Part shown: positions 1-55,801 of the stretch, piece by piece
How positions within the stretch are numbered: the first letter of the stretch is position 1
Layout of the letters: every line of letters begins with the position of its first letter
Position numbers and translations under genes: made by a program
IMG/VR virus record: IMGVR_UViG_3300032170_000078
Coordinates: 1 to 55,801 of that record
Strand: one strand, 5' to 3'
Origin: a virus
Lineage: Duplodnaviria > Caudoviricetes
Length of the DNA: 55,801 bases
The notes under the pieces: generated by a model
What the model was told of the DNA's origin: nothing
The model's input: only the letters and a program-made list of their open reading frames with translations
The model's database searches: none

Positions 1-58
1 ATACCCACATGACCCCAGGTAGGTTACGGAAGAGTATACTTAAGGTTAGGAGGTTTGG

Positions 59-346
59 ATGATATTCTTCAACGTCCCCGAAGCTAGAGAACAGTTGGCT
101 AACAGGGGGCTGGTTTATACCCTACGATCTTCATTCCGTTCCATTGGTAACACCAGAGCAGTAACAGGAAGCTATTCCAAGCATGATACTCTGTGTGAAG
201 TTAGTGTGCAGAGGATAGAGACCATTAAGCACCCAGACGACTTATACCCCTACCTACACCACTCAGGATTTGACGATGTGGATACTTGGCTGAGCAAGGC
301 CACCCCTTCAGCCAGGACCCTTTATAAGGTAGAGAGATTAAGGTAA
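59..346 (+). CDS. ASCH/PUA-like domain protein
   Basis: 95 aa; N-terminal 'F...L...G.VYTLR' and late 'SGFDDVDTW' match the ASCH pattern; AGGAGG RBS. Confidence 0.5.
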   Translation: MIFFNVPEAREQLANRGLVYTLRSSFRSIGNTRAVTGSYSKHDTLCEVSVQRIETIKHPDDLYPYLHHSGFDDVDTWLSKATPSARTLYKVERLR

Positions 347-360
347 GGAGGTTTGGATAA

Positions 361-819
361 ATGTATGACTGGTCTAGAGCTGAGATTACTCCCAAGCCGG
401 CTATAACAGGTTACCTCTTCCATAGCACTAAGATACCCATAGCCTTCCAGATACTTAAGGACGGGTACATCAAACCCTTTGCTGGGTCCATATCCTTTAC
501 CCTTGACCCCTGCTTTAACGTAGGAATACCCTCTCTCTCCTTTATCTTCCCAGAGAAGTTGATAAGGGACAAGTATGGGGGAGTAGACCTACCTATGCCA
601 CATTACTGGACTCAGGGAGAGGAAGCTTGGAGGAAGCAATGGGAAGAGGAGATGGAGGTGGAGGTAAAAGGAAAGTTGGTATATGTGTCTGATTGTGTAG
701 AGATACTTCCAGAAAGGGCAGCTTGTTGGAAGTACGGGAGAGGGTATGGTTACCACTTCAAAGATATAAGAGAGAGGCTTTCGGGTCCATGGAGAACCTT
801 AAGGAGGATTTTGGAATAG
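361..819 (+). CDS. Putative ADP-ribosyltransferase-fold protein
   Basis: 'YLFHST..AFQILKDGYI', 'ISFTLD' and 'EEEMEV' resemble the three catalytic strands of ART-fold proteins. Confidence 0.4.
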   Translation: MYDWSRAEITPKPAITGYLFHSTKIPIAFQILKDGYIKPFAGSISFTLDPCFNVGIPSLSFIFPEKLIRDKYGGVDLPMPHYWTQGEEAWRKQWEEEMEVEVKGKLVYVSDCVEILPERAACWKYGRGYGYHFKDIRERLSGPWRTLRRILE

Positions 820-821
820 GC

Positions 822-858
822 AAGGGCTAAGGTTTGAGGCAAAATAAGGCCCTTTTTT
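822..858 (+). terminator. Probable intrinsic terminator
   Basis: AAGGGCT...GGCCCTT stem followed by a T run right after the ORF stop. Confidence 0.45.
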
Positions 859-922
859 GTTTCGCTTTATTGACCTAAAAATGAATTCATTTATGAATTG
901 ATTTTATTTGCTAATAAAACTA

Positions 923-951
923 TTGCTTTTTCGGAAAAGGTCTTTTATAAT
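923..951 (+). promoter_or_regulatory. sigma70-type promoter
   Basis: TTGCTT-N17-TATAAT in an AT-rich gap; 14-bp palindrome AAATGAATTCATTT upstream at 879-892. Confidence 0.7.
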
Positions 952-1024
952 AAAGTGTAGGATAAAATAATAGCCTGATAAAAAACCTCAAGGCTAAATA
1001 TTATCCGAAAGGAGGAAAATCCAA

Positions 1025-1255
1025 ATGGTAGAAGCAATGGAACCCAAACATCTTGCGGCTCGAATGGGTATTAGCCCGAAAAGGCTAAGAGCCTTGCTAA
1101 GAGCTGAACATCCTCGGAAGGCCGAAGTCAAGGGCAAGAAATGGGAAATTAGCCCGACTCTTGCCAAGGAGGTGGAAAAGGCCTATAAGGCTAAGAAGGC
1201 CAAAAAGGAAGAGGCCAAAAAGGCCGAAATCGCGAAGGAACTGGAGGGGGAATAA
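1025..1255 (+). CDS. Small HTH DNA-binding protein with Lys/Glu/Ala tail
   Basis: 'PKHLAARMGISPKRLRALLR...KKWEI'; paralogous to 11786-12061 and the C-terminus of 9918-10502. Confidence 0.65.
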   Translation: MVEAMEPKHLAARMGISPKRLRALLRAEHPRKAEVKGKKWEISPTLAKEVEKAYKAKKAKKEEAKKAEIAKELEGE

Positions 1256-1289
1256 AATCCCCCTTCGGTTGTAGCTAGAGAGGTGGAAT

Positions 1290-1433
1290 ATGGAAAAGGC
1301 AGTATGTAACAAGTGCGGAGCGACCTATGAGGACAAGGAATCTATTGACCTAGTCAAGAAGTGGATAAAGGACGGTTATGCCCCTTGCCCAAATATAAGT
1401 TGCCCCGGCGAGATGGAAATCAAAGAGGAATAG
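1290..1433 (+). CDS. Small zinc-ribbon protein (47 aa, not in ORF track)
   Basis: MEKAVCNKCG...PCPNISCPGEM; GAGGTGG RBS. Confidence 0.6.
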   Translation: MEKAVCNKCGATYEDKESIDLVKKWIKDGYAPCPNISCPGEMEIKEE

Positions 1434-1448
1434 CCACAGGAGGGGTCT

Positions 1449-1616
1449 ATGACCGACAGAGAAAGGGATATGGAACATGCCCTCCAAGGGATTATTGACT
1501 CAACAGAGGAGTTAATGGAGGCTATCGGGAAAATGGATTGGGAGAAGATAGAAACCTTGGGGACAGAGATAGCCGCACTGGCTATGATTTTGAAGGCCCT
1601 ATCCAAAGTAAATTAA
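1449..1616 (+). CDS. Hypothetical helical protein (55 aa, not in ORF track)
   Basis: MTDRERDMEHALQG...KVN*; AGGAGG RBS; fills the gap between neighbours. Confidence 0.6.
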   Translation: MTDRERDMEHALQGIIDSTEELMEAIGKMDWEKIETLGTEIAALAMILKALSKVN

Positions 1617-1633
1617 GGAAGGAGGTGATGGAG

Positions 1634-1915
1634 ATGGAGATAGGAGAGAAGAGGGTATTCCAGAAGACCATTGACATCTTCCTTGCCGAACACCACAAGT
1701 CCTTTGAAGGCGAGGAGGAGTTCAAGGAAACCTGGGATAGGGTCAGGGCTCTTACTCTAAAGGGCACGGTAAAGGATCTTGTCTCATCCTGCATTGAGGC
1801 TTCTTGGGACCTGCCCGCTTTCGCCGAGTGGATCCTGAAGACTGAGATTTGCCCTGAGGACGCAAAGGCCCTACTCGGTGAGGCAGCATACCGTATGAAT
1901 GAATGGGATACCTAA
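1634..1915 (+). CDS. Hypothetical protein
   Basis: Start moved to the ATG after AAGGAGGTG. Confidence 0.6.
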   Translation: MEIGEKRVFQKTIDIFLAEHHKSFEGEEEFKETWDRVRALTLKGTVKDLVSSCIEASWDLPAFAEWILKTEICPEDAKALLGEAAYRMNEWDT

Positions 1916-1957
1916 AGGTCGAGAGTCCTGAGTCTTAACGAAAGGAGGTGAAACCAA

Positions 1958-2146
1958 ATGGTAGAACCAAAGGCCGAGTATCCCAGTATGGAGGCCGCGG
2001 CAGAGGATGCTATCAAAGACGCTGGAGAGACCTTCACTGAGGAAGAGCTCAACAAGATAGGGCAATATTTCCTCAAGTGGAGGAAGGCAGCTGGCTATAA
2101 GAAGATTTGCCGGTGGTTGATAGCTAGGTCACAGGGGGAAGAATAA
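1958..2146 (+). CDS. Hypothetical protein
   Basis: ORF with AAAGGAGGTG RBS. Confidence 0.6.
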   Translation: MVEPKAEYPSMEAAAEDAIKDAGETFTEEELNKIGQYFLKWRKAAGYKKICRWLIARSQGEE

Positions 2147-2162
2147 CCAAAGGGAGGCAAAA

Positions 2163-2351
2163 GTGAAAGAGTTAAAGGTCGAGAAAAGGAAAAGAGGCTG
2201 GGCCTTGGTGGTTAGCGCCTCTGGTAGGACCCAGGAAAGGAGGTTCCACTACAAGGCTGATGCTGAACGGGCCAGAGGGAACTTCAGCTACTACTCTGAG
2301 TTCCAATTGGAAGGGATATTTGACCACTACTTCAGCCCCATAGCCGATTAG
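2163..2351 (+). CDS. Hypothetical protein
   Basis: GTG start with GGGAGG RBS. Confidence 0.55.
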   Translation: MKELKVEKRKRGWALVVSASGRTQERRFHYKADAERARGNFSYYSEFQLEGIFDHYFSPIAD

Positions 2352-2360
2352 GCTTCCACA

Positions 2361-2390
2361 TTGACAGGAAGTGATCAGGTATGATATAGT
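2361..2390 (+). promoter_or_regulatory. sigma70-type promoter
   Basis: TTGACA-N18-TATAGT with TG extension. Confidence 0.65.
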
Positions 2391-2440
2391 GATAGTGTAG
2401 ACAATAGAAAGGGGAAAATCAACCAGAAAGGGGGGTTACT

Positions 2441-2650
2441 ATGGCTGAACCAACAAAGAAGGCACCAGAGATAGAGAGCCTCATAGACGCTACTAACCCA
2501 TCTGGCAGAAAACGGGTAGATAGCATCAAGGCAGATATCTGCAGCTGGTGTGGGAAACCCGCTACTGAGTTTAGGGATGAGCTTTCCCGCAAGGAGTATA
2601 CCATCTCAGGTTTCTGCCAAGAGTGTCAGGACAAAACTTTCGGAGAATAA
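2441..2650 (+). CDS. Zinc-finger protein
   Basis: CSWC...FCQEC. Confidence 0.65.
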   Translation: MAEPTKKAPEIESLIDATNPSGRKRVDSIKADICSWCGKPATEFRDELSRKEYTISGFCQECQDKTFGE

Positions 2651-2654
2651 CCTT

Positions 2655-2999
2655 ATGAAAGTCCTAGTTTGTGGAGATAGGAGTTGGAAGGACTGGAATA
2701 AGATCCGGTCAAAGCTTCAGGAGCTAAAGCCCGAGGTCATTATAGCTGGAGGAGCTAGAGGGGCTGACACTACTGCCGCATTGATTGCTTCTAAGGAATT
2801 GGGTATCCCAGCCTATATATATCCAGCTCAATGGAATACTTATGGTAGGGCTGCTGGCCCCATTCGCAACAGGGAAATGCTAGACCAGTGTCCCGACCTA
2901 GTCTTAGCTTTCCACAGTGACTTAAGCAAGAGCAAAGGGACAGCTGATTGTGTTAGAGAGGCCAGGAAAAGGGGAATAAAGGTCCAAATAGTAACATAA
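2655..2999 (+). CDS. YspA/SLOG-family (DUF2493-like) protein
   Basis: MKVLVCGDR, GGARGAD, GRAAGPIRNREML, SKGTADC motifs. Confidence 0.85.
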   Translation: MKVLVCGDRSWKDWNKIRSKLQELKPEVIIAGGARGADTTAALIASKELGIPAYIYPAQWNTYGRAAGPIRNREMLDQCPDLVLAFHSDLSKSKGTADCVREARKRGIKVQIVT

Positions 3000-3014
3000 G
3001 GAGGTAAAACATAG

Positions 3015-3239
3015 ATGCCAGAGTCCCAACAGGTTGTAGAGGACGAAATCTATAACCGGCAGTACCAGTGGATCAAGGACAACAAGGGTAAAGAGGCGGC
3101 AGAAAAAGCCAATTATGGCTGGGGAGTAGACACGACTGGTGAGAAGTTAGTGGTAGAGACCAAGGTCTATGGCCATGGGGTCCTTATCAGCCGTGGATCT
3201 TCAAAGGAAGACATAAGCCACGATTTTGAGCCGTTCTGA
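3015..3239 (+). CDS. Hypothetical protein
   Basis: ORF after the AACATAAGGAGG motif. Confidence 0.6.
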   Translation: MPESQQVVEDEIYNRQYQWIKDNKGKEAAEKANYGWGVDTTGEKLVVETKVYGHGVLISRGSSKEDISHDFEPF

Positions 3240-3414
3240 AAGGGGGTGAGGTAGTGTTTCCGATAACTATTTACACAGTTCCACCAGGCTGGAAGTATTT
3301 CCATACGAGCGGAGGTGTTACTTTCATTGGTTGGGGTGGAAAGAGACTATTGATTGCCTGGTGGATGCTAAATCCACTCAGGAAGAAAGAAATATAAGGA
3401 GGGGGTGAAAAGGG

Positions 3415-3684
3415 ATGAAAAAAGTAGTGGCTATCGTGCTCCATGATGACCCTAGTGATGGGGTGGAGAAATGCTGGGTAGGTGACTCTGAGAAAGAGGT
3501 AATTAGTCGGGTATTTGGATATGTGGGTTCATGCTATGAGAAAAGTGGGGACCCTGAAGAAGCTATAATAGCCAAGGAATATTATAGCAAGTCCCCCACT
3601 CAGGGCAACTGGGAAGGACTCCAAATGAGCTGGACTGGTGAGAATGATGTCTACCTCTTCCACTTATTCGAGATAGAAGTCTAA
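3415..3684 (+). CDS. Hypothetical protein
   Basis: ORF with strong RBS. Confidence 0.55.
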   Translation: MKKVVAIVLHDDPSDGVEKCWVGDSEKEVISRVFGYVGSCYEKSGDPEEAIIAKEYYSKSPTQGNWEGLQMSWTGENDVYLFHLFEIEV

Positions 3685-3722
3685 TGGGTCCTAAGTTCTG
3701 AAAGAAAGGAGGTGAAAGGTAG

Positions 3723-4439
3723 ATGCCTGAAGATAGAGCCAAGGTTCTAGACCTAATCAGGAAACTTCTGGCGTTGTCTCAGTCTCCTAATGAGCACGAA
3801 GCAGCCAGAGCTGCAGAGAAGGCCCAGGAACTGTTGTTCAAGTATAAGCTCTCTATGGTTGAAGTCCAGGCTCAAAAGGGAGATGGCAAAGGGCCTAAAA
3901 TCGTTGAACTAGATGGCGACATTATATCCCAGAAGAACTGGGGAAAGTGGAAGCCTCAACTAGCTTGGGGTGTAGCCAGATACAATTTCTGTACCGGCTT
4001 CCAAGATACTTACCGGGGGAAATTCATCTTCATTGGGCAGGAAACTGAGGCCTATGTGGCTAAGGAGCTCTACGAGTGGTTGGTGGAACAGCTAGAGGGT
4101 GCGGCCAGAAGAGCCTGTCTTAACTACCAGGGTTACTCAAGGATCCCAACCTTTAGGAGAGCCTTCTTCACTGGAGCAGTCCTCACAGTAGCCAATAGGC
4201 TCTATAACCAATGGAGAAACCTACAAGGACAGTCGGAACAGTCCACAGCCCTTGTGGTAACTACCAAGGCTATGTTGGAGAGCTATAAGAAGGAGCATCA
4301 TCCATACCTTGTAAGGGGTAGGTCCCTTCGGATGGCTAACGGTTCCTACGATGGATATACGGCCGGAATAAGGGCTGGGAAAGAAGTGGATATTACAGTT
4401 AAGAGGAAACTGGGGAAAGGTCGAGGGTTATTGGAATAA
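3723..4439 (+). CDS. DUF2786-domain protein
   Basis: 'IRKLLALSQSPNEHEAARAAEKAQELLFKY' N-terminus; 'GYTAG..AG' C-terminus. Confidence 0.85.
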   Translation: MPEDRAKVLDLIRKLLALSQSPNEHEAARAAEKAQELLFKYKLSMVEVQAQKGDGKGPKIVELDGDIISQKNWGKWKPQLAWGVARYNFCTGFQDTYRGKFIFIGQETEAYVAKELYEWLVEQLEGAARRACLNYQGYSRIPTFRRAFFTGAVLTVANRLYNQWRNLQGQSEQSTALVVTTKAMLESYKKEHHPYLVRGRSLRMANGSYDGYTAGIRAGKEVDITVKRKLGKGRGLLE

Positions 4440-4455
4440 CCTAAGGAGGTAGGTT

Positions 4456-4719
4456 ATGCAAGAGGGACTAAAATTGGCTCTCCAGGTTACCTCTAAATCG
4501 GCTAGGGGAGTTCCTTGGTCAATACCTAGGGAATGGGCAGAGGAACTAATCAGGGAACAAAACCTGAACCTTCAGTGCCGAAATGGAGACATCTCTGGAG
4601 AAGCCTCGGCTCTGTTCCAATTCAATGGACAGACCTTAAGGTTAAGACGCCATTGGACCGGTAGGTACGAGCTTTATCATGGCGACTGGAAATCTGATCC
4701 CCATTGGACAGGTGACTGA
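4456..4719 (+). CDS. Hypothetical protein
   Basis: ORF with TAAGGAGGT RBS. Confidence 0.55.
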   Translation: MQEGLKLALQVTSKSARGVPWSIPREWAEELIREQNLNLQCRNGDISGEASALFQFNGQTLRLRRHWTGRYELYHGDWKSDPHWTGD

Positions 4720-4751
4720 GGTCATTGGAATAACATAGGGAGGTGGGTCTA

Positions 4752-4961
4752 ATGGAACGGGACGACATTAAAGTCAAGCGCTGGTCTTTCTGCCCCGGAT
4801 GTAAAGGTGGAAAAATGGTCCTATCGAGGAAATGTGAAATCTGCAACGGTACAGGAAAAGTCTTTGAGCTTATACCGCTCAAGTCTCTTTCTGGTGAGTC
4901 CAGGAAGAAATACGAAACCGCACAGGCTGACTTTATCCAGGAGCAGTTAAAGGGCCATTAA
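4752..4961 (+). CDS. DnaJ-type zinc-finger small protein
   Basis: CPGCKGG...CEICNGTG. Confidence 0.6.
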   Translation: MERDDIKVKRWSFCPGCKGGKMVLSRKCEICNGTGKVFELIPLKSLSGESRKKYETAQADFIQEQLKGH

Positions 4962-4986
4962 AGCTACTCTAGGACATGCAACCTCT

Positions 4987-5015
4987 TTGACAAATGGGAT
5001 CCATAGTGATATAAT
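4987..5015 (+). promoter_or_regulatory. sigma70 promoter (perfect consensus)
   Basis: TTGACA-N17-TATAAT with TG extension. Confidence 0.85.
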
Positions 5016-5053
5016 GACATTATACAATAGTAACATAAGGAGGAAAAACCCAC

Positions 5054-5215
5054 ATGGCAGACAAAATCCAGATAAAAACTAAAGCAGAGGACAAGCTCCT
5101 TCTGGAGCGAGATGTCCAAGAGCTAATGAAAGACTGGTGGGATGCCTTTGAGGAGCTGGATGACCATGGACCTGAAGATTGTAATATCACCGTGGTAAGT
5201 CAACCAAAGGAGTAG
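5054..5215 (+). CDS. Hypothetical acidic protein (53 aa, not in ORF track)
   Basis: MADKIQIKTK...QPKE*; first ORF after the promoter; AAGGAGG RBS. Confidence 0.6.
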   Translation: MADKIQIKTKAEDKLLLERDVQELMKDWWDAFEELDDHGPEDCNITVVSQPKE

Positions 5216-5217
5216 AT

Positions 5218-5430
5218 GTGTCCAAGAAAAGAGCTCCGCCTCGTGAGGAATATGTTAAAAGATATCATAGAGATTGTGGCGGGGAGATAATAAACAGGAA
5301 GTGCCTTAAATGTGACAAGACTTGGGGTCGGGTTAGATATTACCTGTCAGGTGACATAGAGGAAGTGCCACATTTAAGGCACCGCTGTAAGACTGGGGAT
5401 GAAAGCGCTGAGGAGAGTAGAGAAACATGA
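5218..5430 (+). CDS. Zinc-ribbon protein
   Basis: HRDCGG...CLKC. Confidence 0.5.
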   Translation: MSKKRAPPREEYVKRYHRDCGGEIINRKCLKCDKTWGRVRYYLSGDIEEVPHLRHRCKTGDESAEESRET

Positions 5431-5532
5431 AGGAATGGTATCAGAGAAAAGTCCTGATGTTCTTTTGGGGATGGGGGATGTTCGCCCTTGGATTTATTCT
5501 CGGTAAGTTCGTGTTCTAAAAGGAGGTCAAGG

Positions 5533-5793
5533 ATGGCTGAGACACAGCACTATATCTTTCACGAGGACGACCACAAGCAGCAGCTTGAAGGCCGTTACTG
5601 GAATGCCAATTGGAAAGGGATCTGCATCATGGCTTCCATCACAAAAGGGGTTGATTGGGCAGCCTATGTGGGGGCTGACAATGGAGAGAATGAAAGGGAG
5701 TGTATGGCTTGGACCCTACAGCATGGTGTTAAGCTCTATGAAAAGGACGCCCGTTACTTCTTCCCTGAGATCAAGTTACCTTATAGGGGGTGA
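5533..5793 (+). CDS. Hypothetical protein
   Basis: ATG after AAGGAGGT. Confidence 0.6.
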   Translation: MAETQHYIFHEDDHKQQLEGRYWNANWKGICIMASITKGVDWAAYVGADNGENERECMAWTLQHGVKLYEKDARYFFPEIKLPYRG

Positions 5794-5997
5794 ATGATGA
5801 AGGTTTGTGAGTATGATAATGTTAGTTGTCCCTTCTGTGCAGAGAGTGAGGCAGAGCATGAGGATAAAGTAGGTAATTCTCGTGGTTTGAAAGAGCTGGC
5901 GAGAGTCGTTGTCTACTCATCTAAAGCAAGCTGGCCAGCCCATCACATATCCTGCCTCTCCTGCGCTGGGGAGTTTCTGATCCCTTGTGAGGATTAA
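5794..5997 (+). CDS. Zinc-ribbon protein
   Basis: CPFC...CLSC. Confidence 0.55.
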   Translation: MMKVCEYDNVSCPFCAESEAEHEDKVGNSRGLKELARVVVYSSKASWPAHHISCLSCAGEFLIPCED

Positions 5998-6022
5998 CTG
6001 GAAACATAAGGAGGATCACCCA

Positions 6023-6355
6023 ATGGGGTATTACATTGAAGTTCCTGGGAAAAAGCAGAAGGCCGAACAGCTCGTGGAGCTATATGGAGCCGAAATACTG
6101 TCTGATGAACCCCGGGCCCTTGAGGACGTTCCTACTGGGAAGGCACTTATCTGCGTATTGGATAATGGCTCTTTTGAGGCAGCTGGCTTCTGCTATAGCC
6201 AAAGGGAATTTGAGGCTTTCAGCTTACCCGATACCATTAGAGATCCCAATCCACCACCAGGGGTTCACGACTTCAATCCCACTCATCAGAGACCAAGGAA
6301 GTGGTTACTTATGGACTGGGACTTGACCTGTAGGCTAACTAACTATTTGGAATAA
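6023..6355 (+). CDS. Hypothetical protein
   Basis: ATG after AACATAAGGAGG. Confidence 0.6.
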   Translation: MGYYIEVPGKKQKAEQLVELYGAEILSDEPRALEDVPTGKALICVLDNGSFEAAGFCYSQREFEAFSLPDTIRDPNPPPGVHDFNPTHQRPRKWLLMDWDLTCRLTNYLE

Positions 6356-6371
6356 CGTAAGGAGGGACAAC

Positions 6372-6554
6372 ATGAAGTACAGGTATATCCAACACATTGA
6401 CACTCACATTGAAGTGGAGGTTGAGGCTGAGAATAAGGATGAGGCAGAAGAAAAGGCAATAACAGAAACGGTGGATATGAGTAATGAGGAATATAGTCGT
6501 CAGCTTGTTGCTAATGCTGAGGCTGGTGAGTCGATCATTGAAGAGATAACCTGA
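6372..6554 (+). CDS. DpnD/PcfM-like small acidic protein
   Basis: 'IEVEVEAENKDEAEEKA' pattern. Confidence 0.45.
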   Translation: MKYRYIQHIDTHIEVEVEAENKDEAEEKAITETVDMSNEEYSRQLVANAEAGESIIEEIT

Positions 6555-6572
6555 GGAGGTAGGTATCCACAT

Positions 6573-6601
6573 TTGACAAACTCGAACCAATATCTTATAA
6601 T
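6573..6601 (+). promoter_or_regulatory. sigma70 promoter (perfect consensus)
   Basis: TTGACA-N17-TATAAT. Confidence 0.85.
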
Positions 6602-6646
6602 GAGAGTAGACTAAACAAACGCTAGCATAAGGGGTTAATAAGTTGG

Positions 6647-7435
6647 ATGATTAGGACATCAAGGTATACCACCATAATGTCCAAGAAGTTTGAAGAAGTC
6701 AGGTCTGGGGCTTTTGGGATTGAAAAGGTAGTGATACCAAAGGGGACCACTTTAAGAACTTACTCTCCAATGGGGTTCCTATACTTGGACACCTTCAGTG
6801 CCGACTTCCCAATAGTTAGATTAAGAGAGGGGGAGCCAAACCCCCAAGTACCAGATTCAGGGCTTTGGATGTCCGATACTCCACTGGAACAGGAATCACT
6901 AAGGAACCCCATATATATGGCTTATGGGGACGTCCTTGAGATCGGGCTTGGTATAGGTTTATTTCCTACATTACTGAGAAGGAGAAATAAATCTGTAAAG
7001 AATATTACCATAGTGGAAAGGGAGGCAGATCTAGTCCCCCTTGTATATCATCGTATTGAATACAAGAGGACCAAACTTATCTTATCTGATGGGGAGGAGT
7101 GGCTTAAGTTCTGCCAAACTACCGGGGAGAAATATGACTTTATTCATATTGACGTCTGGGCCGATCTTACTGCCCCAATAAGGGAAATTGAGAAGTGGAC
7201 TAAATTAGCTGAACCATGTCTCAAAAAGAATGGCATTATCTGGTGCTGGCTCCAAGAGCTATATGATCGGATTAGAGACCGATTGCCTAAGGAACCAGTA
7301 CGTTCTGCTGGAGTTCCAGGTTTCTATGAACCGTGTCTTATTTGTGGTAAGGTGCTCCGAAATGATTATGCTGGGCTTTGTACGGACTGTGCTGATAATA
7401 TGAAGGTAAGTGAAATGTTTATAGAAAGGAGGTGA
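6647..7435 (+). CDS. Class I SAM-dependent methyltransferase (spermidine-synthase-like) with C-terminal Zn finger
   Basis: 'WMSDTPLE', 'VLEIGLGIG', 'ITIVE', 'YDFIHIDVW'; CLIC..CTDC. Confidence 0.75.
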   Translation: MIRTSRYTTIMSKKFEEVRSGAFGIEKVVIPKGTTLRTYSPMGFLYLDTFSADFPIVRLREGEPNPQVPDSGLWMSDTPLEQESLRNPIYMAYGDVLEIGLGIGLFPTLLRRRNKSVKNITIVEREADLVPLVYHRIEYKRTKLILSDGEEWLKFCQTTGEKYDFIHIDVWADLTAPIREIEKWTKLAEPCLKKNGIIWCWLQELYDRIRDRLPKEPVRSAGVPGFYEPCLICGKVLRNDYAGLCTDCADNMKVSEMFIERR

Positions 7436-7440
7436 AACAA

Positions 7441-7950
7441 ATGGCTAAGACTACCTGGGCATCAAAGCTTTATCCCTACTTTGATGAACATCCAGAGGCT
7501 ACCGCTGGTGAAGCTGCCAAGGCTATTGGATGCATTATTTCTACTGCGGCAAGCGCCAGGCATTGCTGGAAGAAAGCAAGGGGCTACCGTGTTGGCACAG
7601 TTCATCATCCGGTAAGGGGTCTTGTTAAGGAGGCCCCGGTGATAAAGACCCTTAAGGAAGCCCCAGAGATTCCCAAGGAGGCTGTCCAAGTACGGGCTAT
7701 CGCAGATGAGCTCCTCAAGAAAGCACTTGAGGCTATAGGGTCCTACAACAATATCCTGGTTGAGAGGAATGCCTGGAGGAAAGAGGCCCATACCCTTGAA
7801 GCCAAAGCTAAGGAGATACTAGAGGAAAAGGACCGAGTGACCAAGGCCTATAATGAAATGGTTAAGAGGGTAAACCAGGGGCAACTTCCAACTTTAGATG
7901 AGATAGTCCACGTCCTGAGAAGGGACCTGAAGCCGGGGGAGACTTTATGA
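7441..7950 (+). CDS. HTH plus coiled-coil protein
   Basis: 'ATAGEAAKAIGC..STAASAR' HTH-like segment; heptad-rich C-terminus. Confidence 0.5.
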   Translation: MAKTTWASKLYPYFDEHPEATAGEAAKAIGCIISTAASARHCWKKARGYRVGTVHHPVRGLVKEAPVIKTLKEAPEIPKEAVQVRAIADELLKKALEAIGSYNNILVERNAWRKEAHTLEAKAKEILEEKDRVTKAYNEMVKRVNQGQLPTLDEIVHVLRRDLKPGETL

Positions 7951-8249
7951 ACCATAGAAAGACTAGAGATCCCAATGTTAATTACCACAAACCTGTATGT
8001 GTTAAGTGTCAGTGTGAGCTTAAACCGGAATGGAATGGGATAGGAGTTTTGGATTACTTTAATCCCTCAGATTCCCCAGAGCCAAAGCCTTATGAGATTT
8101 GGGACGCTGACCTTTGGAAATGTCCAAAGTGTGGATATGAGCTCGTTGTTGGGTTTGGTGATATGGCTATTTACCATCATCATGATGATGGTTTTGGTCG
8201 AGCCCTAGAGGGATACAAGGCTAATGCCAGGCTAATTGAATGCCGCTAA
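7947..8249 (+). CDS. Zinc-ribbon protein
   Basis: CVKC...WKCPKCG. Confidence 0.6.
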   Translation: MNHRKTRDPNVNYHKPVCVKCQCELKPEWNGIGVLDYFNPSDSPEPKPYEIWDADLWKCPKCGYELVVGFGDMAIYHHHDDGFGRALEGYKANARLIECR

Positions 8250-8262
8250 GAAGGGGGTAACT

Positions 8263-8631
8263 ATGGTATACGAACCCGAGGGCTATTATATCATTAGAGG
8301 CAAGTTCACCTGGGCTCAACTACAACCCATTTTAGGCAAGAGTATATACGGCATCCAGAAGGACACCAAAAACCTGGCGCCCGAGGAAGGTGAGCCTTGT
8401 GGCCTTTCTTCATCTCCTGAAGGTCTCTCTTACCAGATATACACCAGTTGGAAGAGGCCTGAGGGTTCTAGAGTAGCCCATGTCGTACTTCACCCGGATG
8501 GTATATGTTTTTCTGGGGCCCTTCGGGTAGGGCAAGATTGGGAGTTTGCCAAGGAACTTTTCCTCAAGGTAAAGGTCAATTTTGAGAGATTCCAACCAGT
8601 AGTTAGTGAGACACATTGGGAAAGGAGGTGA
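8263..8631 (+). CDS. Hypothetical protein
   Basis: ATG after AAGGGGGT. Confidence 0.55.
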   Translation: MVYEPEGYYIIRGKFTWAQLQPILGKSIYGIQKDTKNLAPEEGEPCGLSSSPEGLSYQIYTSWKRPEGSRVAHVVLHPDGICFSGALRVGQDWEFAKELFLKVKVNFERFQPVVSETHWERR

Positions 8632-8639
8632 TCCACATC

Positions 8640-9068
8640 ATGCCAGAATGTTCAAATCCAGTTAAGTTCCTTGAAGAAAAACTAGGTAGAGGAGCATTGG
8701 AGAGTTTTGTCGGACCTGTATATGGGAATGACGGGATATTTCCTTGTAGGGAGACAAAGAGGACTAGGATTAGTCCTTGGTGGCGTTTCCGGGATAGAAG
8801 ATTCCAGGAAATTACTTTGTCCTATGATTGCTTCTTCTGTGGAACTAAGGGGTCTGGCAAACAAATGAAGCATTTTGTGAGGGGCTATGGGGGTCTTGGA
8901 GAAGAATATCATGGTCCAGACCACTACTACTTCCACCCCAGGTGCCTCTTGGGTGGGGAGGAAGTGGAAGTTGCCGAGAGAATCCTTAAAATGGTTAAGT
9001 CTTATATGGAGCGGCTTGAGGAAGCTAAGTCACATATAGAGGAGGTGAAAACTAATGCCCAATTGTAG
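8640..9068 (+). CDS. Zn-binding hypothetical protein
   Basis: CFFC...FHPRC; ATG after AAGGAGGTG. Confidence 0.55.
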   Translation: MPECSNPVKFLEEKLGRGALESFVGPVYGNDGIFPCRETKRTRISPWWRFRDRRFQEITLSYDCFFCGTKGSGKQMKHFVRGYGGLGEEYHGPDHYYFHPRCLLGGEEVEVAERILKMVKSYMERLEEAKSHIEEVKTNAQL

Positions 9069-9306
9069 TAACCCTGTTCAGTGCCAAATGGCTAAGAGAG
9101 AGCTCTGTACTTGTGCCTGTGGTGGGGCCAACCACAGTGTCCTTAGAAAGATGATGGACAACCCTGAGACTCGTGAGGATGCGGAGCTGCAACTCAAAGA
9201 GCTCAGGAAACGTCAGACAGAGCTAAAGAAGCAGAAGAGGATTGAGCGGAGGAAGAAGAGAGCAGAGAAGAAAAAGACAACTAAGGAGGAGACATATGAG
9301 TTATAA
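9055..9306 (+). CDS. Cys-rich basic protein
   Basis: C..A....CTCACGGANH motif followed by a basic coiled coil. Confidence 0.55.
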   Translation: MPNCSNPVQCQMAKRELCTCACGGANHSVLRKMMDNPETREDAELQLKELRKRQTELKKQKRIERRKKRAEKKKTTKEETYEL

Positions 9307-9604
9307 GACTGTAGAACTGGATCCCTGTGAAGACCCCGTAGCCAGAGTGAGGAAAATGGTGAAGAAGGGTCAAAGGGTACTTTCTATCCAGGTCGAGGAG
9401 TATCCAAGGGACGTAACTTCTGAGTGTACTGCGGAGTTAGTTCGGTCCAGGCATAGTGAGGGTTACTACTGCTCCGTAATATACAAGGGAAGATCTATAC
9501 TTGCGCTGGGTATAGATGACCTGAGTAAATGCATTCTGAAGCCTGGATATAGGATAGTAAAGGCAGAGAATGCTTCAGTAAGCTTTCGGGTCTTAAGAAC
9601 CTGA
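9296..9604 (+). CDS. Hypothetical protein
   Basis: ATG after AAGGAGGAG. Confidence 0.55.
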   Translation: MSYKTVELDPCEDPVARVRKMVKKGQRVLSIQVEEYPRDVTSECTAELVRSRHSEGYYCSVIYKGRSILALGIDDLSKCILKPGYRIVKAENASVSFRVLRT

Positions 9605-9642
9605 AGAGAGGCTTAGTTAGTAACATAAGGAGGAAGCTGGAG

Positions 9643-9900
9643 ATGGTGAAAAAGATATGTCTAAAGTGCTTGAATATATCTTACTTGGATGACAAGGAGT
9701 ACTGCGACTACTGTGGACGCAAGTTAGTTGAATTCTCCCTTGTCTGCGAATGTGGTGGGGAGCTTAGGCCGCATTTCTGGCCTAGGTTTTTTCGGCCCTG
9801 GGGTAAGTCAATAACCAACAAGCATTGCCCTTCCTGCGGTAGGAACATCGGGAAGAGGGTATGGGACTGTATTAAAATCTTGAAGGAGACGGCACAATAA
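9643..9900 (+). CDS. Double zinc-ribbon protein
   Basis: CLKC, CDYCG, CECGG, CPSCG. Confidence 0.6.
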   Translation: MVKKICLKCLNISYLDDKEYCDYCGRKLVEFSLVCECGGELRPHFWPRFFRPWGKSITNKHCPSCGRNIGKRVWDCIKILKETAQ

Positions 9901-9917
9901 CATAAGGAGGATCTTCT

Positions 9918-10502
9918 GTGAACTGTCCTCGTTGCGGGCTTAACCTAGAAGTGAAGGAGATCCAGGAGTTCGATGGCTTTGCTCTAGTTCACAGGTATTG
10001 TCTCCATTGTAGAATAACTTGGATATTAAAGCATCAAGGGGGTTTCATTGTGTCAGTAACTCAAGAGGGGGTGACAACTCCAGAGGTAGGAGAGACTCCT
10101 GGCTTTGATTATAAATGTCCCCATTGTGGGTTTGAGAGTACTGTGTATACAGCCCTTCAAGTTTATACCGGTTGGAAATGCTTACAATGTGGAAAGATAG
10201 TCCCCAATGAATATCTCAAACCCAGGGGCGACTTCAGGCTAACTCCACCTAGGGTTATTGTATCTAGGTCTAGAGGGGGTACCCGCAGAGTATCCACCTA
10301 TCAGAGAGCCCCAAGAGTCTCTAGGCCCATACCCGCGGGAGCAATCCCATTAGCTCAACTAGCCCAGGAAATGAAGGTAGAGCCCAAGAGACTACGTTCC
10401 TGGCTTCGCAAGGTTGGGTGGAGGAAACCGGAAGAAGCTGGGAGTGGATGGTATTTCTCACCGGATGAGGCTAAAGAAGTAGCTAAAAACTTTGGGAGGT
10501 AA
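9918..10502 (+). CDS. Two Zn ribbons plus C-terminal HTH
   Basis: CPRC/CLHC, CPHC/CLQC; 'LAQEMKVEPKRLRSWLRK...WYF'. Confidence 0.65.
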   Translation: MNCPRCGLNLEVKEIQEFDGFALVHRYCLHCRITWILKHQGGFIVSVTQEGVTTPEVGETPGFDYKCPHCGFESTVYTALQVYTGWKCLQCGKIVPNEYLKPRGDFRLTPPRVIVSRSRGGTRRVSTYQRAPRVSRPIPAGAIPLAQLAQEMKVEPKRLRSWLRKVGWRKPEEAGSGWYFSPDEAKEVAKNFGR

Positions 10503-10505
10503 CGT

Positions 10506-10673
10506 ATGGTAATTATGACTGCGGAGGAGACCTGGAAACCTGATTGCGAAATCTGTCACAGGAGAGTATCCGTAACCTTCAGGTGCTCCCAGTGTAGACG
10601 AAGGGTATGCCGAGATTGTCTTTCCCATCTTGTTGGATTGGTTTGTGTGGAGTGTAATAAGAAAGGAGGTTGA
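10506..10673 (+). CDS. B-box-like zinc-finger protein (55 aa, not in ORF track)
   Basis: CEIC..RCSQCRRRVCRDC..VCVEC. Confidence 0.55.
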   Translation: MVIMTAEETWKPDCEICHRRVSVTFRCSQCRRRVCRDCLSHLVGLVCVECNKKGG

Positions 10674-10674
10674 G

Positions 10675-10869
10675 GTGAATGGACTAACGAAGCGAGAGCT
10701 GGAAGTATTAAGGCTCATCGCCCATGGGCTTAAGAATAAGATGATTGCGGAAGAACTCGGCACCGTACATCATACGGTGAAGTGCCAGGTCAGTAGTATT
10801 TTAATCAAACTGGAGGCGAAAAACAGGGCACACGCTGTATTTTTAGCAATAGAGAGAGGGCTATTGTAA
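10675..10869 (+). CDS. Stand-alone LuxR-type HTH regulator
   Basis: LTKRELEVLRLIAHGLKNKMIAEEL...TVK...KL...NRAHAV. Confidence 0.9.
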   Translation: MNGLTKRELEVLRLIAHGLKNKMIAEELGTVHHTVKCQVSSILIKLEAKNRAHAVFLAIERGLL

Positions 10870-10902
10870 GCGTATAACCTACGTTACACGCAGAGGAGGA
10901 AA

Positions 10903-11115
10903 ATGATTAAGGGAGTAAGAATATTTGAAGACCTGCATTCACTTGCCCATAGATGGGTCCAATATGCCTCTGAAAATTATCCTATTTCTTTTGAAGAATT
11001 CTTGAAAGAGAAGGAGCCGAGCCGGTATCAGCGGCTATACAATCTCTTCTGTTTCGCACAGGAGCAAGTCGACCAGGAGGTAAATGAGATATCGGAGGAA
11101 AAGACTAGCCTATAA
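10903..11115 (+). CDS. Hypothetical protein
   Basis: ORF after the CTACGTTACACGCAGAGGAGG repeat. Confidence 0.55.
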   Translation: MIKGVRIFEDLHSLAHRWVQYASENYPISFEEFLKEKEPSRYQRLYNLFCFAQEQVDQEVNEISEEKTSL

Positions 11116-11144
11116 GCTACATTACATGCAGAGGAGGTAAAGAA

Positions 11145-11666
11145 ATGAAAACAGTTGATATTAGTGGTTTTGGTGGCAGCTATGAGGCAGGTTGCCAAAA
11201 GATGCTCTTACAGGGCTTAAAGTTCCTCAACGAACACCCAAACTTTGATTGGAGCGCTTACAAGGAATACAAGGGGGTCTTTGGACTAACTATAGCTGAA
11301 AGCTCTGAGGCTAAGGAGCTTGATGACGCTGTGTGCCAAGATGTTGAACCATCTGGGGCGATGCACAGCGCTGTTATTAACCATCTAGCTTACATAAACA
11401 AGCATGGCTATGATGCGTGGCTTGCTGAAGCAGAGAAGCAAGGCATGACTATCTATGAACAACCCGGTGAAGAGGAGTTGGACAAAACAATTCTCATAGC
11501 CCAGATTGAATGGCAAATAAAACTAGATGGTGGCTACAACCCGATGGCAGAACTTTTTAAGAATATTCCATCAGAAGGTATTGTTTGGGTTGACCCAAAA
11601 GACTCGGAGAGTATGAGAAAGGCTGCTGAGGAAATAGCTAGAAGGATTAAAGATCTGGGTATGTAA
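11145..11666 (+). CDS. Hypothetical protein
   Basis: 173-aa ORF after the CTACATTACATGCAGAGGAGG repeat. Confidence 0.65.
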   Translation: MKTVDISGFGGSYEAGCQKMLLQGLKFLNEHPNFDWSAYKEYKGVFGLTIAESSEAKELDDAVCQDVEPSGAMHSAVINHLAYINKHGYDAWLAEAEKQGMTIYEQPGEEELDKTILIAQIEWQIKLDGGYNPMAELFKNIPSEGIVWVDPKDSESMRKAAEEIARRIKDLGM

Positions 11667-11717
11667 TGTGGGTTACACCTAGGTTACTAACCTGCAAATA
11701 CAATTTTATCCCGATCA

Positions 11718-11746
11718 TTGACATTTCGGTTACTCTATGATACAAT
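11718..11746 (+). promoter_or_regulatory. sigma70-type promoter
   Basis: TTGACA-N17-TACAAT with TG extension. Confidence 0.8.
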
Positions 11747-11785
11747 GACACTATCAAAGATAATACTTACGAAAGGAGGTAAGCT

Positions 11786-12061
11786 ATGACAGGGGAGAAA
11801 GCAAAGACCCCGGAAAAGAAGGAGCCCGAAATGGTGGCCTTGAAAGAGGTTGCCAAGAAGGCGGGGGTAGAGCCCCGGGAAGCCCGCTCTATCCTGAGGA
11901 AACTAGCCGCTCGTGGAGAGGGGGAGAAGAGGCAGCGGTGGCAGTTCCTTCCTAAGGAAGTGGACTCGGTGGTCTCCAAGATCAAGGGTGCTGTAGCTGA
12001 GAAGGCTAAGGCCAAGGAAGCTAAAGCGGCGGCGGCAGCGGAAGAAGAAGAGGGGGAGTAA
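11786..12061 (+). CDS. Small HTH DNA-binding protein with Lys/Ala/Glu tail
   Basis: 'LKEVAKKAGVEPREARSILRK...RWQF'; paralog of 1025-1255. Confidence 0.65.
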   Translation: MTGEKAKTPEKKEPEMVALKEVAKKAGVEPREARSILRKLAARGEGEKRQRWQFLPKEVDSVVSKIKGAVAEKAKAKEAKAAAAAEEEEGE

Positions 12062-12069
12062 ATCTAAGG

Positions 12070-12292
12070 CTTAGGGAGAGGGTTCTGCACACCAACGAGT
12101 CCTCAGAGAAGGCACTTAGTGCTCAGAAAGGGACCCGCAAAAGCACGGTAAGGACGGCAAAGGGAGGTCGTGACCCTCTTCCTAGGGATTTCTGGCCCTA
12201 GCTTGAGTGCCTGAGTCGTTGCTAGGTTTGAGACCTAGACCTAATTCAGGGTAAATGGATTTGGGATTAAGAACAGCTCTAGCTAGGGCTCC
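12070..12292 (+). ncRNA. Candidate structured non-coding RNA A
   Basis: Nested stems 12072-83/12173-84, 12195-203/12281-89, 12210-16/12243-50, 12222-27/12233-38; no ORF. Confidence 0.5.
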
Positions 12293-12310
12293 TCCGGTTC
12301 CTTCATAGCT

Positions 12311-12338
12311 TAGCCCCATTAGGTTTCTAGTGGGGCTA
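12311..12338 (+). terminator. Strong hairpin (terminator or RNA 3' end)
   Basis: TAGCCCCATTAG/CTAGTGGGGCTA stem; weak U tract. Confidence 0.45.
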
Positions 12339-12359
12339 GGTTGTATGTATTGGGCTTAA

Positions 12360-12388
12360 TTGACAAAGAGGACTGTATAGGATATAAT
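12360..12388 (+). promoter_or_regulatory. sigma70 promoter (perfect consensus)
   Basis: TTGACA-N17-TATAAT. Confidence 0.85.
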
Positions 12389-12397
12389 AGCATAGTA

Positions 12398-12589
12398 ATG
12401 AATACAATGGCATCAAGTTACACCCCAAAAGAAGTAGCTACGGAATTGGGAATTAACCGGAAGACTGCTTACCGTTGGATAAAACAGGGTTTGATGGGTG
12501 CTGTAAAGTTGGGGGGCCGATACCGTGTGTCTCCCCAAGAGGTAGACCGTCTTAGGAGGCTGTCTGGTGGCAGACCGGATAACTCTTAG
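12398..12589 (+). CDS. Excisionase-like (HTH_17) DNA-binding protein
   Basis: YTPKEVATELGINRKTAYRWIKQG...KLGGRYRV; start placed downstream of the promoter. Confidence 0.8.
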   Translation: MNTMASSYTPKEVATELGINRKTAYRWIKQGLMGAVKLGGRYRVSPQEVDRLRRLSGGRPDNS

Positions 12590-13406
12590 CCCTTCTAGGG
12601 TAAAGCGTTGGGTTCGTTGTAAGAGGACCTATTACTGGCGCTATAATCGGAAACTAGTCCGCATACGGAAGGAAGCTCCAATGGAACTGGGGCTGGTGGT
12701 TGGGGGCGCCCTAGCTGAGTATTATAAGCTCCAACCTGATGAGAGGAGCTTTGAAGTTCTCACTTCTACCTGCCTAGGCAAATCTGTCAAGTCTAATCTT
12801 CCCAAGGTCCAGGGGGAAAAGTCCAAAGGGAGGGAAAAGATAGTAAGGACCTCTGGTCTCCTGCTAGCTCACTACCATGACTGGGCCATTGAGAAGGACG
12901 ACTTTGATGTGGTTATGGTGGAAACTAGTCACCAGGTAGAGCTAACTCCTGAGATCTCATTGTTAGCTATCCCAGATGCTAATGTGATAACCCCTGAGGA
13001 AATGCCTCTTATCCTGGAGCATAAGGTCAGATATAGATATCGCCCAGGGGACTTTGGTATAGACTACCAATCTGTAGCATCTTGTATAGTCTCCAATGCT
13101 ATTGGCACTCTTTATAACGTCTTAGAATACGGCAAGGGGAAATACCATAGAGAGCCAATAATAAGGTCTGAACAAGAACTAGATTATTTCAAAGATATGT
13201 TCATCCACATTGGACAAGACATCCTTTCAAGTCCGCCCGAGAGGATGTATCCCATGCCATTTAAGCGTTGTAGTTGTGAATACTGGGAGCTATGTAATGG
13301 TGAGATGCAGGGCTTGGACCTGGATGATATTATTTCGGAGCTATACCAGCCCAGTTCAGGTAGAGCCCAAGAAAAGGTTATGAGGGAAATGGAGAAGGAG
13401 GATTAG
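12567..13406 (+). CDS. PD-(D/E)XK (RecB/Cas4-like) nuclease
   Basis: LSPSRV..W..C; 'IPDA..ILEHK'; C-terminal CSCEYWELC. Confidence 0.8.
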   Translation: MADRITLSPSRVKRWVRCKRTYYWRYNRKLVRIRKEAPMELGLVVGGALAEYYKLQPDERSFEVLTSTCLGKSVKSNLPKVQGEKSKGREKIVRTSGLLLAHYHDWAIEKDDFDVVMVETSHQVELTPEISLLAIPDANVITPEEMPLILEHKVRYRYRPGDFGIDYQSVASCIVSNAIGTLYNVLEYGKGKYHREPIIRSEQELDYFKDMFIHIGQDILSSPPERMYPMPFKRCSCEYWELCNGEMQGLDLDDIISELYQPSSGRAQEKVMREMEKED

Positions 13407-13679
13407 ATGACAGAAGTAATGGAACAAGTAATAACAAAGATAAGGGAAATTATCAAGAAGCGGAAAAAGTTAGATTACGATGATTACTGTGTGGGCTTTG
13501 AGAGTTACGGTATTGAAGAGGAAATCCTCTCCATCCCTGAAATCCTCATCAAAGATCGAAATCAGCACCTTGATAGCTTTCTTAAGATTGTCGGGAAACG
13601 ATATCCTGAGTTCCTAGAAGTAATCAAGAAAGAAAACTGGGCCAAGGTGCTACCAAAGGAGGTGACCAATGACAACTGA
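13407..13679 (+). CDS. Hypothetical protein
   Basis: Translationally coupled ORF. Confidence 0.5.
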   Translation: MTEVMEQVITKIREIIKKRKKLDYDDYCVGFESYGIEEEILSIPEILIKDRNQHLDSFLKIVGKRYPEFLEVIKKENWAKVLPKEVTNDN

Positions 13680-14598
13680 AGAAGCCGTAGAGGAAAAACC
13701 CGCTGAGGTAAAACCCGAGGAGGTAAAAGCAGAGGAGAAACCTAAAGAGGAAAAACCCGCTGAGGTAAGGACCTTCCAGGTTAGAACACGCAGCTCCGAA
13801 GACAAAGCCAAATACCTCAACATCCTAGCCCATGGAGATAGTGGAGTGGGAAAGACTATGTTTTGTGGGACCATGATTAAGACTGGATTAAAGGTCCTAT
13901 ACATAGTTCTTAATGAAGATGAGCTAACGACCCTAGACCAGGCTGGGATAACTGGTTACGACTACCAGCTCATAACTGACTACGGAAGGCAACTCTGGCC
14001 CCTCTATCTGGCCCTCAGGAGGAACAAGCCGGGGTATGAGGGGGTGGTCTTTGATGGCCTTGGAGACTTCCAACAGGCGGCCAAGGACTATGAGCTCGCG
14101 GCTGGTGAAGGCGTCGGAGTTAAGTTCATGGAGGAGGCTATGAAAGGTGGTCGTAGAATGTATCTCCAAAACTGGGGTAATCTCCTGGAGATGACTCGGC
14201 ACTTCCTGGACCCATTCCTAAAACTCCCAATGCACAAGATCATTACCTGTATTTCCGAGCCTGATGATGACCCAAAGACGGGAAAGACCAAAATCTACCC
14301 TGCTCTTCAAGGGTCTCTCCAACAACTTATTGCAGCTCACTTCTCGGTCGTTGGGTACAGCTACATAGCCCATTGGGGTCCTAAAACCTATTACTGTCTC
14401 ACAACTCAACCACATGAAGCCCTATCCACTAAGGACCGAACTGGCCTATGTAGGGTCCTACCAAATCCTCAGTTCAAGACCTTTTTGGATGCCCTAGAGG
14501 GCAAGATACCAAAGCTTGACGAGCTACAAGAGAAGCTCGCTAGGGCTTTAGTTTTGAGGCCACAGGCCACCACTATTACACAAAAAGGAGGTGATTAG
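13669..14598 (+). CDS. AAA_24 / Sak4-like recombination ATPase
   Basis: Walker A GDSGVGKT, Walker B VVFDG, 'PALQG', 'KDRTG'; lies between nuclease and SSB-like gene. Confidence 0.8.
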   Translation: MTTEEAVEEKPAEVKPEEVKAEEKPKEEKPAEVRTFQVRTRSSEDKAKYLNILAHGDSGVGKTMFCGTMIKTGLKVLYIVLNEDELTTLDQAGITGYDYQLITDYGRQLWPLYLALRRNKPGYEGVVFDGLGDFQQAAKDYELAAGEGVGVKFMEEAMKGGRRMYLQNWGNLLEMTRHFLDPFLKLPMHKIITCISEPDDDPKTGKTKIYPALQGSLQQLIAAHFSVVGYSYIAHWGPKTYYCLTTQPHEALSTKDRTGLCRVLPNPQFKTFLDALEGKIPKLDELQEKLARALVLRPQATTITQKGGD

Positions 14599-14661
14599 GG
14601 ATTAGAGAAAATGTGGATAATGTTCTTAGACTGGAAATAAAAAAACATAAGGAGGAAACCA

Positions 14662-15129
14662 GTGGCTAAAGAGGAAAAAGAGAAGGAAGTAGGTCCAGGG
14701 GCTTGGGAAATTCCCATCCCAGAGGGTGCTGAGTTTGGGGGATTACCCCCAGGAACTTATCTTTCCAAATGCATTGAGGAGCCCAAGGAGAGTCTGTCTA
14801 GCAAGGGTGAACCCCAGACCGAGTTCCAACTTGCCGTTTCTGATCCAGACTACCCAGAGTACGAGGGGAGAGAGGGCCGGTATTGGTGCTCAAGGAAACC
14901 AAAGGCCTGGTGGAATATCACTCAGACACTAGATGCTATGGGTGTGGCTTATGAGATCGACAAGGAGAAGAAGATCTTCCGGTTTGACCCTATGGACTGC
15001 GTGGGAGCTATATGTAAGACTGTTTGGGCAGAACAGACCTTTGAGGGTAGGACACGCAGTCGCATCCAGCGGATTATCTCGGCTACTGAGGAGGTAGAGG
15101 ACCTTGGTGGGGAAGAAGCCCCATTCTAG
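14662..15129 (+). CDS. DUF669-like single-stranded DNA-binding protein
   Basis: 'LPPGTY', beta-rich core, acidic tail ending EEAPF. Confidence 0.7.
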   Translation: MAKEEKEKEVGPGAWEIPIPEGAEFGGLPPGTYLSKCIEEPKESLSSKGEPQTEFQLAVSDPDYPEYEGREGRYWCSRKPKAWWNITQTLDAMGVAYEIDKEKKIFRFDPMDCVGAICKTVWAEQTFEGRTRSRIQRIISATEEVEDLGGEEAPF

Positions 15130-15151
15130 GTGGGTAACTTAACAGTTGAAT

Positions 15152-15442
15152 AGCTTGCTGGTGTCCCCGAATCAATATCGGAATTGACTTAAGCATAGGG
15201 GCGAAAGGAAACCGAGCCAGCAAAGGTGCCAGCTAGTCATAAGGGTGAAAAGAGAGGTCATTTTGGTACGTAGCCTTTCCTGTTCTCAATAAATAAGCTA
15301 ATGATACAGGGGACTAACTTACTAGTTGGCACGGAACATTCCTAACCGTTGAGCTTGCATGACGGCTAGGTTGTTCAACCTGAGTGAGAGCGCAGAGTCG
15401 CAGCCGCTGGCAGTGGCACGTCACAGCCTGCAGGCTCAGGCT
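15152..15442 (+). ncRNA. Candidate structured non-coding RNA B
   Basis: Four consecutive closed domains: 15155-61/15217-23, 15226-37/15321-32, 15334-51/15360-76, 15379-85/15434-40. Confidence 0.55.
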
Positions 15443-15462
15443 TTGGGAAGGAAATTGATAAC

Positions 15463-16119
15463 ATGCTCGATAAATACATCGACGGTAGGGGAGAGAAGTG
15501 GCAGGATTGGGTGGAGAAATTCCTGACCTACGGTTGGCAGAGGCAACAGCTCGACGCCGGTGACTTCCTCTTCTATGCTTCCGATGAAAAGTCCGTTGGG
15601 ATAGAATGCAAGACTGTGGACGATTTAACTTCTCGTCTTGGGGATGCCAGGAGGGAATTGTCCCAGCTTATTGATAACGTGGACATTCCCATACTCCTTG
15701 TATTTAATAGGTGGCTTCGACGTTCCAATGACTTACTCATTGGGGGACAGCAACATCTCACATGGGGCCATTTGTGGAACCTTATTCAGACGTTTCAGGA
15801 CTCAGGCCTCAGGTTCCAACTAGCCACTTCTCGCGAACATGCCTTCCTTCGCATTAACCAGCTCTATGCTTATTACCAAAAGGGAGAACATACCAGTGCT
15901 CTTGTGGCTAGAAGGGCAGCCACTGATAGAAGAATAGCTAGCTTGATGCCCATACCTGGGATTTCAAAGAAACTGGGGGCAGCTCTCCTGAAGAACTTCG
16001 GGAGTCTTCAGGCGGTAGCTCAAGCGACAGAGCATGATCTGGCCACGACCCCACTAATTGGTCCTTCAAAAGCTAGGATGGTCCACAACTGGATGAGAAG
16101 GAAGGAGGCCTACAAGTAA
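15463..16119 (+). CDS. ERCC4/XPF-family endonuclease with (HhH)2 domain
   Basis: 'LDAGDF', 'IECKTVDDL', 'IPGISKK', 'IGPSKA'. Confidence 0.85.
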   Translation: MLDKYIDGRGEKWQDWVEKFLTYGWQRQQLDAGDFLFYASDEKSVGIECKTVDDLTSRLGDARRELSQLIDNVDIPILLVFNRWLRRSNDLLIGGQQHLTWGHLWNLIQTFQDSGLRFQLATSREHAFLRINQLYAYYQKGEHTSALVARRAATDRRIASLMPIPGISKKLGAALLKNFGSLQAVAQATEHDLATTPLIGPSKARMVHNWMRRKEAYK

Positions 16120-16320
16120 GTGAGTCCCATTAAATCATTAGGCTTTACCCCAGAACTTATCGGTAGGTTGGAGGCAAGAAAAGATAAGAATTCATATTGG
16201 GAGAAGGCCCACCAGTTTGTTATGGATGTACGGGAAAAGCCTCTGGATTCTTTAACTCTTAAACAGAGAAACTGGTTGGTGGGGGTCTTGGATGACCTAA
16301 AGGAACCTTGGGAGACCTAG
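16120..16320 (+). CDS. Hypothetical protein
   Basis: Coupled GTG-start ORF. Confidence 0.5.
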   Translation: MSPIKSLGFTPELIGRLEARKDKNSYWEKAHQFVMDVREKPLDSLTLKQRNWLVGVLDDLKEPWET

Positions 16321-16328
16321 GCTCTTCA

Positions 16329-16357
16329 TTGCAGGAAAGGTAAGGGTTTGCTATAAT
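16329..16357 (+). promoter_or_regulatory. sigma70-type promoter
   Basis: TTGCAG-N17-TATAAT with TG extension. Confidence 0.65.
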
Positions 16358-16386
16358 AGAGTATAGAATAACCTAAGGAGGCTACC

Positions 16387-17364
16387 TTGACAAATCCACA
16401 TCCCGAGGAGAAGCTCCGCCTCTTTCAACTTCTTTCCCAACACGAAGGCTGGTCTGATGTCCTTAAAGAAGCTGTTCAGGTGGAGAAAGATGGTGAGGAA
16501 AGATACAAGCAAGAGGGCTACGGCAATTACTACGGTTGGGAGTGGTTTCAGGTCCACACGCCAGTACCAACCCTTCACAAGATGGTAACAGAAAAGATCT
16601 TAGACATAACCCTCTCCACCCGCAGTGGCACCCACTTCAAAGTAAAGGAACCCGAGCTAGCCTTGGAAGTTATCAAAGCATTAGAGGAACCCACACTACA
16701 ACCACCTCCCAGCGTTATTCCAGAAAACCTCTTCAACATTATAGTAGGCCACGATAACATCAAGACACTCGTCAAGTATGCTATTGATGCCGAAAAATCT
16801 GTCCATCTGCTCTTTACCGGGCCCCCAGCATCAGCAAAGACGTTATTCCTAATGGAGCTAGCCCGCCTACCTGACTCTTATTACTGCCTCGCCCAGACAA
16901 CCTCCCAAGCTGGTCTAGCCAATCTCCTATTTACCTACCAACCACAGTTCCTCCTCATTGACGAGATAGACCGTCTCACAGGTGAGCATGTGGGAGTATT
17001 GAATTCCCTCATGGCCACTGGTATCATCTCCGAAAGTAAGTATGGAAAGACTCGTGCTATGGAATTGCCTACCAAGGTATTTGCAGCAGGAATCAGAATA
17101 GGCAACCTGCCTAAGGACTTACTCTCCCGGTTTACTAGGCTTAAGTTTGACCCTTATACTGAAGAAGAATTCATTGCAGTCTCTGTAAAAGTACTTTCCA
17201 CATTAGAGTCAATTTCTGAAAATCTTGCGGAGGTTGTGGCTAAGTCAATATGGGCTAAGAATGAGGCTTCTTCGGATATAAGGCAATGTGTCCAAGTGGC
17301 GCGATTATGTAGTGGAGACCCAGATAAAGCTAAAGAGATATTAAAGATTCTTAGGAGGCAATGA
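16387..17364 (+). CDS. AAA+ ATPase (RuvB/MCM-like) with N-terminal winged-helix-like domain
   Basis: GPPASAKT Walker A, LLIDEID Walker B, 'LLSRF' arginine finger. Confidence 0.8.
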   Translation: MTNPHPEEKLRLFQLLSQHEGWSDVLKEAVQVEKDGEERYKQEGYGNYYGWEWFQVHTPVPTLHKMVTEKILDITLSTRSGTHFKVKEPELALEVIKALEEPTLQPPPSVIPENLFNIIVGHDNIKTLVKYAIDAEKSVHLLFTGPPASAKTLFLMELARLPDSYYCLAQTTSQAGLANLLFTYQPQFLLIDEIDRLTGEHVGVLNSLMATGIISESKYGKTRAMELPTKVFAAGIRIGNLPKDLLSRFTRLKFDPYTEEEFIAVSVKVLSTLESISENLAEVVAKSIWAKNEASSDIRQCVQVARLCSGDPDKAKEILKILRRQ

Positions 17365-17606
17365 GGAATACTATGGGGACGGAAGACGTAATGCTTGCTA
17401 CAATGGAGGCATACGAGACTACAACACAGAACAAGTTAGGATTTGCCATCAACTGGGTGATGATGGAAATGGTTAAAGCCCACGATGACCGTAGGGTTCA
17501 TTTCTGCAATCTCAAGGGCAAGAAATTCCGTAGCGTGAAGGCAGCGGAGGAAGCCATAGATAATGGGGAATTTTGCGCCTGTGTAATTGGAGGCAGTGAT
17601 GAGTGA
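17361..17606 (+). CDS. Hypothetical protein
   Basis: Coupled ORF. Confidence 0.5.
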   Translation: MRNTMGTEDVMLATMEAYETTTQNKLGFAINWVMMEMVKAHDDRRVHFCNLKGKKFRSVKAAEEAIDNGEFCACVIGGSDE

Positions 17607-17784
17607 AGCACCACTTGTTTACTGCTCAAAAGAAGGCAAGAAGGTTCCAATTTGGTATTGCCTCGGAAGTTTTACACAGAGAAGAGCCCAATGTCCTCAC
17701 TTAATTAAGGCAATAGTTTATGGTGGGGAAAGAGCTGAAGTTGAGTGTAAGTACCCTTTGAGTACAACAAAGCCCTCGACCTAA
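17599..17784 (+). CDS. Small Cys-containing protein
   Basis: Four spaced Cys; GGAGG RBS. Confidence 0.5.
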   Translation: MSEAPLVYCSKEGKKVPIWYCLGSFTQRRAQCPHLIKAIVYGGERAEVECKYPLSTTKPST

Positions 17785-17807
17785 TCTCTTAAGGAGGGCT
17801 GTTTTTT
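17771..17807 (+). terminator. Intrinsic terminator between convergent operons
   Basis: AGCCCTC...GAGGGCT followed by GTTTTTT. Confidence 0.6.
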
Positions 17808-17840
17808 ATCTCAAGTTAGAGAGCTAGAGTTGCTAACTCA

Positions 17841-18074
17841 TCACTCGCTCATCTTGGCCTGCCAGTTGGTTGACCACTTTGCTGGATCAGGCGCATGATA
17901 AGTGGCAGCGTCGATACCGGCGCCATAAGCAGCCTTCCGAGTTGGTCCAAATGGTGTGGCCCCATAGCCGGACTTCATTCGGCTTTTGGCAGCGCCCCAG
18001 GAAGCGACCATAGTGGATGCTTTGGTCCGAAGCTTGGCTTCGCCCTTTGCAGCCATTTCAGGTAGTGATAGCAT
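17841..18074 (-). CDS. Small basic Ala/Lys-rich helical protein (candidate nucleocapsid/DNA-wrapping protein)
   Basis: 77 aa; strong AAAGGAGGG RBS; last gene of a promoter-driven minus-strand operon. Confidence 0.55.
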   Translation of the reverse strand: MLSLPEMAAKGEAKLRTKASTMVASWGAAKSRMKSGYGATPFGPTRKAAYGAGIDAATYHAPDPAKWSTNWQAKMSE

Positions 18075-18137
18075 TGTGTTAGTCCCTCCTTTCTTCAGTA
18101 TTTGAGTTAAGTACCGTCGACCTCGGTACGATAATTG

Positions 18138-18350
18138 TCATCTCGTGACCCCCTTTATCCACCTTTTAGCTCTCTCAAGGGCTTGTTCTGGGGTCGCTTT
18201 CCCAGCCCTCATTAACCCAGCGGCATAACTCTGGGCCCTATATGCTATTGACCCTGGAGGCCCTTTAAGCTCCTTCGGCCAGAGTATCTTAAGCCCCTTT
18301 GGTAGCGGGGGTCCTAGGGTGGGGTCTTGCGGTTCTAAGTCTGAGATCAT
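18138..18350 (-). CDS. Small protein with GPPLPKxxxIxWP motif
   Basis: AAGGAGG RBS; motif shared with 28561-29598. Confidence 0.6.
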   Translation of the reverse strand: MISDLEPQDPTLGPPLPKGLKILWPKELKGPPGSIAYRAQSYAAGLMRAGKATPEQALERAKRWIKGVTR

Positions 18351-18366
18351 CTTTACTGTGGCCTCC

Positions 18367-18606
18367 TTATTTCGCCATCTCCTTTATGTAGTTCCTGCCT
18401 ATTTCAAAGGCCTCCTCTGGAGTCCTAAGATGGTTCTTCATGACCTTAAGACCCATTTCTATAAGGTCCGAGTCATAACCCTCTGACCTCAATCTAGCCC
18501 GGAATTCGTTGTCCAAATCCATGGTCTCTGGTTCTTCTTCCTCCTCATGGAATAATGACTCACCTGGGAGTGGTGGTCTAGGAAGTATAGATGGTAACCT
18601 AAACAT
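18367..18606 (-). CDS. Small PPLP-containing protein
   Basis: C-terminal 'TPEEAFEIGRNYIKEM' parallels 'TPEQALERAKRWIKGV' of its neighbour. Confidence 0.6.
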   Translation of the reverse strand: MFRLPSILPRPPLPGESLFHEEEEEPETMDLDNEFRARLRSEGYDSDLIEMGLKVMKNHLRTPEEAFEIGRNYIKEMAK

Positions 18607-18875
18607 TATTTTCTAATCACCTCTATCGCACTGAAGGGAATTCCCCCCACCTCTGCGAGGTTTTCTCCAGCTTCAACAGCCTCGTCCTCACTAATTCCCC
18701 AAACTATCCCCAGGTACTCCATAGTGGAATTTATCAGAGCATAGGCCTTATAGCTTCCCAGTCCATTAAGCTTATAGAGAGCCCACTTTGGGAGGGGTGG
18801 GAGAGGGAATGGAGTAGGCTCTAGTTTCTCTGGAAGGCCTATTCTATTACCCATATCCGTCCAATTCATATCCAC
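18606..18875 (-). CDS. Small PPLPK-containing protein
   Basis: Start placed at the GTG downstream of the promoter and GGGAGGT. Confidence 0.55.
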   Translation of the reverse strand: MDMNWTDMGNRIGLPEKLEPTPFPLPPLPKWALYKLNGLGSYKAYALINSTMEYLGIVWGISEDEAVEAGENLAEVGGIPFSAIEVIRK

Positions 18876-18906
18876 TGAAGGTACCTCCCCACTTCCTGCT
18901 ACTATA

Positions 18907-18935
18907 ATTCTACCACAATGAATAGCATTTGTCAA
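18907..18935 (-). promoter_or_regulatory. sigma70-type promoter (minus strand)
   Basis: TTGACA-N17-TAGAAT on the reverse strand. Confidence 0.8.
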
Positions 18936-18988
18936 GGACAAGTTGGGAATAGGAATAAAGTATTTGGGCTACGTAGCCTCCGAGGAAT

Positions 18989-19315
18989 TTGCGATATAGA
19001 ATTAGTATAGTAATATCAGAAAGGATCAAAGAATTGGTCACCCAACCAAAATCAAAGGTCATCGAATTCCCCATAGAGGAAGCATTCATAAGAGTCTATA
19101 AGCTTAGGTTCTCCCGTTCCGGGGCTAAAACGGTAGAGGTGTCTATTCCCAGAGATTTTATCCGTAGAATGGCTAGGAATGTTGGAGTAACTATGGAGGA
19201 GTTTGTAGAACAGTATAGGGCTTTAGCCTATTTTGGTGCTGGAGATGAGCTCTTATATCGTTTTGAGAAGCATGAAGGGGATGGGGCTGGATCCAAAGTT
19301 GATAAAAGGGATTGA
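18989..19315 (+). CDS. AbrB/SpoVT-like DNA-binding protein
   Basis: 'YKLRFSRSGAKTVEVSIPRDFIRR'; start uncertain. Confidence 0.55.
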   Translation: MRYRISIVISERIKELVTQPKSKVIEFPIEEAFIRVYKLRFSRSGAKTVEVSIPRDFIRRMARNVGVTMEEFVEQYRALAYFGAGDELLYRFEKHEGDGAGSKVDKRD

Positions 19316-19448
19316 GAAATCATGCAGTTACGTATAGGTTCTATATCTAAACAGGAACTTCTGGATACTGGATACACTAAAATTGCTGTATCCTATATAT
19401 AGTATAGACAGAGTTTAGTGTCATCGGGAGAAAAGGGGGGAATCTGTT

Positions 19449-19919
19449 ATGAATCTACCACGAAATCCTTATGACCTTGACCAATTCTTTATTAAGCCCA
19501 CAGATGAAAGGGGGCATGGAGACAAAATCCAAGCGAGGATACCTCCTGACCTAGCCAGAATAATTGACATTATTGTGTCTTCAAAAAAATTCCCATATCA
19601 AACTTCTTCTGACTTTTTTAGAGACTCCGTTTGGAGGCTTGCCGGCCTATTGACTCCTGAAGTGGACCGTCATGAGGGGAGAACTATCATGGCAAAGCTC
19701 AGGGCTGCTGAAGAAACTCTTAAGGCTCAGGAGGCTGGAGAGGGGCTTCTTAAGGTTCTGGATAATTTAGGTCTCCGGTTATCAGCTCTGGATAGTATTG
19801 AGGAAAGGAAGAGGATAGTGGCAAAAATCCAGAAGGAGTTTTCTACTGTTACGGAAGGTTATTGGAGGGAGAGAGCCTTGAGGAGTCTTAAGGAGCGCTA
19901 CGGAGAGTATCTTGAATGA
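19449..19919 (+). CDS. Ribbon-helix-helix protein
   Basis: 'IQARIPPDLARIIDIIV...YQTSSDFFRDSV'. Confidence 0.7.
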   Translation: MNLPRNPYDLDQFFIKPTDERGHGDKIQARIPPDLARIIDIIVSSKKFPYQTSSDFFRDSVWRLAGLLTPEVDRHEGRTIMAKLRAAEETLKAQEAGEGLLKVLDNLGLRLSALDSIEERKRIVAKIQKEFSTVTEGYWRERALRSLKERYGEYLE

Positions 19920-21483
19920 CCAAATGAAAGTCCCCTCTGACTTCGGTTTTGATTCCCAAAAGTTTCCATCCTTTAGAGAACACCAATTAGAAACTGCCCA
20001 GCAGGTTGTAGCTTCCGAAAAGCCTCTCTTTTTGCTTGAGGCCCCAACTGGCTCAGGAAAGTCCCTCCTCGCTCTAGCTGCTCACTCTCTAATGAGCAAG
20101 CCTCGCACTGCCTATCTTGTTTCCACTAAACAGCTTCAAGACCAAATAGAGCAGGACTTCCACATTCCTGTTCTTAAGGGTAGAAATAACTACCCCTGTC
20201 TCCACTTCCAGGACCTGTTCCCAGATGTTACCTCCGAGATCTGTAAGGACTACCTAGCTGGGGATGAATGTGAATTTGAGGTGGACTGTCCTTATCTTCG
20301 AGACAAAAGAAGGGCTCTGGCATCTTCCATCTGTGTCCTTAACTACCCTCTCTTCTTCTCGGAAGCCAACTATGTTGGGGGCTTTAGTGGTCTTACCTAC
20401 TTAGTTCTAGATGAGGTTGACAAGGTTGAGGATCACCTAATGAGCTTTATTGAAGTCTCCATTACTCCCTTACTTATGAGACGCCTATCCATTGGTCCTC
20501 CAAAGTATAAGACCAAATTAGAGTCTTGGATAGAGTGGGTAGGGGACTTAAAGGCTAAGACTCAACAAGAAGTGGAGAAAATAGGATCTCCCGAGGACCT
20601 TAGCCCGACTAGATTAAAGGACCTCATAAGGCTAAAGAGGATTAGTCGTAGGCTGGAGTTTCTTGCGTCTAGCTTGGATGAGGGCTGGGTAATGGAACAG
20701 AGTGAGAGTAGCAAGGCTTTTAGCCCTATAGTCTTTAAGCCTGTAAAGATTAGTGGATTCGCTCCTGATAACCTCTGGAAACACACCATAAGATCATTAG
20801 GCATGAGTGCTACTGTAATTGGAGCTCAAGCTATGGCTATGGATTTAGGCCTCCATTCTTGGGATGCGGACTTTGTTAACCTACCTTCACCTTTTCCAGT
20901 AGAGGACCGAAGGGTGGAATATATCCCAGTGGCAAATATTACTCATAAGACTAAGGATATTGAATATCCAAAGCTTAGTGATGCCATAGATAAGGTCCTT
21001 AGAAAGCATCCCAAGGAGAAGGTCCTAATACATGCTGTAAGTTACGACCTTCGGAATTTCTTAATGAGCTATTTAAGACCCACCTATCACGGTCTAATGA
21101 CTCATGATAGGAACGATAGAGCTATTGCTCTTGAAAGGTTCAAGTCCTACAACCAGCCTATGGCATTTATTTCTCCCAGTATGGAAAGAGGGATAGACCT
21201 ACCTGGGGATTTGTGTCGGGTTATTATTGTGGCTAAAGTACCCTATCCCAACTTGGGTAGCCCTCAGGTAAACAAGAGGCTTCATGGCTTCTCCGATGGT
21301 TCCTTGTGGTACGCTAGGAGAACTGCCAGGTCCTTAGTTCAGATGACCGGTAGAGCCACCCGATTTCAAGGGGATTGGTCGGTGAGTTACATCCTAGATG
21401 AGCAGTTCGGACACCTAGTGGGGAGAAGTGGGAGCCTATTCCCAGAATGGTGGAAGTCTGCGGTGAGAAGTGGTAGCCTCTAG
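19912..21483 (+). CDS. DinG/XPD (Rad3)-family SF2 helicase
   Basis: Q motif FREHQ, EAPTGSGKS, Fe-S Cys cluster, LVLDEVD, MSAT, 'RGIDLPGD', 'QMTGRATR'. Confidence 0.9.
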   Translation: MNDQMKVPSDFGFDSQKFPSFREHQLETAQQVVASEKPLFLLEAPTGSGKSLLALAAHSLMSKPRTAYLVSTKQLQDQIEQDFHIPVLKGRNNYPCLHFQDLFPDVTSEICKDYLAGDECEFEVDCPYLRDKRRALASSICVLNYPLFFSEANYVGGFSGLTYLVLDEVDKVEDHLMSFIEVSITPLLMRRLSIGPPKYKTKLESWIEWVGDLKAKTQQEVEKIGSPEDLSPTRLKDLIRLKRISRRLEFLASSLDEGWVMEQSESSKAFSPIVFKPVKISGFAPDNLWKHTIRSLGMSATVIGAQAMAMDLGLHSWDADFVNLPSPFPVEDRRVEYIPVANITHKTKDIEYPKLSDAIDKVLRKHPKEKVLIHAVSYDLRNFLMSYLRPTYHGLMTHDRNDRAIALERFKSYNQPMAFISPSMERGIDLPGDLCRVIIVAKVPYPNLGSPQVNKRLHGFSDGSLWYARRTARSLVQMTGRATRFQGDWSVSYILDEQFGHLVGRSGSLFPEWWKSAVRSGSL

Positions 21484-21734
21484 AGTTTCTTCTTCCCTCT
21501 AAATCTAGTCCCTCTTAAGGCTTTATCGGCCTCTCTAAAATCCTTATCTGCTTCCACTACTCTACTAATAACAGCCTGGGGTACGTCTTTAAGCTCAGAT
21601 AGCCCCTCCACTATCTTCTCCACACTCTTTTTGACCTCACTAGGATCCGGGGGAGTGGGAAAAGCAGAACCACCCCTGGACTTTTTTGAGGGGAGAACGC
21701 CCAATGCTTTGAAGATATCTTCTGCTAGGCCCAT
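21480..21734 (-). CDS. Hypothetical helical protein
   Basis: Coupled to 21735-22961; AGGAGGT RBS. Confidence 0.55.
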   Translation of the reverse strand: MGLAEDIFKALGVLPSKKSRGGSAFPTPPDPSEVKKSVEKIVEGLSELKDVPQAVISRVVEADKDFREADKALRGTRFRGKKKL

Positions 21735-22961
21735 TTATTTTTTACCTCCTGCTAATTTCGTAGCCAGCTCTTCTATTTTAGCTTCTGCTTCCAGTAAGTC
21801 TTTGGCAGCACCTGGGGTTCTACTTCGTGGGGTTTTTGTAGCCTCCCCTTCAGCAGGTAGGACGCCAACCCCTTCCACCGCAACTGCCTTCTCGACTAGA
21901 CTGGTAGCTTTATCCATGCCCTTTTCTAAGCTTCCTCTAACCCCTTCCAATTGGCTTCCTATTCCTTCCCCAGCTTCTTTCAATAGGGTCCCAAGGCCTT
22001 CACTCCTCTCTTCGTCCTTAGCTTCCACCAGGGTGTTTATTTTGTCCTGGAGCCTATCTTTTTCGGCCTGGTGTAGTTGCCCCTGGATGCCTTCCAATAC
22101 GGTTTTATTAGCCTCTTGTACTTCTCCCATTTGGGCTATGAGTTTATCTTGTTGGTCTTTGCTGTCTTTAGTAACTTCCTCGATCGTGGTTCTAAACCCC
22201 TCAAATATCTCCTGGACCGATGGGGAGCCTCCTGGAGCTGAGGGTATTAGCTTGTCCTTGAGATCCACTATAGTCCCGAGAAGAGCAACTGCGTCCTCCA
22301 CTGGACTATGTTCTTTAACTCTTCCCCTTCCTTCTTCTCCTCCAGTTCCCTCGCGTCCACTTATAGGCTGTCTATAAATAGGCTGATACCCAAGGGTGGG
22401 TGGGTAATAAGGCGACATACCACCTCCATACATAAAAGGTGGCATAGGCCCCATGCCCATTCCAGGTTGCCCTCCCATCATTGGAATACCCTCGGGGTAG
22501 CCCCCTTCTTGAGTGGTGAAAGCACTAATCATCATTGGGATACTGGAATGCAGCTTTCTGGGTAGCTTCGCAGTTAGTAAGTAGTGGAGATTTACCGGAT
22601 TCTCTCGATAACCAGGATGGAGTTGGAATACGCCAAGTATCTGGGTGATTAGGTCCCCAGGTACCCCATGGACCTCAAGGATCTTAGATAGTCTAGGAAT
22701 TGGGTCTTCAGGTAGAATAAATTCCCCAGTGGCTATTTTTTCAGCCGCTTCTTCCCTTTGTGCTGCTCCTTCTTTTAATTCTTCCTTATGTTCTTTCTTC
22801 TTCCCTAGAACCTCTTCCTTGTCCATTTCCTGAAGGAATTGTTCTCTTGGGGGACATTCCTCGCCTCGGTGCTGGGTACTCCAATGGCCCCGGAACTTTC
22901 TCCAGGATGTGTAGGTTTTTTCTGGGTGCTCTGGGCAAATATACACTCTCATATTAGTCAC
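21735..22961 (-). CDS. C2H2-type Zn finger, Pro/Gly/Met-rich linker and coiled-coil protein
   Basis: CPEH...FRGHWSTQH; PMMGGQPGMGMGPMPP; long heptad region. Confidence 0.7.
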   Translation of the reverse strand: MTNMRVYICPEHPEKTYTSWRKFRGHWSTQHRGEECPPREQFLQEMDKEEVLGKKKEHKEELKEGAAQREEAAEKIATGEFILPEDPIPRLSKILEVHGVPGDLITQILGVFQLHPGYRENPVNLHYLLTAKLPRKLHSSIPMMISAFTTQEGGYPEGIPMMGGQPGMGMGPMPPFMYGGGMSPYYPPTLGYQPIYRQPISGREGTGGEEGRGRVKEHSPVEDAVALLGTIVDLKDKLIPSAPGGSPSVQEIFEGFRTTIEEVTKDSKDQQDKLIAQMGEVQEANKTVLEGIQGQLHQAEKDRLQDKINTLVEAKDEERSEGLGTLLKEAGEGIGSQLEGVRGSLEKGMDKATSLVEKAVAVEGVGVLPAEGEATKTPRSRTPGAAKDLLEAEAKIEELATKLAGGKK

Positions 22962-22970
22962 CTCCTTATG

Positions 22971-23159
22971 TTAACTTCGTATCCTAGATTTGTGCCTAGT
23001 TCTTATTTCAGCTATGTCGCGATTAAGCAAGTAGGTTATATACATAGTCCAACTAGGTCTTAGGATATGGCCTTCCAGTGTATGAACCTTCATAACCTCA
23101 TCAACTATCTCATTCTCTTCATCCGACTTGGGCCTGAACACTCTGGCTTCCGGAGCCAT
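22971..23159 (-). CDS. Small RHH-like protein
   Basis: Start moved to MAPEARVFRP after GAGGAGGTG; beta-helix-helix pattern. Confidence 0.5.
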   Translation of the reverse strand: MAPEARVFRPKSDEENEIVDEVMKVHTLEGHILRPSWTMYITYLLNRDIAEIRTRHKSRIRS

Positions 23160-23189
23160 AATTATCACCTCCTCTCTACTGTTATTTTT

Positions 23190-23218
23190 ATTATAACATA
23201 GTAACCTCATTTTGTCAA
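23190..23218 (-). promoter_or_regulatory. sigma70 promoter (minus strand, divergent)
   Basis: TTGACA-N17-TATAAT on the reverse strand. Confidence 0.85.
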
Positions 23219-23277
23219 GGTATGTGTGGGAATTCTAATTGCCACCAAGGAGTTTCAATTGCCGAACCATATAATCC

Positions 23278-23306
23278 TTGACAAAGTTAAACCTATATGA
23301 TAGAAT
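23278..23306 (+). promoter_or_regulatory. sigma70 promoter of the lipid-biosynthesis operon
   Basis: TTGACA-N17-TAGAAT with TG extension. Confidence 0.8.
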
Positions 23307-23333
23307 AAGACTATAAGGATAGGAGTATCATCT

Positions 23334-24140
23334 ATGAAGATTATCCCAGTGATGGCTACTAAGGGGGGAGTTGGGAAATCTAAGGTATGTGTGAGCCTGG
23401 GTAGAGCTTTCAAAGGTAGGGACCTCAAAGTGGGCTTCCTCGACGTAGATTGGGTGGCCCCTAATCTACATGTGGAGCTTGGGATTGACCCAGAAAGTGG
23501 ATTGGTCCTTCAATCTGGAGTAGGTGATACCATCCAACCGATAACCTCCCCTGAGGGTTTCCCATTGGTATCCTCTGCTTTTATATTTCCCCCGGATCAG
23601 GCAGTCTCTATGGATGAGGAATCCACCATAAAGGATATTGTAGAGATAACTACTCCTGGAGTTATTGCCTGGGGTGACCTAGATTACCTCATAATGGATA
23701 CTCCCCCCACTACTGCCAAATTCGTTCACGCCGCACTCCAAATTAAAGATCTTCATGGAGTGGTTCTAGTTACCCAACCGGCTACAACTTCCATTGCAGA
23801 TCTCCTTAGGACCATTTCCCTTCTAAGAGACCTTCATGTCCCCCTTTTGGGCCTAATTGGTAACCAAGTCTACATAGTTTGTCCACATGGGGAGAAGATA
23901 AACTTATATGACTTGACTGAAGAAGATATACGGTCCTTTTGTAAGTCCCAAGAGGTTCCCTATTTAGGTTCCGTTCCTCATATAGTTCCCACACTAGGCT
24001 ATCCACATTTAGATGGAGTTGTGGATAACTTAGTATCCCAGTCTCCAATCTACTTGGAAGAGAGTAAAGTTTCTACTCTCCCATATAGGATAGTATTGAC
24101 CTTGGCGAGGAGAATAAAGGATGCCCAAGACAGACGCTGA
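23334..24140 (+). CDS. Mrp/NBP35 (ApbC)-like P-loop ATPase
   Basis: KGGVGKS, LDVD..AP, WGDLDYLIMDTPP, 'VCPHG'. Confidence 0.8.
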   Translation: MKIIPVMATKGGVGKSKVCVSLGRAFKGRDLKVGFLDVDWVAPNLHVELGIDPESGLVLQSGVGDTIQPITSPEGFPLVSSAFIFPPDQAVSMDEESTIKDIVEITTPGVIAWGDLDYLIMDTPPTTAKFVHAALQIKDLHGVVLVTQPATTSIADLLRTISLLRDLHVPLLGLIGNQVYIVCPHGEKINLYDLTEEDIRSFCKSQEVPYLGSVPHIVPTLGYPHLDGVVDNLVSQSPIYLEESKVSTLPYRIVLTLARRIKDAQDRR

Positions 24141-24558
24141 AAAGATAGCTGAGATAGAAGATCTTTTTGATTTTATCTTTAAGGCCCAGGAGAAATTAGC
24201 CCCCGAGATAGTGTCTTATCAGGAAATGGTAATTGGAGAAGGCCGCAAGGGCGTTTTAATGGTCCGTGGGGACAATAAATGGACGAAGATCTTTGAGGTT
24301 AAAAATGGGAAGTTAATTCCTGCTGACACCATAGACAATGCCCGAACTGTAATAGTCTTTGAGGGGATTGATATATTCCGTAAAATGTGCCAGGCGCTTC
24401 TCGCAGGTAATCCTAGTGCCTTTTCCAGAGCTAGAGCTAGAGGTGATGTGAAGGTTGTTGGGAACTTTGCTATAAGGGATGCGACCATATTTAACAGGTT
24501 ATTGGCTAAGGTTGGGAGGATATTAAGCAGTTATGAAGTTAAGCTTGGAGGTGAATAA
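24121..24558 (+). CDS. SCP2 sterol/lipid-carrier-like protein
   Basis: 'ARTVI.F....F..M...G....A.ARGDVKVVGN' resembles the SCP2 C-terminus. Confidence 0.6.
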   Translation: MPKTDAEKIAEIEDLFDFIFKAQEKLAPEIVSYQEMVIGEGRKGVLMVRGDNKWTKIFEVKNGKLIPADTIDNARTVIVFEGIDIFRKMCQALLAGNPSAFSRARARGDVKVVGNFAIRDATIFNRLLAKVGRILSSYEVKLGGE

Positions 24559-24803
24559 TGCCAGAATTACCACCCCTGTCCCAAAGACTTAAAGGGATCT
24601 TGAGGAAGATGGCGGCTGATGAGAGTTACATAACCTCTAAGTTTGAGAGGAGGACCGGGTTCTCTTCCCCCGATCTCCTTCGTGGAACCAGTGAACTGAT
24701 AGACAAGACTCTCATTAGGATTATGGAAGAGATAGAGAAAGGTCCAGGAGGTCTAGGGGATGAGTCCCATATTACTGGTATCTGGCGCCCCTCAAGGCCC
24801 TAG
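24558..24803 (+). CDS. Hypothetical protein
   Basis: Coupled ORF. Confidence 0.55.
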   Translation: MPELPPLSQRLKGILRKMAADESYITSKFERRTGFSSPDLLRGTSELIDKTLIRIMEEIEKGPGGLGDESHITGIWRPSRP

Positions 24804-24815
24804 TGGAGGCGAGTA

Positions 24816-25136
24816 ATGCCAGATGGGTACCCTCCTTTACAGTTTCCTGGGGAACCGGATATACTAGCTGAGGTTAGGTTGAGAAATGAGCTAAGGATAT
24901 TACGTTTATTGGCCACTATGCACGGCCGAAGCCTCAAAATGAGAGAGGCTTATATGAAAAGGTGGCCTGGGGTTTATGAAGCAATGGAAATAGTAGAACC
25001 CCTCCCTAGGTGGATTGAGCAGGAGATAGCTATAGCTCCCAGGATAAAGGAAAGATTGCTCGAGGTGGAAGTCTATTTCGTGGAAAAAGGCTGGCGCTTG
25101 CCTAAGTGGAGGCGGCCGGAATGGATACTGGAATGA
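24816..25136 (+). CDS. Hypothetical protein
   Basis: GGAGG RBS; N-terminus resembles 29617-29934. Confidence 0.55.
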   Translation: MPDGYPPLQFPGEPDILAEVRLRNELRILRLLATMHGRSLKMREAYMKRWPGVYEAMEIVEPLPRWIEQEIAIAPRIKERLLEVEVYFVEKGWRLPKWRRPEWILE

Positions 25137-25783
25137 ATATATCAGAACTACCTTTTGTTATTCTCATAGCGGGAGCTACCATAGTGGGGCTCTACCTTAG
25201 TAACCTGATGTATGACTACCAAGTTCCTCAATACATTTCCCGAAAGATAGGACATGGAGTTGGGGGGATGGGCTACCTGCTCTCTGTGTTATTGTTCTCC
25301 ACCCCCTGGTGGCCCATATTTCTCTCGGGTGGATTTGCTCTTCTTCTTGGGGGAGCTAGATTTATAAGACCCTCCACATTTAGAGGGGTTGGAGGGGCTG
25401 GAAGGACCCACGCTTTGGCTGAAGTTTGGTTCCCTCTAGCAGGGACGTTATCTCTTGTTGTAGGTTGGGCCTGGTTAGGAAATCCCTGGCTGGCAGTAGT
25501 TCCGATTCTATTTATGGCTTGGGGAGATATGTTAACTGGCTTGATTAGGTCAAGGGTTTATGGGCGAGAGGTAAAAGGGAATTGGGGCAGTTTGGGAATG
25601 ATAGTAGCCTGTCTTCTTATCGGGGCACTGTTTACCCCTTACTGGATAGCGGCCGTTGGGGCAGTAGTAGCAACTGCTGTTGAGAAACATACTGGATTGT
25701 CGAGGACTTGGGTCGATGATAACTATACGATAATTGTCTCGAGCCTGATTGTTATGGGGGTGTTATGGAGATTCCTAAAGTAA
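25133..25783 (+). CDS. Phytol/dolichol (polyprenol) kinase-family membrane protein
   Basis: 'SRKIGH', 'MAWGD', 'KGNWGS', 'DDN' motifs; multiple TM segments. Confidence 0.8.
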   Translation: MNISELPFVILIAGATIVGLYLSNLMYDYQVPQYISRKIGHGVGGMGYLLSVLLFSTPWWPIFLSGGFALLLGGARFIRPSTFRGVGGAGRTHALAEVWFPLAGTLSLVVGWAWLGNPWLAVVPILFMAWGDMLTGLIRSRVYGREVKGNWGSLGMIVACLLIGALFTPYWIAAVGAVVATAVEKHTGLSRTWVDDNYTIIVSSLIVMGVLWRFLK

Positions 25784-26811
25784 TCTCAATAGGGTTCGCA
25801 GTTCCCCCTAACTCATATACCCAACGGGAGACGTTTGACTCCCTAGGGTATCCCCATCACTTTTGGCAGATCTTTAATGGGGCCGCAATAGATAAACGTC
25901 ACTTCTGGGTTTCAATGGGGACCAAACTCTCTTGGCAGGAGGCAGTAGAGGAATATAAGAAAGGAGCTATGTACCTTTCAAAAGAGGTTATAAAAGCCTG
26001 CTTAGATGAAAGGGACCTCTCTACATGTGGGAGCATCTCCTTTGCTTCTTGTACTGGATATGAATGCCCGAGTATAGTTCATTGGTTAGCGAAGGACCTA
26101 GGGTTTGCCCCTGATACCTGTTATGCTAGTATCCTGGGGATGGGCTGTGAGGGGGGTTATCCGGCTCTTAGGAGAGCTTATGACTACACCATAGCCCACC
26201 AAAGGCCTTCACTGGCAGTGAGCTGTGAGATCTGCAGTGTATGTCATTTCCCCGAGGACGGTCCACACCCTGATAAGACCAGGGACTACGAGCTCCTTAG
26301 AGCTAATGCTATCTTTGGAGATGGAGCCTCGTCAGTCCTCATTGGGTTCGATGACAATCCGAAGCATCCTTATGTTATTGACTTTGAAAGTTACTTTGAC
26401 CCTGATAACATGAAGCACCTGGGCTTCCTCTGGCAGGATGGGAGGCTACGTTGCTTGTTATCCCGCCAGATACCCAAGATTGTTCCGGGACTGGTAGAAA
26501 TAGCCCTTAAGAAGATATTCCAAAGGAATGAATTGGGGGCTGATGATATACGGTGGTGGGTAGTTCATCCCGGAGGTAAGGCAGTTCTTGATAATCTAAG
26601 AGATCAGCTTGGCTTGCCTGAAGAAAAGCTGTCTATATCAAGGGAAGCTCTTAGGCTTTACGGTAACTGCTCATCCTCTTCCATAGGTATAGTTGGTAAG
26701 CTGTTAATGTCCGAGGATATCTGTCCAAATGATTACATTGTGGTTGTTAGCCTTGGAGCTGGGTTAGCTGTTGGGGCAACATTATTAAGGTTTCCAGGAG
26801 GTGAAACATAA
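25765..26811 (+). CDS. Type III polyketide synthase (chalcone/alkylresorcinol synthase family)
   Basis: Cys (GMGCEGG), His (HPGG), Asn (GNCSS) triad; 'FGDGA'; 'LGAGL'. Confidence 0.92.
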   Translation: MEIPKVISIGFAVPPNSYTQRETFDSLGYPHHFWQIFNGAAIDKRHFWVSMGTKLSWQEAVEEYKKGAMYLSKEVIKACLDERDLSTCGSISFASCTGYECPSIVHWLAKDLGFAPDTCYASILGMGCEGGYPALRRAYDYTIAHQRPSLAVSCEICSVCHFPEDGPHPDKTRDYELLRANAIFGDGASSVLIGFDDNPKHPYVIDFESYFDPDNMKHLGFLWQDGRLRCLLSRQIPKIVPGLVEIALKKIFQRNELGADDIRWWVVHPGGKAVLDNLRDQLGLPEEKLSISREALRLYGNCSSSSIGIVGKLLMSEDICPNDYIVVVSLGAGLAVGATLLRFPGGET

Positions 26812-27077
26812 TGAACTTCTTACCTAAAGGCCCATGGGATAACCTAAGGAGGAAAGTGGAGCGAGCACTTGACCTACCTCTGGGTTCTACCGATCCCAAT
26901 AGTAGCATTATAGAGGATCTGAAAAAGAGCCATGAGGAGGAGATGAAAGCAATGGGGGATTATGCCTCAAGAGCAGGAAGAGCCAGAAGAGCTGGAAGGG
27001 AAGATATTGCCCAAATGTATGAACATCTTATGGAAGAAGAACGACATCATCTTAGTGAGATTTTGGAGAAGATGTGA
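26811..27077 (+). CDS. Ferritin-like/rubrerythrin half-domain protein
   Basis: E..A...Y and EE.HH di-iron-type motifs. Confidence 0.6.
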   Translation: MNFLPKGPWDNLRRKVERALDLPLGSTDPNSSIIEDLKKSHEEEMKAMGDYASRAGRARRAGREDIAQMYEHLMEEERHHLSEILEKM

Positions 27078-27976
27078 TGAATAAGTTAAAGATTCACCTG
27101 TTTACACTTCCTCGATGGTTCGCAGCACCATTCTTCGGCTCTAGCCTTATGATGGGAGTAATTCTAGCTGGAGGTGACTTCGCAACCGTCTACCCCTGGG
27201 TGGGCCTCATAGCGGGTCTGTTAATAATGGCTGGGGGCCACTCCTTTAACAGTTACCTTGATTACGCTTGGACGGGGTTGGATAAAGGAGAACTAGGAGA
27301 TCGTAGTGCTGAGAAGAGCTATACGGGTGGACAGGGCGTTATAGCGAGTGGACTAGTTACTACTAGAGAAGTCCTATATAACGCGATAGGCTGGTATGTT
27401 ATAAGCTTAATTCCATTATTATTCCTTGCCATCAAGGTAGGTCCTTTTATTCTCCTTATGGCTTTTCTTGGGATGTTAATAACTTTCTGGTATGTTAAAG
27501 CTAAGTTTAACTACACACATGAATTGGCTTTGGGAACTGGAGTAGGCCCTATAGCACTTCTCCTTGGGATGTTTTCAGTAAGTGGAAGTCCACCTTGGGT
27601 AACAGGTTTAGTGGCCAGTGTCCCTATAGCAATGATCCTATCCTTCGCGGGTCTTGCCCTTGATGAGTGGCCGGATGCCGAAGCCAACCTCAAGAAAGGT
27701 GTGAAAAGTATAGCCTATAAAGTTTGGGAATACAAAGTGGACCTGGGCAGTTACCTAGCCTGGTGGATTGGGGCTATGTACGTATACCAAGTCTTCCTAA
27801 TTTCCATAGGTATACTTGCTCCACTTACTGGGATTACCTTTATCCTGTTGCCTGTTTTCTTTGGACTTTCGGTTATGCTAAAGGGTGAGTTTGAGAAGTT
27901 TGCCCCACTGTATGTTATTGTCGGAGGCCTTTACCCGATGTTATTGGTTGTGGGTCAGGCCCTAGGAGGTGGATAA
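27074..27976 (+). CDS. UbiA-superfamily (MenA-like) prenyltransferase
   Basis: NSYLDYAWTGLD and DEWPDAEANLKKGVKS motifs; many TM helices. Confidence 0.85.
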   Translation: MMNKLKIHLFTLPRWFAAPFFGSSLMMGVILAGGDFATVYPWVGLIAGLLIMAGGHSFNSYLDYAWTGLDKGELGDRSAEKSYTGGQGVIASGLVTTREVLYNAIGWYVISLIPLLFLAIKVGPFILLMAFLGMLITFWYVKAKFNYTHELALGTGVGPIALLLGMFSVSGSPPWVTGLVASVPIAMILSFAGLALDEWPDAEANLKKGVKSIAYKVWEYKVDLGSYLAWWIGAMYVYQVFLISIGILAPLTGITFILLPVFFGLSVMLKGEFEKFAPLYVIVGGLYPMLLVVGQALGGG

Positions 27977-28185
27977 TGCCGAATGTGGGGGACTACATGC
28001 CAGCGAAACCTCCTTTTCCACCTCTCCCAAAAAAGTTTACTGGGAGGGCTATAAAGATAGTTACTGTTCCAGGGGGTTCTAGATGGGAATGTAGTCTTTG
28101 CGGTAGGCCCTTGAAAGGTGGGGAAACTGCAGGTAAACTTGGAAAGATTGTATTATGTTCTGAATGCGTAAGGAAAGGGAAGTAA
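27976..28185 (+). CDS. PPLPK-motif plus Zn-finger small protein
   Basis: PPFPPLPKK; CSLCG...LCSEC. Confidence 0.55.
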   Translation: MPNVGDYMPAKPPFPPLPKKFTGRAIKIVTVPGGSRWECSLCGRPLKGGETAGKLGKIVLCSECVRKGK

Positions 28186-28223
28186 GGGATGCCAGAATTA
28201 CCAGAACAGGGGGTAACGAGCTA

Positions 28224-28559
28224 ATGAATGTCCTAACGATGTTGGTTAATTCCATTGGGAAGGCAGCTGCTGATGTCACCTACCAACCTGGGGCCCTTCA
28301 ACCGTGGGTGGATGAGATAGAGTCCAAGGTGGTTGCTGATGGGAAGTTCACTAAGTCAGAGGTGCTCTACTTACCTTTTTCTCCCCCACCCGTCTTCTGG
28401 GACTATAAGTGTAAGAAATGTAGATGGTGGGAACCTCCTAATGGATGTAAAACTGTAGAGAGTGAGATATCTCCTCGAGCCTGGTGTGCCATCTGGGTTC
28501 CACCTTCTACCTACAAGCCCTTTACATGGTTTCAAGAACTAATTAAAGGAGAGTGGTGA
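28224..28559 (+). CDS. HiPIP-like [4Fe-4S] protein
   Basis: KCKKCRWW...CKTVE.EISPRAWCAIW matches HiPIP Cys/Trp spacing. Confidence 0.65.
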   Translation: MNVLTMLVNSIGKAAADVTYQPGALQPWVDEIESKVVADGKFTKSEVLYLPFSPPPVFWDYKCKKCRWWEPPNGCKTVESEISPRAWCAIWVPPSTYKPFTWFQELIKGEW

Positions 28560-28560
28560 G

Positions 28561-29598
28561 ATGAATAAACAATTAGGATTTATACCGGAGCTTATGCCTA
28601 TTAATATGGGGCCGCCATTACCAAAGTCAATGGGAATATACTGGCCGTGGTATAAACCGCCAGAAGTACCTGTGGTAGAGGCTCCACCTGTGGTAGTTTA
28701 CCCACCTGTGACTTATCCACCTGTAGCGCCACCGGTTGTTGCTTATCCTCCAGTGGCTCCACCAGTAGCTCCGCCTGTGGTAGTGTACCCACCGGTAGCC
28801 GTACCTGAAGCTCCACCTCCCGCTGCCCTCTACGTGTGCCCCGCATGTGGTGCGCAGTTTGCCGACCTAAGTGACCTGTATACCCATATAGAGGAAGTGC
28901 ATCCAGAGGCTCCGCCGGAAATTCCCATAGAGGTCTTTACTTGCCCCACATGTGGACTTCCGTTTTCCACCTTTGGGGAGCTACAAGCCCACATAGCAGA
29001 GGCTCATCCTCCAGAATTTAGTGTTACTGCCTTAGCCTATCCTCCTGGAGGTGGGACTGTAACTGTAAGTGTAGGTGGGTCCCCATATAAATTGGGTGAG
29101 AGGGTAATTCTAACTGCCATACCAAGTCCTGGCTACGAATTTAGTCACTGGGAAGGGATACCAGGCCTTCCAACTGATTTAACATACCGCTTCCCAATAG
29201 ATCGGGATATGATTGTAACAGGGGTGTTTAAGCTATTGGAAGAGCTTCCGCCTGAGGTTCCTATGCCTCCTGAAGTCCCTGAAGTACCTGAAGTACCACC
29301 AAGGGTCAGTATTTCAATAACTGCACCTGACAGCGCTAAAGCACGTGAGACGGTTATTGTAGATGTCAAGACGACGAATTTCATGGGGGAAAGTTATGAT
29401 TTGGGGACTGAGCTATCCGTCAATGCCATCCCTATTCTGCGCATTTCTGAAGCCTTCTCAGGTGGACAATCCAAAACTTATACTTCGTCCTTTTCCATGA
29501 CTGAGGTTCCTGCTTCTCTTGTTGCCGTAGTGAAGTATAAGACTGATACCCTTTGGGTTCCTATTGGTTCAGCTAGGAAGACGGTCATGCCACAATAA
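28561..29598 (+). CDS. Pro-rich protein with two C2H2 fingers, an InlB B-repeat-like domain and an Ig-like domain
   Basis: YPPV repeats; CPACG..HIEEVH and CPTCG..HIAEAH; 'LTAIPSPGYEFSHWEG'. Confidence 0.7.
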   Translation: MNKQLGFIPELMPINMGPPLPKSMGIYWPWYKPPEVPVVEAPPVVVYPPVTYPPVAPPVVAYPPVAPPVAPPVVVYPPVAVPEAPPPAALYVCPACGAQFADLSDLYTHIEEVHPEAPPEIPIEVFTCPTCGLPFSTFGELQAHIAEAHPPEFSVTALAYPPGGGTVTVSVGGSPYKLGERVILTAIPSPGYEFSHWEGIPGLPTDLTYRFPIDRDMIVTGVFKLLEELPPEVPMPPEVPEVPEVPPRVSISITAPDSAKARETVIVDVKTTNFMGESYDLGTELSVNAIPILRISEAFSGGQSKTYTSSFSMTEVPASLVAVVKYKTDTLWVPIGSARKTVMPQ

Positions 29599-29616
29599 AG
29601 TAAAAGGAGATGGGTA

Positions 29617-29934
29617 ATGGCTTTTCCACCAGATCCGGAAGAAATACGTTTGAGGTTGCTTAGTATCCTAAAGCCACCTGTTCACCCGCGGGTCTGGATG
29701 AGACGCCGAGGGGAAGAAATTGGCCTTCTAAGGAGAAGACGCAAGGCTCCGGCAATTATGGGTAGTAAAATGATCTGGCCTTACAGAATAGTTTGGAGGG
29801 AATCTCTAGGTGGAAGGGGAGTAATAAAGGTCCTTAAGGAAGAAAGGGCTGTTGGGACGATTTCGTATATTGAGAGGAGTGAAAGAGTGAACCTAGTGAG
29901 ATTATTGGAGACAATTATTAGGGGTGAGAAATGA
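29617..29934 (+). CDS. Basic hypothetical protein
   Basis: AAGGAG RBS; Arg-rich. Confidence 0.55.
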   Translation: MAFPPDPEEIRLRLLSILKPPVHPRVWMRRRGEEIGLLRRRRKAPAIMGSKMIWPYRIVWRESLGGRGVIKVLKEERAVGTISYIERSERVNLVRLLETIIRGEK

Positions 29935-30866
29935 GAGTCCTACTTACTGGGGCGTCGGGGTTTCTCGGGTCAGCCTTGACCCCCAAGTTAATAGCCGGAG
30001 GAGATACCGTCTACGGCCTATCAAGGCATCCTCCTGAGGCCGCCAAAAGCCTAATACCTCTTGTTGGAGACATTGTCAAGCCAAATCTGGGTCTAGATGA
30101 AGCTCCCAAGAACATCAAAGCCGTTTACCACCTAGCTGCTATTCATCGCCTAGGAGGAGATAAAGACGGCAATATTTGGGAGACTAATGTAACTGGAACT
30201 AAAAACGTTATCGACTTCTGTCTGAACTACGACATTAAGAGACTCTACTTCTGCTCCACTGCCTATGCCATAGGAGAAGGACGTAACGTTTATGAGAAGT
30301 CCAAGATCCTATGTGAGAAGATGGTTCGAGAGTCTAGTATTCCCCATGTTATTATCCTTAAGCCCTCAGTAGTTATGGGGACTAAGGAACATCCTTATCC
30401 TGGCCATTTCTCCCAGTTCATAGCTTTAGTAATAAAACTTCATCAACGTGCGGAGCTTATTCGTAGGAAGATAGAGGGAACTCTGAGCTTACCTGTTCTT
30501 GAGCCGGTATTCAGGGTCAGAGGAAATCCAAATGGTTACTTAAACCTTGTTGGGATAGATGATGTGGTTAAGGGAATGGCTAGGATTAGGAATGCTGGTA
30601 CCTACTGGCTTACCAATCCCCACCCTCCTACCCTTCAACAGCTTTTTAATTGGGTTGGAGAATTTATTCTCCTTGATATGAGATTCACCCAGAAGCCTTT
30701 TAGGGCCCAGCCAATAGAATTAGCTTTTCAGAAAATGGCTGCTGTCTTTGAACCTTACTTATTGGGAGACAGCTTCTCTAGCCACCTTAGGGGCTGCCTC
30801 CCAATTACCAAGGAGCTTATTCATGAGGTTGTTAAAAACCTTCTTACTATTGACAAAGTTAAATAA
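29931..30866 (+). CDS. Extended SDR (NAD_binding_4 / acyl-thioester reductase-like)
   Basis: TGASGFLG, 'GDIVKPNLGL', HLAA, NVTGT, YEKSK. Confidence 0.8.
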   Translation: MRVLLTGASGFLGSALTPKLIAGGDTVYGLSRHPPEAAKSLIPLVGDIVKPNLGLDEAPKNIKAVYHLAAIHRLGGDKDGNIWETNVTGTKNVIDFCLNYDIKRLYFCSTAYAIGEGRNVYEKSKILCEKMVRESSIPHVIILKPSVVMGTKEHPYPGHFSQFIALVIKLHQRAELIRRKIEGTLSLPVLEPVFRVRGNPNGYLNLVGIDDVVKGMARIRNAGTYWLTNPHPPTLQQLFNWVGEFILLDMRFTQKPFRAQPIELAFQKMAAVFEPYLLGDSFSSHLRGCLPITKELIHEVVKNLLTIDKVK

Positions 30867-30878
30867 AAGGTCTATAAT
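30850..30878 (+). promoter_or_regulatory. sigma70 promoter (perfect consensus)
   Basis: TTGACA-N17-TATAAT. Confidence 0.8.
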
Positions 30879-30902
30879 AAGTAACAAGTGGAGGTAAAGG
30901 CT

Positions 30903-31253
30903 ATGAACTGGAAGGATCTACTTCAGGATATAGCTAAAACAGGCCCTACTAATGTTAAAAAACTGATGGATGTAGCTGAGCATCTACCTACTGACTCCAC
31001 CCTTCAAAAGCTCAATACCACTGTCAATGATCTTATCCCTTATATTCCTCGGCTTGAAAAGATCTTAGGAGACAGTAACATCAAAAACATGGAAAGGCTC
31101 TTGAAGAAGATGCCTGATGCTAAGACTCTAGACCGTTTAAGTAATGCCCTCCCGATGTTAGAAAAGCTTCCTGATAAACAAACTCTTAACCAACTCCTTG
31201 ATAAGGCGGACTCTTTGAAGGGGCTCTTGGACTCACTAGAAAAGGAAAGCTAA
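30903..31253 (+). CDS. Helical repeat protein
   Basis: Repeats HLPTDSTLQKL / KMPDAKTLDRL / KLPDKQTLNQL. Confidence 0.6.
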   Translation: MNWKDLLQDIAKTGPTNVKKLMDVAEHLPTDSTLQKLNTTVNDLIPYIPRLEKILGDSNIKNMERLLKKMPDAKTLDRLSNALPMLEKLPDKQTLNQLLDKADSLKGLLDSLEKES

Positions 31254-31483
31254 TGAATAACGATGACTTTTTTCAGAGGATGACCAAGGAAGCTATGGAG
31301 GAGCTCGCTTCCGGAAAGAGGTCCTGGAAAGAAATTGACACCAACACCCTTTTCTTGGCCTGTGTCGGGATGGTATATAATCGTCTGTCCCATAAGATAA
31401 CTAAACCCCTTTGGTTCTTTGTCTCTGTGGCTGCTGCTGGGGTGATTTGGATGATTGTTAGTAAGGTTTTAGGTATAGGTTAA
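31253..31483 (+). CDS. Small membrane protein
   Basis: C-terminal hydrophobic helix. Confidence 0.6.
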   Translation: MNNDDFFQRMTKEAMEELASGKRSWKEIDTNTLFLACVGMVYNRLSHKITKPLWFFVSVAAAGVIWMIVSKVLGIG

Positions 31484-31499
31484 ATGGTTAGAGGTGGAA

Positions 31500-31823
31500 A
31501 TGGCTAAGGTGTTCTTCCAAGTTAGAGAAGTTCCTACTCCTTTTGGGAAGGTTAATTTACCAGCTATGGAAGTTCCAAGGCGGGGGCTCCCACATGTTGA
31601 TGAGCGTAGGAGGAGGGCAGTTAGGCACGCTGTGGCTACGGATCTTACGGGAGTACTTGGTCTTATACCTTGGGTGGGAGGTCTCGTTGGTGGGCAGTTA
31701 GGGGACTTGCATTTTGCGGAGATGAAGAAGATCTTAACCTCTCGGGAATTGGACAATTACATTAAGGCTGATAAGCAAATACCTTCCAATGGATTAGCTT
31801 TGCTTTATAGCTTTGTGAAGTGA
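31500..31823 (+). CDS. Hypothetical membrane-associated protein
   Basis: 'GVLGLIPWVGGLVGG' hydrophobic hairpin. Confidence 0.55.
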   Translation: MAKVFFQVREVPTPFGKVNLPAMEVPRRGLPHVDERRRRAVRHAVATDLTGVLGLIPWVGGLVGGQLGDLHFAEMKKILTSRELDNYIKADKQIPSNGLALLYSFVK

Positions 31824-31827
31824 AAAG

Positions 31828-32055
31828 ATGAGAGAGGCATTAAGGGAGATAAGGTGGACAAAAGCTGCTGAGAAGTTAGTGAGGCTTCCGGGGGTATCCC
31901 CCGAGGTGGTTGGGAGTTTGCTTGCGGATGCCTTTCAGCCTATATTTATCTTCGATAGGGGAATTGAAAGGGCAGCTAAGTTAAGACAGCGTGCCGAGGC
32001 TAGAAGAAGACTTCGGGAAATGATAGAGGAGAGACTGGGAGTTAGTCTTCCTTAA
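31828..32055 (+). CDS. Hypothetical protein
   Basis: ORF in operon. Confidence 0.5.
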   Translation: MREALREIRWTKAAEKLVRLPGVSPEVVGSLLADAFQPIFIFDRGIERAAKLRQRAEARRRLREMIEERLGVSLP

Positions 32056-32065
32056 GGGGGATAAT

Positions 32066-33457
32066 ATGCCCAAGATTAATCCGTGGTTGGAAGAGAGGAT
32101 ACCGACAGCCGAAGCCAGAGGCTCCACACTACGGTATATTGTTGAGGTAGAGCCTGGGACTAGAGAGGCCGTTGTGAGGCAGTTGGGCCCGATTCCTAAT
32201 CTCAATGTGATCTCCCGACCCGCAAATAACTACATCGTTATCTATGGCCCATCAGTGGTCCTTCCACATGTAGAGGCGATCCCAGAAGTTGTTAAGGTCT
32301 CGGCCGATACTTTAGTTTACATAAAGTCCCCCCTCCCATTTCTTGGTCTTCCTACTCCCGCAGAAACCTTTAGACCTCCTTCTCAATTTGACCCGTATGT
32401 GGGCCTTATCCACCTTTCCGAAATTGAAATACCCGTAGGTCCTGCACCAGCCCTTATAAGGTCCTTAGCGAGGCCATTAACTCTCAATAAGATACATATC
32501 TACACTACAGTAACTCAAAGGGAATTTATAGGGGCCCCAAAGGATAATAAGATTGGGATAAAGTGTGCAGTGGCTGATACTGGTGTTGGGGTTGTTCCAC
32601 ATCTTCTCCATCCAAATACCCACATTGAGCCTCACAGTACCGTACCTGGCGAATTACCTTGGGATGGCCAAGGTCATGGGACCTGGTGTATTACCTGTGC
32701 TTTTGGGGATGACGCAAGACATCCCAAATGGGGTAAGTGTGATGGGATTTCAGACCCAAGTAGTGTAGTCTCTATTAAATGTCTCAGTAACATGGGATTT
32801 GGAATGACTAGTTGGGTCCTAGAGGCAATTTCTCAGGCACATAAGCGTGGAGCCAGGGTTCTCTCAATGTCCTTAGGCGGTCCTCTTCAAGGTTCGGCCA
32901 TAGATGATGACCCTGAATGTAGACTGATTAACGAACTAAGGGATGAGATGATAGTGGTAGTGGCAGCTGGGAATGACGGGACCGAGTGGAGTGTTGGCTC
33001 TCCTGGGGCTTCTCCCCATGCTCTTACAGTTGGAGCTTGGTCAATGACTGATGATGGTCTGTCTTGGTTTAGTTCCCGAGGTCCCTCTGGGGAGTTCTAT
33101 AGAGAGCATCCAGATGTTTGGGGAAAGGACTTTGCTGTTGTTAGGAATGACCTGATAAAGCCCGACGTTTGCTGCCCAGGGGGTGGAAGGGTTAACAGTG
33201 AGGACCTTGACGAGCAAATACTCAGTGGATGTAGTGGATGGTTTGACCCTTATGGGGATCCAGTACCTGGGTTCGCAGTTATGAAGGGTACTTCAATGGC
33301 AACCCCTGCTTGTGCAGGACTTGTTGCTCTTGCAGTGGATCGAGGGATAATAGGAACTGCTGCAGACGTTAAGGGAATTATGTCTAAGTATCAGACTAAG
33401 GATTCAGATATAGGCTATGGCTTACTTACCTGGCCCAGGCTAATGAATCTTGAGTGA
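32066..33457 (+). CDS. Subtilisin-like S8 serine protease with N-terminal propeptide-like domain
   Basis: ADTG (Asp), GHGT (His), AAGNDG (oxyanion), GTSMATP (Ser); no signal peptide evident. Confidence 0.92.
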   Translation: MPKINPWLEERIPTAEARGSTLRYIVEVEPGTREAVVRQLGPIPNLNVISRPANNYIVIYGPSVVLPHVEAIPEVVKVSADTLVYIKSPLPFLGLPTPAETFRPPSQFDPYVGLIHLSEIEIPVGPAPALIRSLARPLTLNKIHIYTTVTQREFIGAPKDNKIGIKCAVADTGVGVVPHLLHPNTHIEPHSTVPGELPWDGQGHGTWCITCAFGDDARHPKWGKCDGISDPSSVVSIKCLSNMGFGMTSWVLEAISQAHKRGARVLSMSLGGPLQGSAIDDDPECRLINELRDEMIVVVAAGNDGTEWSVGSPGASPHALTVGAWSMTDDGLSWFSSRGPSGEFYREHPDVWGKDFAVVRNDLIKPDVCCPGGGRVNSEDLDEQILSGCSGWFDPYGDPVPGFAVMKGTSMATPACAGLVALAVDRGIIGTAADVKGIMSKYQTKDSDIGYGLLTWPRLMNLE

Positions 33458-33493
33458 AAGGGGGTGAGGCTATAAAATAAACTTTCTCAATCC

Positions 33494-33522
33494 TTGACAA
33501 GGGTAAATAATTGTGGTAGAAT
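33494..33522 (+). promoter_or_regulatory. sigma70-type promoter of the putative structural operon
   Basis: TTGACA-N17-TAGAAT. Confidence 0.8.
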
Positions 33523-33552
33523 ACTAATGTACAGATAACCGGAGGTGAGATT

Positions 33553-33912
33553 ATGGTAGGTCCTAGATTACCAGATATTCCTGATCCAACAAAGATAGCT
33601 CAGTCCGGAGCTGAAGCTGCCAAGGCAGTGGCCCAGGGGGTAGCTGGGGCTGGATTTGACGTAGCCGCGGGGGTAGAACAGATTCTCTTTAATACCATAG
33701 AAGGAAGTATTCGTGCCCTTGCGGGTGGCGCTACCGATATCGTTAATATGGTGAAAGGCGACGTCAGTGCCGGGAAGACTACTATAGAGAAGGTTAGGTC
33801 TGATATTGACCGGGCCGGCAATAGCGTCCTTTCCCAAGTGGACCAAGCTATTGGTCAGGAGATAGTAAGAAAGTTTAAATCCGAAGTAGAGAGGCAGTTA
33901 GGACAATTCTAG
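33553..33912 (+). CDS. Amphipathic helical protein (putative virion/membrane protein)
   Basis: Ala/Gly-rich amphipathic helices; GGAGGTGA RBS. Confidence 0.55.
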   Translation: MVGPRLPDIPDPTKIAQSGAEAAKAVAQGVAGAGFDVAAGVEQILFNTIEGSIRALAGGATDIVNMVKGDVSAGKTTIEKVRSDIDRAGNSVLSQVDQAIGQEIVRKFKSEVERQLGQF

Positions 33913-33942
33913 CATTAACACATTAACGTAAGGAGGTGAAAT

Positions 33943-34290
33943 ATGCCTACTCTTCCAAATATTCTAGTCAGACAGGCTATGGTACCTGCGAATATCGAAA
34001 AGGGTATGCCTGCACTACCCAAGCTCTCCCAGGCACTGAGTCAGCTGGCAGTGGCCTTGCCAGCAGGTCCCATGCTCCCCGAGGTTCCTGTGGTAGCAGA
34101 GGCTGTTCCTACTGCTGAGCCCTTTGCACAAGTGATCAGGGGCTTTGAGGATGTTCTGCCTGAGGGGGCCCCCAAGCTCTCCGAAGGCATCCAGGCCTTT
34201 GCTATGGGGGGTTATAGGCCTGTAGAGAAGGAGAAACCCCCAAAGGTTGCCTATAGAGTTATGGGAAGCGGTTATAGGTCGATAAGTTAA
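33943..34290 (+). CDS. Pro/Ala-rich protein
   Basis: Internal repeats P(A)LPKLS / GAPKLS and MG.GYR twice. Confidence 0.6.
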   Translation: MPTLPNILVRQAMVPANIEKGMPALPKLSQALSQLAVALPAGPMLPEVPVVAEAVPTAEPFAQVIRGFEDVLPEGAPKLSEGIQAFAMGGYRPVEKEKPPKVAYRVMGSGYRSIS

Positions 34291-34332
34291 GGGCTATTAA
34301 GTAACTAAAGAAAAAGTAAGGAGGTAAAAGGA

Positions 34333-34911
34333 ATGAGTTACATTATAGCACCCCTAAGACTGGTAAAGGGAGAAGGTGCCTATCCCGAGTTCGTGGATGT
34401 CCTGAAATCCGTTCAGGATGCGGCCATTGCGCGAGCCAAGGAGATCTGGCCAGGCTACACCCAGGGAGGTCTTTATCCGGGGGATAAGGAGTTTGGTATT
34501 TGTCCCATGAGAGCTAGGGAGATGCTTGGCGTTACCACGGTACTCTCCGGTACCTACTCCTTCAGGCAGAACTTCGCGTCCACCGGGTGGGGTGATATCT
34601 TCAACTACACCGTCCGAGAGGATATTATCCACGCCTTCGCCGGATTCATGATCACAGATGAGACTCTAAGGTTCCTGGAGCTTAGGTTCGAGTTTGGTGA
34701 CCGGAAATACCCAATCATGGACGTCCAAGAGGCCAAGGGCTGGGGCTCCTTTGGTATCCTTTTCAAGGAAGATGTGGGTAAGGAGCTTATTGCTTCAGAA
34801 GAGAGCTCGGTCTTAGTCAGGGGTTATGTCGAGTCCACTGGCTATCAAAACGTCGTTCCTCTGGGCTTCCAGCTCTACAAGAGAAAAGATCTGGTAATTA
34901 GCGAAACATAA
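34333..34911 (+). CDS. Candidate major virion protein (N-terminal helix plus beta-sandwich)
   Basis: TAAGGAGGT RBS; C-ending codons frequent by eye; alternating beta pattern over the C-terminal two-thirds. Confidence 0.45.
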   Translation: MSYIIAPLRLVKGEGAYPEFVDVLKSVQDAAIARAKEIWPGYTQGGLYPGDKEFGICPMRAREMLGVTTVLSGTYSFRQNFASTGWGDIFNYTVREDIIHAFAGFMITDETLRFLELRFEFGDRKYPIMDVQEAKGWGSFGILFKEDVGKELIASEESSVLVRGYVESTGYQNVVPLGFQLYKRKDLVISET

Positions 34912-34930
34912 AGGAGGTTAAAGCTTAAAA

Positions 34931-35329
34931 ATGGCCAGTATAAATACGGGTACAGTTACAGTTGACTTTAAGTTTAGACCTAGGCCTAGGGCTGGAGTGA
35001 TGGTTGCCGGACGGATTAAGATGGGTGGTCACGACGCTTTGGTTAGACCCCAGGATTTAGAACTAAGGACCATTAAAAGCATAGTAGTTGCCCCGGCTTC
35101 CTATTCTGGAGCGCTCTTGGGCTCTTATGTGGGCTACAAGACTACCCTAGTTGAGGCTCATATAGGAAGTATAGGAGTCCTGGATACGAGTAGAGCAGTT
35201 GGCACACCTACAGGTAATTACGCCCGCTTGAGAGCTTCCCAGGTTGGTAGCTCTGGAGCGACGTGGGGCGGCACAGCCCTACCTTCTGGTGGCAGCGTTA
35301 CGGTTCCCTTCCTGGCCTTTGGTGAATAA
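34931..35329 (+). CDS. Gly/Ser/Thr-rich beta protein (putative virion decoration)
   Basis: Composition; position in the structural-type operon. Confidence 0.45.
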   Translation: MASINTGTVTVDFKFRPRPRAGVMVAGRIKMGGHDALVRPQDLELRTIKSIVVAPASYSGALLGSYVGYKTTLVEAHIGSIGVLDTSRAVGTPTGNYARLRASQVGSSGATWGGTALPSGGSVTVPFLAFGE

Positions 35330-35385
35330 CTTAAAAACGTAGATGGGTTTGTCTCCGAAAAACCAACGAGAGAAGGAGGTAAAAA

Positions 35386-35949
35386 ATGTCCTATACACCC
35401 TGGTTCCCTGAGCCAGGAACCTACATTCGGTACTTTGACTTTGACCGGAAGGAGTATCGGTATCGTAGGCTCCTATGGCGTAGGGATCCTTTTACTTATC
35501 CCTATAGATTTGCTTCGGTAGCAGCTGGCTCTGGGGCAGACATGAAGGTCTTTGACGAGCTAAATCCCTCGGAGAGTAAGAAGCATATCTACCTTGCTTA
35601 CTTGGGGCTTAAGCCCGGATTCCTTTACCGGTTGTGGCATCCCTATAACATCCGCAATCTTATGTGGGACGAGGACATAAAGGATATTGATGAGGACCTC
35701 ACAGCTTGTCTTAATTACGAGTCCTCCCCATATGAATATCCCATTAAGTCTATAGGTATTGAGCATGATCGGTATCCAGGGGTGGAACCTAAAAAGAATA
35801 TCTCGGGGGAGGCCAAGAATCCGGAGGTTGTCTTCATTGCTTCTGTATATCTGGTAAGAGAGCATCATGAACTTAGTTCTGATGAGCTTGCTAGATTGCA
35901 GGCTGGAACTCTTAGGTCTTACCCTTGGGACTTTGGAGGTGAATTGTAA
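35386..35949 (+). CDS. Candidate second capsid-type beta protein
   Basis: 187 aa, beta-rich, strong RBS. Confidence 0.4.
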   Translation: MSYTPWFPEPGTYIRYFDFDRKEYRYRRLLWRRDPFTYPYRFASVAAGSGADMKVFDELNPSESKKHIYLAYLGLKPGFLYRLWHPYNIRNLMWDEDIKDIDEDLTACLNYESSPYEYPIKSIGIEHDRYPGVEPKKNISGEAKNPEVVFIASVYLVREHHELSSDELARLQAGTLRSYPWDFGGEL

Positions 35950-36458
35950 TGGCTGAACCGAAGGTTGAACGAATAAGCTTTACCAGACGCTTTCTTGATA
36001 GGATGAAGAATCCTCCGGAGTATGTGGATGAGGAGCTTCCAACTAAGACAGTTAAGATCTTTAAGAGGGGTTTCCACACTGGAACTGTCATAGATGGGCA
36101 ACTTGGGGAAGCTGAAGTAGGCTCAATCCAGTTTAGTGGATCTCACTACGACTTCGGTCCCGGAACCCATAGCCTACGGATAACTCGAAGGGAAGTCTTT
36201 ATTGGGTCTATAATGCCTGGACGTAATCTTGAAGCCGAGTGGAGTCTATGGCATTCCCGAGAGGGGACTGTCCAAAAGATTCCATTCTTCTTAGGAACTC
36301 AGGTAGCCAACTTAAGGGCTGTCCCCATTGGAGAGAAAGCTTATGGTGGGCCAATGAATCCACTTTACTCGTTTGGGCCTGGGACCATCAAGGTGATAAT
36401 GGAAGCCCAGCGTGGGTCTGCTAGAGTATATTCCAGCTTGGAAGGTATTGTCGGATAA
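35949..36458 (+). CDS. Putative virion beta protein
   Basis: Coupled ORF; G-[ST]-rich strands. Confidence 0.45.
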   Translation: MAEPKVERISFTRRFLDRMKNPPEYVDEELPTKTVKIFKRGFHTGTVIDGQLGEAEVGSIQFSGSHYDFGPGTHSLRITRREVFIGSIMPGRNLEAEWSLWHSREGTVQKIPFFLGTQVANLRAVPIGEKAYGGPMNPLYSFGPGTIKVIMEAQRGSARVYSSLEGIVG

Positions 36459-36560
36459 TCGCTTCTTGGCTTCTTCCAAGTCATGGTTTCTCCCTTTTTC
36501 AAGAGCCCCTGGATGGATTAGATGACCACCTAGGGGTTCTTCTGTATGTAGCTGGTTTAA

Positions 36561-36589
36561 TTGACAATGAGGACATTTGGTAATAGAAT
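36561..36589 (+). promoter_or_regulatory. sigma70-type promoter of the glycosylation operon
   Basis: TTGACA-N17-TAGAAT. Confidence 0.75.
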
Positions 36590-36607
36590 AGTGGTAGGAT
36601 GTAACAA

Positions 36608-36778
36608 ATGGTTACCACTGAAAAGTTATCCAAGACTGTAGTCTTTACTACTAAATTCACTTCTCTTGGCAGGAAAAGGGACCGATGGTGTATTGTAATT
36701 CCTCGGCCACTTTCCCGTCTTCTAGATAAGCATAAGATAGTTGAAGTCTCATTAACTCCTATGGGGAGTGTGGGATGA
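36608..36778 (+). CDS. Small AbrB-like regulator (56 aa, not in ORF track)
   Basis: MVTTEK...KFTSLGRKRDRWCIVIPRPLSRLL...VEVSL; overlaps the next ATG (ATGA). Confidence 0.55.
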   Translation: MVTTEKLSKTVVFTTKFTSLGRKRDRWCIVIPRPLSRLLDKHKIVEVSLTPMGSVG

Positions 36779-38013
36779 AACCGAGAATTCTTTGGAACGC
36801 CAAGGACCACCCCAAGCTCCGTTCGGGATACGCCATCATAGGATATTACCTACTACCCCTCCTAGCTGAGAAATATGGTCCAGAGAATGTCCTGATTTAT
36901 GCTCCAGTCTATGAGAGAGATGCTATTGGTGAGTGGAATGGAATGAAGGTTCTTCCTGGTACAAGTTGGGACTTTGGTGAGAATATGATCCTGGAGCATT
37001 ATCAAAGAGAAAGATGCAATATTCTACTTCAAGTTGGGGATGCTTGGCCCCTGGGTGTTCTTCCTGATTTAGCTGCCAAAGATGAGATAGATTGGGTACA
37101 GTGGCTTCCAGTTGACTGGTTGGGTATGCCCAAGAACATCCAGAATCGTATCCACTTTGCCCACAAGCTCATTCCCTTTTCAAAGTATGGAGAGAATTCC
37201 CTCCGGAAGGCTGGCTTTACCAATGTGGAGCCTGCGATATGGCTGGGACTTGATACTGAGCTGTGGAAGCCTCAACCTCGAGAAGAACTATCTGATATGA
37301 TGAGTCTCCTAGGGTATGAGCATGATACCTTTAATCTTCTTATTGTGGCTGCTAATCAGGAGAGGAAGAATATACGTGAAATGTTTGAGGGGATTAGATT
37401 ATTTCATCAAGTAAATCCTAGTATACCGCTACGGCTTTATCTCCATACTCGAATGAGGGGGGAGAGAGATCTTTATGCAGATATAGATGAACTGGGGCTC
37501 GGGGAAATTGTTACCTACTCAGATCCGTATATTATGAATATGGGCGGTATAGCAGAGAAAGAAGTAGTGATGATGTTTAACTGTGCGGACGTCCTACTTA
37601 ATGCGTGTATGGAGGGCTTTGGATTATGTATGACTCAAGCACAGGCATGTGGAGTACCAGTTATATATCTTCTGGAGGGCCCTGGTTCGGAACTAATAGT
37701 TCATGGTGTTGGAGTCCCAGCAATAGCCAATATTACATATCCCAACCAGATGACTAAACCCATCCCTAATCCTATGGCAGTAGCCCATGCCTTGGAAGAG
37801 CTATGGGATAGACAAGTCAGGAATAAAGGCCCACTTCGTAGTGAAAAAGCTATTAAGTTCATCCAAGAGAACTTCTCTTGGAAAAACATAGCTGAGCAGT
37901 GGTTTGAGGTTATTGAGAAGGTTATGTGGGAGAGGGAAAGGTTCTGTTATATTATTCCGGAAGCTGCCGATTGGCTAAAAGAAAAGGCAGAAGAAGAGGT
38001 AGTGTTGAGTTGA
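36775..38013 (+). CDS. GT-B (GT4-like) glycosyltransferase
   Basis: 'SGYA', 'NQERKN', 'ADV...EGFGL...AQACGVPVI'. Confidence 0.85.
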   Translation: MKPRILWNAKDHPKLRSGYAIIGYYLLPLLAEKYGPENVLIYAPVYERDAIGEWNGMKVLPGTSWDFGENMILEHYQRERCNILLQVGDAWPLGVLPDLAAKDEIDWVQWLPVDWLGMPKNIQNRIHFAHKLIPFSKYGENSLRKAGFTNVEPAIWLGLDTELWKPQPREELSDMMSLLGYEHDTFNLLIVAANQERKNIREMFEGIRLFHQVNPSIPLRLYLHTRMRGERDLYADIDELGLGEIVTYSDPYIMNMGGIAEKEVVMMFNCADVLLNACMEGFGLCMTQAQACGVPVIYLLEGPGSELIVHGVGVPAIANITYPNQMTKPIPNPMAVAHALEELWDRQVRNKGPLRSEKAIKFIQENFSWKNIAEQWFEVIEKVMWERERFCYIIPEAADWLKEKAEEEVVLS

Positions 38014-38900
38014 AGACAATGTGGATCCAAGATCTGGATTTTATGTCTCAGGGTGGCGGGGCTCAGTACACAGACCGGGCTCACTTCATTGAAGGTGCCA
38101 GGAGGGGGCATGATATGAATATACTTACTCCACAGGTGGACCTGAATATCCTCTTTACGGACGATAGTCTAGTTATCATAAGTAACATGATGGCGGGTTT
38201 CCGTCTGGATCTCTTTCAGCAGTTAGTTGAGAAGGGGAAGCCCTGTATCTGGTTCTTTCATGACTATCAGCCCCTATGTAAGTATCGTCTCTTTTACCCA
38301 ATGCTAGAGAAATGTAAATCCTGCTATCGTAGAGAGAACTGGCTGCCTATCTTCCTTGAAGCTAAACTTCTTATTTGGTTATCTTCACTACACCGAGAGA
38401 GCTGGCTATGGGCCTGTCCGGAGTTAGAACAAAAGCCTTATGCTATTGTTCCCTCCCCAATAGAGCCCTCTCAGTTCTATGACATGAAATTACCTCGTGA
38501 GGGCGTAATCTGTGTTAGTTCTTTATTCCCTTTCAAGGGGAGAGAGAATGTATTGCAGTGGGTTAGAGATCACTCAGACCAAGAAATTACCTGTGTGAGT
38601 GGAAATCCTCTTCCTGATAAAGTTCTTCCACCTAATTGCCGTGATGTGGGTCCAGTCCCATTTTGGCAAATGAATGAGACGTATAACAAGCATAAGACGT
38701 TTCTTCACTTACCAGCTACCCCCCAGCCTTTTGATAGAACTGTACCAGAAGCCTACCTTGCGGGATGTGAGATACTAGGCAATAAACTCATTGGGGCGTT
38801 GTCTTATGATTGGTTTAAGTCAAGAGAAGAAGTAGCTGAGCACTGTGGTAATTCATCAAAGCTTTTTTGGGAAAAGATAGAGGAGGTGCTAAGTGTGTGA
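38010..38900 (+). CDS. GT-B glycosyltransferase
   Basis: GGGAQ, FHDY, 'PFKG', 'PFDRTVPEAYLAGC'. Confidence 0.75.
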   Translation: MKTMWIQDLDFMSQGGGAQYTDRAHFIEGARRGHDMNILTPQVDLNILFTDDSLVIISNMMAGFRLDLFQQLVEKGKPCIWFFHDYQPLCKYRLFYPMLEKCKSCYRRENWLPIFLEAKLLIWLSSLHRESWLWACPELEQKPYAIVPSPIEPSQFYDMKLPREGVICVSSLFPFKGRENVLQWVRDHSDQEITCVSGNPLPDKVLPPNCRDVGPVPFWQMNETYNKHKTFLHLPATPQPFDRTVPEAYLAGCEILGNKLIGALSYDWFKSREEVAEHCGNSSKLFWEKIEEVLSV

Positions 38901-39177
38901 ACTATGTGAGTTGGTTAAGAGGATTGACCGTGGAGAGGCTGGAGAGGAGGTCCTACATAATGACCGTGTCTTTGTAGCCGTCTACTGCAGTAACCCAGCC
39001 CACCCAGGTATTCCCATGGCAGTGGCCAGGGGGCACACAACGAGTTTAACGAAGTGGGCTTCAGGGTATATAAATGGAGTTATGAATAAGAAGTATCCAG
39101 ATAGGAAGCCTAGGGGAACCGGGCTGGCAACTATAATCGACCACTGGCATGAGCATTGGGTTCTGAAGGAGGAGTGA
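38893..39177 (+). CDS. HIT-like small protein
   Basis: MCELC N-terminus and HWHEH C-terminal motif. Confidence 0.5.
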   Translation: MCELCELVKRIDRGEAGEEVLHNDRVFVAVYCSNPAHPGIPMAVARGHTTSLTKWASGYINGVMNKKYPDRKPRGTGLATIIDHWHEHWVLKEE

Positions 39178-39180
39178 AAT

Positions 39181-39333
39181 ATGACTAAGATTATACCTTT
39201 TGAGACAGAAGGAACTGAAATTAGGGAATTTAAGACAGACCCCAAAGGTAAGAAGAGGAAGGTCATTAAGGCTAAAGACTGGAAGGGGGATCCCGAGGAA
39301 CTTAGAAAACAAGCGGAGAAGTATAAGCCATGA
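39181..39333 (+). CDS. Small basic protein (50 aa, not in ORF track)
   Basis: MTKIIPFETEG...KYKP*; AAGGAGGAG RBS. Confidence 0.45.
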   Translation: MTKIIPFETEGTEIREFKTDPKGKKRKVIKAKDWKGDPEELRKQAEKYKP

Positions 39334-40100
39334 GGGTACAGATTATTGGTGCTGGAGTAGTTGGTCAGGCTACTGGTAAGGGCTTCGCGAGGCTGGGACA
39401 TGGAGTACACTTTTTTGATCCAGATGAGAAAGTAGTAGACCAGCTAAGAACGGAGGGTTATGGAGCCGATAGCAATATTGCTATGGGGGAAGCTGACCTC
39501 TACTTTATATGTGTCCCAGAGGCAGTTATAGGGGAGGTGGTGAAGAGCTGGAGGTCTGGGGAACTCCTTGTTATCCGGAGCACCATTCCCCCAGGTACTG
39601 CTCATAAGCTGATGGACCTCTATGGAGTCCACATCTGCTCCAATCCAGAGTTCCTCAGAGAAGCAGTGGCTGAATACGAGTTCCTTAATCCGCCGGGAGT
39701 TATTATTGGAGAGTGTTGTAAAGAACATGGGGATTTGCTCGAGGAACTTTATAAACCATTTCGGAAGCCCATTTACCGAACTACTCCAGAGGTAGCTGAA
39801 CTTACCAAGCTAGTTGTTAATGGCTACCTCGCCTGCCAAATCTCCTATTGGAATCAGGTCAAACTACTGGCTAACGAGTTGGGGGTTAACTCACATGAGG
39901 TAGGAATGCTAGCCAGTTACGGAGATGATAGGATATCCGTTTATGGTTCAAGAATGCACGGAAAGGCCTATGGAGGTAAATGCTTACCGAAGGATCTTCA
40001 GCAGCTGATAAACTTAGCTCAAGGGAGAAGTATAAATGGTCAACTACTTGAGGCTATTAAAGGTATCAACGACTATTACCTAGTGAAAGGAGGTGAGTAA
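39330..40100 (+). CDS. UDP-glucose/GDP-mannose 6-dehydrogenase family protein (no C-terminal domain)
   Basis: GAGVVG, RSTIPPGT, NPEFLRE, YGGKCLPKD. Confidence 0.85.
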   Translation: MRVQIIGAGVVGQATGKGFARLGHGVHFFDPDEKVVDQLRTEGYGADSNIAMGEADLYFICVPEAVIGEVVKSWRSGELLVIRSTIPPGTAHKLMDLYGVHICSNPEFLREAVAEYEFLNPPGVIIGECCKEHGDLLEELYKPFRKPIYRTTPEVAELTKLVVNGYLACQISYWNQVKLLANELGVNSHEVGMLASYGDDRISVYGSRMHGKAYGGKCLPKDLQQLINLAQGRSINGQLLEAIKGINDYYLVKGGE

Positions 40101-40378
40101 TGGACCTTAATGTAGCTGTGTTGTATATAGCCCTACTGGCTTGTGCTGGGGGCATTGTTTCGGCTCTATTGGGGTGGCTTGATAGTGGGGAGGCCTTTGT
40201 TCCTAGGAAGTTTATGGCTTCTGTAGTAAGGGCTCTAGTTGCTGGGGTAGTCTTCGCTGTAGGCTATAGCTTCGCAAATGGTATAAGTATCCTCGACCTA
40301 TTTGTTGCGTTTCTGGGCGGGGCTGGTATAGATGTCCTGGGTAACAGGATCTCTGGAAGTATAGTTCATCGAACCTAA
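40100..40378 (+). CDS. Small three-TM membrane protein (holin-like or virion membrane protein)
   Basis: Three hydrophobic helices in 92 aa. Confidence 0.55.
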   Translation: MDLNVAVLYIALLACAGGIVSALLGWLDSGEAFVPRKFMASVVRALVAGVVFAVGYSFANGISILDLFVAFLGGAGIDVLGNRISGSIVHRT

Positions 40379-40387
40379 GGAGGAAAT

Positions 40388-41332
40388 ATGAAGATTCTTG
40401 TAACCGGAGCCAGTGGCTTTATTGGTTCCGCTCTGGCTAAGAGATTGGAAGCTCAAGGGCATGATGTTTATGGGCTCTATCGGTACGTGAGTGATGGGAG
40501 ATATGACTTCTACCAGTTAGAGAAGCATAGGATCTGTGACATAAGGGACAGGGAGAGAGTTGATGAGGTTATTGGAGATATCCTACCCAATACTGTTTAT
40601 CATCTTGCAGCTATGACAGCGGTAAGTTATTCGTTCATAGCTCCGATAGAAGTTAGCGAATCTATTTATCTTGGCACCATGAATGTGGTTGATGCCTGTG
40701 TAAAGTACAAGGTGGGGCATCTTGTCCACGCTAGCACCAGTGAGTTCTATGGCAAGCAAGAGGAATTCCCTATAACAGAAGAGGCTACCCCTAGGCCCAT
40801 GTCCCCATATGCTGTAGCCAAGTTAGCTGCTGAAGAGTATATCCGCTATGTGGATAGGACTGTGGGAATACCGTATACCATTCTCAGGCCCTATAATACG
40901 TATAACCGGTCTAATGTTGAGAAGAAATACTTTCTAATTGAGAGGGCTATTACCCAAGCTCTGGAAGAGGGTCGTATCCACTTGTATACCCCTGAACCAG
41001 TAAGAGATTTGCTTGACCGGGATAGCCATGTGGATGCATACATTAGGTGTTTGGGCAATCCGAATGCTATAGGTGAGGCTATTAACATTGGGACCGGTAT
41101 TGGGTGGAAGGTTGGCGATGCAGTTGAACTAGTGGCTAAGCTTGTTGGAGAAGAACTTGGAAAAGAAATTCCAGTCTCTTGGGATATGGCCTCGGATAGA
41201 CCTTATGACATCCACTGTCTCTTCTGCTCCAATGAGAAGGCTTGGAGACTACTTGGCTGGAAGCCATTGTATACCCTTGAAGAGGGGCTGAAGATCGCTA
41301 TTAAAGAGTGGAAGGAGGTACTTGGACTATGA
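40388..41332 (+). CDS. NDP-sugar 4,6-dehydratase/epimerase
   Basis: TGASGFIG, HLAA, STSEFYG, SPYAVAK. Confidence 0.9.
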   Translation: MKILVTGASGFIGSALAKRLEAQGHDVYGLYRYVSDGRYDFYQLEKHRICDIRDRERVDEVIGDILPNTVYHLAAMTAVSYSFIAPIEVSESIYLGTMNVVDACVKYKVGHLVHASTSEFYGKQEEFPITEEATPRPMSPYAVAKLAAEEYIRYVDRTVGIPYTILRPYNTYNRSNVEKKYFLIERAITQALEEGRIHLYTPEPVRDLLDRDSHVDAYIRCLGNPNAIGEAINIGTGIGWKVGDAVELVAKLVGEELGKEIPVSWDMASDRPYDIHCLFCSNEKAWRLLGWKPLYTLEEGLKIAIKEWKEVLGL

Positions 41333-42180
41333 AAAGAGTTGGAGTTATTGGCTTGGGGTACTGGGGTTCTAAGTTGGCAAGGTGCTTTGATGAACTTGGG
41401 TGCCTTAAGGCATTATACGACGTGGATCTGGAAAAGGCCAGGTCAGCCCCCTTTACTATCCCCTGTATATGGGAGTCTTTTGCAGAGTTCCTGGAAAATG
41501 TGGATGCAGTAGCCATCGCTACTCCTGCGGAAACTCACTTTGAACTAGCTACGAAAGCGTTAAATGCTGGCAAGGATGTCTTTGTTGAGAAGCCAATGAC
41601 TATCAACTCTGTTGAGGCTAGAGTCCTATATGACCTGGCTGGGTCTAGAGGGCGTAGTCTAATGGTAGGCCACATCTACTTACATAATGGTGGGATTAAG
41701 GCCATGCCCATCCCAGTAGGTAAGGCTGAGCTCTATGTCCAATTACTCAATGAGGGAGGTGGCCCAAGCCCCTCAACGATGGACGTCCTTTGGGCTGGCC
41801 TTCCACATGCATGTAGCTTAGCTTTACATTTCTTTCCAGATGAGCCAGAATCTATTTGGGCTGAGAGAGATAAGGATAGGATAAGGGTTAATCTGACCTA
41901 CTGGAACGGCTCAATAGCCTATTTGGATGTAGGGGACAACACTGGGAGGAAACTCCGAAGGGTGGAATTGGACTGGGGGAGTAGTAGATATCTCTTCGAC
42001 ACAAGGGATCCCAACCTTTGTTTCCTACAGTCAGGTATAGAGGTGAAGTCCTTTGGTATATCTATGGGGCCAGAGTCTCTTATGGAGGAATGTAAGGCCT
42101 TCCTGGAGTATAAGGGGGCTGACCCATTAGGCCCAAAGGTAGTTAAACTCGTAGAGGACATAATAAAGGAGGCTACATGA
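41329..42180 (+). CDS. Gfo/Idh/MocA oxidoreductase (NDP-sugar 3-dehydrogenase-like)
   Basis: GLGYWG, ATPAETH, VFVEKP. Confidence 0.85.
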   Translation: MKRVGVIGLGYWGSKLARCFDELGCLKALYDVDLEKARSAPFTIPCIWESFAEFLENVDAVAIATPAETHFELATKALNAGKDVFVEKPMTINSVEARVLYDLAGSRGRSLMVGHIYLHNGGIKAMPIPVGKAELYVQLLNEGGGPSPSTMDVLWAGLPHACSLALHFFPDEPESIWAERDKDRIRVNLTYWNGSIAYLDVGDNTGRKLRRVELDWGSSRYLFDTRDPNLCFLQSGIEVKSFGISMGPESLMEECKAFLEYKGADPLGPKVVKLVEDIIKEAT

Positions 42181-43211
42181 ATATCCCCTTGGTGGATCTG
42201 AAGGCCCAATATCAGAGTATTAAGCCGGAAGTGGATTTGGCCATTAGCCGAGTTCTATCTAAAGGAAACTATGTAATGGGCGAAGAAGTAGAGGCTTTTG
42301 AAGAGGGATGGGCTGAGTACTGTAAAGCTAAGTACTGTGTAGGGGTTAGTTCTGGGACGGATGCACTTTATTTAACCTTGAAGGCTATAGGAGTAAGTGG
42401 GGAAAAGGTAATTACGACTCCATTTACCTTCTTCGCTACTTCCCAGGCCATTATTGCTTCAGGGAATTTCCCAATGTTTATTGATGTGGACGAAACTGGC
42501 AATTTACCCCCTGTGGACTTTAAGGACTGGGCGGCTATCCCAGTCCACCTATATGGGAGGCCTGGTGTGTGGAGGGGAAGTAGGATAATAGAGGACTCCG
42601 CCCAGGCACATGGGCTGCCACTTTCTGGACTTGCAGCCTGCTTTAGTTTCTATCCGACGAAAAACCTTGGTGCGATGGGACAGGCTGGAGCAGTAGTAAC
42701 TAACGACTTTATCTTGACACAAGAAATCAGAAGATTAAGAACCTACGGAGAAATGGGGAGGTTCATCCATTACAGGCTCACTGGTAATCACCGGATGGAC
42801 GAACTCCAGGCTGCAATTCTCCGTGTAAAACTACCATACCTAAGGAGTTGGAACGAGAGAAGAAGGATTATAGCTTGGATGTATTATAGGAGATTGGAAG
42901 AGACAAGTGGTGTTATAGGCTTACCTGAGGACAGCCTGGGCTATGTATGTCATATCTTTGCCATTAGAACCAGGGACCGAGGTAGCCTAGCTAGTTATCT
43001 CAAGGGGGAAGGTATTCAGACTTCAGTAAGGTATCCAGTTCCCATGCATCTCCAACCAGCTCTTAAGTATCTTGGATACAAGAAAGGAGACTTTCCACAA
43101 GCCGAGGCCTGGGCTAAGGAGAACCTTAGCCTACCGATATATCCAGAGCTTAAAGAGGACCAGATAGAATACGTATGTGATAAGATAAAAGAGTGGGTGA
43201 GAACTAGATGA
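42177..43211 (+). CDS. DegT/DnrJ/EryC1/StrS sugar aminotransferase
   Basis: SSGTDAL, EDSAQAHG, SFYPTKNLG, LSLPIYP. Confidence 0.92.
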   Translation: MNIPLVDLKAQYQSIKPEVDLAISRVLSKGNYVMGEEVEAFEEGWAEYCKAKYCVGVSSGTDALYLTLKAIGVSGEKVITTPFTFFATSQAIIASGNFPMFIDVDETGNLPPVDFKDWAAIPVHLYGRPGVWRGSRIIEDSAQAHGLPLSGLAACFSFYPTKNLGAMGQAGAVVTNDFILTQEIRRLRTYGEMGRFIHYRLTGNHRMDELQAAILRVKLPYLRSWNERRRIIAWMYYRRLEETSGVIGLPEDSLGYVCHIFAIRTRDRGSLASYLKGEGIQTSVRYPVPMHLQPALKYLGYKKGDFPQAEAWAKENLSLPIYPELKEDQIEYVCDKIKEWVRTR

Positions 43212-44227
43212 GAATTTGCACGATTTCCCATTCGCACGTAGCTCTTAGGCAGCAGCTCTTCTTTCAGGGAGTAGCTAAATGGGGACATGAGGTATTGATG
43301 ATAAGTCCTGGTGAATGGGGAAACCTGAGGACGTCTCCACGCTATGCTGAGGTTTTGTATGCCCCGGATGAGGACATGGGGCCTCGTGTGTTTGGAAGGT
43401 TTGAACTGAAGACCTGTAGACACATGATGGGGGAGAACATCTACCAATATCATCTTCTGGGTGCTAGGGGTCTTGCTGAAGAGTTTAAGCCGGATGTTCT
43501 TTATATCCAAGCAGAGCCAGGCTCCTCTCTAGCCCAGGAGGCTATTATGTGGGATGTCCCCAAGAGGGCCTTATTTACTTGGGAAAACATTAAGTTTGAG
43601 GAATCAGCCAGAAGTACCCTGGAGAAATATGATGTAGTCATCTGTGGTAATCCCGAGGCTGAGGCTCTAGCCAAGCCCTGGAATCCACATACTGTTCTTA
43701 TGCTTCAAGTTGGGGTCGATACTGACCATTTCCAAGCCAGACCAGATGTGGAAAGGAATATAGATGTGGCTTATGCTGGTAGGATAGCCTCGGAGAAGGG
43801 TCTTCCGTATCTCCAAAGGGCATGGCCCACGGTAAAGATATTGGACTGGAAAGACTTTAAGGAACTTCCCTGGTGGTATTCTCAGGTAAAGGTCATTGTA
43901 GCCTACTCCCAGGACGTACCCTGGTGGAAGGAGCAGGCCCCGAATTATGTGGTCTTGGAAGCCCTATTATGTGGCTGCAGGGCCATCACCTCCGATACTA
44001 ATGCTATGGAATACTGGTTAAATAACTGTCCTGGAGTTGTTATGGTCTCAGGACATGACCAGTCAGACGACACCTTAAGAATGGACAGAGTAGACAGGCT
44101 AAGAGAAGGTATACAGAGAGCTTTAGAAGTGGAAATAGAGAATGAAGGGAGGCAGTGGGTTATTGATAAGTTTTCTAATCAAGTTGTGGCTAAAAAACTA
44201 TTGGAGGTGCTTTATGAAATGCCCTAA
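43208..44227 (+). CDS. GT4-like glycosyltransferase
   Basis: GVDTDHF, GRIASEKG, 'WKEQ...VVLEALLCG'. Confidence 0.8.
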   Translation: MRICTISHSHVALRQQLFFQGVAKWGHEVLMISPGEWGNLRTSPRYAEVLYAPDEDMGPRVFGRFELKTCRHMMGENIYQYHLLGARGLAEEFKPDVLYIQAEPGSSLAQEAIMWDVPKRALFTWENIKFEESARSTLEKYDVVICGNPEAEALAKPWNPHTVLMLQVGVDTDHFQARPDVERNIDVAYAGRIASEKGLPYLQRAWPTVKILDWKDFKELPWWYSQVKVIVAYSQDVPWWKEQAPNYVVLEALLCGCRAITSDTNAMEYWLNNCPGVVMVSGHDQSDDTLRMDRVDRLREGIQRALEVEIENEGRQWVIDKFSNQVVAKKLLEVLYEMP

Positions 44228-44420
44228 ATGCGAGGAAGATCTTAGAGAGGGGGACAAGTTCTGTTGGAATTGTGGGGCCAGAATAACAGAACCTGAAAAG
44301 GCAGTGGACCTATCTCCGGCGGTATCTAAGCTCCTGGGGGGCATTGGGACTGGACTTAAGCTCCTAGGAGAAACAATTCAGGAATGGGCCAAGTCTGTAA
44401 AGGAAGGGGAGGAAAAGTAG
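44214..44420 (+). CDS. Zinc-ribbon protein
   Basis: MKCPKC...KFCWNCG. Confidence 0.65.
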   Translation: MKCPKCEEDLREGDKFCWNCGARITEPEKAVDLSPAVSKLLGGIGTGLKLLGETIQEWAKSVKEGEEK

Positions 44421-44429
44421 GAGAGGACA

Positions 44430-45071
44430 GTGCCTAAAGACTTTAGCCTTGACCATTTATTTCAAGACCTAGGACTAACTATCCTTGGATCAATCCCTGC
44501 TCGGTTCCTCTTTAATCTATTCCCCCCGGAAGAGGGAAAGTTGATACTTGAACCCGGTTGTGGATGCGGGAAGTTTGGCTTGGCCTATGCTATGATGGGT
44601 TGTGAGGTGATTCTCCTAGACTTGGATTATGAAGCAGTACAGTATGCTAGAAGAATAAGGGGGGCTTTGAATTCTCTACTGGGTTTTCCAGTACCTGCGC
44701 AGATTAGAGTTGGTAATATTCATAGATTACATTATGCCGACAACACCTTCGACCTTGTCTTCAATGAAGGAGTGTCGCAGCACTGGACCGATGAAGAAAA
44801 ACGTCAAGGGAGTATTGACCAGATGGTTAGAGTTTCCAAAGACATGGTAGTAGTTATGGGGAATAATGGGTTGCGCGAAGAGGAGCAGGAAGCGGATAGG
44901 AACTTCGACTTTAAGTATAAAGGGATGCCTCCACGGAGGAAATGCTTTACTCCGGATGAATTGGAGATGAGGCTTAAGAAAGCAGGGTTAAAGAAAGTAA
45001 ACGTTGAGGGGGTAGATCCTGGACGTATTGAGGGCTCGTATCTCATTGCAGGTTATGGACGCAAACATTAG
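44430..45071 (+). CDS. Class I SAM-dependent methyltransferase
   Basis: ILEPGCGCG, FDLVFNEGVSQH. Confidence 0.85.
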   Translation: MPKDFSLDHLFQDLGLTILGSIPARFLFNLFPPEEGKLILEPGCGCGKFGLAYAMMGCEVILLDLDYEAVQYARRIRGALNSLLGFPVPAQIRVGNIHRLHYADNTFDLVFNEGVSQHWTDEEKRQGSIDQMVRVSKDMVVVMGNNGLREEEQEADRNFDFKYKGMPPRRKCFTPDELEMRLKKAGLKKVNVEGVDPGRIEGSYLIAGYGRKH

Positions 45072-45238
45072 TTTTGCTAAAATGCTATTATTAGACTAGG
45101 GCTATACTAAGCTATATAGCCTGGGGAGTCCCTAGTCAATCCTAGGCTATCGTGAATACCAATTGAATAGCTATATACCTTTGACATTTGTATTAGATTC
45201 AGGTGAGATTTGAGATAGACAGGGGGAAAAGAGGTAAC

Positions 45239-46321
45239 ATGAAAGCAGTCTTTAGTCCAGGTCCGAGTTATGTGGATCCCAATGTGAGACAATACGCAGG
45301 ATGGGTCCACATTCTCGACCTCTATAAGGAAGGCCTTGAGGAACTAGGATACGAAGTACTCATTCCACATGTGGATCCTAAGCTCATTGACCAGTTGTCT
45401 ACAGTATCTAAGATCCTGTCTTATGATATTGTAGCTGCTCAGCAGATACCTGGAGATGCCGAATTATTCCTGGGGCCCGCAGGATATTCAATAGCTCAGA
45501 TGATAGCCGGTAGAGATAATAACTGGGGATGTGGAATGAGGAACTTCTTGTATGTGTGGAACAATGCTGATTGGTGGAGGGACAAACAACTAGCTGAGGA
45601 ATATAAAAGGTTTAATCAACCTTATGACCTTTCTCCCACCTGGAGGTGGATCAACCGAACAGCATTGGAGATGTGTGATCATGTTATTGCTTGTAGTCCC
45701 TGGGTGAAGAGGACTTATGCTAAGGTTGTACCTGAGGATAAGATATCCATATCCTTTTGGGGGGTGGACAGTGAGAAGTTCCATCCACCTGATGTGGAGT
45801 CTGAAGGATTTAGAGTTCTTTTTGTTGGGGGTGACCCCATTAGGAAGGGTTTTCATTATCTATGGGAGGCCCTGAAGAAAATGAAAGGGAATCGTGAACT
45901 GTGGGTAGTTGGAAGTACTCCCTATGGGGACGGGGCAATTCAGTTTACAGATATGGGAGTAATGGTAAAGCAGTTTGGAATGTTACCCCATAATCAGATA
46001 CCTGACATATATCGTCAGTGTCATGTTATTTGTATCCCCACTCTTGAAGACGGGATAGCATTGGCAATCCAAGAAGGTATGAGTTGCGGACTGGTTCCAG
46101 TAACTTCCCCTGAGACGGCCGAGGTATTCGTGGACGGAGATAGTGGTTTTAAGGTGGGTTATTGGGCAGTGGATAGTATTAAAGAGAAACTGGAGTGGTT
46201 GCAGCACAAGAGGCTACGAAGGGCTATGTCAGTAAGGGCTAGAGAACTAGCTGTGTCTCAGACTTGGGAGAAAACAAAGGAAGAGTTTAAGAGTATCATC
46301 AAGAGAGAGATGAAATTATGA
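45239..46321 (+). CDS. GT4 glycosyltransferase
   Basis: GVDSEKF, FVGGDPIRKG, 'PTLEDG....QEGMSCG'. Confidence 0.85.
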   Translation: MKAVFSPGPSYVDPNVRQYAGWVHILDLYKEGLEELGYEVLIPHVDPKLIDQLSTVSKILSYDIVAAQQIPGDAELFLGPAGYSIAQMIAGRDNNWGCGMRNFLYVWNNADWWRDKQLAEEYKRFNQPYDLSPTWRWINRTALEMCDHVIACSPWVKRTYAKVVPEDKISISFWGVDSEKFHPPDVESEGFRVLFVGGDPIRKGFHYLWEALKKMKGNRELWVVGSTPYGDGAIQFTDMGVMVKQFGMLPHNQIPDIYRQCHVICIPTLEDGIALAIQEGMSCGLVPVTSPETAEVFVDGDSGFKVGYWAVDSIKEKLEWLQHKRLRRAMSVRARELAVSQTWEKTKEEFKSIIKREMKL

Positions 46322-47076
46322 GTGAACCAAAAGAGGCTGAAATACTGGAAGAAAGGTTTATGGCCTTTATGGAGAGGTCAGAGGGAGACATGATATCCTT
46401 GGATGAGATCGCCAGGTTCTGTGCCAGTGGGGTCCATCGGTTTCTCAGTGACGCCCTTTGTGACTTCTACCTAGAAAGGCTGGAATATGATCCATTAAGT
46501 CTGAGCCTAGACTCTTGGGCGAGGGTCCAAGACAAACATCATTCTAGTCTCAAAGCCAATGTCAAGGCTGTATCTCTAATCACAGACTATCTTCCAGGAA
46601 CTGGTGGTAAGATAATTGATATAGGGTGTAACGATGGCGGGCTTGTAAAGGAATTAGTTGGTCTTGGACATGACTGCTATGGAGTTGACCTACCAATGGT
46701 AATCGCAAAAGCGCAACTAAAGCGTCCTGATATAGCTGAGAGGTTGTCGGTATGTAATCTAGAATGTGATGAGCTGCCCGGAGGCCCCTATGAGCTGGCA
46801 TTGGCTCTTGCTGTAATTGAGCATTTAAGGAACTATGGACTGTTCCTTGGTAAGGTATCGGCAGTTCTTAAACCTGGGGGAATACTTTACATTAGCACTT
46901 CCAACAGAAAGTACCGTAGGACTGCACCTTATCATACTCATCACTTTACTGAAGATGAGTTCTCCGAGATGGCAGCCCAGGCTGGACTTACCCCCCTGAG
47001 GTATGACCAGATTAACTCGGAAACTAATCTCACTGCTATATTTAAGAAAACGGGAAATGGGGTGTCGAATGAATGA
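46318..47076 (+). CDS. Class I SAM-dependent methyltransferase
   Basis: IDIGCNDG, VIEHL, LKPGG. Confidence 0.85.
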   Translation: MSEPKEAEILEERFMAFMERSEGDMISLDEIARFCASGVHRFLSDALCDFYLERLEYDPLSLSLDSWARVQDKHHSSLKANVKAVSLITDYLPGTGGKIIDIGCNDGGLVKELVGLGHDCYGVDLPMVIAKAQLKRPDIAERLSVCNLECDELPGGPYELALALAVIEHLRNYGLFLGKVSAVLKPGGILYISTSNRKYRRTAPYHTHHFTEDEFSEMAAQAGLTPLRYDQINSETNLTAIFKKTGNGVSNE

Positions 47077-48643
47077 ACTTAAGATTTGCTGGCCCAAGGG
47101 GGAAGTTCTCTTCAAGGGCAAAGGGATTATCCAGGCGTGGGGAGAGGAGATGGAACGCAAGGGGTGGATTATAGAATGGGACCCGAGGAAGTGGGAAGAG
47201 TGTGACCTGGTCTTTTATGGTTCGGACAGCCAGTTGAAGTACTGCCCTGGGGCCTTGGGAAATAAGCCTACAATTCTCTATTTCTGGGGCTGGATGCCAT
47301 CAAGGTTACTGGATAGAAACTTCCAGCAGATAGCTACAGAACAGTTAAAGTTGATAACGCAATGCACTAGGATATTAGTCCCAAGTTTAGGGACTATGGA
47401 CCAGGTGGCTGATTTTGGACTCCCCAGTGAGGTATGTCTCCCAGGAGTGGATTCTAGGCTGTTAGACCAGGGAGGACCAGTTACTGTGGAGCCCTCCAGG
47501 ATTCTCTTCCTTTCGAGGATAGTTCCCCATAAGCAGCCAGAGGCCTTGATTCATGCCCTATCTCTTATTGAACCCTCTCCTAAACTCCTTATGATAGGTC
47601 CAGGTGAAACAGGTCCACTTAAGGAGCTAGCAGAGGGGCTTGGAGTCTCTATTGAATTCTCCGAGGTTGAGGACTCCATGAAAGGTACTGAGCTACGAAA
47701 AGGTACAGTTCTAGTTCACCCAAGTTCCTACGAAGGATTTGGACTTCCACCTCTTGAGGCTCTATACTGCGGAACCCCCGTCATAGCCTTTGATATCCCA
47801 CAGATGAGGTGGCTACTTCAAGAGGATGCCTGCTACTTTTCTACCGTGGAAGGTCTTGCCCAAACCATAGTCCAAGTATTTCAGAATTATGACGAGGCTA
47901 GAGAGACAGCAGCTCATGGAGCTAAGCGGATACGAGATACTCTGACTTTAGAACATGCCTGCGATAGGCTCTGGCTTCATATTCACCAGGCCCATAAAGA
48001 GTTCTGGGGCGGAGTAGTAAGGAAGGACCCCTCTAGGTGGGAAGAGGCCTATGACCAAGAGCACAAGCGGAATTGGGCTTATAGTGTGGATAGGTTCGAT
48101 CCTACCTGGGCAAGACACTGGAGGGCGCAGACCTTTATAGACTTGTTAAGGGAGTGTAAAGCTGAGCATATCCTGGATGTGGGATGTGGAGCTGTTTATC
48201 CAACGATATTTGCCAGAGCAGGGTTCAATGTTACTGCTGTGGACATCTCATCGGAATGTTTGGACCAAGTAATAAGTATAGCCAGGAAGTGGGAGGTGAT
48301 TAACAAGGTATTCACTCTTCAGCAGGATGCAACTGATTTAGAGAGCTGCGCTACTGGGGGATTTGACGCTGTAGTTCAGGCAGAACTTTGGGAACATGTT
48401 CTGGATGTGGAAAAGGTCATATCTGAAGGCCTTAGAGTATTGAAGCCGGGTGGGTACCTGATAACTTCCACTCCAATCGGAACTCACCACTATGACCCCT
48501 TCCATATAAGAATCTTCGACGATGAGAGTATTCAGGTTCTGGTGAATAGGTTTAGTGATAAAGCCAACTGCAAAAGACTTGAGAAGATTGCCGAGCAGGG
48601 AGCAGACCCAAGTTGTTACCTTGTAGTATTGGAGAAGAAATGA
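47069..48643 (+). CDS. GT4 glycosyltransferase-methyltransferase fusion
   Basis: EGFGLPPLEALYCGTPVI followed by LDVGCG...EHV...LKPGG. Confidence 0.85.
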   Translation: MNELKICWPKGEVLFKGKGIIQAWGEEMERKGWIIEWDPRKWEECDLVFYGSDSQLKYCPGALGNKPTILYFWGWMPSRLLDRNFQQIATEQLKLITQCTRILVPSLGTMDQVADFGLPSEVCLPGVDSRLLDQGGPVTVEPSRILFLSRIVPHKQPEALIHALSLIEPSPKLLMIGPGETGPLKELAEGLGVSIEFSEVEDSMKGTELRKGTVLVHPSSYEGFGLPPLEALYCGTPVIAFDIPQMRWLLQEDACYFSTVEGLAQTIVQVFQNYDEARETAAHGAKRIRDTLTLEHACDRLWLHIHQAHKEFWGGVVRKDPSRWEEAYDQEHKRNWAYSVDRFDPTWARHWRAQTFIDLLRECKAEHILDVGCGAVYPTIFARAGFNVTAVDISSECLDQVISIARKWEVINKVFTLQQDATDLESCATGGFDAVVQAELWEHVLDVEKVISEGLRVLKPGGYLITSTPIGTHHYDPFHIRIFDDESIQVLVNRFSDKANCKRLEKIAEQGADPSCYLVVLEKK

Positions 48644-49461
48644 ACATTCTATTGGCTACCCCGCTTTATTCCCAACATTACGACGCTGGTCATTTCTGGC
48701 TTAGAGCCCTAAACCAGCTAGGTCATTCGGTTCAGGTATGGGACTACAGGCTGGACAAAGACCCTCCACCCTTTGCCCACTACCCTGAGGTTACCATAGT
48801 TCTGAAGGGGGAAAATGTGGACCCTAGAAAGTTGCCTCGGCCGGCCATAAATTATTGGCCAGATGCCTTGGAGAGAACTCCAGGTATAGAGGAAACCCTG
48901 AAGCTTTATGACAAAGCCTTCGGCCTGGTAAAACCTCTTTCCGATTGGATGGAGTGGATTCCTACTGGATGGGACCCAGCTATACACAAGGATCTTGGCC
49001 TATTAAAGGCCATGAGAACTATCTATGTGGGCACAGCTAACTCCAAATATAAAACAGATATGATCCATAGAATAAAACCAGACCTAGTTTATGGCAATGG
49101 GTGGAGATCGAGTCCCGAGTTTGGGCCGAGATACCTTCACGACTTGACCTATGTCCTTAATCATGCCGAGGTCCTTATAGATGTCCATCAGTCTCCAGAT
49201 ACTGGACCTAACCGGAAGCTCTTTGAGATGATAGCCTGTGGGTTTACGATTGTAGATAGGGTCCCAGGTGTGGAGGAAATACTTGGATGGGGCTTAACCA
49301 ATCAGGTGGGTTTCAAGACTCCGGAAGAAGCCAGGGAACTAATCAAGTATTATCTTGAGAGACCAAAAGAAAGGGAGAAGATATGGCAGTTGGAACGAGA
49401 GAAGATACAAGAGTACACATACGAGAAAGTAGTGAAGAGGATATTAGGCCACCTAAAGTAG
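48640..49461 (+). CDS. CgeB-like (Glyco_trans_1_2) glycosyltransferase
   Basis: YVGT, 'YGNGW', 'PNRKLFEMIACG'. Confidence 0.8.
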   Translation: MNILLATPLYSQHYDAGHFWLRALNQLGHSVQVWDYRLDKDPPPFAHYPEVTIVLKGENVDPRKLPRPAINYWPDALERTPGIEETLKLYDKAFGLVKPLSDWMEWIPTGWDPAIHKDLGLLKAMRTIYVGTANSKYKTDMIHRIKPDLVYGNGWRSSPEFGPRYLHDLTYVLNHAEVLIDVHQSPDTGPNRKLFEMIACGFTIVDRVPGVEEILGWGLTNQVGFKTPEEARELIKYYLERPKEREKIWQLEREKIQEYTYEKVVKRILGHLK

Positions 49462-50324
49462 TTGGGATATCAGTTCCATATCCCGGGGCGAAAAGACCCT
49501 TAGAGGAAGGAGCCAAGCTCCACATGTGGGAATTTGTGCTATTAACTGGAGGGAGAATATCTATCCCAGATGCCGATATTTATATCCTTGCGGCCTGGCA
49601 TTCCGCCTACGAGCAACTCTTGGGGTTGGGTGGAAAGACAGGGGTTCTGTGGACCTCTTCAGCTGGAGAGATGGACTTTGAGCCCGTGGAACAGGAATAC
49701 CTTAGGAGGATAAGAGAAGATCCAAGGATTTCCTTTATCTGGTTTGGAGATATAGCTCTGGCAAGGGTATACCCTGAGAAGGGGTTTTATGCCCCTTATC
49801 CTTTAGATGTGGACAGAGTAAATCCCCCAAATGTGGAAAAGAAAAACATAGTTACGTTGTTTTGTCCCACTGGACCGAAGAAGAATATCCTTAATCAGCT
49901 ATTGGCGGTAAAGCTTGTGCAGAGCAGCACAAAGCTTACCCTTCATACCAATGTAAGGGGCTATGAAAGTCTTCTTAATGATGTCAGAGGCGTGGACTGT
50001 GTACGTCATGAGTGGCTTCCGGATGTGGAATACCGCTCATTACTGGCTTCAGCGAAGGTTAATCTTGCTTGTAGCTGGGCAGAGACTTTTAACTATAACG
50101 TAGCCGAGGCAGCGTTGCTGGGAACTATCTCAGTGGTCTCTAGAACTATCCCAATAGGTGGATTGTCGGTAAAGAACCCAAATAATCCAGTCCACATAGC
50201 CGAGAAGATCCTAGAGGGATGTGGGGCCCAGTATGTGGATACTTTGAGGATAGTTAAGGAAGAGCTCAGGATCAGGAACCAAGAGTGTAAGAGAATCCTG
50301 GGAGAGAGACTATCGGCCCTCTAG
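49383..50324 (+). CDS. GT-B-like glycosyltransferase
   Basis: 'KKNILNQ', 'SWAETFNYNVAEAALLG'; start uncertain. Confidence 0.65.
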   Translation: MAVGTREDTRVHIRESSEEDIRPPKVVGISVPYPGAKRPLEEGAKLHMWEFVLLTGGRISIPDADIYILAAWHSAYEQLLGLGGKTGVLWTSSAGEMDFEPVEQEYLRRIREDPRISFIWFGDIALARVYPEKGFYAPYPLDVDRVNPPNVEKKNIVTLFCPTGPKKNILNQLLAVKLVQSSTKLTLHTNVRGYESLLNDVRGVDCVRHEWLPDVEYRSLLASAKVNLACSWAETFNYNVAEAALLGTISVVSRTIPIGGLSVKNPNNPVHIAEKILEGCGAQYVDTLRIVKEELRIRNQECKRILGERLSAL

Positions 50325-50332
50325 GACCCACC

Positions 50333-50362
50333 TTGACAAGTTATTCCTTGCGATGTTATAAT
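50333..50362 (+). promoter_or_regulatory. sigma70 promoter
   Basis: TTGACA-N18-TATAAT. Confidence 0.7.
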
Positions 50363-50413
50363 TAGTTATGGACGGGTATGGGAGACTTGCATAGAGAGGA
50401 CATAGGATAAAAA

Positions 50414-50482
50414 ATGACAGGTAGTGGAACGCCAGCAGACCCGTATATCATCTCTACAGTAACTTTGATAAGAGGAACTTAA
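50414..50482 (+). pseudogene. 22-aa remnant carrying the GLUG-protein N-terminal motif
   Basis: MTGSGTPADPYIISTVTLIRGT*; stop overlaps the next ATG. Confidence 0.55.
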
Positions 50483-52380
50483 TGGCTACTAGGTATGAGC
50501 ATTATATTACTGATGCTACTGGAAGCAACGGTCTCGTAACATACTGGCAAGCCCAGACATTCACTCCCCAGACTAACCATACTATTACTCATCTAACACT
50601 TAGAGTTTACAAGTGGGGCAGTCCAGGCGACCTGACTGTGGATATCCGAAACACTCATACAGGCTATGGCACACCGCCGCCATTCTGGCCTGATGACACT
50701 ATCCTTGCATCTGCCACCGTTCCTGCAGCATCTATTCCACAGCAAGCTGGTGCAGCAATCAATAACGCAGGCATTGTTGTTGCCCTAGATGTTCCTTTGG
50801 ATGTTATTGCTTTAACGCACTATGCAATAGTTCTTCATAAGGGTGGCGACTCATCTAACCAATACAGATGGGTATTAGCCTTTCCCAGCTATTATGGTGA
50901 AGAGTCTTATCTTTTGGGGACTTTATGCTCATCTTATGCTGGTGGAGGTTATGAGAATTGGACTGCCACAGGTAATAAAGACTTTATGTTTGAGGAGTGG
51001 AATGGCGAACCAAGCCCTTCCAGTGTAACCACACAAGCCGTTTCTGATATACTACACTTAACTGCCACAGGTAATGGTAACATTACATCACTGGGCGATA
51101 GTGCTTATGTCTATCAGTATGGGCACTGTTGGGGAGAGTCGGAGAACCCCACTGTTGGAAGCACAAATACTGTTTGGAAAGGAGCAGCTCCTGGAGTTGG
51201 TGCTTTTACATCAGACATAACGGGACTAAGCCCTGAAACAACTTATCACTGTAGAGCCTTCACTGTAGGTATGGCAGGCACTGTATATGGTGCTGATGTT
51301 GAGTTTACTACCCCAGCACCATACCATTACATAATCCACAATGTTGATGAGCTCCAGGCTATGGAGAACGACTTGGTAGGTTACTACGAGGTGGCTAACG
51401 ACATTGATGCGTCTGCTACTTCTGGCTGGAATGAAGGTGCTGGCTTTGTTCCAATAGGTCAAGCTGCCAACTTCATAGGACGGCTTGATGGTAAAGGTTA
51501 TACTATAAGTGGTCTATTTATAAACAGGGCTAGTGCTAACCAGGCTCTTTTTGACACAATAGATGTTAGTGCTGTCATACAGAATATTAAAATGACTGGG
51601 GTAGATATTACCATCGCCAACTCTTACTATGCAGCTGCTTTGGTTGCGAGGATGCTTGGTTCATGCACTGTGAAGAATTGTAGCTCGGCTGGTTCAGTAA
51701 CCGCCATAGGGACAGGGGGATATGCTGCTGGATTGATTGCTATGATGTATAGTGGAACTGTTAGCGGATGCTACTCCACTTGCACTGTCACTATATCAGG
51801 AAGCCGAGACTACGCTGGAGGTTTTGTAGCCTATGTAAGTGCTGGCACTATAAATGACTGCTATGCTAGAGGTGCGGTAACAGTTGGTGATGATTACGGA
51901 GGTGGGTTTGTAGGTTACAATGGAGGAGCCACCATAGAGAATTGCTATTCAACGGGTTTGCTTGCTGTGGTAGATAGATACGAAGGTGGTTTTTGTGGCT
52001 ATAATAGGGGAACACATACCAATTGCTTCTGGGATACTGAGACATCAGGGACTTCAACAGACCCAGGTGGTGGTTCGGGAGGGGCAACTGGCAAGACTAC
52101 AGCCGAGATGAAAACAGAATCTACCTTCACCGATGCTGGTTGGGACTTTACTAGCATTTGGTACTTGAACCCTAGTATAAACAATGGCTATCCTGCTCTC
52201 GGAACAGCCGCTACATGTTACTGGTACCGTATGAATATCAGGAACGTGAATTTGCCATATGAGGACTTAGATAAGACCAAGGAACTACATATCCTCCTAA
52301 AGAATTTATCCCCAATAGCTAAGTTAGCAGGAGGGGATGGCGAACTGGTCATAGAGGTTAAATACGAGCCTGCAGCATAA
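50482..52380 (+). CDS. Mosaic spike/receptor-binding protein: beta-sandwich, FN3-like, GLUG repeats, shared C-terminal adaptor half
   Basis: QTFTP; 'ITGLSPETTYHCRAF'; 'GFVPIG..F.G.LDGKGYTISGL'; GGFVG repeats; RMNIRNVNLPYEDLDKTKELH tail. Confidence 0.75.
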   Translation: MATRYEHYITDATGSNGLVTYWQAQTFTPQTNHTITHLTLRVYKWGSPGDLTVDIRNTHTGYGTPPPFWPDDTILASATVPAASIPQQAGAAINNAGIVVALDVPLDVIALTHYAIVLHKGGDSSNQYRWVLAFPSYYGEESYLLGTLCSSYAGGGYENWTATGNKDFMFEEWNGEPSPSSVTTQAVSDILHLTATGNGNITSLGDSAYVYQYGHCWGESENPTVGSTNTVWKGAAPGVGAFTSDITGLSPETTYHCRAFTVGMAGTVYGADVEFTTPAPYHYIIHNVDELQAMENDLVGYYEVANDIDASATSGWNEGAGFVPIGQAANFIGRLDGKGYTISGLFINRASANQALFDTIDVSAVIQNIKMTGVDITIANSYYAAALVARMLGSCTVKNCSSAGSVTAIGTGGYAAGLIAMMYSGTVSGCYSTCTVTISGSRDYAGGFVAYVSAGTINDCYARGAVTVGDDYGGGFVGYNGGATIENCYSTGLLAVVDRYEGGFCGYNRGTHTNCFWDTETSGTSTDPGGGSGGATGKTTAEMKTESTFTDAGWDFTSIWYLNPSINNGYPALGTAATCYWYRMNIRNVNLPYEDLDKTKELHILLKNLSPIAKLAGGDGELVIEVKYEPAA

Positions 52381-53615
52381 GGAGGTACTTATATGGGAAA
52401 AGTAATAATTGCCAGAGGAGTTGGTAGACCCGACTTTCTTCTCTTCCCTGTTACTCGGATACAGGCAGTAAGGTCGGATAAAGACGTCCACTTTACCGGA
52501 GCTTTAGCAAAAGGTGAGTCCAAGCAGGAGAACCTTACGGGACTGGTCTCCAACAAGATAATTATCCAAGGTGTGTCTATTAGTGCAGCCCAATCTCTAC
52601 ATCTCAGATTGGAATTCTACTCCAAGGATACTTTTACTGACTCGGATCTAGATGTGGATACTTTTATCGGTGCTATTGAGTTGGACGTTCCCAGTTTTGG
52701 AGTTATTGCATGAGGAAAAGGGTGTCGTATAACAATAGCCATGGCGCCAACGGCAGGTATTCTCACTATTTGGGCAGTGATTCAGGAGTAATAGATGGCC
52801 AGTGAAGAACAAACTGTACAAGATAGCCGCGAGGATATGCGAAATGGGTTCTACCACAGGTTAGGGCAGAAACTGACCATATCCAGTAGGCTTGTAAGTG
52901 ACCTATCGTTCATGCTGGCCAAGGCAGGCTTTACTGGCAATCCAACCGGTGATATAACCTTCACTATCCGTAAAGTGTCGGATGACTCATTAGTGGCCAG
53001 CAAGGTATGGGGTGATGCAGCTGACCTTGCTGGAACGACCCTTGCCTGGTATACGGCCACTTTTGACTCCCCGGTCTTTGTTAATGAAGAGGTTAGAATA
53101 AGTGCTGAGTTTAGTGGTGGTGATACTCTAAATGTCGTTAGGTGGGGAAGAGCAGTTAGCGATCTTAAGGCTGATGAGCAGTATACAAGATACGGGCCTG
53201 AAACGAGTAATGTCTGGCAGGATAGGACTGGAGACGCTACCTATAAGTATACCTATGAAGCATTAAGCGCTCCTGCTGTGACCACCGACCCAGCCACAGG
53301 GCTGGCAGCAGTATCAGCTACCCCTAATGGCACATTAAGTAGTGATGGAGGAGAGGCTTGCGAGTGTGGTTTTGAGTGGGGGCTGGACACTGGCTATGGC
53401 ACGACCACTCCCCTCCAGAGTAAGACAACCGGTGAGACCTTCTCCCAGATCATAGAGGGACTACAACCAGGTACTACCTACCACTTCAGAGCATTTGCCA
53501 CCAACGCGGCTGGAACAGCCTATGGTGACGACCGGACTTTTGTTACTGGCCACCGGTATCGTCTAAACATTAGAAATATTAACCTGCCATATGAGGACTT
53601 AGATAAGACCAAGGA
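52253..53615 (+). repeat. Direct repeat pair with a 31-bp identical core (52253-52283, 53585-53615)
   Basis: TGCCATATGAGGACTTAGATAAGACCAAGGA at both sites, inside longer similar 3' gene ends. Confidence 0.85.
52393..52713 (+). CDS. N-terminal half of the adaptor domain (paralog of 54363-54848)
   Basis: MGKVIIARGVGRPDF...SDKDVHFTG...FIGAIELDVP. Confidence 0.7.
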   Translation: MGKVIIARGVGRPDFLLFPVTRIQAVRSDKDVHFTGALAKGESKQENLTGLVSNKIIIQGVSISAAQSLHLRLEFYSKDTFTDSDLDVDTFIGAIELDVPSFGVIA

Positions 53616-53712
53616 GCTCCACGTTATCCTAAAGAATTTGTCGCCAACATCAAAGTCTGCAGGGGCAGGTGGAGAAGTAGTTATTGAGGTTGGTTATGAG
53701 CCAGCAGCCTAA
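52795..53712 (+). CDS. Mosaic spike protein: beta-sandwich, FN3-like, shared C-terminal adaptor half
   Basis: 'GLQPGTTYHFRAFATN..GTAYG.D.TF'; RLNIRNINLPYEDLDKTKELH tail. Confidence 0.75.
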   Translation: MASEEQTVQDSREDMRNGFYHRLGQKLTISSRLVSDLSFMLAKAGFTGNPTGDITFTIRKVSDDSLVASKVWGDAADLAGTTLAWYTATFDSPVFVNEEVRISAEFSGGDTLNVVRWGRAVSDLKADEQYTRYGPETSNVWQDRTGDATYKYTYEALSAPAVTTDPATGLAAVSATPNGTLSSDGGEACECGFEWGLDTGYGTTTPLQSKTTGETFSQIIEGLQPGTTYHFRAFATNAAGTAYGDDRTFVTGHRYRLNIRNINLPYEDLDKTKELHVILKNLSPTSKSAGAGGEVVIEVGYEPAA

Positions 53713-53724
53713 ACAGGATATACC

Positions 53725-53753
53725 TTGACAAAGAGATCTTTTTAAGGTATAAT
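53725..53753 (+). promoter_or_regulatory. sigma70 promoter (perfect consensus)
   Basis: TTGACA-N17-TATAAT. Confidence 0.85.
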
Positions 53754-53772
53754 AGTAACAGGAGGTGGATTT

Positions 53773-54363
53773 ATGGTTATGGAAAGATTTAAGCCTCCAC
53801 CTGAACCCCCTGAAAGGGCTCCGTGGGAAGAAGTAAAGTTCCTAGCCCAGAAGATTGACAGACTGGTTACTTTGCTGGAAGCCCAGATGGTTCCAACGGT
53901 CCCAGGAGTCCCAGCAATTACTCCGATGATACTTTTTCCTGGAGCCCCACCGGCCCAACAGCTAGTTCTCCTACTTCAGGAAATAATTCCGGGGGCTATA
54001 GGTGCTTCAGCGATTATTCCCTTTCAGAAGACAATAGCCGTAGCCTATCAGGATGAACAAGAAAGACTAATTCCCTTTGATGGAATCATAGAGAACGTGA
54101 TAATGGGCTTTCCAGCCGGGTGCCATCAGTTTTTGGAGGTGGACCTTCTGTACCTTCCAAAAGGTGGAGGCAGGAAATATATAATCCCAACGATAGCGGA
54201 CACTTACATAGCCCTTGATGATTTTACAGTTTTGTTCCGACCTAACTATCCTATAAAAGCCCCAGGTAACTTAAGGGTAGAATGGTGGAACTACGACTCC
54301 CTGAACGTTCATACTGTTCCAGTGATAGCCACTATATCTCCAACAAGACTAGGAGTAACATAA
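53773..54363 (+). CDS. Putative vertex/penton-like beta protein
   Basis: Pro-rich N-terminus then beta-sandwich pattern ('GFPAGC', 'LDD', 'NYDSLNVH'); function inferred from context only. Confidence 0.35.
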   Translation: MVMERFKPPPEPPERAPWEEVKFLAQKIDRLVTLLEAQMVPTVPGVPAITPMILFPGAPPAQQLVLLLQEIIPGAIGASAIIPFQKTIAVAYQDEQERLIPFDGIIENVIMGFPAGCHQFLEVDLLYLPKGGGRKYIIPTIADTYIALDDFTVLFRPNYPIKAPGNLRVEWWNYDSLNVHTVPVIATISPTRLGVT

Positions 54364-54848
54364 TGGGAAAGGCATTGATAGCCAGAGGAATTGGAGCCCC
54401 AGACTTTGTCAAGGAGTTAAGGACAGTAATCTATCCCATAACTTCGGACAAGGACACTCACTTCACTGGGGAAATTGCCAAGAACGCTGTTGAAAGGGAA
54501 AACCTGGAGGGGCTTAGAGGTAACCGAATTAGGATATCTAAGGTCTCAATCCAGGCAGACCAGCAGTTATTCTTTGAGGTTCTACTTTATGGTAGTGATG
54601 ACTTTGAGGAATCAGATCTTGATAATGACTACTTCATAGGAGCAGTAGAGCTAAATCTCCCCATCTATGGATTTCAACAGACAACTGGTCAATGGAGACT
54701 AGACATTGAGAACCTGAACATTGACTATGTGGATCTTGATGGGACCAAAGAAATCCACATGGTGTTAAGGAATCTATCTCCCACAAGCAAGAATGCTGGG
54801 GCAACGGGAGAAGTTAAACTGGAATTCCTTTGTGAGTCTAGAGCCTAA
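54363..54848 (+). CDS. Intact adaptor beta-sandwich protein
   Basis: Contains both halves that are split in 52393-52713 and the 3' ends of 50482-52380 and 52795-53712. Confidence 0.7.
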   Translation: MGKALIARGIGAPDFVKELRTVIYPITSDKDTHFTGEIAKNAVERENLEGLRGNRIRISKVSIQADQQLFFEVLLYGSDDFEESDLDNDYFIGAVELNLPIYGFQQTTGQWRLDIENLNIDYVDLDGTKEIHMVLRNLSPTSKNAGATGEVKLEFLCESRA

Positions 54849-54859
54849 AGGAGAAAAAT

Positions 54860-55588
54860 ATGAGCTTAGACGATCTGGATAAGGTTGCCAGAGAGAGGAT
54901 AATAGGTTCTCCCCCTCATGACCTACAGCACCTCGGAACTCTGGAGAAGTTAAACTACGTAGGGACCATAGGCAAAGTAAGTAAGCTGGGGACCATAGCT
55001 TATCTTGGAACCGTCCTACTAACTATCCATGTGGGAACTGTCCATAAGATAGACCGGCTAGGTACCCTTGACGAGATGACCCGGGCGGGTACGTTGAACC
55101 GAATAGCTGGTGGGAGAGTAGGAACACTTGGAAGACTAGGAACAGTCCACTATGTAGAACGCGTCGGTACCATCCAGAGACTTGGCACGGCCAAATACCT
55201 CGGGACCGTAGGGAAGGTCAATTATATTCCCAGACTCGGGACTGTCTCAGCAAGGCTATTTTCAGGCATCGGTGCCGGCTTCGGACCAGGAACCCATGTG
55301 GCACGGGGTAGCTGGTATCTTGGTAGCTGGATAGATGTCAGTAGATTCCGAACCAAGACACTAGTAATCCACCCATCCTCATTATCTGGAACTATTCATA
55401 TCATGACTTCAGTACTGGGTAATGCCACAGAGTATGGCACATACTACTCCGCAAGGGTAGGCAAGGGAAGCTACACCATCAAGAGCTTTACCGAAGTCCC
55501 CAAAGAAGTAAGAGCCATATTTGAGGCAAGTGGCTCCTCTGTCACTGGGAAGGGAACACTGCGCTCACAGTGGGGACTACAAGTCTAA
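54860..55588 (+). CDS. (L/V)GT-repeat beta-solenoid/fibre protein
   Basis: 13 (L/V/A)GT units spaced mostly 6 or 9 aa apart, then a globular beta domain. Confidence 0.6.
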   Translation: MSLDDLDKVARERIIGSPPHDLQHLGTLEKLNYVGTIGKVSKLGTIAYLGTVLLTIHVGTVHKIDRLGTLDEMTRAGTLNRIAGGRVGTLGRLGTVHYVERVGTIQRLGTAKYLGTVGKVNYIPRLGTVSARLFSGIGAGFGPGTHVARGSWYLGSWIDVSRFRTKTLVIHPSSLSGTIHIMTSVLGNATEYGTYYSARVGKGSYTIKSFTEVPKEVRAIFEASGSSVTGKGTLRSQWGLQV

Positions 55589-55596
55589 GGGGGTAG

Positions 55597-55713
55597 ATGC
55601 CTTTTTTTGACAAGAAGAGCTTTATAGACTTTGAGGTGCCAGCTGAGAAGATAACCGGACAGCTGACCCTGGCCCAGCTGGTTGCCGTAGTCTGTAGCGA
55701 GTCTGAGGACTAA
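55597..55713 (+). CDS. Short ORF or gene remnant (38 aa)
   Basis: MPFFDKKSFIDF...SESED*; AAGGGGGT RBS. Confidence 0.35.
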   Translation: MPFFDKKSFIDFEVPAEKITGQLTLAQLVAVVCSESED

Positions 55714-55714
55714 C

Positions 55715-55801
55715 ATGGCCTTTATAGATAGATTTGTCAATCTTGCTCCTAAGACTACTGATTGGAAGGGTAGCTTTAACTGGGATACTTCTGCCTATAC
55801 A
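55715..55801 (+). CDS. ORF running off the window end
   Basis: MAFIDRFVNLAPKTTDWKGSF..., open to the edge. Confidence 0.4.
   Translation, partial: MAFIDRFVNLAPKTTDWKGSFNWDTSAYT

What the first reader, a model, noticed from the sequence alone, without database searches (positions are those of the whole stretch)
1..55801. Probable new lineage of large tailless virus with bacterial expression signals and archaeal-virus-like genes
Seen: virus-like modular order (early small ORFs, recombination, structural, glycosylation, spikes) over 56 kb with no recognisable terminase, portal, HK97 capsid or tail genes, and bacterial-type promoters and RBSs. The gene set (XPF/ERCC4, XPD/DinG plus RHH, AbrB, C2H2 fingers, many glycosyltransferases, dolichol-kinase family) is more typical of archaeal viruses. 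Inference: a membrane-containing or otherwise non-Caudoviricetes virus of an uncultured bacterium.
Basis: partly seen in the sequence, partly recalled or inferred. Interest (0 to 1): 0.8.

Follow-up and report, generated by a model that had tools for sequence, protein, structure and literature searches.

The report
Large bacterial virus lacking tailed-phage genes
This is about 86% of the genome of an uncultured sediment virus that uses textbook bacterial promoters, shows no detectable tailed-phage head, packaging or portal genes here or in two complete relatives, and instead carries small jelly-roll proteins that may build its shell.

Summary
The window is a whole IMG/VR virus record, classed linear and 86% complete by CheckV.

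**Bacterial signals are real.** There are 13 near-perfect TTGACA-N16-18-TATAAT sites, all facing their genes, against 0.67±1.0 in simulations. Shine-Dalgarno motifs precede 63 of 95 genes.

**No tailed-phage hallmarks.** The window has no match to terminase, portal, HK97 capsid, FtsK or A32 models. Two complete relatives I found (G001 64.9 kb, G003 69.5 kb, both with terminal repeats) have none either: 0 of 4 records for each of 8 Pfam families, with controls positive.

**Missing part.** In G001 the stretch the window lacks holds a family A DNA polymerase and small genes, not head genes.

**Candidate shell genes.** A conserved block (S8 protease, six small proteins, a glycosyltransferase) recurs in 73 metagenome loci. 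Two of the six fold as single jelly rolls. The best structural match is the Sulfolobus polyhedral virus 1 capsid protein, but only at Z 6.7-6.8.

**Weak points.** The capsid role is inferred, no packaging ATPase was found, and the archaeal-virus flavour is weak.

The scan noted another large tailless jelly-roll phage on other DNA (e1-6225064).

The parts
1..12061 (+). Early region: 30 mostly small genes, including a SLOG/YspA-like protein (2550-2999) and a DUF2786/DUF7168 protein (3723-4439). Consensus promoters start at 2361, 4987, 6573 and 11718.
12341..21483 (+). Recombination/replication module: HTH_17 (12341-12589), PD-(D/E)XK nuclease (12567-13406), Sak4-like ATPase (13669-14598), Hef/XPF-like nuclease with HhH2 (15463-16119), AAA+ ATPase of RFC/RuvB/MCM type (16387-17364) and DinG/YoaA-like helicase (19912-21483). 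Small minus-strand genes lie at 17841-18941.
   Evidence: 57-86% identical in G001
21480..23210 (-). Minus-strand block with a 408-aa low-complexity protein (21735-22961), read from a 12/12 promoter at 23218.
   Evidence: 58% identical in G001
23334..24140 (+). Mrp/NUBPL/ParA-type P-loop NTPase.
   Evidence: Pfam PF10609 E 2.3e-37; phrog_164
25106..30866 (+). Lineage-conserved lipid-type module: polytopic membrane protein (25106-25783), type III polyketide synthase (25765-26811), UbiA prenyltransferase (27074-27976) and NAD-dependent reductase/epimerase (29931-30866). A C2H2 zinc-finger plus InlB B-repeat protein (28561-29598) lies inside it.
   Evidence: shared with G001, G002 and G003
32066..33457 (+). 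Subtilisin-family (S8) protease.
   Evidence: Pfam PF00082 E 1.5e-26; next to the operon in 15 of 73 loci
33494..33522 (+). Sigma-70 promoter (TTGACA-17-TAGAAT with TG) of the six-gene operon.
   Evidence: conserved in relatives and in G001 at 43705
33553..36458 (+). Six-gene operon of unknown families (119, 115, 192, 132, 187 and 169 aa): the candidate virion core.
   Evidence: 0 Pfam and 0 PHROG families for all six; conserved order in metagenome loci
34333..34911 (+). JR1: 192-aa single jelly-roll protein with an N-terminal helix. It was the bait for the locus scan, so it is in all 73 loci.
   Evidence: 88 homologues; AF2 pLDDT 82.8; best fold match SPV1 6oj0 at Z 6.7-6.8
35386..35949 (+). 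JR2: 187-aa single jelly-roll protein, with no sequence relation to JR1.
   Evidence: AF2 pLDDT 81.8; Ena2A Z 6.8, STIV A223 Z 6.3 and many RNA-virus coat proteins; hhalign finds no relation to JR1
36561..50324 (+). Glycosylation island: GT1-type transferases (36775, 43208, 45203, 47003, 48613, 49383), methyltransferases (44430, 46318 and the C-terminus of 47003), and UDP-sugar dehydrogenase (39330), epimerase/dehydratase (40388), Gfo/Idh/MocA oxidoreductase (41308) and DegT aminotransferase (42177).
   Evidence: the first part is syntenic in L033, L035 and L045
50333..55588 (+). Spike/fibre-like genes: a 632-aa GLUG-repeat protein, a 305-aa fn3-like protein, and 196-, 161/188- and 242-aa proteins. 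Three of them share a C-terminal 52-58-aa module.
   Evidence: strain-variable in laid contigs
55715..55801 (+). ORF cut by the 3' end of the record. The DNA goes on for at least 86 nt in a contig of run X1.

Best explanation
**What it is.** The window is about 86% of the roughly 65-kb genome of an uncultured double-stranded-DNA virus of a bacterium. Relatives suggest the genome is circular or circularly permuted. It belongs to a sediment and subsurface lineage that is not a tailed phage.

**Shown.**
- Every module is read from host-type sigma-70 promoters with Shine-Dalgarno sites.
- The virus carries its own recombination set: Sak4-like, Cas4-like nuclease, Hef-like nuclease, DinG-like helicase and an AAA+ ATPase.
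- A complete relative also carries a family A DNA polymerase.
- The window and two complete relatives have no detectable terminase, portal, HK97 capsid, FtsK or A32 gene.
- A strong promoter drives a conserved six-gene operon that includes two unrelated single jelly-roll proteins.

**Inferred.**
- The jelly-roll proteins JR1 and JR2 build an icosahedral shell, with JR1 as the main capsomer and JR2 as a second or vertex protein.
- The S8 protease upstream matures shell components.
- The adjacent glycosyltransferases and amino-sugar pathway glycosylate the particle.
- The spike proteins, which carry different heads on a common C-terminal module, bind the host.

**Open.** How the DNA gets in. With no packaging ATPase seen, co-assembly around condensed DNA, as proposed for portogloboviruses, is the nearest model.
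For: **Virus record.** One contig, classed linear, CheckV 86%.

**Bacterial host.**
- 13 sites at 11 or more of 12 promoter matches, all co-oriented with their genes, against 0.67±1.0 simulated.
- Shine-Dalgarno motifs lie between the -10 box and the start codon, and precede 63 of 95 genes against 20.4±3.9 at random.
- The same promoters occur in relatives: 42 in 262 kb of loci, 15 in G001 and 10 in G003.

**Hallmark absence.** 0 of 4 records (G000, G001, G002, G003) match PF03237, PF03354, PF04466, PF17289, PF04860, PF05065, PF01580 or PF04665. Each family rang in 1-12 of 14 control genomes. G001 and G003 have terminal repeats of 127 and 117 bp and CheckV 100%.

**G001 is a true relative.** It is collinear, with 57-86% identity in recombination genes and 62-78% in lipid genes. 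Its extra DNA is a PolA block (E 7.6e-57 to Klenow fragment) plus small ORFs.

**P-loop inventory.** Classic Walker A motifs occur only in the Sak4-like and DinG-like proteins, plus short chance-like matches, in both the window and G001.

**Operon.**
- JR1 has 88 homologues of about 194 aa.
- A full HMM scan of 1.84 billion proteins found 60 clusters, all 106-235 aa.
- The block recurs in 73 loci.
- Both models are jelly rolls. JR1: 6oj0 Z 6.7/6.8, with HCIV-1, SH1, HHIV-2 and P23-77 VP17 at Z 4.8-5.1. JR2: STIV A223 Z 6.3 and many coat proteins.
- The crude scan found no hydrophobic transmembrane stretch in JR1 or JR2.

**No close kin in named collections.** None in 50,697 phage records, 72,556 plasmids or 185,579 species genomes.
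Against: - Fold matches are under Z 8 and barely above unrelated jelly rolls (BIRC6 6.5, Ena2A 6.8), so they show a fold, not a capsid role.
- In G001 the JR genes are not recognisable. There are only weak hits, though in the right order: E 0.99, 0.011 and 0.17, and hhalign probability 11% and 10%. The supposed shell genes are therefore far less conserved between G000 and G001 than the replication genes, which is unusual for capsid proteins.
- G001 also lacks the S8 protease and the glycosylation island.
- ESM Atlas neighbours of JR1 and of the 169-aa protein carry 'Uroviricota' labels on their few labelled members.
- Pfam searches with a loose first look can miss very divergent terminases or HK97 folds. 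Most unknown ORFs were never folded.
- No packaging ATPase was found, so the mechanism is incomplete.
- The window itself is incomplete.
Confidence: 0.58

Rival explanations
1. It is a tailed phage (Caudoviricetes) whose terminase, portal and HK97 capsid are too divergent for Pfam models. The jelly-roll proteins would be accessory parts such as decoration or cement proteins, or fibres.
For: - ESM Atlas neighbour clusters are labelled Uroviricota where labelled.
- Jelly rolls are common in phage decoration and fibre proteins: KHP40 cement and phage 7-7-1 fibre appear among weak matches.
- One fn3-like spike has a weak 'minor tail protein' PHROG hit, E 0.0013.
- The JR genes are swapped or diverged in G001, as accessory modules often are.
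- G001 has unexplained 386-, 616- and 668-aa ORFs.
Against: - 0 of 4 records, including two complete genomes, match four terminase families, Phage_portal or Phage_capsid, while controls rang.
- No Walker A protein other than the Sak4-like and DinG-like ones in G001.
- No tail, tape-measure or connector PHROG hit among the 30 window proteins and 10 proteins of relatives that I scanned against PHROGs.
Confidence: 0.15
2. It is a real non-tailed bacterial virus, but JR1 and JR2 are not the shell. The capsid or other particle type (pleomorphic, filamentous, or a new fold) would be built by other unknown proteins. The JR-protease-glycosylation block would be a swappable surface or host-modification cassette.
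For: - The block is absent or unrecognisable in the otherwise close G001.
- The glycosyltransferase always travels with it.
- JR2's best match is a spore-appendage fibre subunit, Ena2A, Z 6.8.
Against: - The best G001 hits of the three profiles are three consecutive genes, in the same order, just after the g33553 and g33943 homologues. This argues for a conserved but fast-diverging operon, not a cassette.
- The operon has its own consensus promoter in both genomes.
Confidence: 0.15
3. It is an archaeal virus, as the Hef-like nuclease, the C2H2 fingers and two archaeal labels on JR1 homologues would suggest.
For: - P0086 is named 'Methanocellales archaeon' and P0115 'Methermicoccaceae archaeon'.
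- Hef nuclease model, E 2.2e-8.
- C2H2 fingers.
- The distant 189-aa JR1 subgroup (L060, L061, L063) has only one consensus promoter site, lying inside an ORF, and L060 has a TTTATATA box.
Against: - An invariant TTGACA 16-18 nt upstream of TATAAT, with the Shine-Dalgarno site downstream of it, has no archaeal reading.
- PolA, DinG/YoaA, Sak4 and RusA (in L051) are bacterial or phage types.
- Both labelled contigs are short, 3.5 and 5.4 kb, so wrong binning is easy.
Confidence: 0.03
4. It is a non-viral mobile element or plasmid carrying a surface-structure and glycosylation island.
For: - A ParA/Mrp-type NTPase.
- No recognised virion gene.
- Many sugar and lipid genes.
Against: - No match to the plasmid collection for JR1, and no copy in 185,579 species genomes by pattern scan.
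- Phage-type early region, Sak4 / Cas4-like nuclease / PolA set, spike genes with strain-level head swapping.
- No relaxase or type IV secretion hit in the Pfam scans.
- IMG/VR lists it as a virus.
Confidence: 0.07

Closest known systems
Portogloboviridae (Sulfolobus polyhedral virus 1)
   Same: - Capsid of two small single jelly-roll proteins, VP4 and VP10.
- Circular dsDNA genome.
- Encodes a glycosyltransferase and a methyltransferase.
- No recognisable replication or packaging enzymes (PMC8459092, whole text read).
- The SPV1 178-residue chain is the top structural match of JR1: Z 6.7, rmsd 4.7, 134 aligned; and Z 6.8, rmsd 4.2, 127 aligned.
   Different: - The host is a hyperthermophilic archaeon; this virus has bacterial promoters.
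- Genome is 20 kb there, about 65 kb here.
- No sequence similarity.
- Z is under 8 and close to unrelated jelly rolls.
- A nucleoprotein core and a membrane are not shown here.
Singelaviria / Helvetiavirae (Sphaerolipoviridae, Simuloviridae; Thermus phage P23-77)
   Same: - Tailless viruses with two single jelly-roll capsid proteins, infecting archaea or bacteria (abstract openings of PMC12642351 and PMC12643093 as printed in the search listing; the Thermus host is recalled).
- HCIV-1, HHIV-2, SH1 and P23-77 VP17 appear among JR1's matches at Z 4.8-5.1.
   Different: - Their genomes are 16-31 kb.
- They carry an A32/FtsK-type packaging ATPase next to the capsid genes (recalled). Here PF01580 and PF04665 match 0 of 4 records.
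- No sequence similarity.
Double jelly-roll tailless phages (Tectiviridae, Corticoviridae, Autolykiviridae)
   Same: Tailless bacterial dsDNA viruses with jelly-roll shells and vertex spikes (recalled). PR772 proteins appear at Z 4.7-5.0.
   Different: - They are about 10-15 kb, with a double jelly-roll capsid protein and a packaging ATPase (recalled).
- Every JR1 relative is a stand-alone protein of 106-235 aa.
Earlier scan finding e1-6225064 (66-kb tailless-type jelly-roll membrane phage of Bacteroidota)
   Same: A large uncultured bacterial virus with a small jelly-roll coat-type protein and no tailed-phage genes (note seen, not checked by me).
   Different: That one is reported to have a STIV B204-like packaging NTPase and many small membrane proteins. 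No such ATPase was found here. A JR1 word search found no shared sequence with any other scanned window.

Membership tests
Caudoviricetes (tailed phages) | Large terminase subunit | tested here: not met
   PF03237, PF03354, PF04466 and PF17289 match 0 of 4 records, including two complete relatives; controls rang in 2-5 of 14 genomes. Sequence-model sensitivity only.
Caudoviricetes (tailed phages) | Portal protein | tested here: not met
   PF04860 matches 0 of 4 records; control 4 of 14. Other portal families were not searched.
Caudoviricetes (tailed phages) | HK97-fold major capsid protein | tested here: inconclusive
   PF05065 matches 0 of 4 records. Only two proteins were folded, and both are jelly rolls. 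The other unknown ORFs were not folded.
Caudoviricetes (tailed phages) | Tail genes (tube, tape measure, connectors) | tested here: inconclusive
   No tail PHROG hit except one weak fn3-type match, E 0.0013. Only 30 window proteins and 10 proteins of relatives were scanned against PHROGs.
Singelaviria (sphaerolipovirus-like) | Two single jelly-roll capsid proteins encoded together | tested here: inconclusive
   Two jelly-roll models in one operon, but Z 4.8-5.1 to members of the group. Orientation in a shell cannot be tested here.
Singelaviria (sphaerolipovirus-like) | A32/FtsK-type packaging ATPase beside the capsid genes | tested here: not met
   PF01580 and PF04665 match 0 of 4 records. No Walker A protein lies near the operon.
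Portogloboviridae | VP4/VP10-type jelly-roll capsid proteins | tested here: inconclusive
   Top structural match for JR1, Z 6.7-6.8, but not clearly above unrelated folds. No sequence match.
Portogloboviridae | Archaeal (Sulfolobales) host | tested here: not met
   Sigma-70 promoters with Shine-Dalgarno leaders.
Portogloboviridae | Internal membrane and VP1 nucleoprotein core | not testable with these tools
   Needs particles.
Double jelly-roll viruses (Varidnaviria) | Double jelly-roll capsid protein | tested here: inconclusive
   Both models are single jelly rolls, and JR1 relatives are 106-235 aa. Other ORFs were not folded.

The most novel reading that the evidence does not exclude
This is a new family-or-higher lineage of roughly 65-70-kb bacterial dsDNA viruses of anoxic sediments and the subsurface.
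- Its shell is built from small single jelly-roll proteins unrelated in sequence to any known capsid.
- It has no terminase and no FtsK/A32 packaging motor, so it would use a new or portoglobovirus-like way of enclosing DNA.
- It has a lineage-specific phenolic-lipid module (type III PKS plus UbiA) and particle glycosylation.
- Distant members of the same capsid family may infect methanogen-related archaea.
Probability: 0.35. Interest if true: 0.9.

Novelty: new variant of a known kind. Interest (0 to 1): 0.75.

Why it matters
All known non-tailed dsDNA phages that I could compare are small, about 10-31 kb. All but the archaeal portogloboviruses carry a recognisable packaging ATPase.

A widespread 65-kb bacterial lineage without terminase, portal, HK97 capsid or FtsK/A32 ATPase would extend the size and gene range of jelly-roll-type bacterial viruses. 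It would also pose a concrete question: how is 65 kb of DNA packed without a known motor?

This kind of virus is also easy for marker-based pipelines to overlook or mislabel. Neither the JR1-bearing 63-kb metagenome contig nor any other JR1 or JR2 relative was in the held IMG/VR copy.

The conserved viral type III PKS/UbiA module and the amino-sugar pathway are testable leads on virus-made lipids and glycans in sediments.

Tried and rejected
**Searches that found nothing**
- Direct or inverted terminal repeats of 10-2000 nt in the window: none.
- tRNA: 0. Rfam at gathering threshold: 0.
- blastn of 30001-38000 against phages: no match.
- JR1, JR2 and profile A1 in IMG/VR: none confirmed.
- A1 and A2 in species genomes: none confirmed among 49 and 33 pattern matches.
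- tblastn of JR1 and JR2 against phages, and of JR1 against plasmids: none.
- S8 protease against phages: one weak record. Sak4-like protein: 28 mycobacteriophage records at about 30% identity.
- Profiles A1, A2 and A3 against PDB sequences: nothing meaningful.
- hhalign among A1, A2 and A3: no relation.
- Pfam and PHROG scans of ORFs flanking the operon in L024, L033, L045 and L051: a PKD domain, Zn-ribbons and RusA, but no hallmark gene.
- G001's 386-aa ORF: no PDB match and no phage match.

**Inconclusive tests**
- Complex prediction of JR1 with JR2: no answer, score 0.00 in both runs.
- Host inference from DegT and PKS homologues gave only 'Woesearchaeota' and 'Chloroflexota' names at about 46% identity, or no names at all.
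- If the record were circular, the last ORF would stop at window base 12, giving 32 aa. This does not settle completeness.

**Literature.** Three full-text searches turned up no description of this lineage. I saw only the listings and the openings of abstracts, except PMC8459092, which I read whole. Supplements were not opened.

Of the 63,099-bp contig behind L033 only 20.6 kb was held.

Full report
**What the window is.** The 55,801-base window is the whole assembly held for it, a single contig. The tools treat it as a virus record. IMG/VR classes it as linear, and CheckV puts it at 86% complete. It has no exact terminal direct or inverted repeat. Its 3' end cuts an ORF. A contig of run X1, which may be the source sample, runs 86 nt past that end. 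So the record is incomplete by roughly 9 kb.

**Checking the observation.** I called 95 genes, 88 on the + strand, with 91.5% of the sequence coding.

- *Early region.* Mostly small ORFs, including a SLOG/YspA protein and a DUF2786/DUF7168 protein.
- *Recombination set.* HTH_17 and a PD-(D/E)XK nuclease. A Sak4-like protein, phrog_124, E 2.4e-30. A nuclease matching the C-terminal nuclease-HhH part of archaeal Hef, E 2.2e-8. An AAA+ ATPase of RFC/RuvB/MCM type. A helicase scoring best against bacterial YoaA/DinG.
- *Middle block.* An Mrp/ParA-type NTPase, a type III polyketide synthase, a UbiA prenyltransferase and a protein with two classical C2H2 fingers.
- *Candidate structural block.* An S8 protease followed by six genes with no Pfam or PHROG family.
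- *Glycosylation island.* Five to six GT1-type transferases, three methyltransferase domains, and UDP-sugar dehydrogenase, epimerase, Gfo/Idh/MocA and DegT enzymes.
- *Spike-like proteins.* GLUG and fn3-like parts. Three of them share a 52-58-aa C-terminal module at 58-72% identity.
- *Not confirmed.* The dolichol-kinase assignment and the AbrB-like ORF. RHH proteins were not tested.

**Host domain.** There are 13 sites matching TTGACA-N16-18-TATAAT at 11 or 12 of 12 positions. Thirty first-order Markov simulations gave 0.67±1.0, with a maximum of 3.

- All 13 sites face the genes downstream, including the two on the minus strand.
- The intergenic sequences show the Shine-Dalgarno site lying between the -10 box and the start codon.
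- Shine-Dalgarno 4-mers precede 63 of 95 genes, against 20.4±3.9 at random positions.

An invariant -35 hexamer at fixed spacing has no archaeal reading. If the TATAAT boxes were archaeal TATA boxes, the Shine-Dalgarno sites would fall at or before the transcript start. The same promoters sit in front of the same operons in relatives. The host is therefore a bacterium. I could not name it.

**The conserved block.** The 192-aa protein JR1 (34333-34911) has 88 homologues of about 194 aa in the 5.8-billion-protein set. A full HMM scan of 1.84 billion representatives found 60 clusters, all 106-235 aa long, so no fused form exists there.

A profile scan of metagenome contigs, using JR1 as bait, returned 73 loci. 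Window proteins found in them were:

| Protein | Loci with a hit (of 73) |
|---|---|
| S8 protease | 15 |
| 119-aa protein | 18 |
| 115-aa protein | 23 |
| JR1 (the bait) | 73 |
| 132-aa protein | 16 |
| JR2 (35386-35949) | 46 |
| 169-aa protein | 32 |
| 412-aa glycosyltransferase | 16 |

The order is fixed. No window gene before 28164 or after 47076 had a hit in these loci, which are mostly short.

**Folds.** The AlphaFold2 model of JR1 (pLDDT 82.8) is an N-terminal helix plus a beta sandwich.
- Its best matches are the 178-residue SPV1 capsid chain: Z 6.7, rmsd 4.7, 134 aligned; and Z 6.8, rmsd 4.2, 127 aligned.
- General jelly rolls follow (BIRC6 6.5, APC10/DOC, carbohydrate-binding modules).
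- HCIV-1, SH1, HHIV-2 and P23-77 VP17 come at Z 4.8-5.1.

The JR2 model (pLDDT 81.8) is also a jelly roll. Its matches are Ena2A at Z 6.8, STIV turret protein A223 at Z 6.3, and many RNA-virus coat proteins.

All Z values are below 8, so these results show the fold, not kinship. JR1, JR2 and the 169-aa protein show no profile similarity to one another or to PDB sequences.

The type III PKS turned out to be lineage-specific. It has 90 homologues, falling from 86% to 42% identity and then dropping sharply. One of them sits on a 63,068-bp contig, the same length as a contig that carries JR1. An alignment of the PKS found three IMG/VR records:

| Record | Length | Ends | CheckV completeness |
|---|---|---|---|
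| G001 | 64,886 bp | 127-bp terminal repeat | 100% |
| G003 | 69,475 bp | 117-bp terminal repeat | 100% |
| G002 | 40,763 bp | linear | 59% |

G001 is collinear with the window over the early genes, the recombination genes (57-86% identity), the minus-strand genes, the NTPase, the lipid module (62-78%) and the genes just before the operon.

Where the window stops, G001 has small ORFs and an oppositely oriented block. That block holds a family A DNA polymerase, E 7.6e-57 to Klenow fragment. The window's missing part is therefore probably replication and early genes, not head genes.

Six-frame family searches of G000, G001, G002 and G003 gave 0 of 4 for each of:
- Terminase_6N, TerL_ATPase, Terminase_3 and Terminase_6C
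- Phage_portal
- Phage_capsid
- FtsK_SpoIIIE
- Pox_A32

Each family rang in 1-12 of 14 control genomes. In G001, classic Walker A motifs occur only in the Sak4-like and DinG-like proteins, plus one chance-like site.

**A complication.** G001 keeps homologues of the first two operon genes, at 64% and 47% identity. It has no S8 protease, no glycosylation island and no recognisable JR1 or JR2.

The best G001 hits of the three profiles are three consecutive genes, in the right order, directly after those two homologues. The scores are weak: E 0.99, 0.011 and 0.17, and hhalign probability 11% and 10%.

I read this as a conserved operon whose products diverge fast or were exchanged with a distant relative. 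It also weakens the claim that JR1 and JR2 form the shell, because capsid proteins are usually among the best conserved.

**Other evidence against my reading.**
- ESM Atlas neighbours of JR1 and of the 169-aa protein are labelled 'Viruses, Uroviricota' on the few members that carry labels.
- Pfam models can miss very divergent hallmark proteins.
- Only two proteins were folded.

**Distribution.** Contigs from three further sediment and subsurface runs, laid on 35802-55801, gave 2801, 1511 and 870 pieces at 90-99% identity. Joints and replaced segments are concentrated at 50.4-53.5 kb, in the spike genes. Run X1 covers the stretch evenly and may be the source sample.

**Comparison with known groups.**
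[quoted passage not shown] But they are 20-kb viruses of Sulfolobales (PMC8459092).
- Sphaerolipovirus-like viruses are 16-31 kb (abstract openings in the listing). They have a packaging ATPase (recalled), which is not found here.

My three literature searches found no description of this lineage. The scan holds one note of another large tailless jelly-roll phage on different DNA, which does have a packaging NTPase. I did not check that note.

**Verdict.**
- A real, incomplete genome of a bacterial virus from a widespread sediment lineage.
- The bacterial expression signals are firmly shown.
- The absence of tailed-phage hallmarks now rests on two complete relatives, at sequence-model sensitivity.
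- A jelly-roll shell is the best-supported reading but remains an inference.
- The packaging route is unknown.

Noticed in passing
L060:5448-7970: In a distant relative the S8 protease is 840 aa. It appears to carry an intein with a homing-endonuclease-like insert just before the catalytic-serine motif.
   Followed up: no
window 25106-30866; G001 51267-57603; G003 29827-36162; G002 25767-32051: A membrane protein, type III PKS, UbiA prenyltransferase and NAD-dependent reductase form a module kept in all four virus records. The PKS clade looks virus-specific: 86% down to 42% identity, then a sharp drop. It may make phenolic lipids.
   Followed up: partly
window 50400-53600: Laid contigs from other runs show joints, replaced segments and loose ends concentrated in the spike genes. 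Three spike-region proteins share a 52-58-aa C-terminal module while their N-terminal parts differ.
   Followed up: partly
window 39330-43211: UDP-sugar dehydrogenase, epimerase/dehydratase, Gfo/Idh/MocA oxidoreductase and DegT aminotransferase lie in a row. From memory this resembles the WbpA/WbpB/WbpE route to diamino-uronic sugars. The DegT gene is conserved across the lineage's long contigs.
   Followed up: partly
   Followed up: partly
P0086, P0115; L060, L061, L063: The only two named JR1 relatives are on short contigs binned with methanogen-related archaea. The 189-aa JR1 subgroup has just one consensus sigma-70 site, inside an ORF, and L060 has a TTTATATA box upstream of its operon. 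The capsid-like family may span bacterial and archaeal viruses.
   Followed up: partly
window 28561-29598 and 21735-22961 (-): Classical C2H2 zinc fingers occur in a bacterial virus. The 408-aa minus-strand protein, with a C2H2-like N-terminus and long low-complexity parts, is 58% identical in G001.
   Followed up: no
G001 22398 (-) and 22441 (+): Divergent consensus promoters separate the small-ORF early block from the PolA block in the complete relative. This looks like a switch region that the window lacks.
   Followed up: no
G001 and G003 ends: Terminal repeats of 127 and 117 bp could be assembler overlaps of circular genomes rather than real ends. The genome topology of the lineage is open.
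   Followed up: no

What the first reader, a model, noticed from the sequence alone, without database searches (positions are those of the whole stretch)
23278..30866. Virus-encoded lipid/meroterpenoid operon: type III PKS, UbiA prenyltransferase, polyprenol kinase, SCP2 and reductase
Seen: one sigma70 promoter drives tightly coupled genes for an Mrp-like ATPase, SCP2-like carrier, phytol/dolichol-kinase-family protein, type III PKS with intact Cys-His-Asn triad, ferritin-like protein, MenA-like UbiA enzyme, HiPIP-like protein and a NAD_binding_4-type SDR. These are interleaved with small Pro-rich proteins resembling others in this genome. Known: type III PKSs (SrsA/BpsA/ArsB types) make alkylresorcinols or pyrones from acyl-CoA, UbiA enzymes prenylate aromatic acceptors, VTE5/SEC59-type kinases phosphorylate isoprenoid alcohols, and SCP2 carries lipids. 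Inference: the element makes its own prenylated phenolic lipid or quinone-like molecule, for a virion membrane, as a glycan anchor, or to alter host redox. I do not know of a described virus with this pathway; this is the best candidate for a new system.
Basis: partly seen in the sequence, partly recalled or inferred. Interest (0 to 1): 0.9.

Follow-up and report, generated by a model that had tools for sequence, protein, structure and literature searches.

The report
Virus-borne polyketide and prenyl-lipid gene module
An uncultured sediment virus, probably of Dehalococcoidia bacteria, carries a conserved gene set for making and handling an unusual prenylated lipid, something not found in any deposited phage genome that was searched.

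Summary
Window 23278-30866 is one tightly packed + strand gene array behind a near-consensus sigma-70-like site. It encodes:
- an Mrp/NBP35-family ATPase
- an SCP2-fold protein
- a membrane protein of the CdsA/polyprenol-kinase superfamily
- a type III PKS with an intact Cys-His-Asn triad
- a UbiA prenyltransferase, nearest to MenA models
- an extended SDR
- small accessory proteins.

It is neither a misassembly nor a fresh capture. The same module sits in 5 further IMG/VR contigs and 80 fetched metagenome loci, inside shared viral flanks.

The interpretation needs correcting. The invariant core is ATPase-SCP2-kinase-like-UbiA-SDR:
- ATPase in 37 of 37 scorable loci
- SCP2 in 58 of 62
- UbiA in 19 of 19
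- SDR in 19 of 19.

The PKS is present in only 11 of 19 and changes state at least 8 times on the tree. One cellular genome carries the kinase-like/UbiA pair alone. So UbiA need not act on the PKS product.

The ATPase has lost its CxxC Fe-S motif. A model predicts that it binds the SCP2 protein (score 0.64, best control 0.00).

Most likely product: a prenylated lipid with a polyketide head group where the PKS is present. Chemistry and role are unknown. The scan noted the same cassette on another genome (e1-6227627).

The parts
23278..23306 (+). Sigma-70-like promoter site, TTGACA-17-TAGAAT with an upstream TG. A divergent 12-of-12 site lies on the minus strand at 23218-23190.
   Evidence: (11 of 12 positions) and the sequence. 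This is a consensus match only.
23334..24140 (+). Mrp/NBP35 (NUBPL)-family P-loop ATPase. The Walker A KGGVGKS is kept; the CxxC Fe-S motif is degenerate (CPH-G).
   Evidence: PF10609 at E 2.3e-37 and the MrpORP/ApbC models. CxxC is intact in 5 of 42 rows and not in the window. Present in 37 of 37 loci with at least 1.3 kb upstream.
24121..24558 (+). SCP2-fold lipid-binding protein, predicted partner of the ATPase.
   Evidence: AF2 pLDDT 77. The Foldseek PDB list is led by SCP2 and UbiJ-SCP2. Present in 58 of 62 loci. Complex score 0.64 against a best control of 0.00.
24558..25136 (+). Two small ORFs (81 aa at 24558-24803 and 106 aa at 24816-25136) of unknown function, interleaved in the array.
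   Evidence: No Pfam or NCBIfam hit. The 81-aa ORF has a weak relative in L002.
25106..25783 (+). Integral membrane protein (here called TM225; 8 helices in the AF2 model) of the CdsA/polyprenol-kinase (CTP-transferase) superfamily. The true start is probably at 25121.
   Evidence: AF2 pLDDT 90. The hhalign chain gives 98.7% then 95.8%. Atlas lead at 0.97, 'phosphatidate cytidylyltransferase/dolichol kinase'. Conserved SRKxGH, GDxxTG, KGxxGS, E and DDN.
25765..26811 (+). Type III polyketide synthase with C128/H268/N301.
   Evidence: Clade of module PKSs.
26811..27077 (+). 88-aa rubrerythrin/half-ferritin-like protein, seen only directly after the PKS in close relatives.
   Evidence: Weak hits. 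The L002 orthologue passes the Pfam Rubrerythrin cut-off. Found in L099, L101 and L106, all of which carry the PKS.
27074..27976 (+). UbiA-superfamily prenyltransferase, nearest to MenA models. 8 hydrophobic segments and both Asp-rich motifs.
27976..28185 (+). 69-aa zinc-ribbon-like small protein.
   Evidence: Weak Pfam hits only. Relative in L002.
28164..28559 (+). 4-Cys HiPIP-like small protein, an accessory gene.
   Evidence: NCBIfam Iro at E 0.0017, below cut-off. Four invariant Cys in 6 sequences. Present in loci with and without the PKS.
28561..29934 (+). 345-aa Pro-rich protein with two C2H2 fingers and an InlB B-repeat-like domain (28561-29598), followed by a 105-aa ORF (29617-29934). 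Neither looks like an enzyme.
29931..30866 (+). Extended SDR (NAD_binding_4/epimerase type) with an intact Ser/Thr-Tyr-Lys site.
   Evidence: Best PDB match is the MxaA thioester-reductase domain at E 5.1e-17, over the N-terminal ~110 residues only. Present in 19 of 19 loci.
30850..30878 (+). Next sigma-70-like site (12 of 12 positions), marking the end of the array.

Best explanation
The array is the window's copy of a hallmark module of an uncultured virus lineage from marine and subsurface sediment. The host is probably Dehalococcoidia bacteria. The module makes and handles a non-standard isoprenoid-bearing lipid.

Shown:
- The family or fold of each protein.
- A five-gene core: Mrp-type ATPase, SCP2, CdsA/polyprenol-kinase-like membrane protein, UbiA, extended SDR.
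- Fixed order and tight coupling of those genes.
- The type III PKS as a frequent but dispensable insert between UbiA and SDR.

Inferred mechanism:
1. The kinase-like protein phosphorylates, or CTP-activates, an isoprenoid or lipid alcohol.
2. The MenA-like UbiA joins a prenyl chain to an acceptor.
3. In PKS-bearing members such as this window, the acceptor is a polyketide phenol or pyrone built from an acyl starter. Some relatives carry an ACP next to the PKS.
4. In this subclade the small di-iron-like and 4-Cys proteins may oxidise the product towards a quinone.
5. The SDR reduces a thioester or carbonyl of the lipid.
6. The ATPase-SCP2 pair extracts or shuttles the hydrophobic product, much as UbiJ does in ubiquinone synthesis.

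The role of the product is not known. It could be a virion or host-membrane component, a glycan anchor or a redox lipid.
For: Families and folds:
-.

Conservation:
- PKS-profile and TM225-profile scans of IMG/VR found 5 further contigs. All carry ATPase-SCP2-TM225-UbiA-SDR in one direction.
- 80 metagenome loci were fetched out of at least 303 relatives.
- Among them: ATPase 37 of 37, SCP2 58 of 62, UbiA 30 of 32 (19 of 19 in long loci), SDR 19 of 19, PKS 11 of 19, ACP 3 of 19.
- Flanks share other genes of this window, namely homologues of 21735-22961, 22971-23210 and 31494-31823, even in the PKS-less L115.

PKS and its accessories:
- Module PKSs are one clade, SH-aLRT 96: 20 module rows plus 11 of unknown context, and no cellular row.
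- An ACP lies directly upstream of the PKS in L003, L004 and L106.

SCP2 and ATPase:
- SCP2 top fold matches include UbiJ.
- ATPase-SCP2 complex: median ipSAE 0.64, best control 0.00. That mark was reached by 58 of 80 solved complexes and 2 of 110 mismatched pairs. The runs share at least 90% of contacts, and partner pLDDT is at least 74.

Host:
- Promoter-like sites matching the bacterial consensus in 11 or 12 of 12 positions.
- 7 of 8 genome-collection hits lie in Dehalococcoidia-labelled MAGs.
- The nearest cellular TM225/UbiA pair, 53% and 57% identical, is in a genome of the same class.

Precedent:
- AgqA alkylresorcinols are 'subsequently prenylated and hydroxylated' (passage in PMC10896814).
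Against: - The PKS is absent from 8 of 19 complete loci and from L094. The TM225/UbiA pair stands alone in a cellular genome. The core therefore works without a polyketide acceptor.
- No product, substrate or activity is shown.
- UbiA scores only just above the Pfam cut-off and far below every NCBIfam MenA cut-off (34 against 277 bits). It has no PDB sequence match, even with a profile.
- Polyprenol kinases make monophosphates, whereas UbiA donors are diphosphates (established knowledge).
- The SDR matches sugar epimerases almost as well as thioester reductases.
- No capsid, portal or terminase family appeared in the ORFs I scanned. 'Virus' rests on the IMG/VR class, the CheckV estimate of 86% completeness and phage-type replication genes.
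Confidence: 0.5

Rival explanations
1. Lipid-carrier supply for the virus's glycosylation island.
- The kinase-like protein recycles polyprenol to polyprenyl phosphate.
- UbiA acts like the decaprenyl-phosphate phosphoribosyltransferase branch of the superfamily and loads a sugar phosphate onto the carrier.
- The extended SDR epimerises or reduces the lipid-linked sugar.
- The PKS is an unrelated passenger.
For: - The PKS is dispensable.
- The SDR matches UDP-sugar epimerases and dehydratases at E 1e-14 to 1e-12, close to its best hit. PHROGs names it a nucleotide-sugar epimerase.
- The same genome holds several GT4 glycosyltransferases and a DegT/Gfo amino-sugar set.
- The cellular pair lies beside cell-division genes.
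Against: - All NCBIfam hits of UbiA are MenA, other prenyltransferase or ChlG models.
- Its first motif has the spacing that I recall for MenA (the comparison is from memory).
- TM225 and UbiA are the only multi-pass membrane proteins of 150 aa or more in the window. No GT-C enzyme, flippase or initiating phosphoglycosyl transferase is seen.
- This reading gives no role to SCP2 or the ACP.
Confidence: 0.15
2. Ether-type or CDP-activated membrane lipid synthesis, on the logic of archaeal DGGGP synthase (UbiA family) followed by CDP-archaeol synthase (CdsA-like).
- The SDR reduces an acyl-ACP or acyl-CoA, extended by the PKS where present, to a lipid alcohol.
- UbiA makes an ether bond.
- TM225 activates the product with CTP for head-group addition.
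For: - TM225 belongs to the CdsA superfamily.
- An ACP lies directly upstream of the SDR in the PKS-less loci L115 and L172.
- The best PDB hit of the SDR is a thioester-reductase domain.
- A UbiA plus CdsA-like pair exists alone in a cell.
Against: - No GGGP-synthase or glycerol-phosphate dehydrogenase gene is in the module.
- TM225 aligns far better with the ~200-aa family, which lacks CdsA's C-terminal part, than with CdsA itself.
- No Pfam CarS-family hit.
- No NCBIfam hit to DGGGP synthase models.
Confidence: 0.15
3. The element is not a virus but another mobile element or a cellular island binned as viral. The module would then be an ordinary cellular secondary-metabolite cluster.
For: - No capsid, portal, terminase or tail family appeared in the scanned ORFs.
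- Relatives sit in Dehalococcoidia MAG bins.
- The record is linear with no end repeats.
Against: - CheckV estimates 86% completeness of a virus record.
- The window holds phage-type Sak4, exonuclease, helicase and phrog_421 genes.
- MAG hits are short contigs of 1.5-13 kb whose flanks match this window's non-cellular genes.
- No housekeeping gene appeared beside any full module in the loci I read.
- Only the two-gene pair is seen in a cellular context.
Confidence: 0.1
4. A recently captured host operon or an assembly chimera.
For: None found.
Against: - The same order and junctions occur in independent assemblies at 30-86% protein identity.
- The nearest cellular PKSs are at most 33% identical.
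- G+C is flat at 0.44-0.49 across the window.
Confidence: 0.02

Closest known systems
Agq cluster of Actinoplanes missouriensis: type III PKS AgqA with a membrane-bound UbiA-like prenyltransferase. Related are the Srs and Ftp alkylresorcinol/alkylquinone clusters.
   Same: - A type III PKS and a UbiA-family enzyme encoded side by side.
- Alkylresorcinols that are then prenylated and hydroxylated (passage in PMC10896814; Awakawa 2011 seen only as a reference entry in PMC4044012).
- An ACP beside the PKS in some relatives recalls the Myxococcus Ftp system (my recollection).
   Different: - No FAD monooxygenase or methyltransferase is in the module.
- It adds an ATPase, SCP2, a kinase-like protein and an SDR.
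- The PKS is optional.
- It sits on a virus-classified element.
- PKS identity to any solved bacterial enzyme is low; the best match is Pks11 at E 5.6e-44 with a profile.
Phytol kinase (VTE5) with homogentisate or DHNA phytyltransferase in tocopherol and phylloquinone synthesis (recalled knowledge)
   Same: - A CTP-dependent isoprenoid-alcohol kinase family member is paired with a MenA/HPT-type UbiA enzyme.
- The kinase-like/UbiA adjacency is kept in every long locus and in one cell.
   Different: - Membership of the kinase branch is inferred only through a bridging family.
- No second kinase to make the diphosphate is seen.
- The acceptor is unknown.
UbiJ (SCP2 domain) of the E. coli ubiquinone-synthesis complex
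   Same: - An SCP2 fold encoded with a UbiA-type pathway.
- UbiJ-SCP2 is among the best fold matches, E 4.5e-4.
   Different: - No sequence similarity detectable by Pfam.
- Here the SCP2 protein is predicted to bind a SIMIBI-class ATPase. I know of no such partner for UbiJ.
Mrp/NBP35/ApbC iron-sulfur cluster carrier ATPases
   Same: - PF10609 at E 2.3e-37 and the deviant Walker A KGGxGK[ST].
- A minority of module copies keep CxxC (5 of 42 rows).
   Different: - The window's copy and 37 of 42 rows lack the second Cys.
- A bridging Fe-S cluster is therefore unlikely, and the protein has probably been re-used.
Virus-encoded lipid synthesis, such as the coccolithovirus sphingolipid pathway (recalled)
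   Same: A virus carries several consecutive lipid-synthesis enzymes as a stable part of its genome.
   Different: - Different enzymes, a different host domain and different chemistry.
- No polyketide or UbiA enzymes are involved there.

Membership tests
Type III polyketide synthase (chalcone synthase superfamily) | N- and C-terminal CHS-like thiolase-fold domains above the family cut-offs | tested here: met
   PF00195 at 41.9 bits, PF02797 at 60.3 bits and PF08541 at 53.2 bits, all above cut-offs of about 27. 134 PDB chains match at E <= 1e-5, led by Pks11, THNS and CylI.
Type III polyketide synthase (chalcone synthase superfamily) | Catalytic Cys-His-Asn triad | tested here: met
   C128, H268 and N301 are invariant in 28 sequences and in 10 sequences.
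Type III polyketide synthase (chalcone synthase superfamily) | Product class (alkylresorcinol, pyrone, THN or DPA-CoA) | not testable with these tools
   The best NCBIfam model is DpgA at 141 bits against a cut-off of 425. The best PDB match is the pyrone synthase Pks11. No assignment is possible.
UbiA prenyltransferase superfamily | Pfam PF01040 above the gathering score | tested here: met
   36.0 bits against 34.2 in the window. 6 of 8 family members hit it, best E 2.2e-13.
UbiA prenyltransferase superfamily | Two Asp-rich motifs and about 8-9 membrane helices | tested here: met
   N59xxxD63...D70 and D197xxxD201 are invariant. 8 hydrophobic segments.
MenA (DHNA polyprenyltransferase) equivalog | Score above the NCBIfam MenA cut-off | tested here: not met
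   The best MenA model scores 34.1 bits against a cut-off of 277. Sources auto-name some relatives MenA, which is not a test.
SCP2 sterol/lipid carrier fold | SCP2 alpha/beta fold | tested here: met
   The first 11 Foldseek PDB rows, and most rows down to E 0.02, are SCP2-fold proteins or domains. Probability about 1.0, TM 0.38-0.58. Model pLDDT is 77 from only 8 sequences.
SCP2 sterol/lipid carrier fold | Sequence match to Pfam PF02036 | tested here: not met
   No Pfam hit at E <= 0.1. The Atlas gives a lead only, 0.93.
CdsA / polyprenol (dolichol, phytol) kinase CTP-transferase superfamily | Profile similarity to PF01148-type proteins | tested here: inconclusive
CdsA / polyprenol (dolichol, phytol) kinase CTP-transferase superfamily | Kinase versus cytidylyltransferase activity | not testable with these tools
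   The motifs SRKxGH, GDxxTG, KGxxGS and DDN resemble what I recall of the dolichol/phytol kinase branch. That comparison is from memory.
Mrp/NBP35 Fe-S cluster carrier | P-loop NTPase of PF10609 with the deviant Walker A | tested here: met
   E 2.3e-37. KGGxGK[ST] is present in every row that covers the site.
Mrp/NBP35 Fe-S cluster carrier | CxxC cluster-bridging motif | tested here: not met
   The window has CPH-G. CxxC is intact in only 5 of 42 rows.
Extended short-chain dehydrogenase/reductase | TGxxGxxG nucleotide site and the Ser/Thr-Tyr-Lys catalytic set | tested here: met
   G7, G10, G13, Y121 and K125 are invariant, and S109 and T110 nearly invariant, in 16 sequences.
Thioester (acyl-CoA/ACP) reductase, NAD_binding_4 type | Best and specific similarity to reductase (R) domains | tested here: inconclusive
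   MxaA 4u7w is the best hit (E 5.1e-17) but over about 110 residues only. Sugar epimerases follow within 2-3 orders of magnitude. TIGR01746 scores 55 bits against a cut-off of 213.
HiPIP (high-potential iron-sulfur protein) | Four-Cys cluster ligands and a family score | tested here: inconclusive
   Four invariant Cys. The NCBIfam Iro model scores 18.6 bits against a cut-off of 100.
Agq/Srs-type alkylresorcinol tailoring cluster | PKS together with an FAD monooxygenase and a methyltransferase | tested here: not met
   No such domains appear in 23334-30866 or among the inserted ORFs of 80 loci, as far as those were clustered. The insert clusters were not scanned against Pfam.

The most novel reading that the evidence does not exclude
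The five-gene core is a virus-specific 'lipid factory plus shuttle'.
- A membrane pair (kinase-like enzyme and UbiA) and an SDR build a lipid that the host does not make.
- In most members the head group comes from the virus's own type III PKS.
- A re-purposed Mrp-type ATPase that has lost its Fe-S site uses ATP-driven dimerisation to load or unload an SCP2 partner.
- That partner carries the lipid to the site of virion assembly or into the host envelope.

This would be a new class of ATP-driven soluble lipid carrier. It would also be a defining trait of a new lineage of tailless viruses of wall-less Dehalococcoidia.
Probability: 0.2. Interest if true: 0.9.

Novelty: new variant of a known kind. 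Interest (0 to 1): 0.75.

Why it matters
- **No parallel found in the phage collections searched.** The PKS, UbiA, SCP2-like and kinase-like proteins match no PHROGs family with any real support; the only hit is a marginal one for the kinase-like protein (E 0.0098). Among 50,697 deposited phage records there are only two weak partial PKS matches. Seven full-text searches found no description (passages read).
- **It is abundant.** More than 700-800 relatives of the UbiA and kinase-like proteins occur in sediment and subsurface metagenomes.
- **It points to host biology.** The module is the best-conserved block of a virus lineage that lacks recognisable capsid genes. It therefore probably marks an essential step of infection in Dehalococcoidia, an important but hard-to-grow subsurface group.
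- **Each part is testable.** The product can be sought by co-expression and LC-MS. The predicted ATPase-SCP2 complex can be tested by pull-down. The natural presence or absence of the PKS gives a ready-made comparison.

Tried and rejected
The genomic context of the PKS homologues P0002-P0091 could not be looked up directly. I used the search for related loci and the genome search instead.
- **PKS single-protein scan of IMG/VR** found nothing. The alignment scan did.
- **Sequence searches of the PDB** with UbiA, alone and as a profile, and with the TM225 profile gave nothing useful.
- **Foldseek PDB with the TM225 model** gave no match at E <= 0.001.
- **hhalign of TM225 against CdsA.** A first, dirty CdsA alignment gave nothing. 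A cleaned one gave 5%.
- **The bridging cellular family** has no Pfam hit, and sources call it hypothetical. The name 'polyprenol kinase' therefore rests on motifs recalled from memory.
- **Cellular PKS genes L019-L029** have no UbiA, TM225 or SDR neighbour within 1.5 kb.
- **A Thiodictyon plasmid** holds a 34%-identical TM225-like gene at the end of a formate dehydrogenase operon. This gave no functional lead.
- **Sequencing runs.** No RNA holder is listed. One run holds 0.99 of the words and may be the source.
- **Transfer direction** between virus and the cell G155 was not tested by an AU test.
- **Supplementary files** of papers were not requested.

Full report
**What the window is**

The window is a whole IMG/VR virus record of 55,801 bases. 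It is linear, and CheckV estimates it as 86% complete. G+C is even at 0.44-0.49, and there is no tRNA.

Its first 21 kb encode phage-type replication and recombination genes:
- phrog_421
- a PD-(D/E)XK exonuclease
- a Sak4-like annealing protein
- a helicase, phrog_2488 at E 2.4e-89.

Downstream of the finding lie a subtilase and several GT4 glycosyltransferases with an amino-sugar set. No capsid, portal or terminase family appeared in the ORFs I scanned. The viral nature therefore rests on the database class and the replication genes.

**The array**

From 23334 to 30866 there are 13 co-directional ORFs separated by -31 to +18 nt. 9 of the 13 listed starts have a Shine-Dalgarno-like motif upstream.

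The array is bracketed by near-perfect sigma-70-like sites:
- TTGACA-17-TAGAAT with TG at 23278-23306
- a 12-of-12 site at 30850-30878
- a divergent 12-of-12 site on the minus strand at 23218-23190.

These are consensus matches, not proof of function. They do argue for a bacterial host.

**The proteins**

*ATPase (23334-24140).* It matches PF10609 at E 2.3e-37, and its best NCBIfam models are MrpORP and ApbC. Across 42 aligned rows the Walker A KGGxGK[ST] is kept. The CxxC that bridges the Fe-S cluster in this family is intact in only 5 rows. The window reads CPH-G.

*SCP2-like protein (24121-24558).* It has no Pfam hit. Its AF2 model (pLDDT 77, 8 sequences) retrieves mostly SCP2-fold chains: all of the first 11 rows and most rows down to E 0.02. 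They are led by human SCP2 and the UbiJ SCP2 domain (E 2.9e-4 to 9.4e-4). The Atlas gave the same lead.

*TM225 (25106-25783).* It models confidently as an 8-helix membrane protein (pLDDT 90). It has no direct family or PDB match.
- A profile search of 401 Dehalococcoidia-class genomes found matches in 56, of which 3 were strong.
- The weak ones are a ~200-aa chromosomal family that Pfam does not cover.
- hhalign links TM225 to that family at 98.7% (E 3e-16, 180 columns). It links that family to CdsA (PF01148 members fetched) at 95.8% (E 7.5e-9).
- The direct TM225-CdsA comparison failed.
- The Atlas names the nearest clusters phosphatidate cytidylyltransferase or dolichol kinase (0.97-0.94).

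I accept superfamily membership. The kinase reading rests on motifs that I recall.

*PKS (25765-26811).* This is a bona fide type III PKS.

*UbiA (27074-27976).* It passes PF01040 narrowly, and 6 of 8 relatives hit that family. It keeps both Asp-rich motifs and has 8 hydrophobic segments. Its NCBIfam hits are mostly MenA models, far below their cut-offs.

*SDR (29931-30866).* This is an extended SDR with an intact active site. Its best PDB match is the MxaA thioester-reductase domain, with sugar epimerases close behind. All matches cover only the Rossmann half.

*Accessory proteins.* The 88-aa and 131-aa proteins are weakly rubrerythrin-like and HiPIP-like. The other ORFs are small, or Pro-rich with zinc fingers.

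**Conservation**

The PKS has 91 relatives in the protein collection. There is a dense series at 42-86% identity, then a drop to 36% or less.

Alignment scans of IMG/VR found five further contigs of 41-85 kb. All five carry ATPase, SCP2-like, TM225, UbiA and SDR in one direction. Four also carry the PKS; L094 does not.

The genome collection gave 8 short contigs. Seven lie in Dehalococcoidia-labelled MAGs and one in an Aenigmatarchaeota-labelled MAG. The latter MAG also holds helicase pieces 99% and 44% identical to the window's. I read that as virus contigs in a bin.

The metagenome scan found at least 303 relatives, and 80 loci were kept. L099 is the same contig as L002, and L168 and L169 are near-duplicates.

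HMMs of each gene over these loci gave the following:

| Gene | Present in | Loci counted |
|---|---|---|
| ATPase | 37 of 37 | at least 1.3 kb upstream |
| SCP2 | 58 of 62 | at least 0.4 kb upstream |
| UbiA | 30 of 32 | at least 1.5 kb downstream |
| UbiA | 19 of 19 | at least 3.5 kb downstream |
| SDR | 19 of 19 | at least 3.5 kb downstream |
| PKS | 11 of 19 | at least 3.5 kb downstream |
| ACP | 3 of 19 | at least 3.5 kb downstream |

The commonest order is ATPase-SCP2-TM225-UbiA-PKS-SDR (7 loci). Next is the same order without the PKS (4 loci).

Flanks of long loci share other genes with the window, including the PKS-less L115. The module is thus a fixed part of a virus lineage, not a chimera or a fresh capture.

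**The PKS is optional**

46 loci could be scored for the PKS: 32 have it and 14 do not. This sample favours presence, because a PKS can be called from less sequence. On the TM225 tree the state changes at least 8 times.

All 20 module PKSs, with 11 of unknown context, form one clade (SH-aLRT 96). The clade excludes the 10 cellular PKSs from the class sample. The nearest cellular row is its sister at 82. One gain followed by repeated loss is the simplest reading, though I did not test it.

Other genes sit in the same slot in some relatives:
- an ACP directly before the PKS (L003, L004, L106)
- an ACP directly before the SDR in PKS-less loci (L115, L172)
- a B12-binding radical SAM enzyme between TM225 and UbiA (L010, L012).

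The rubrerythrin-like gene was seen only directly after a PKS.

**A cellular pair**

Genome G155 carries TM225 (53% identical) and UbiA (57% to the window, up to 63% to other module copies). The pair lies between trmD and a two-component system, near ftsZ, ftsA, mraW, mraZ and priA. No PKS, SDR, ATPase or SCP2 is beside it.

On the TM225 tree this copy groups with two module copies (SH-aLRT 100). The G163 copy is basal on a long branch.

So the kinase-like/UbiA pair is a functional unit on its own. It also ties the lineage to Dehalococcoidia.

**ATPase and SCP2**

The two genes overlap or abut in nearly every locus. A complex prediction with my own alignments (36 rows each) gave:
- scores of 0.64, 0.70 and 0.56, median 0.64, against a best control of 0.00
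- at least 90% of contacts shared between runs
- partner pLDDT of at least 74.

That mark is reached by 58 of 80 solved complexes and 2 of 110 mismatched pairs. This supports binding but does not show it.

**Reading**

The safest statement is that this is a conserved viral module for an isoprenoid-bearing lipid, with its own carrier.

In this window the PKS, the di-iron-like protein and the 4-Cys protein make a prenylated phenolic or quinone-like lipid the most likely product. That fits the AgqA precedent and the polyketide quinones of actinomycetes (passages in PMC10896814).

The optional PKS and the stand-alone cellular pair keep two other chemistries open:
- a polyprenyl-phosphate-linked sugar carrier for the neighbouring glycosylation genes
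- an ether or CDP-activated lipid.

TM225 and UbiA are the only multi-pass membrane proteins of 150 aa or more in the window. That weakens, but does not exclude, the carrier reading.

**Novelty**

- PHROGs has no supported family for the PKS, UbiA, SCP2-like or TM225 proteins; the only hit is a marginal one for TM225 at E 0.0098.
- Among 50,697 phage records, TM225 and UbiA have no match. The PKS has two partial 29% matches.
- Full-text searches combined type III PKS, UbiA, virus, Dehalococcoidia, AMG and viral contigs. They found no description. The two candidate passages concern bacterial BGC counts only.
- The scan's own notes list the same cassette on another genome (e1-6227627).

I class it as a new variant of known kinds: virus-encoded lipid synthesis, and PKS-UbiA meroterpenoid clusters. 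The ATPase-SCP2 pairing is possibly new.

Noticed in passing
L013-L017 (G005) and L005: A MAG labelled Aenigmatarchaeota holds several fragments of this virus lineage: helicase pieces 99% and 44% identical to the window's, and a PKS contig 84% identical. These are probably virus contigs swept into the bin, not evidence for an archaeal host.
   Followed up: partly
L010:746-2089 and L012:1282-2625: A 447-aa B12-binding radical SAM enzyme is inserted between the kinase-like gene and UbiA in two relatives. It could methylate or cross-link the lipid.
   Followed up: partly
L064-L089 (for example L071:1486-2112, L068:1498-2124): A ~200-aa membrane protein family is present in many Dehalococcoidia-class chromosomes; the TM225 profile matched 56 of 401 genomes, 3 of them strongly. 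The family has no Pfam hit and only 'hypothetical' names. By hhalign it is related to CdsA at 95.8%. It looks like an uncovered polyprenol-kinase-like family.
   Followed up: partly
L006, L008, L093, L107, L133, L136, L157, L176 (UbiA genes): Module UbiA genes come in two deeply split types. Some are only 28-37% identical to the window's or to the G155 copy, while most are about 60%. This suggests replacement or fast divergence of the prenyltransferase within the module.
   Followed up: no
L094:3868-5217 and L094:6232-6747: The PKS-less IMG/VR relative has a 449-aa ORF between TM225 and UbiA, and a 171-aa ORF where the PKS would be. Neither was identified.
   Followed up: no
L170:2906-3754, L109:2644-3390, L093:8666-9463: ORFs of 250-280 aa with Cys-rich N-termini interrupt the module in several loci. 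They look like selfish endonuclease-type inserts, but this was not checked against any family library.
   Followed up: no
window 40100-40378: A 92-aa ORF with three hydrophobic segments sits inside the glycosylation island, between a UDP-glucose/GDP-mannose dehydrogenase-like gene and a dehydratase/epimerase. It has no Pfam hit.
   Followed up: no
L177 (NZ_CP020372.1, 448241-448924): A TM225-like hypothetical protein (34% identical over 58% of the query) ends a formate dehydrogenase operon on a Thiodictyon megaplasmid.
   Followed up: partly
window 21735-22961 (-) and 31494-31823 (+): The 408-aa protein encoded divergently upstream and the 109-aa protein downstream of the module are conserved next to it in distant relatives (L115, L132, L176, L007). 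They may belong functionally with it.
   Followed up: no
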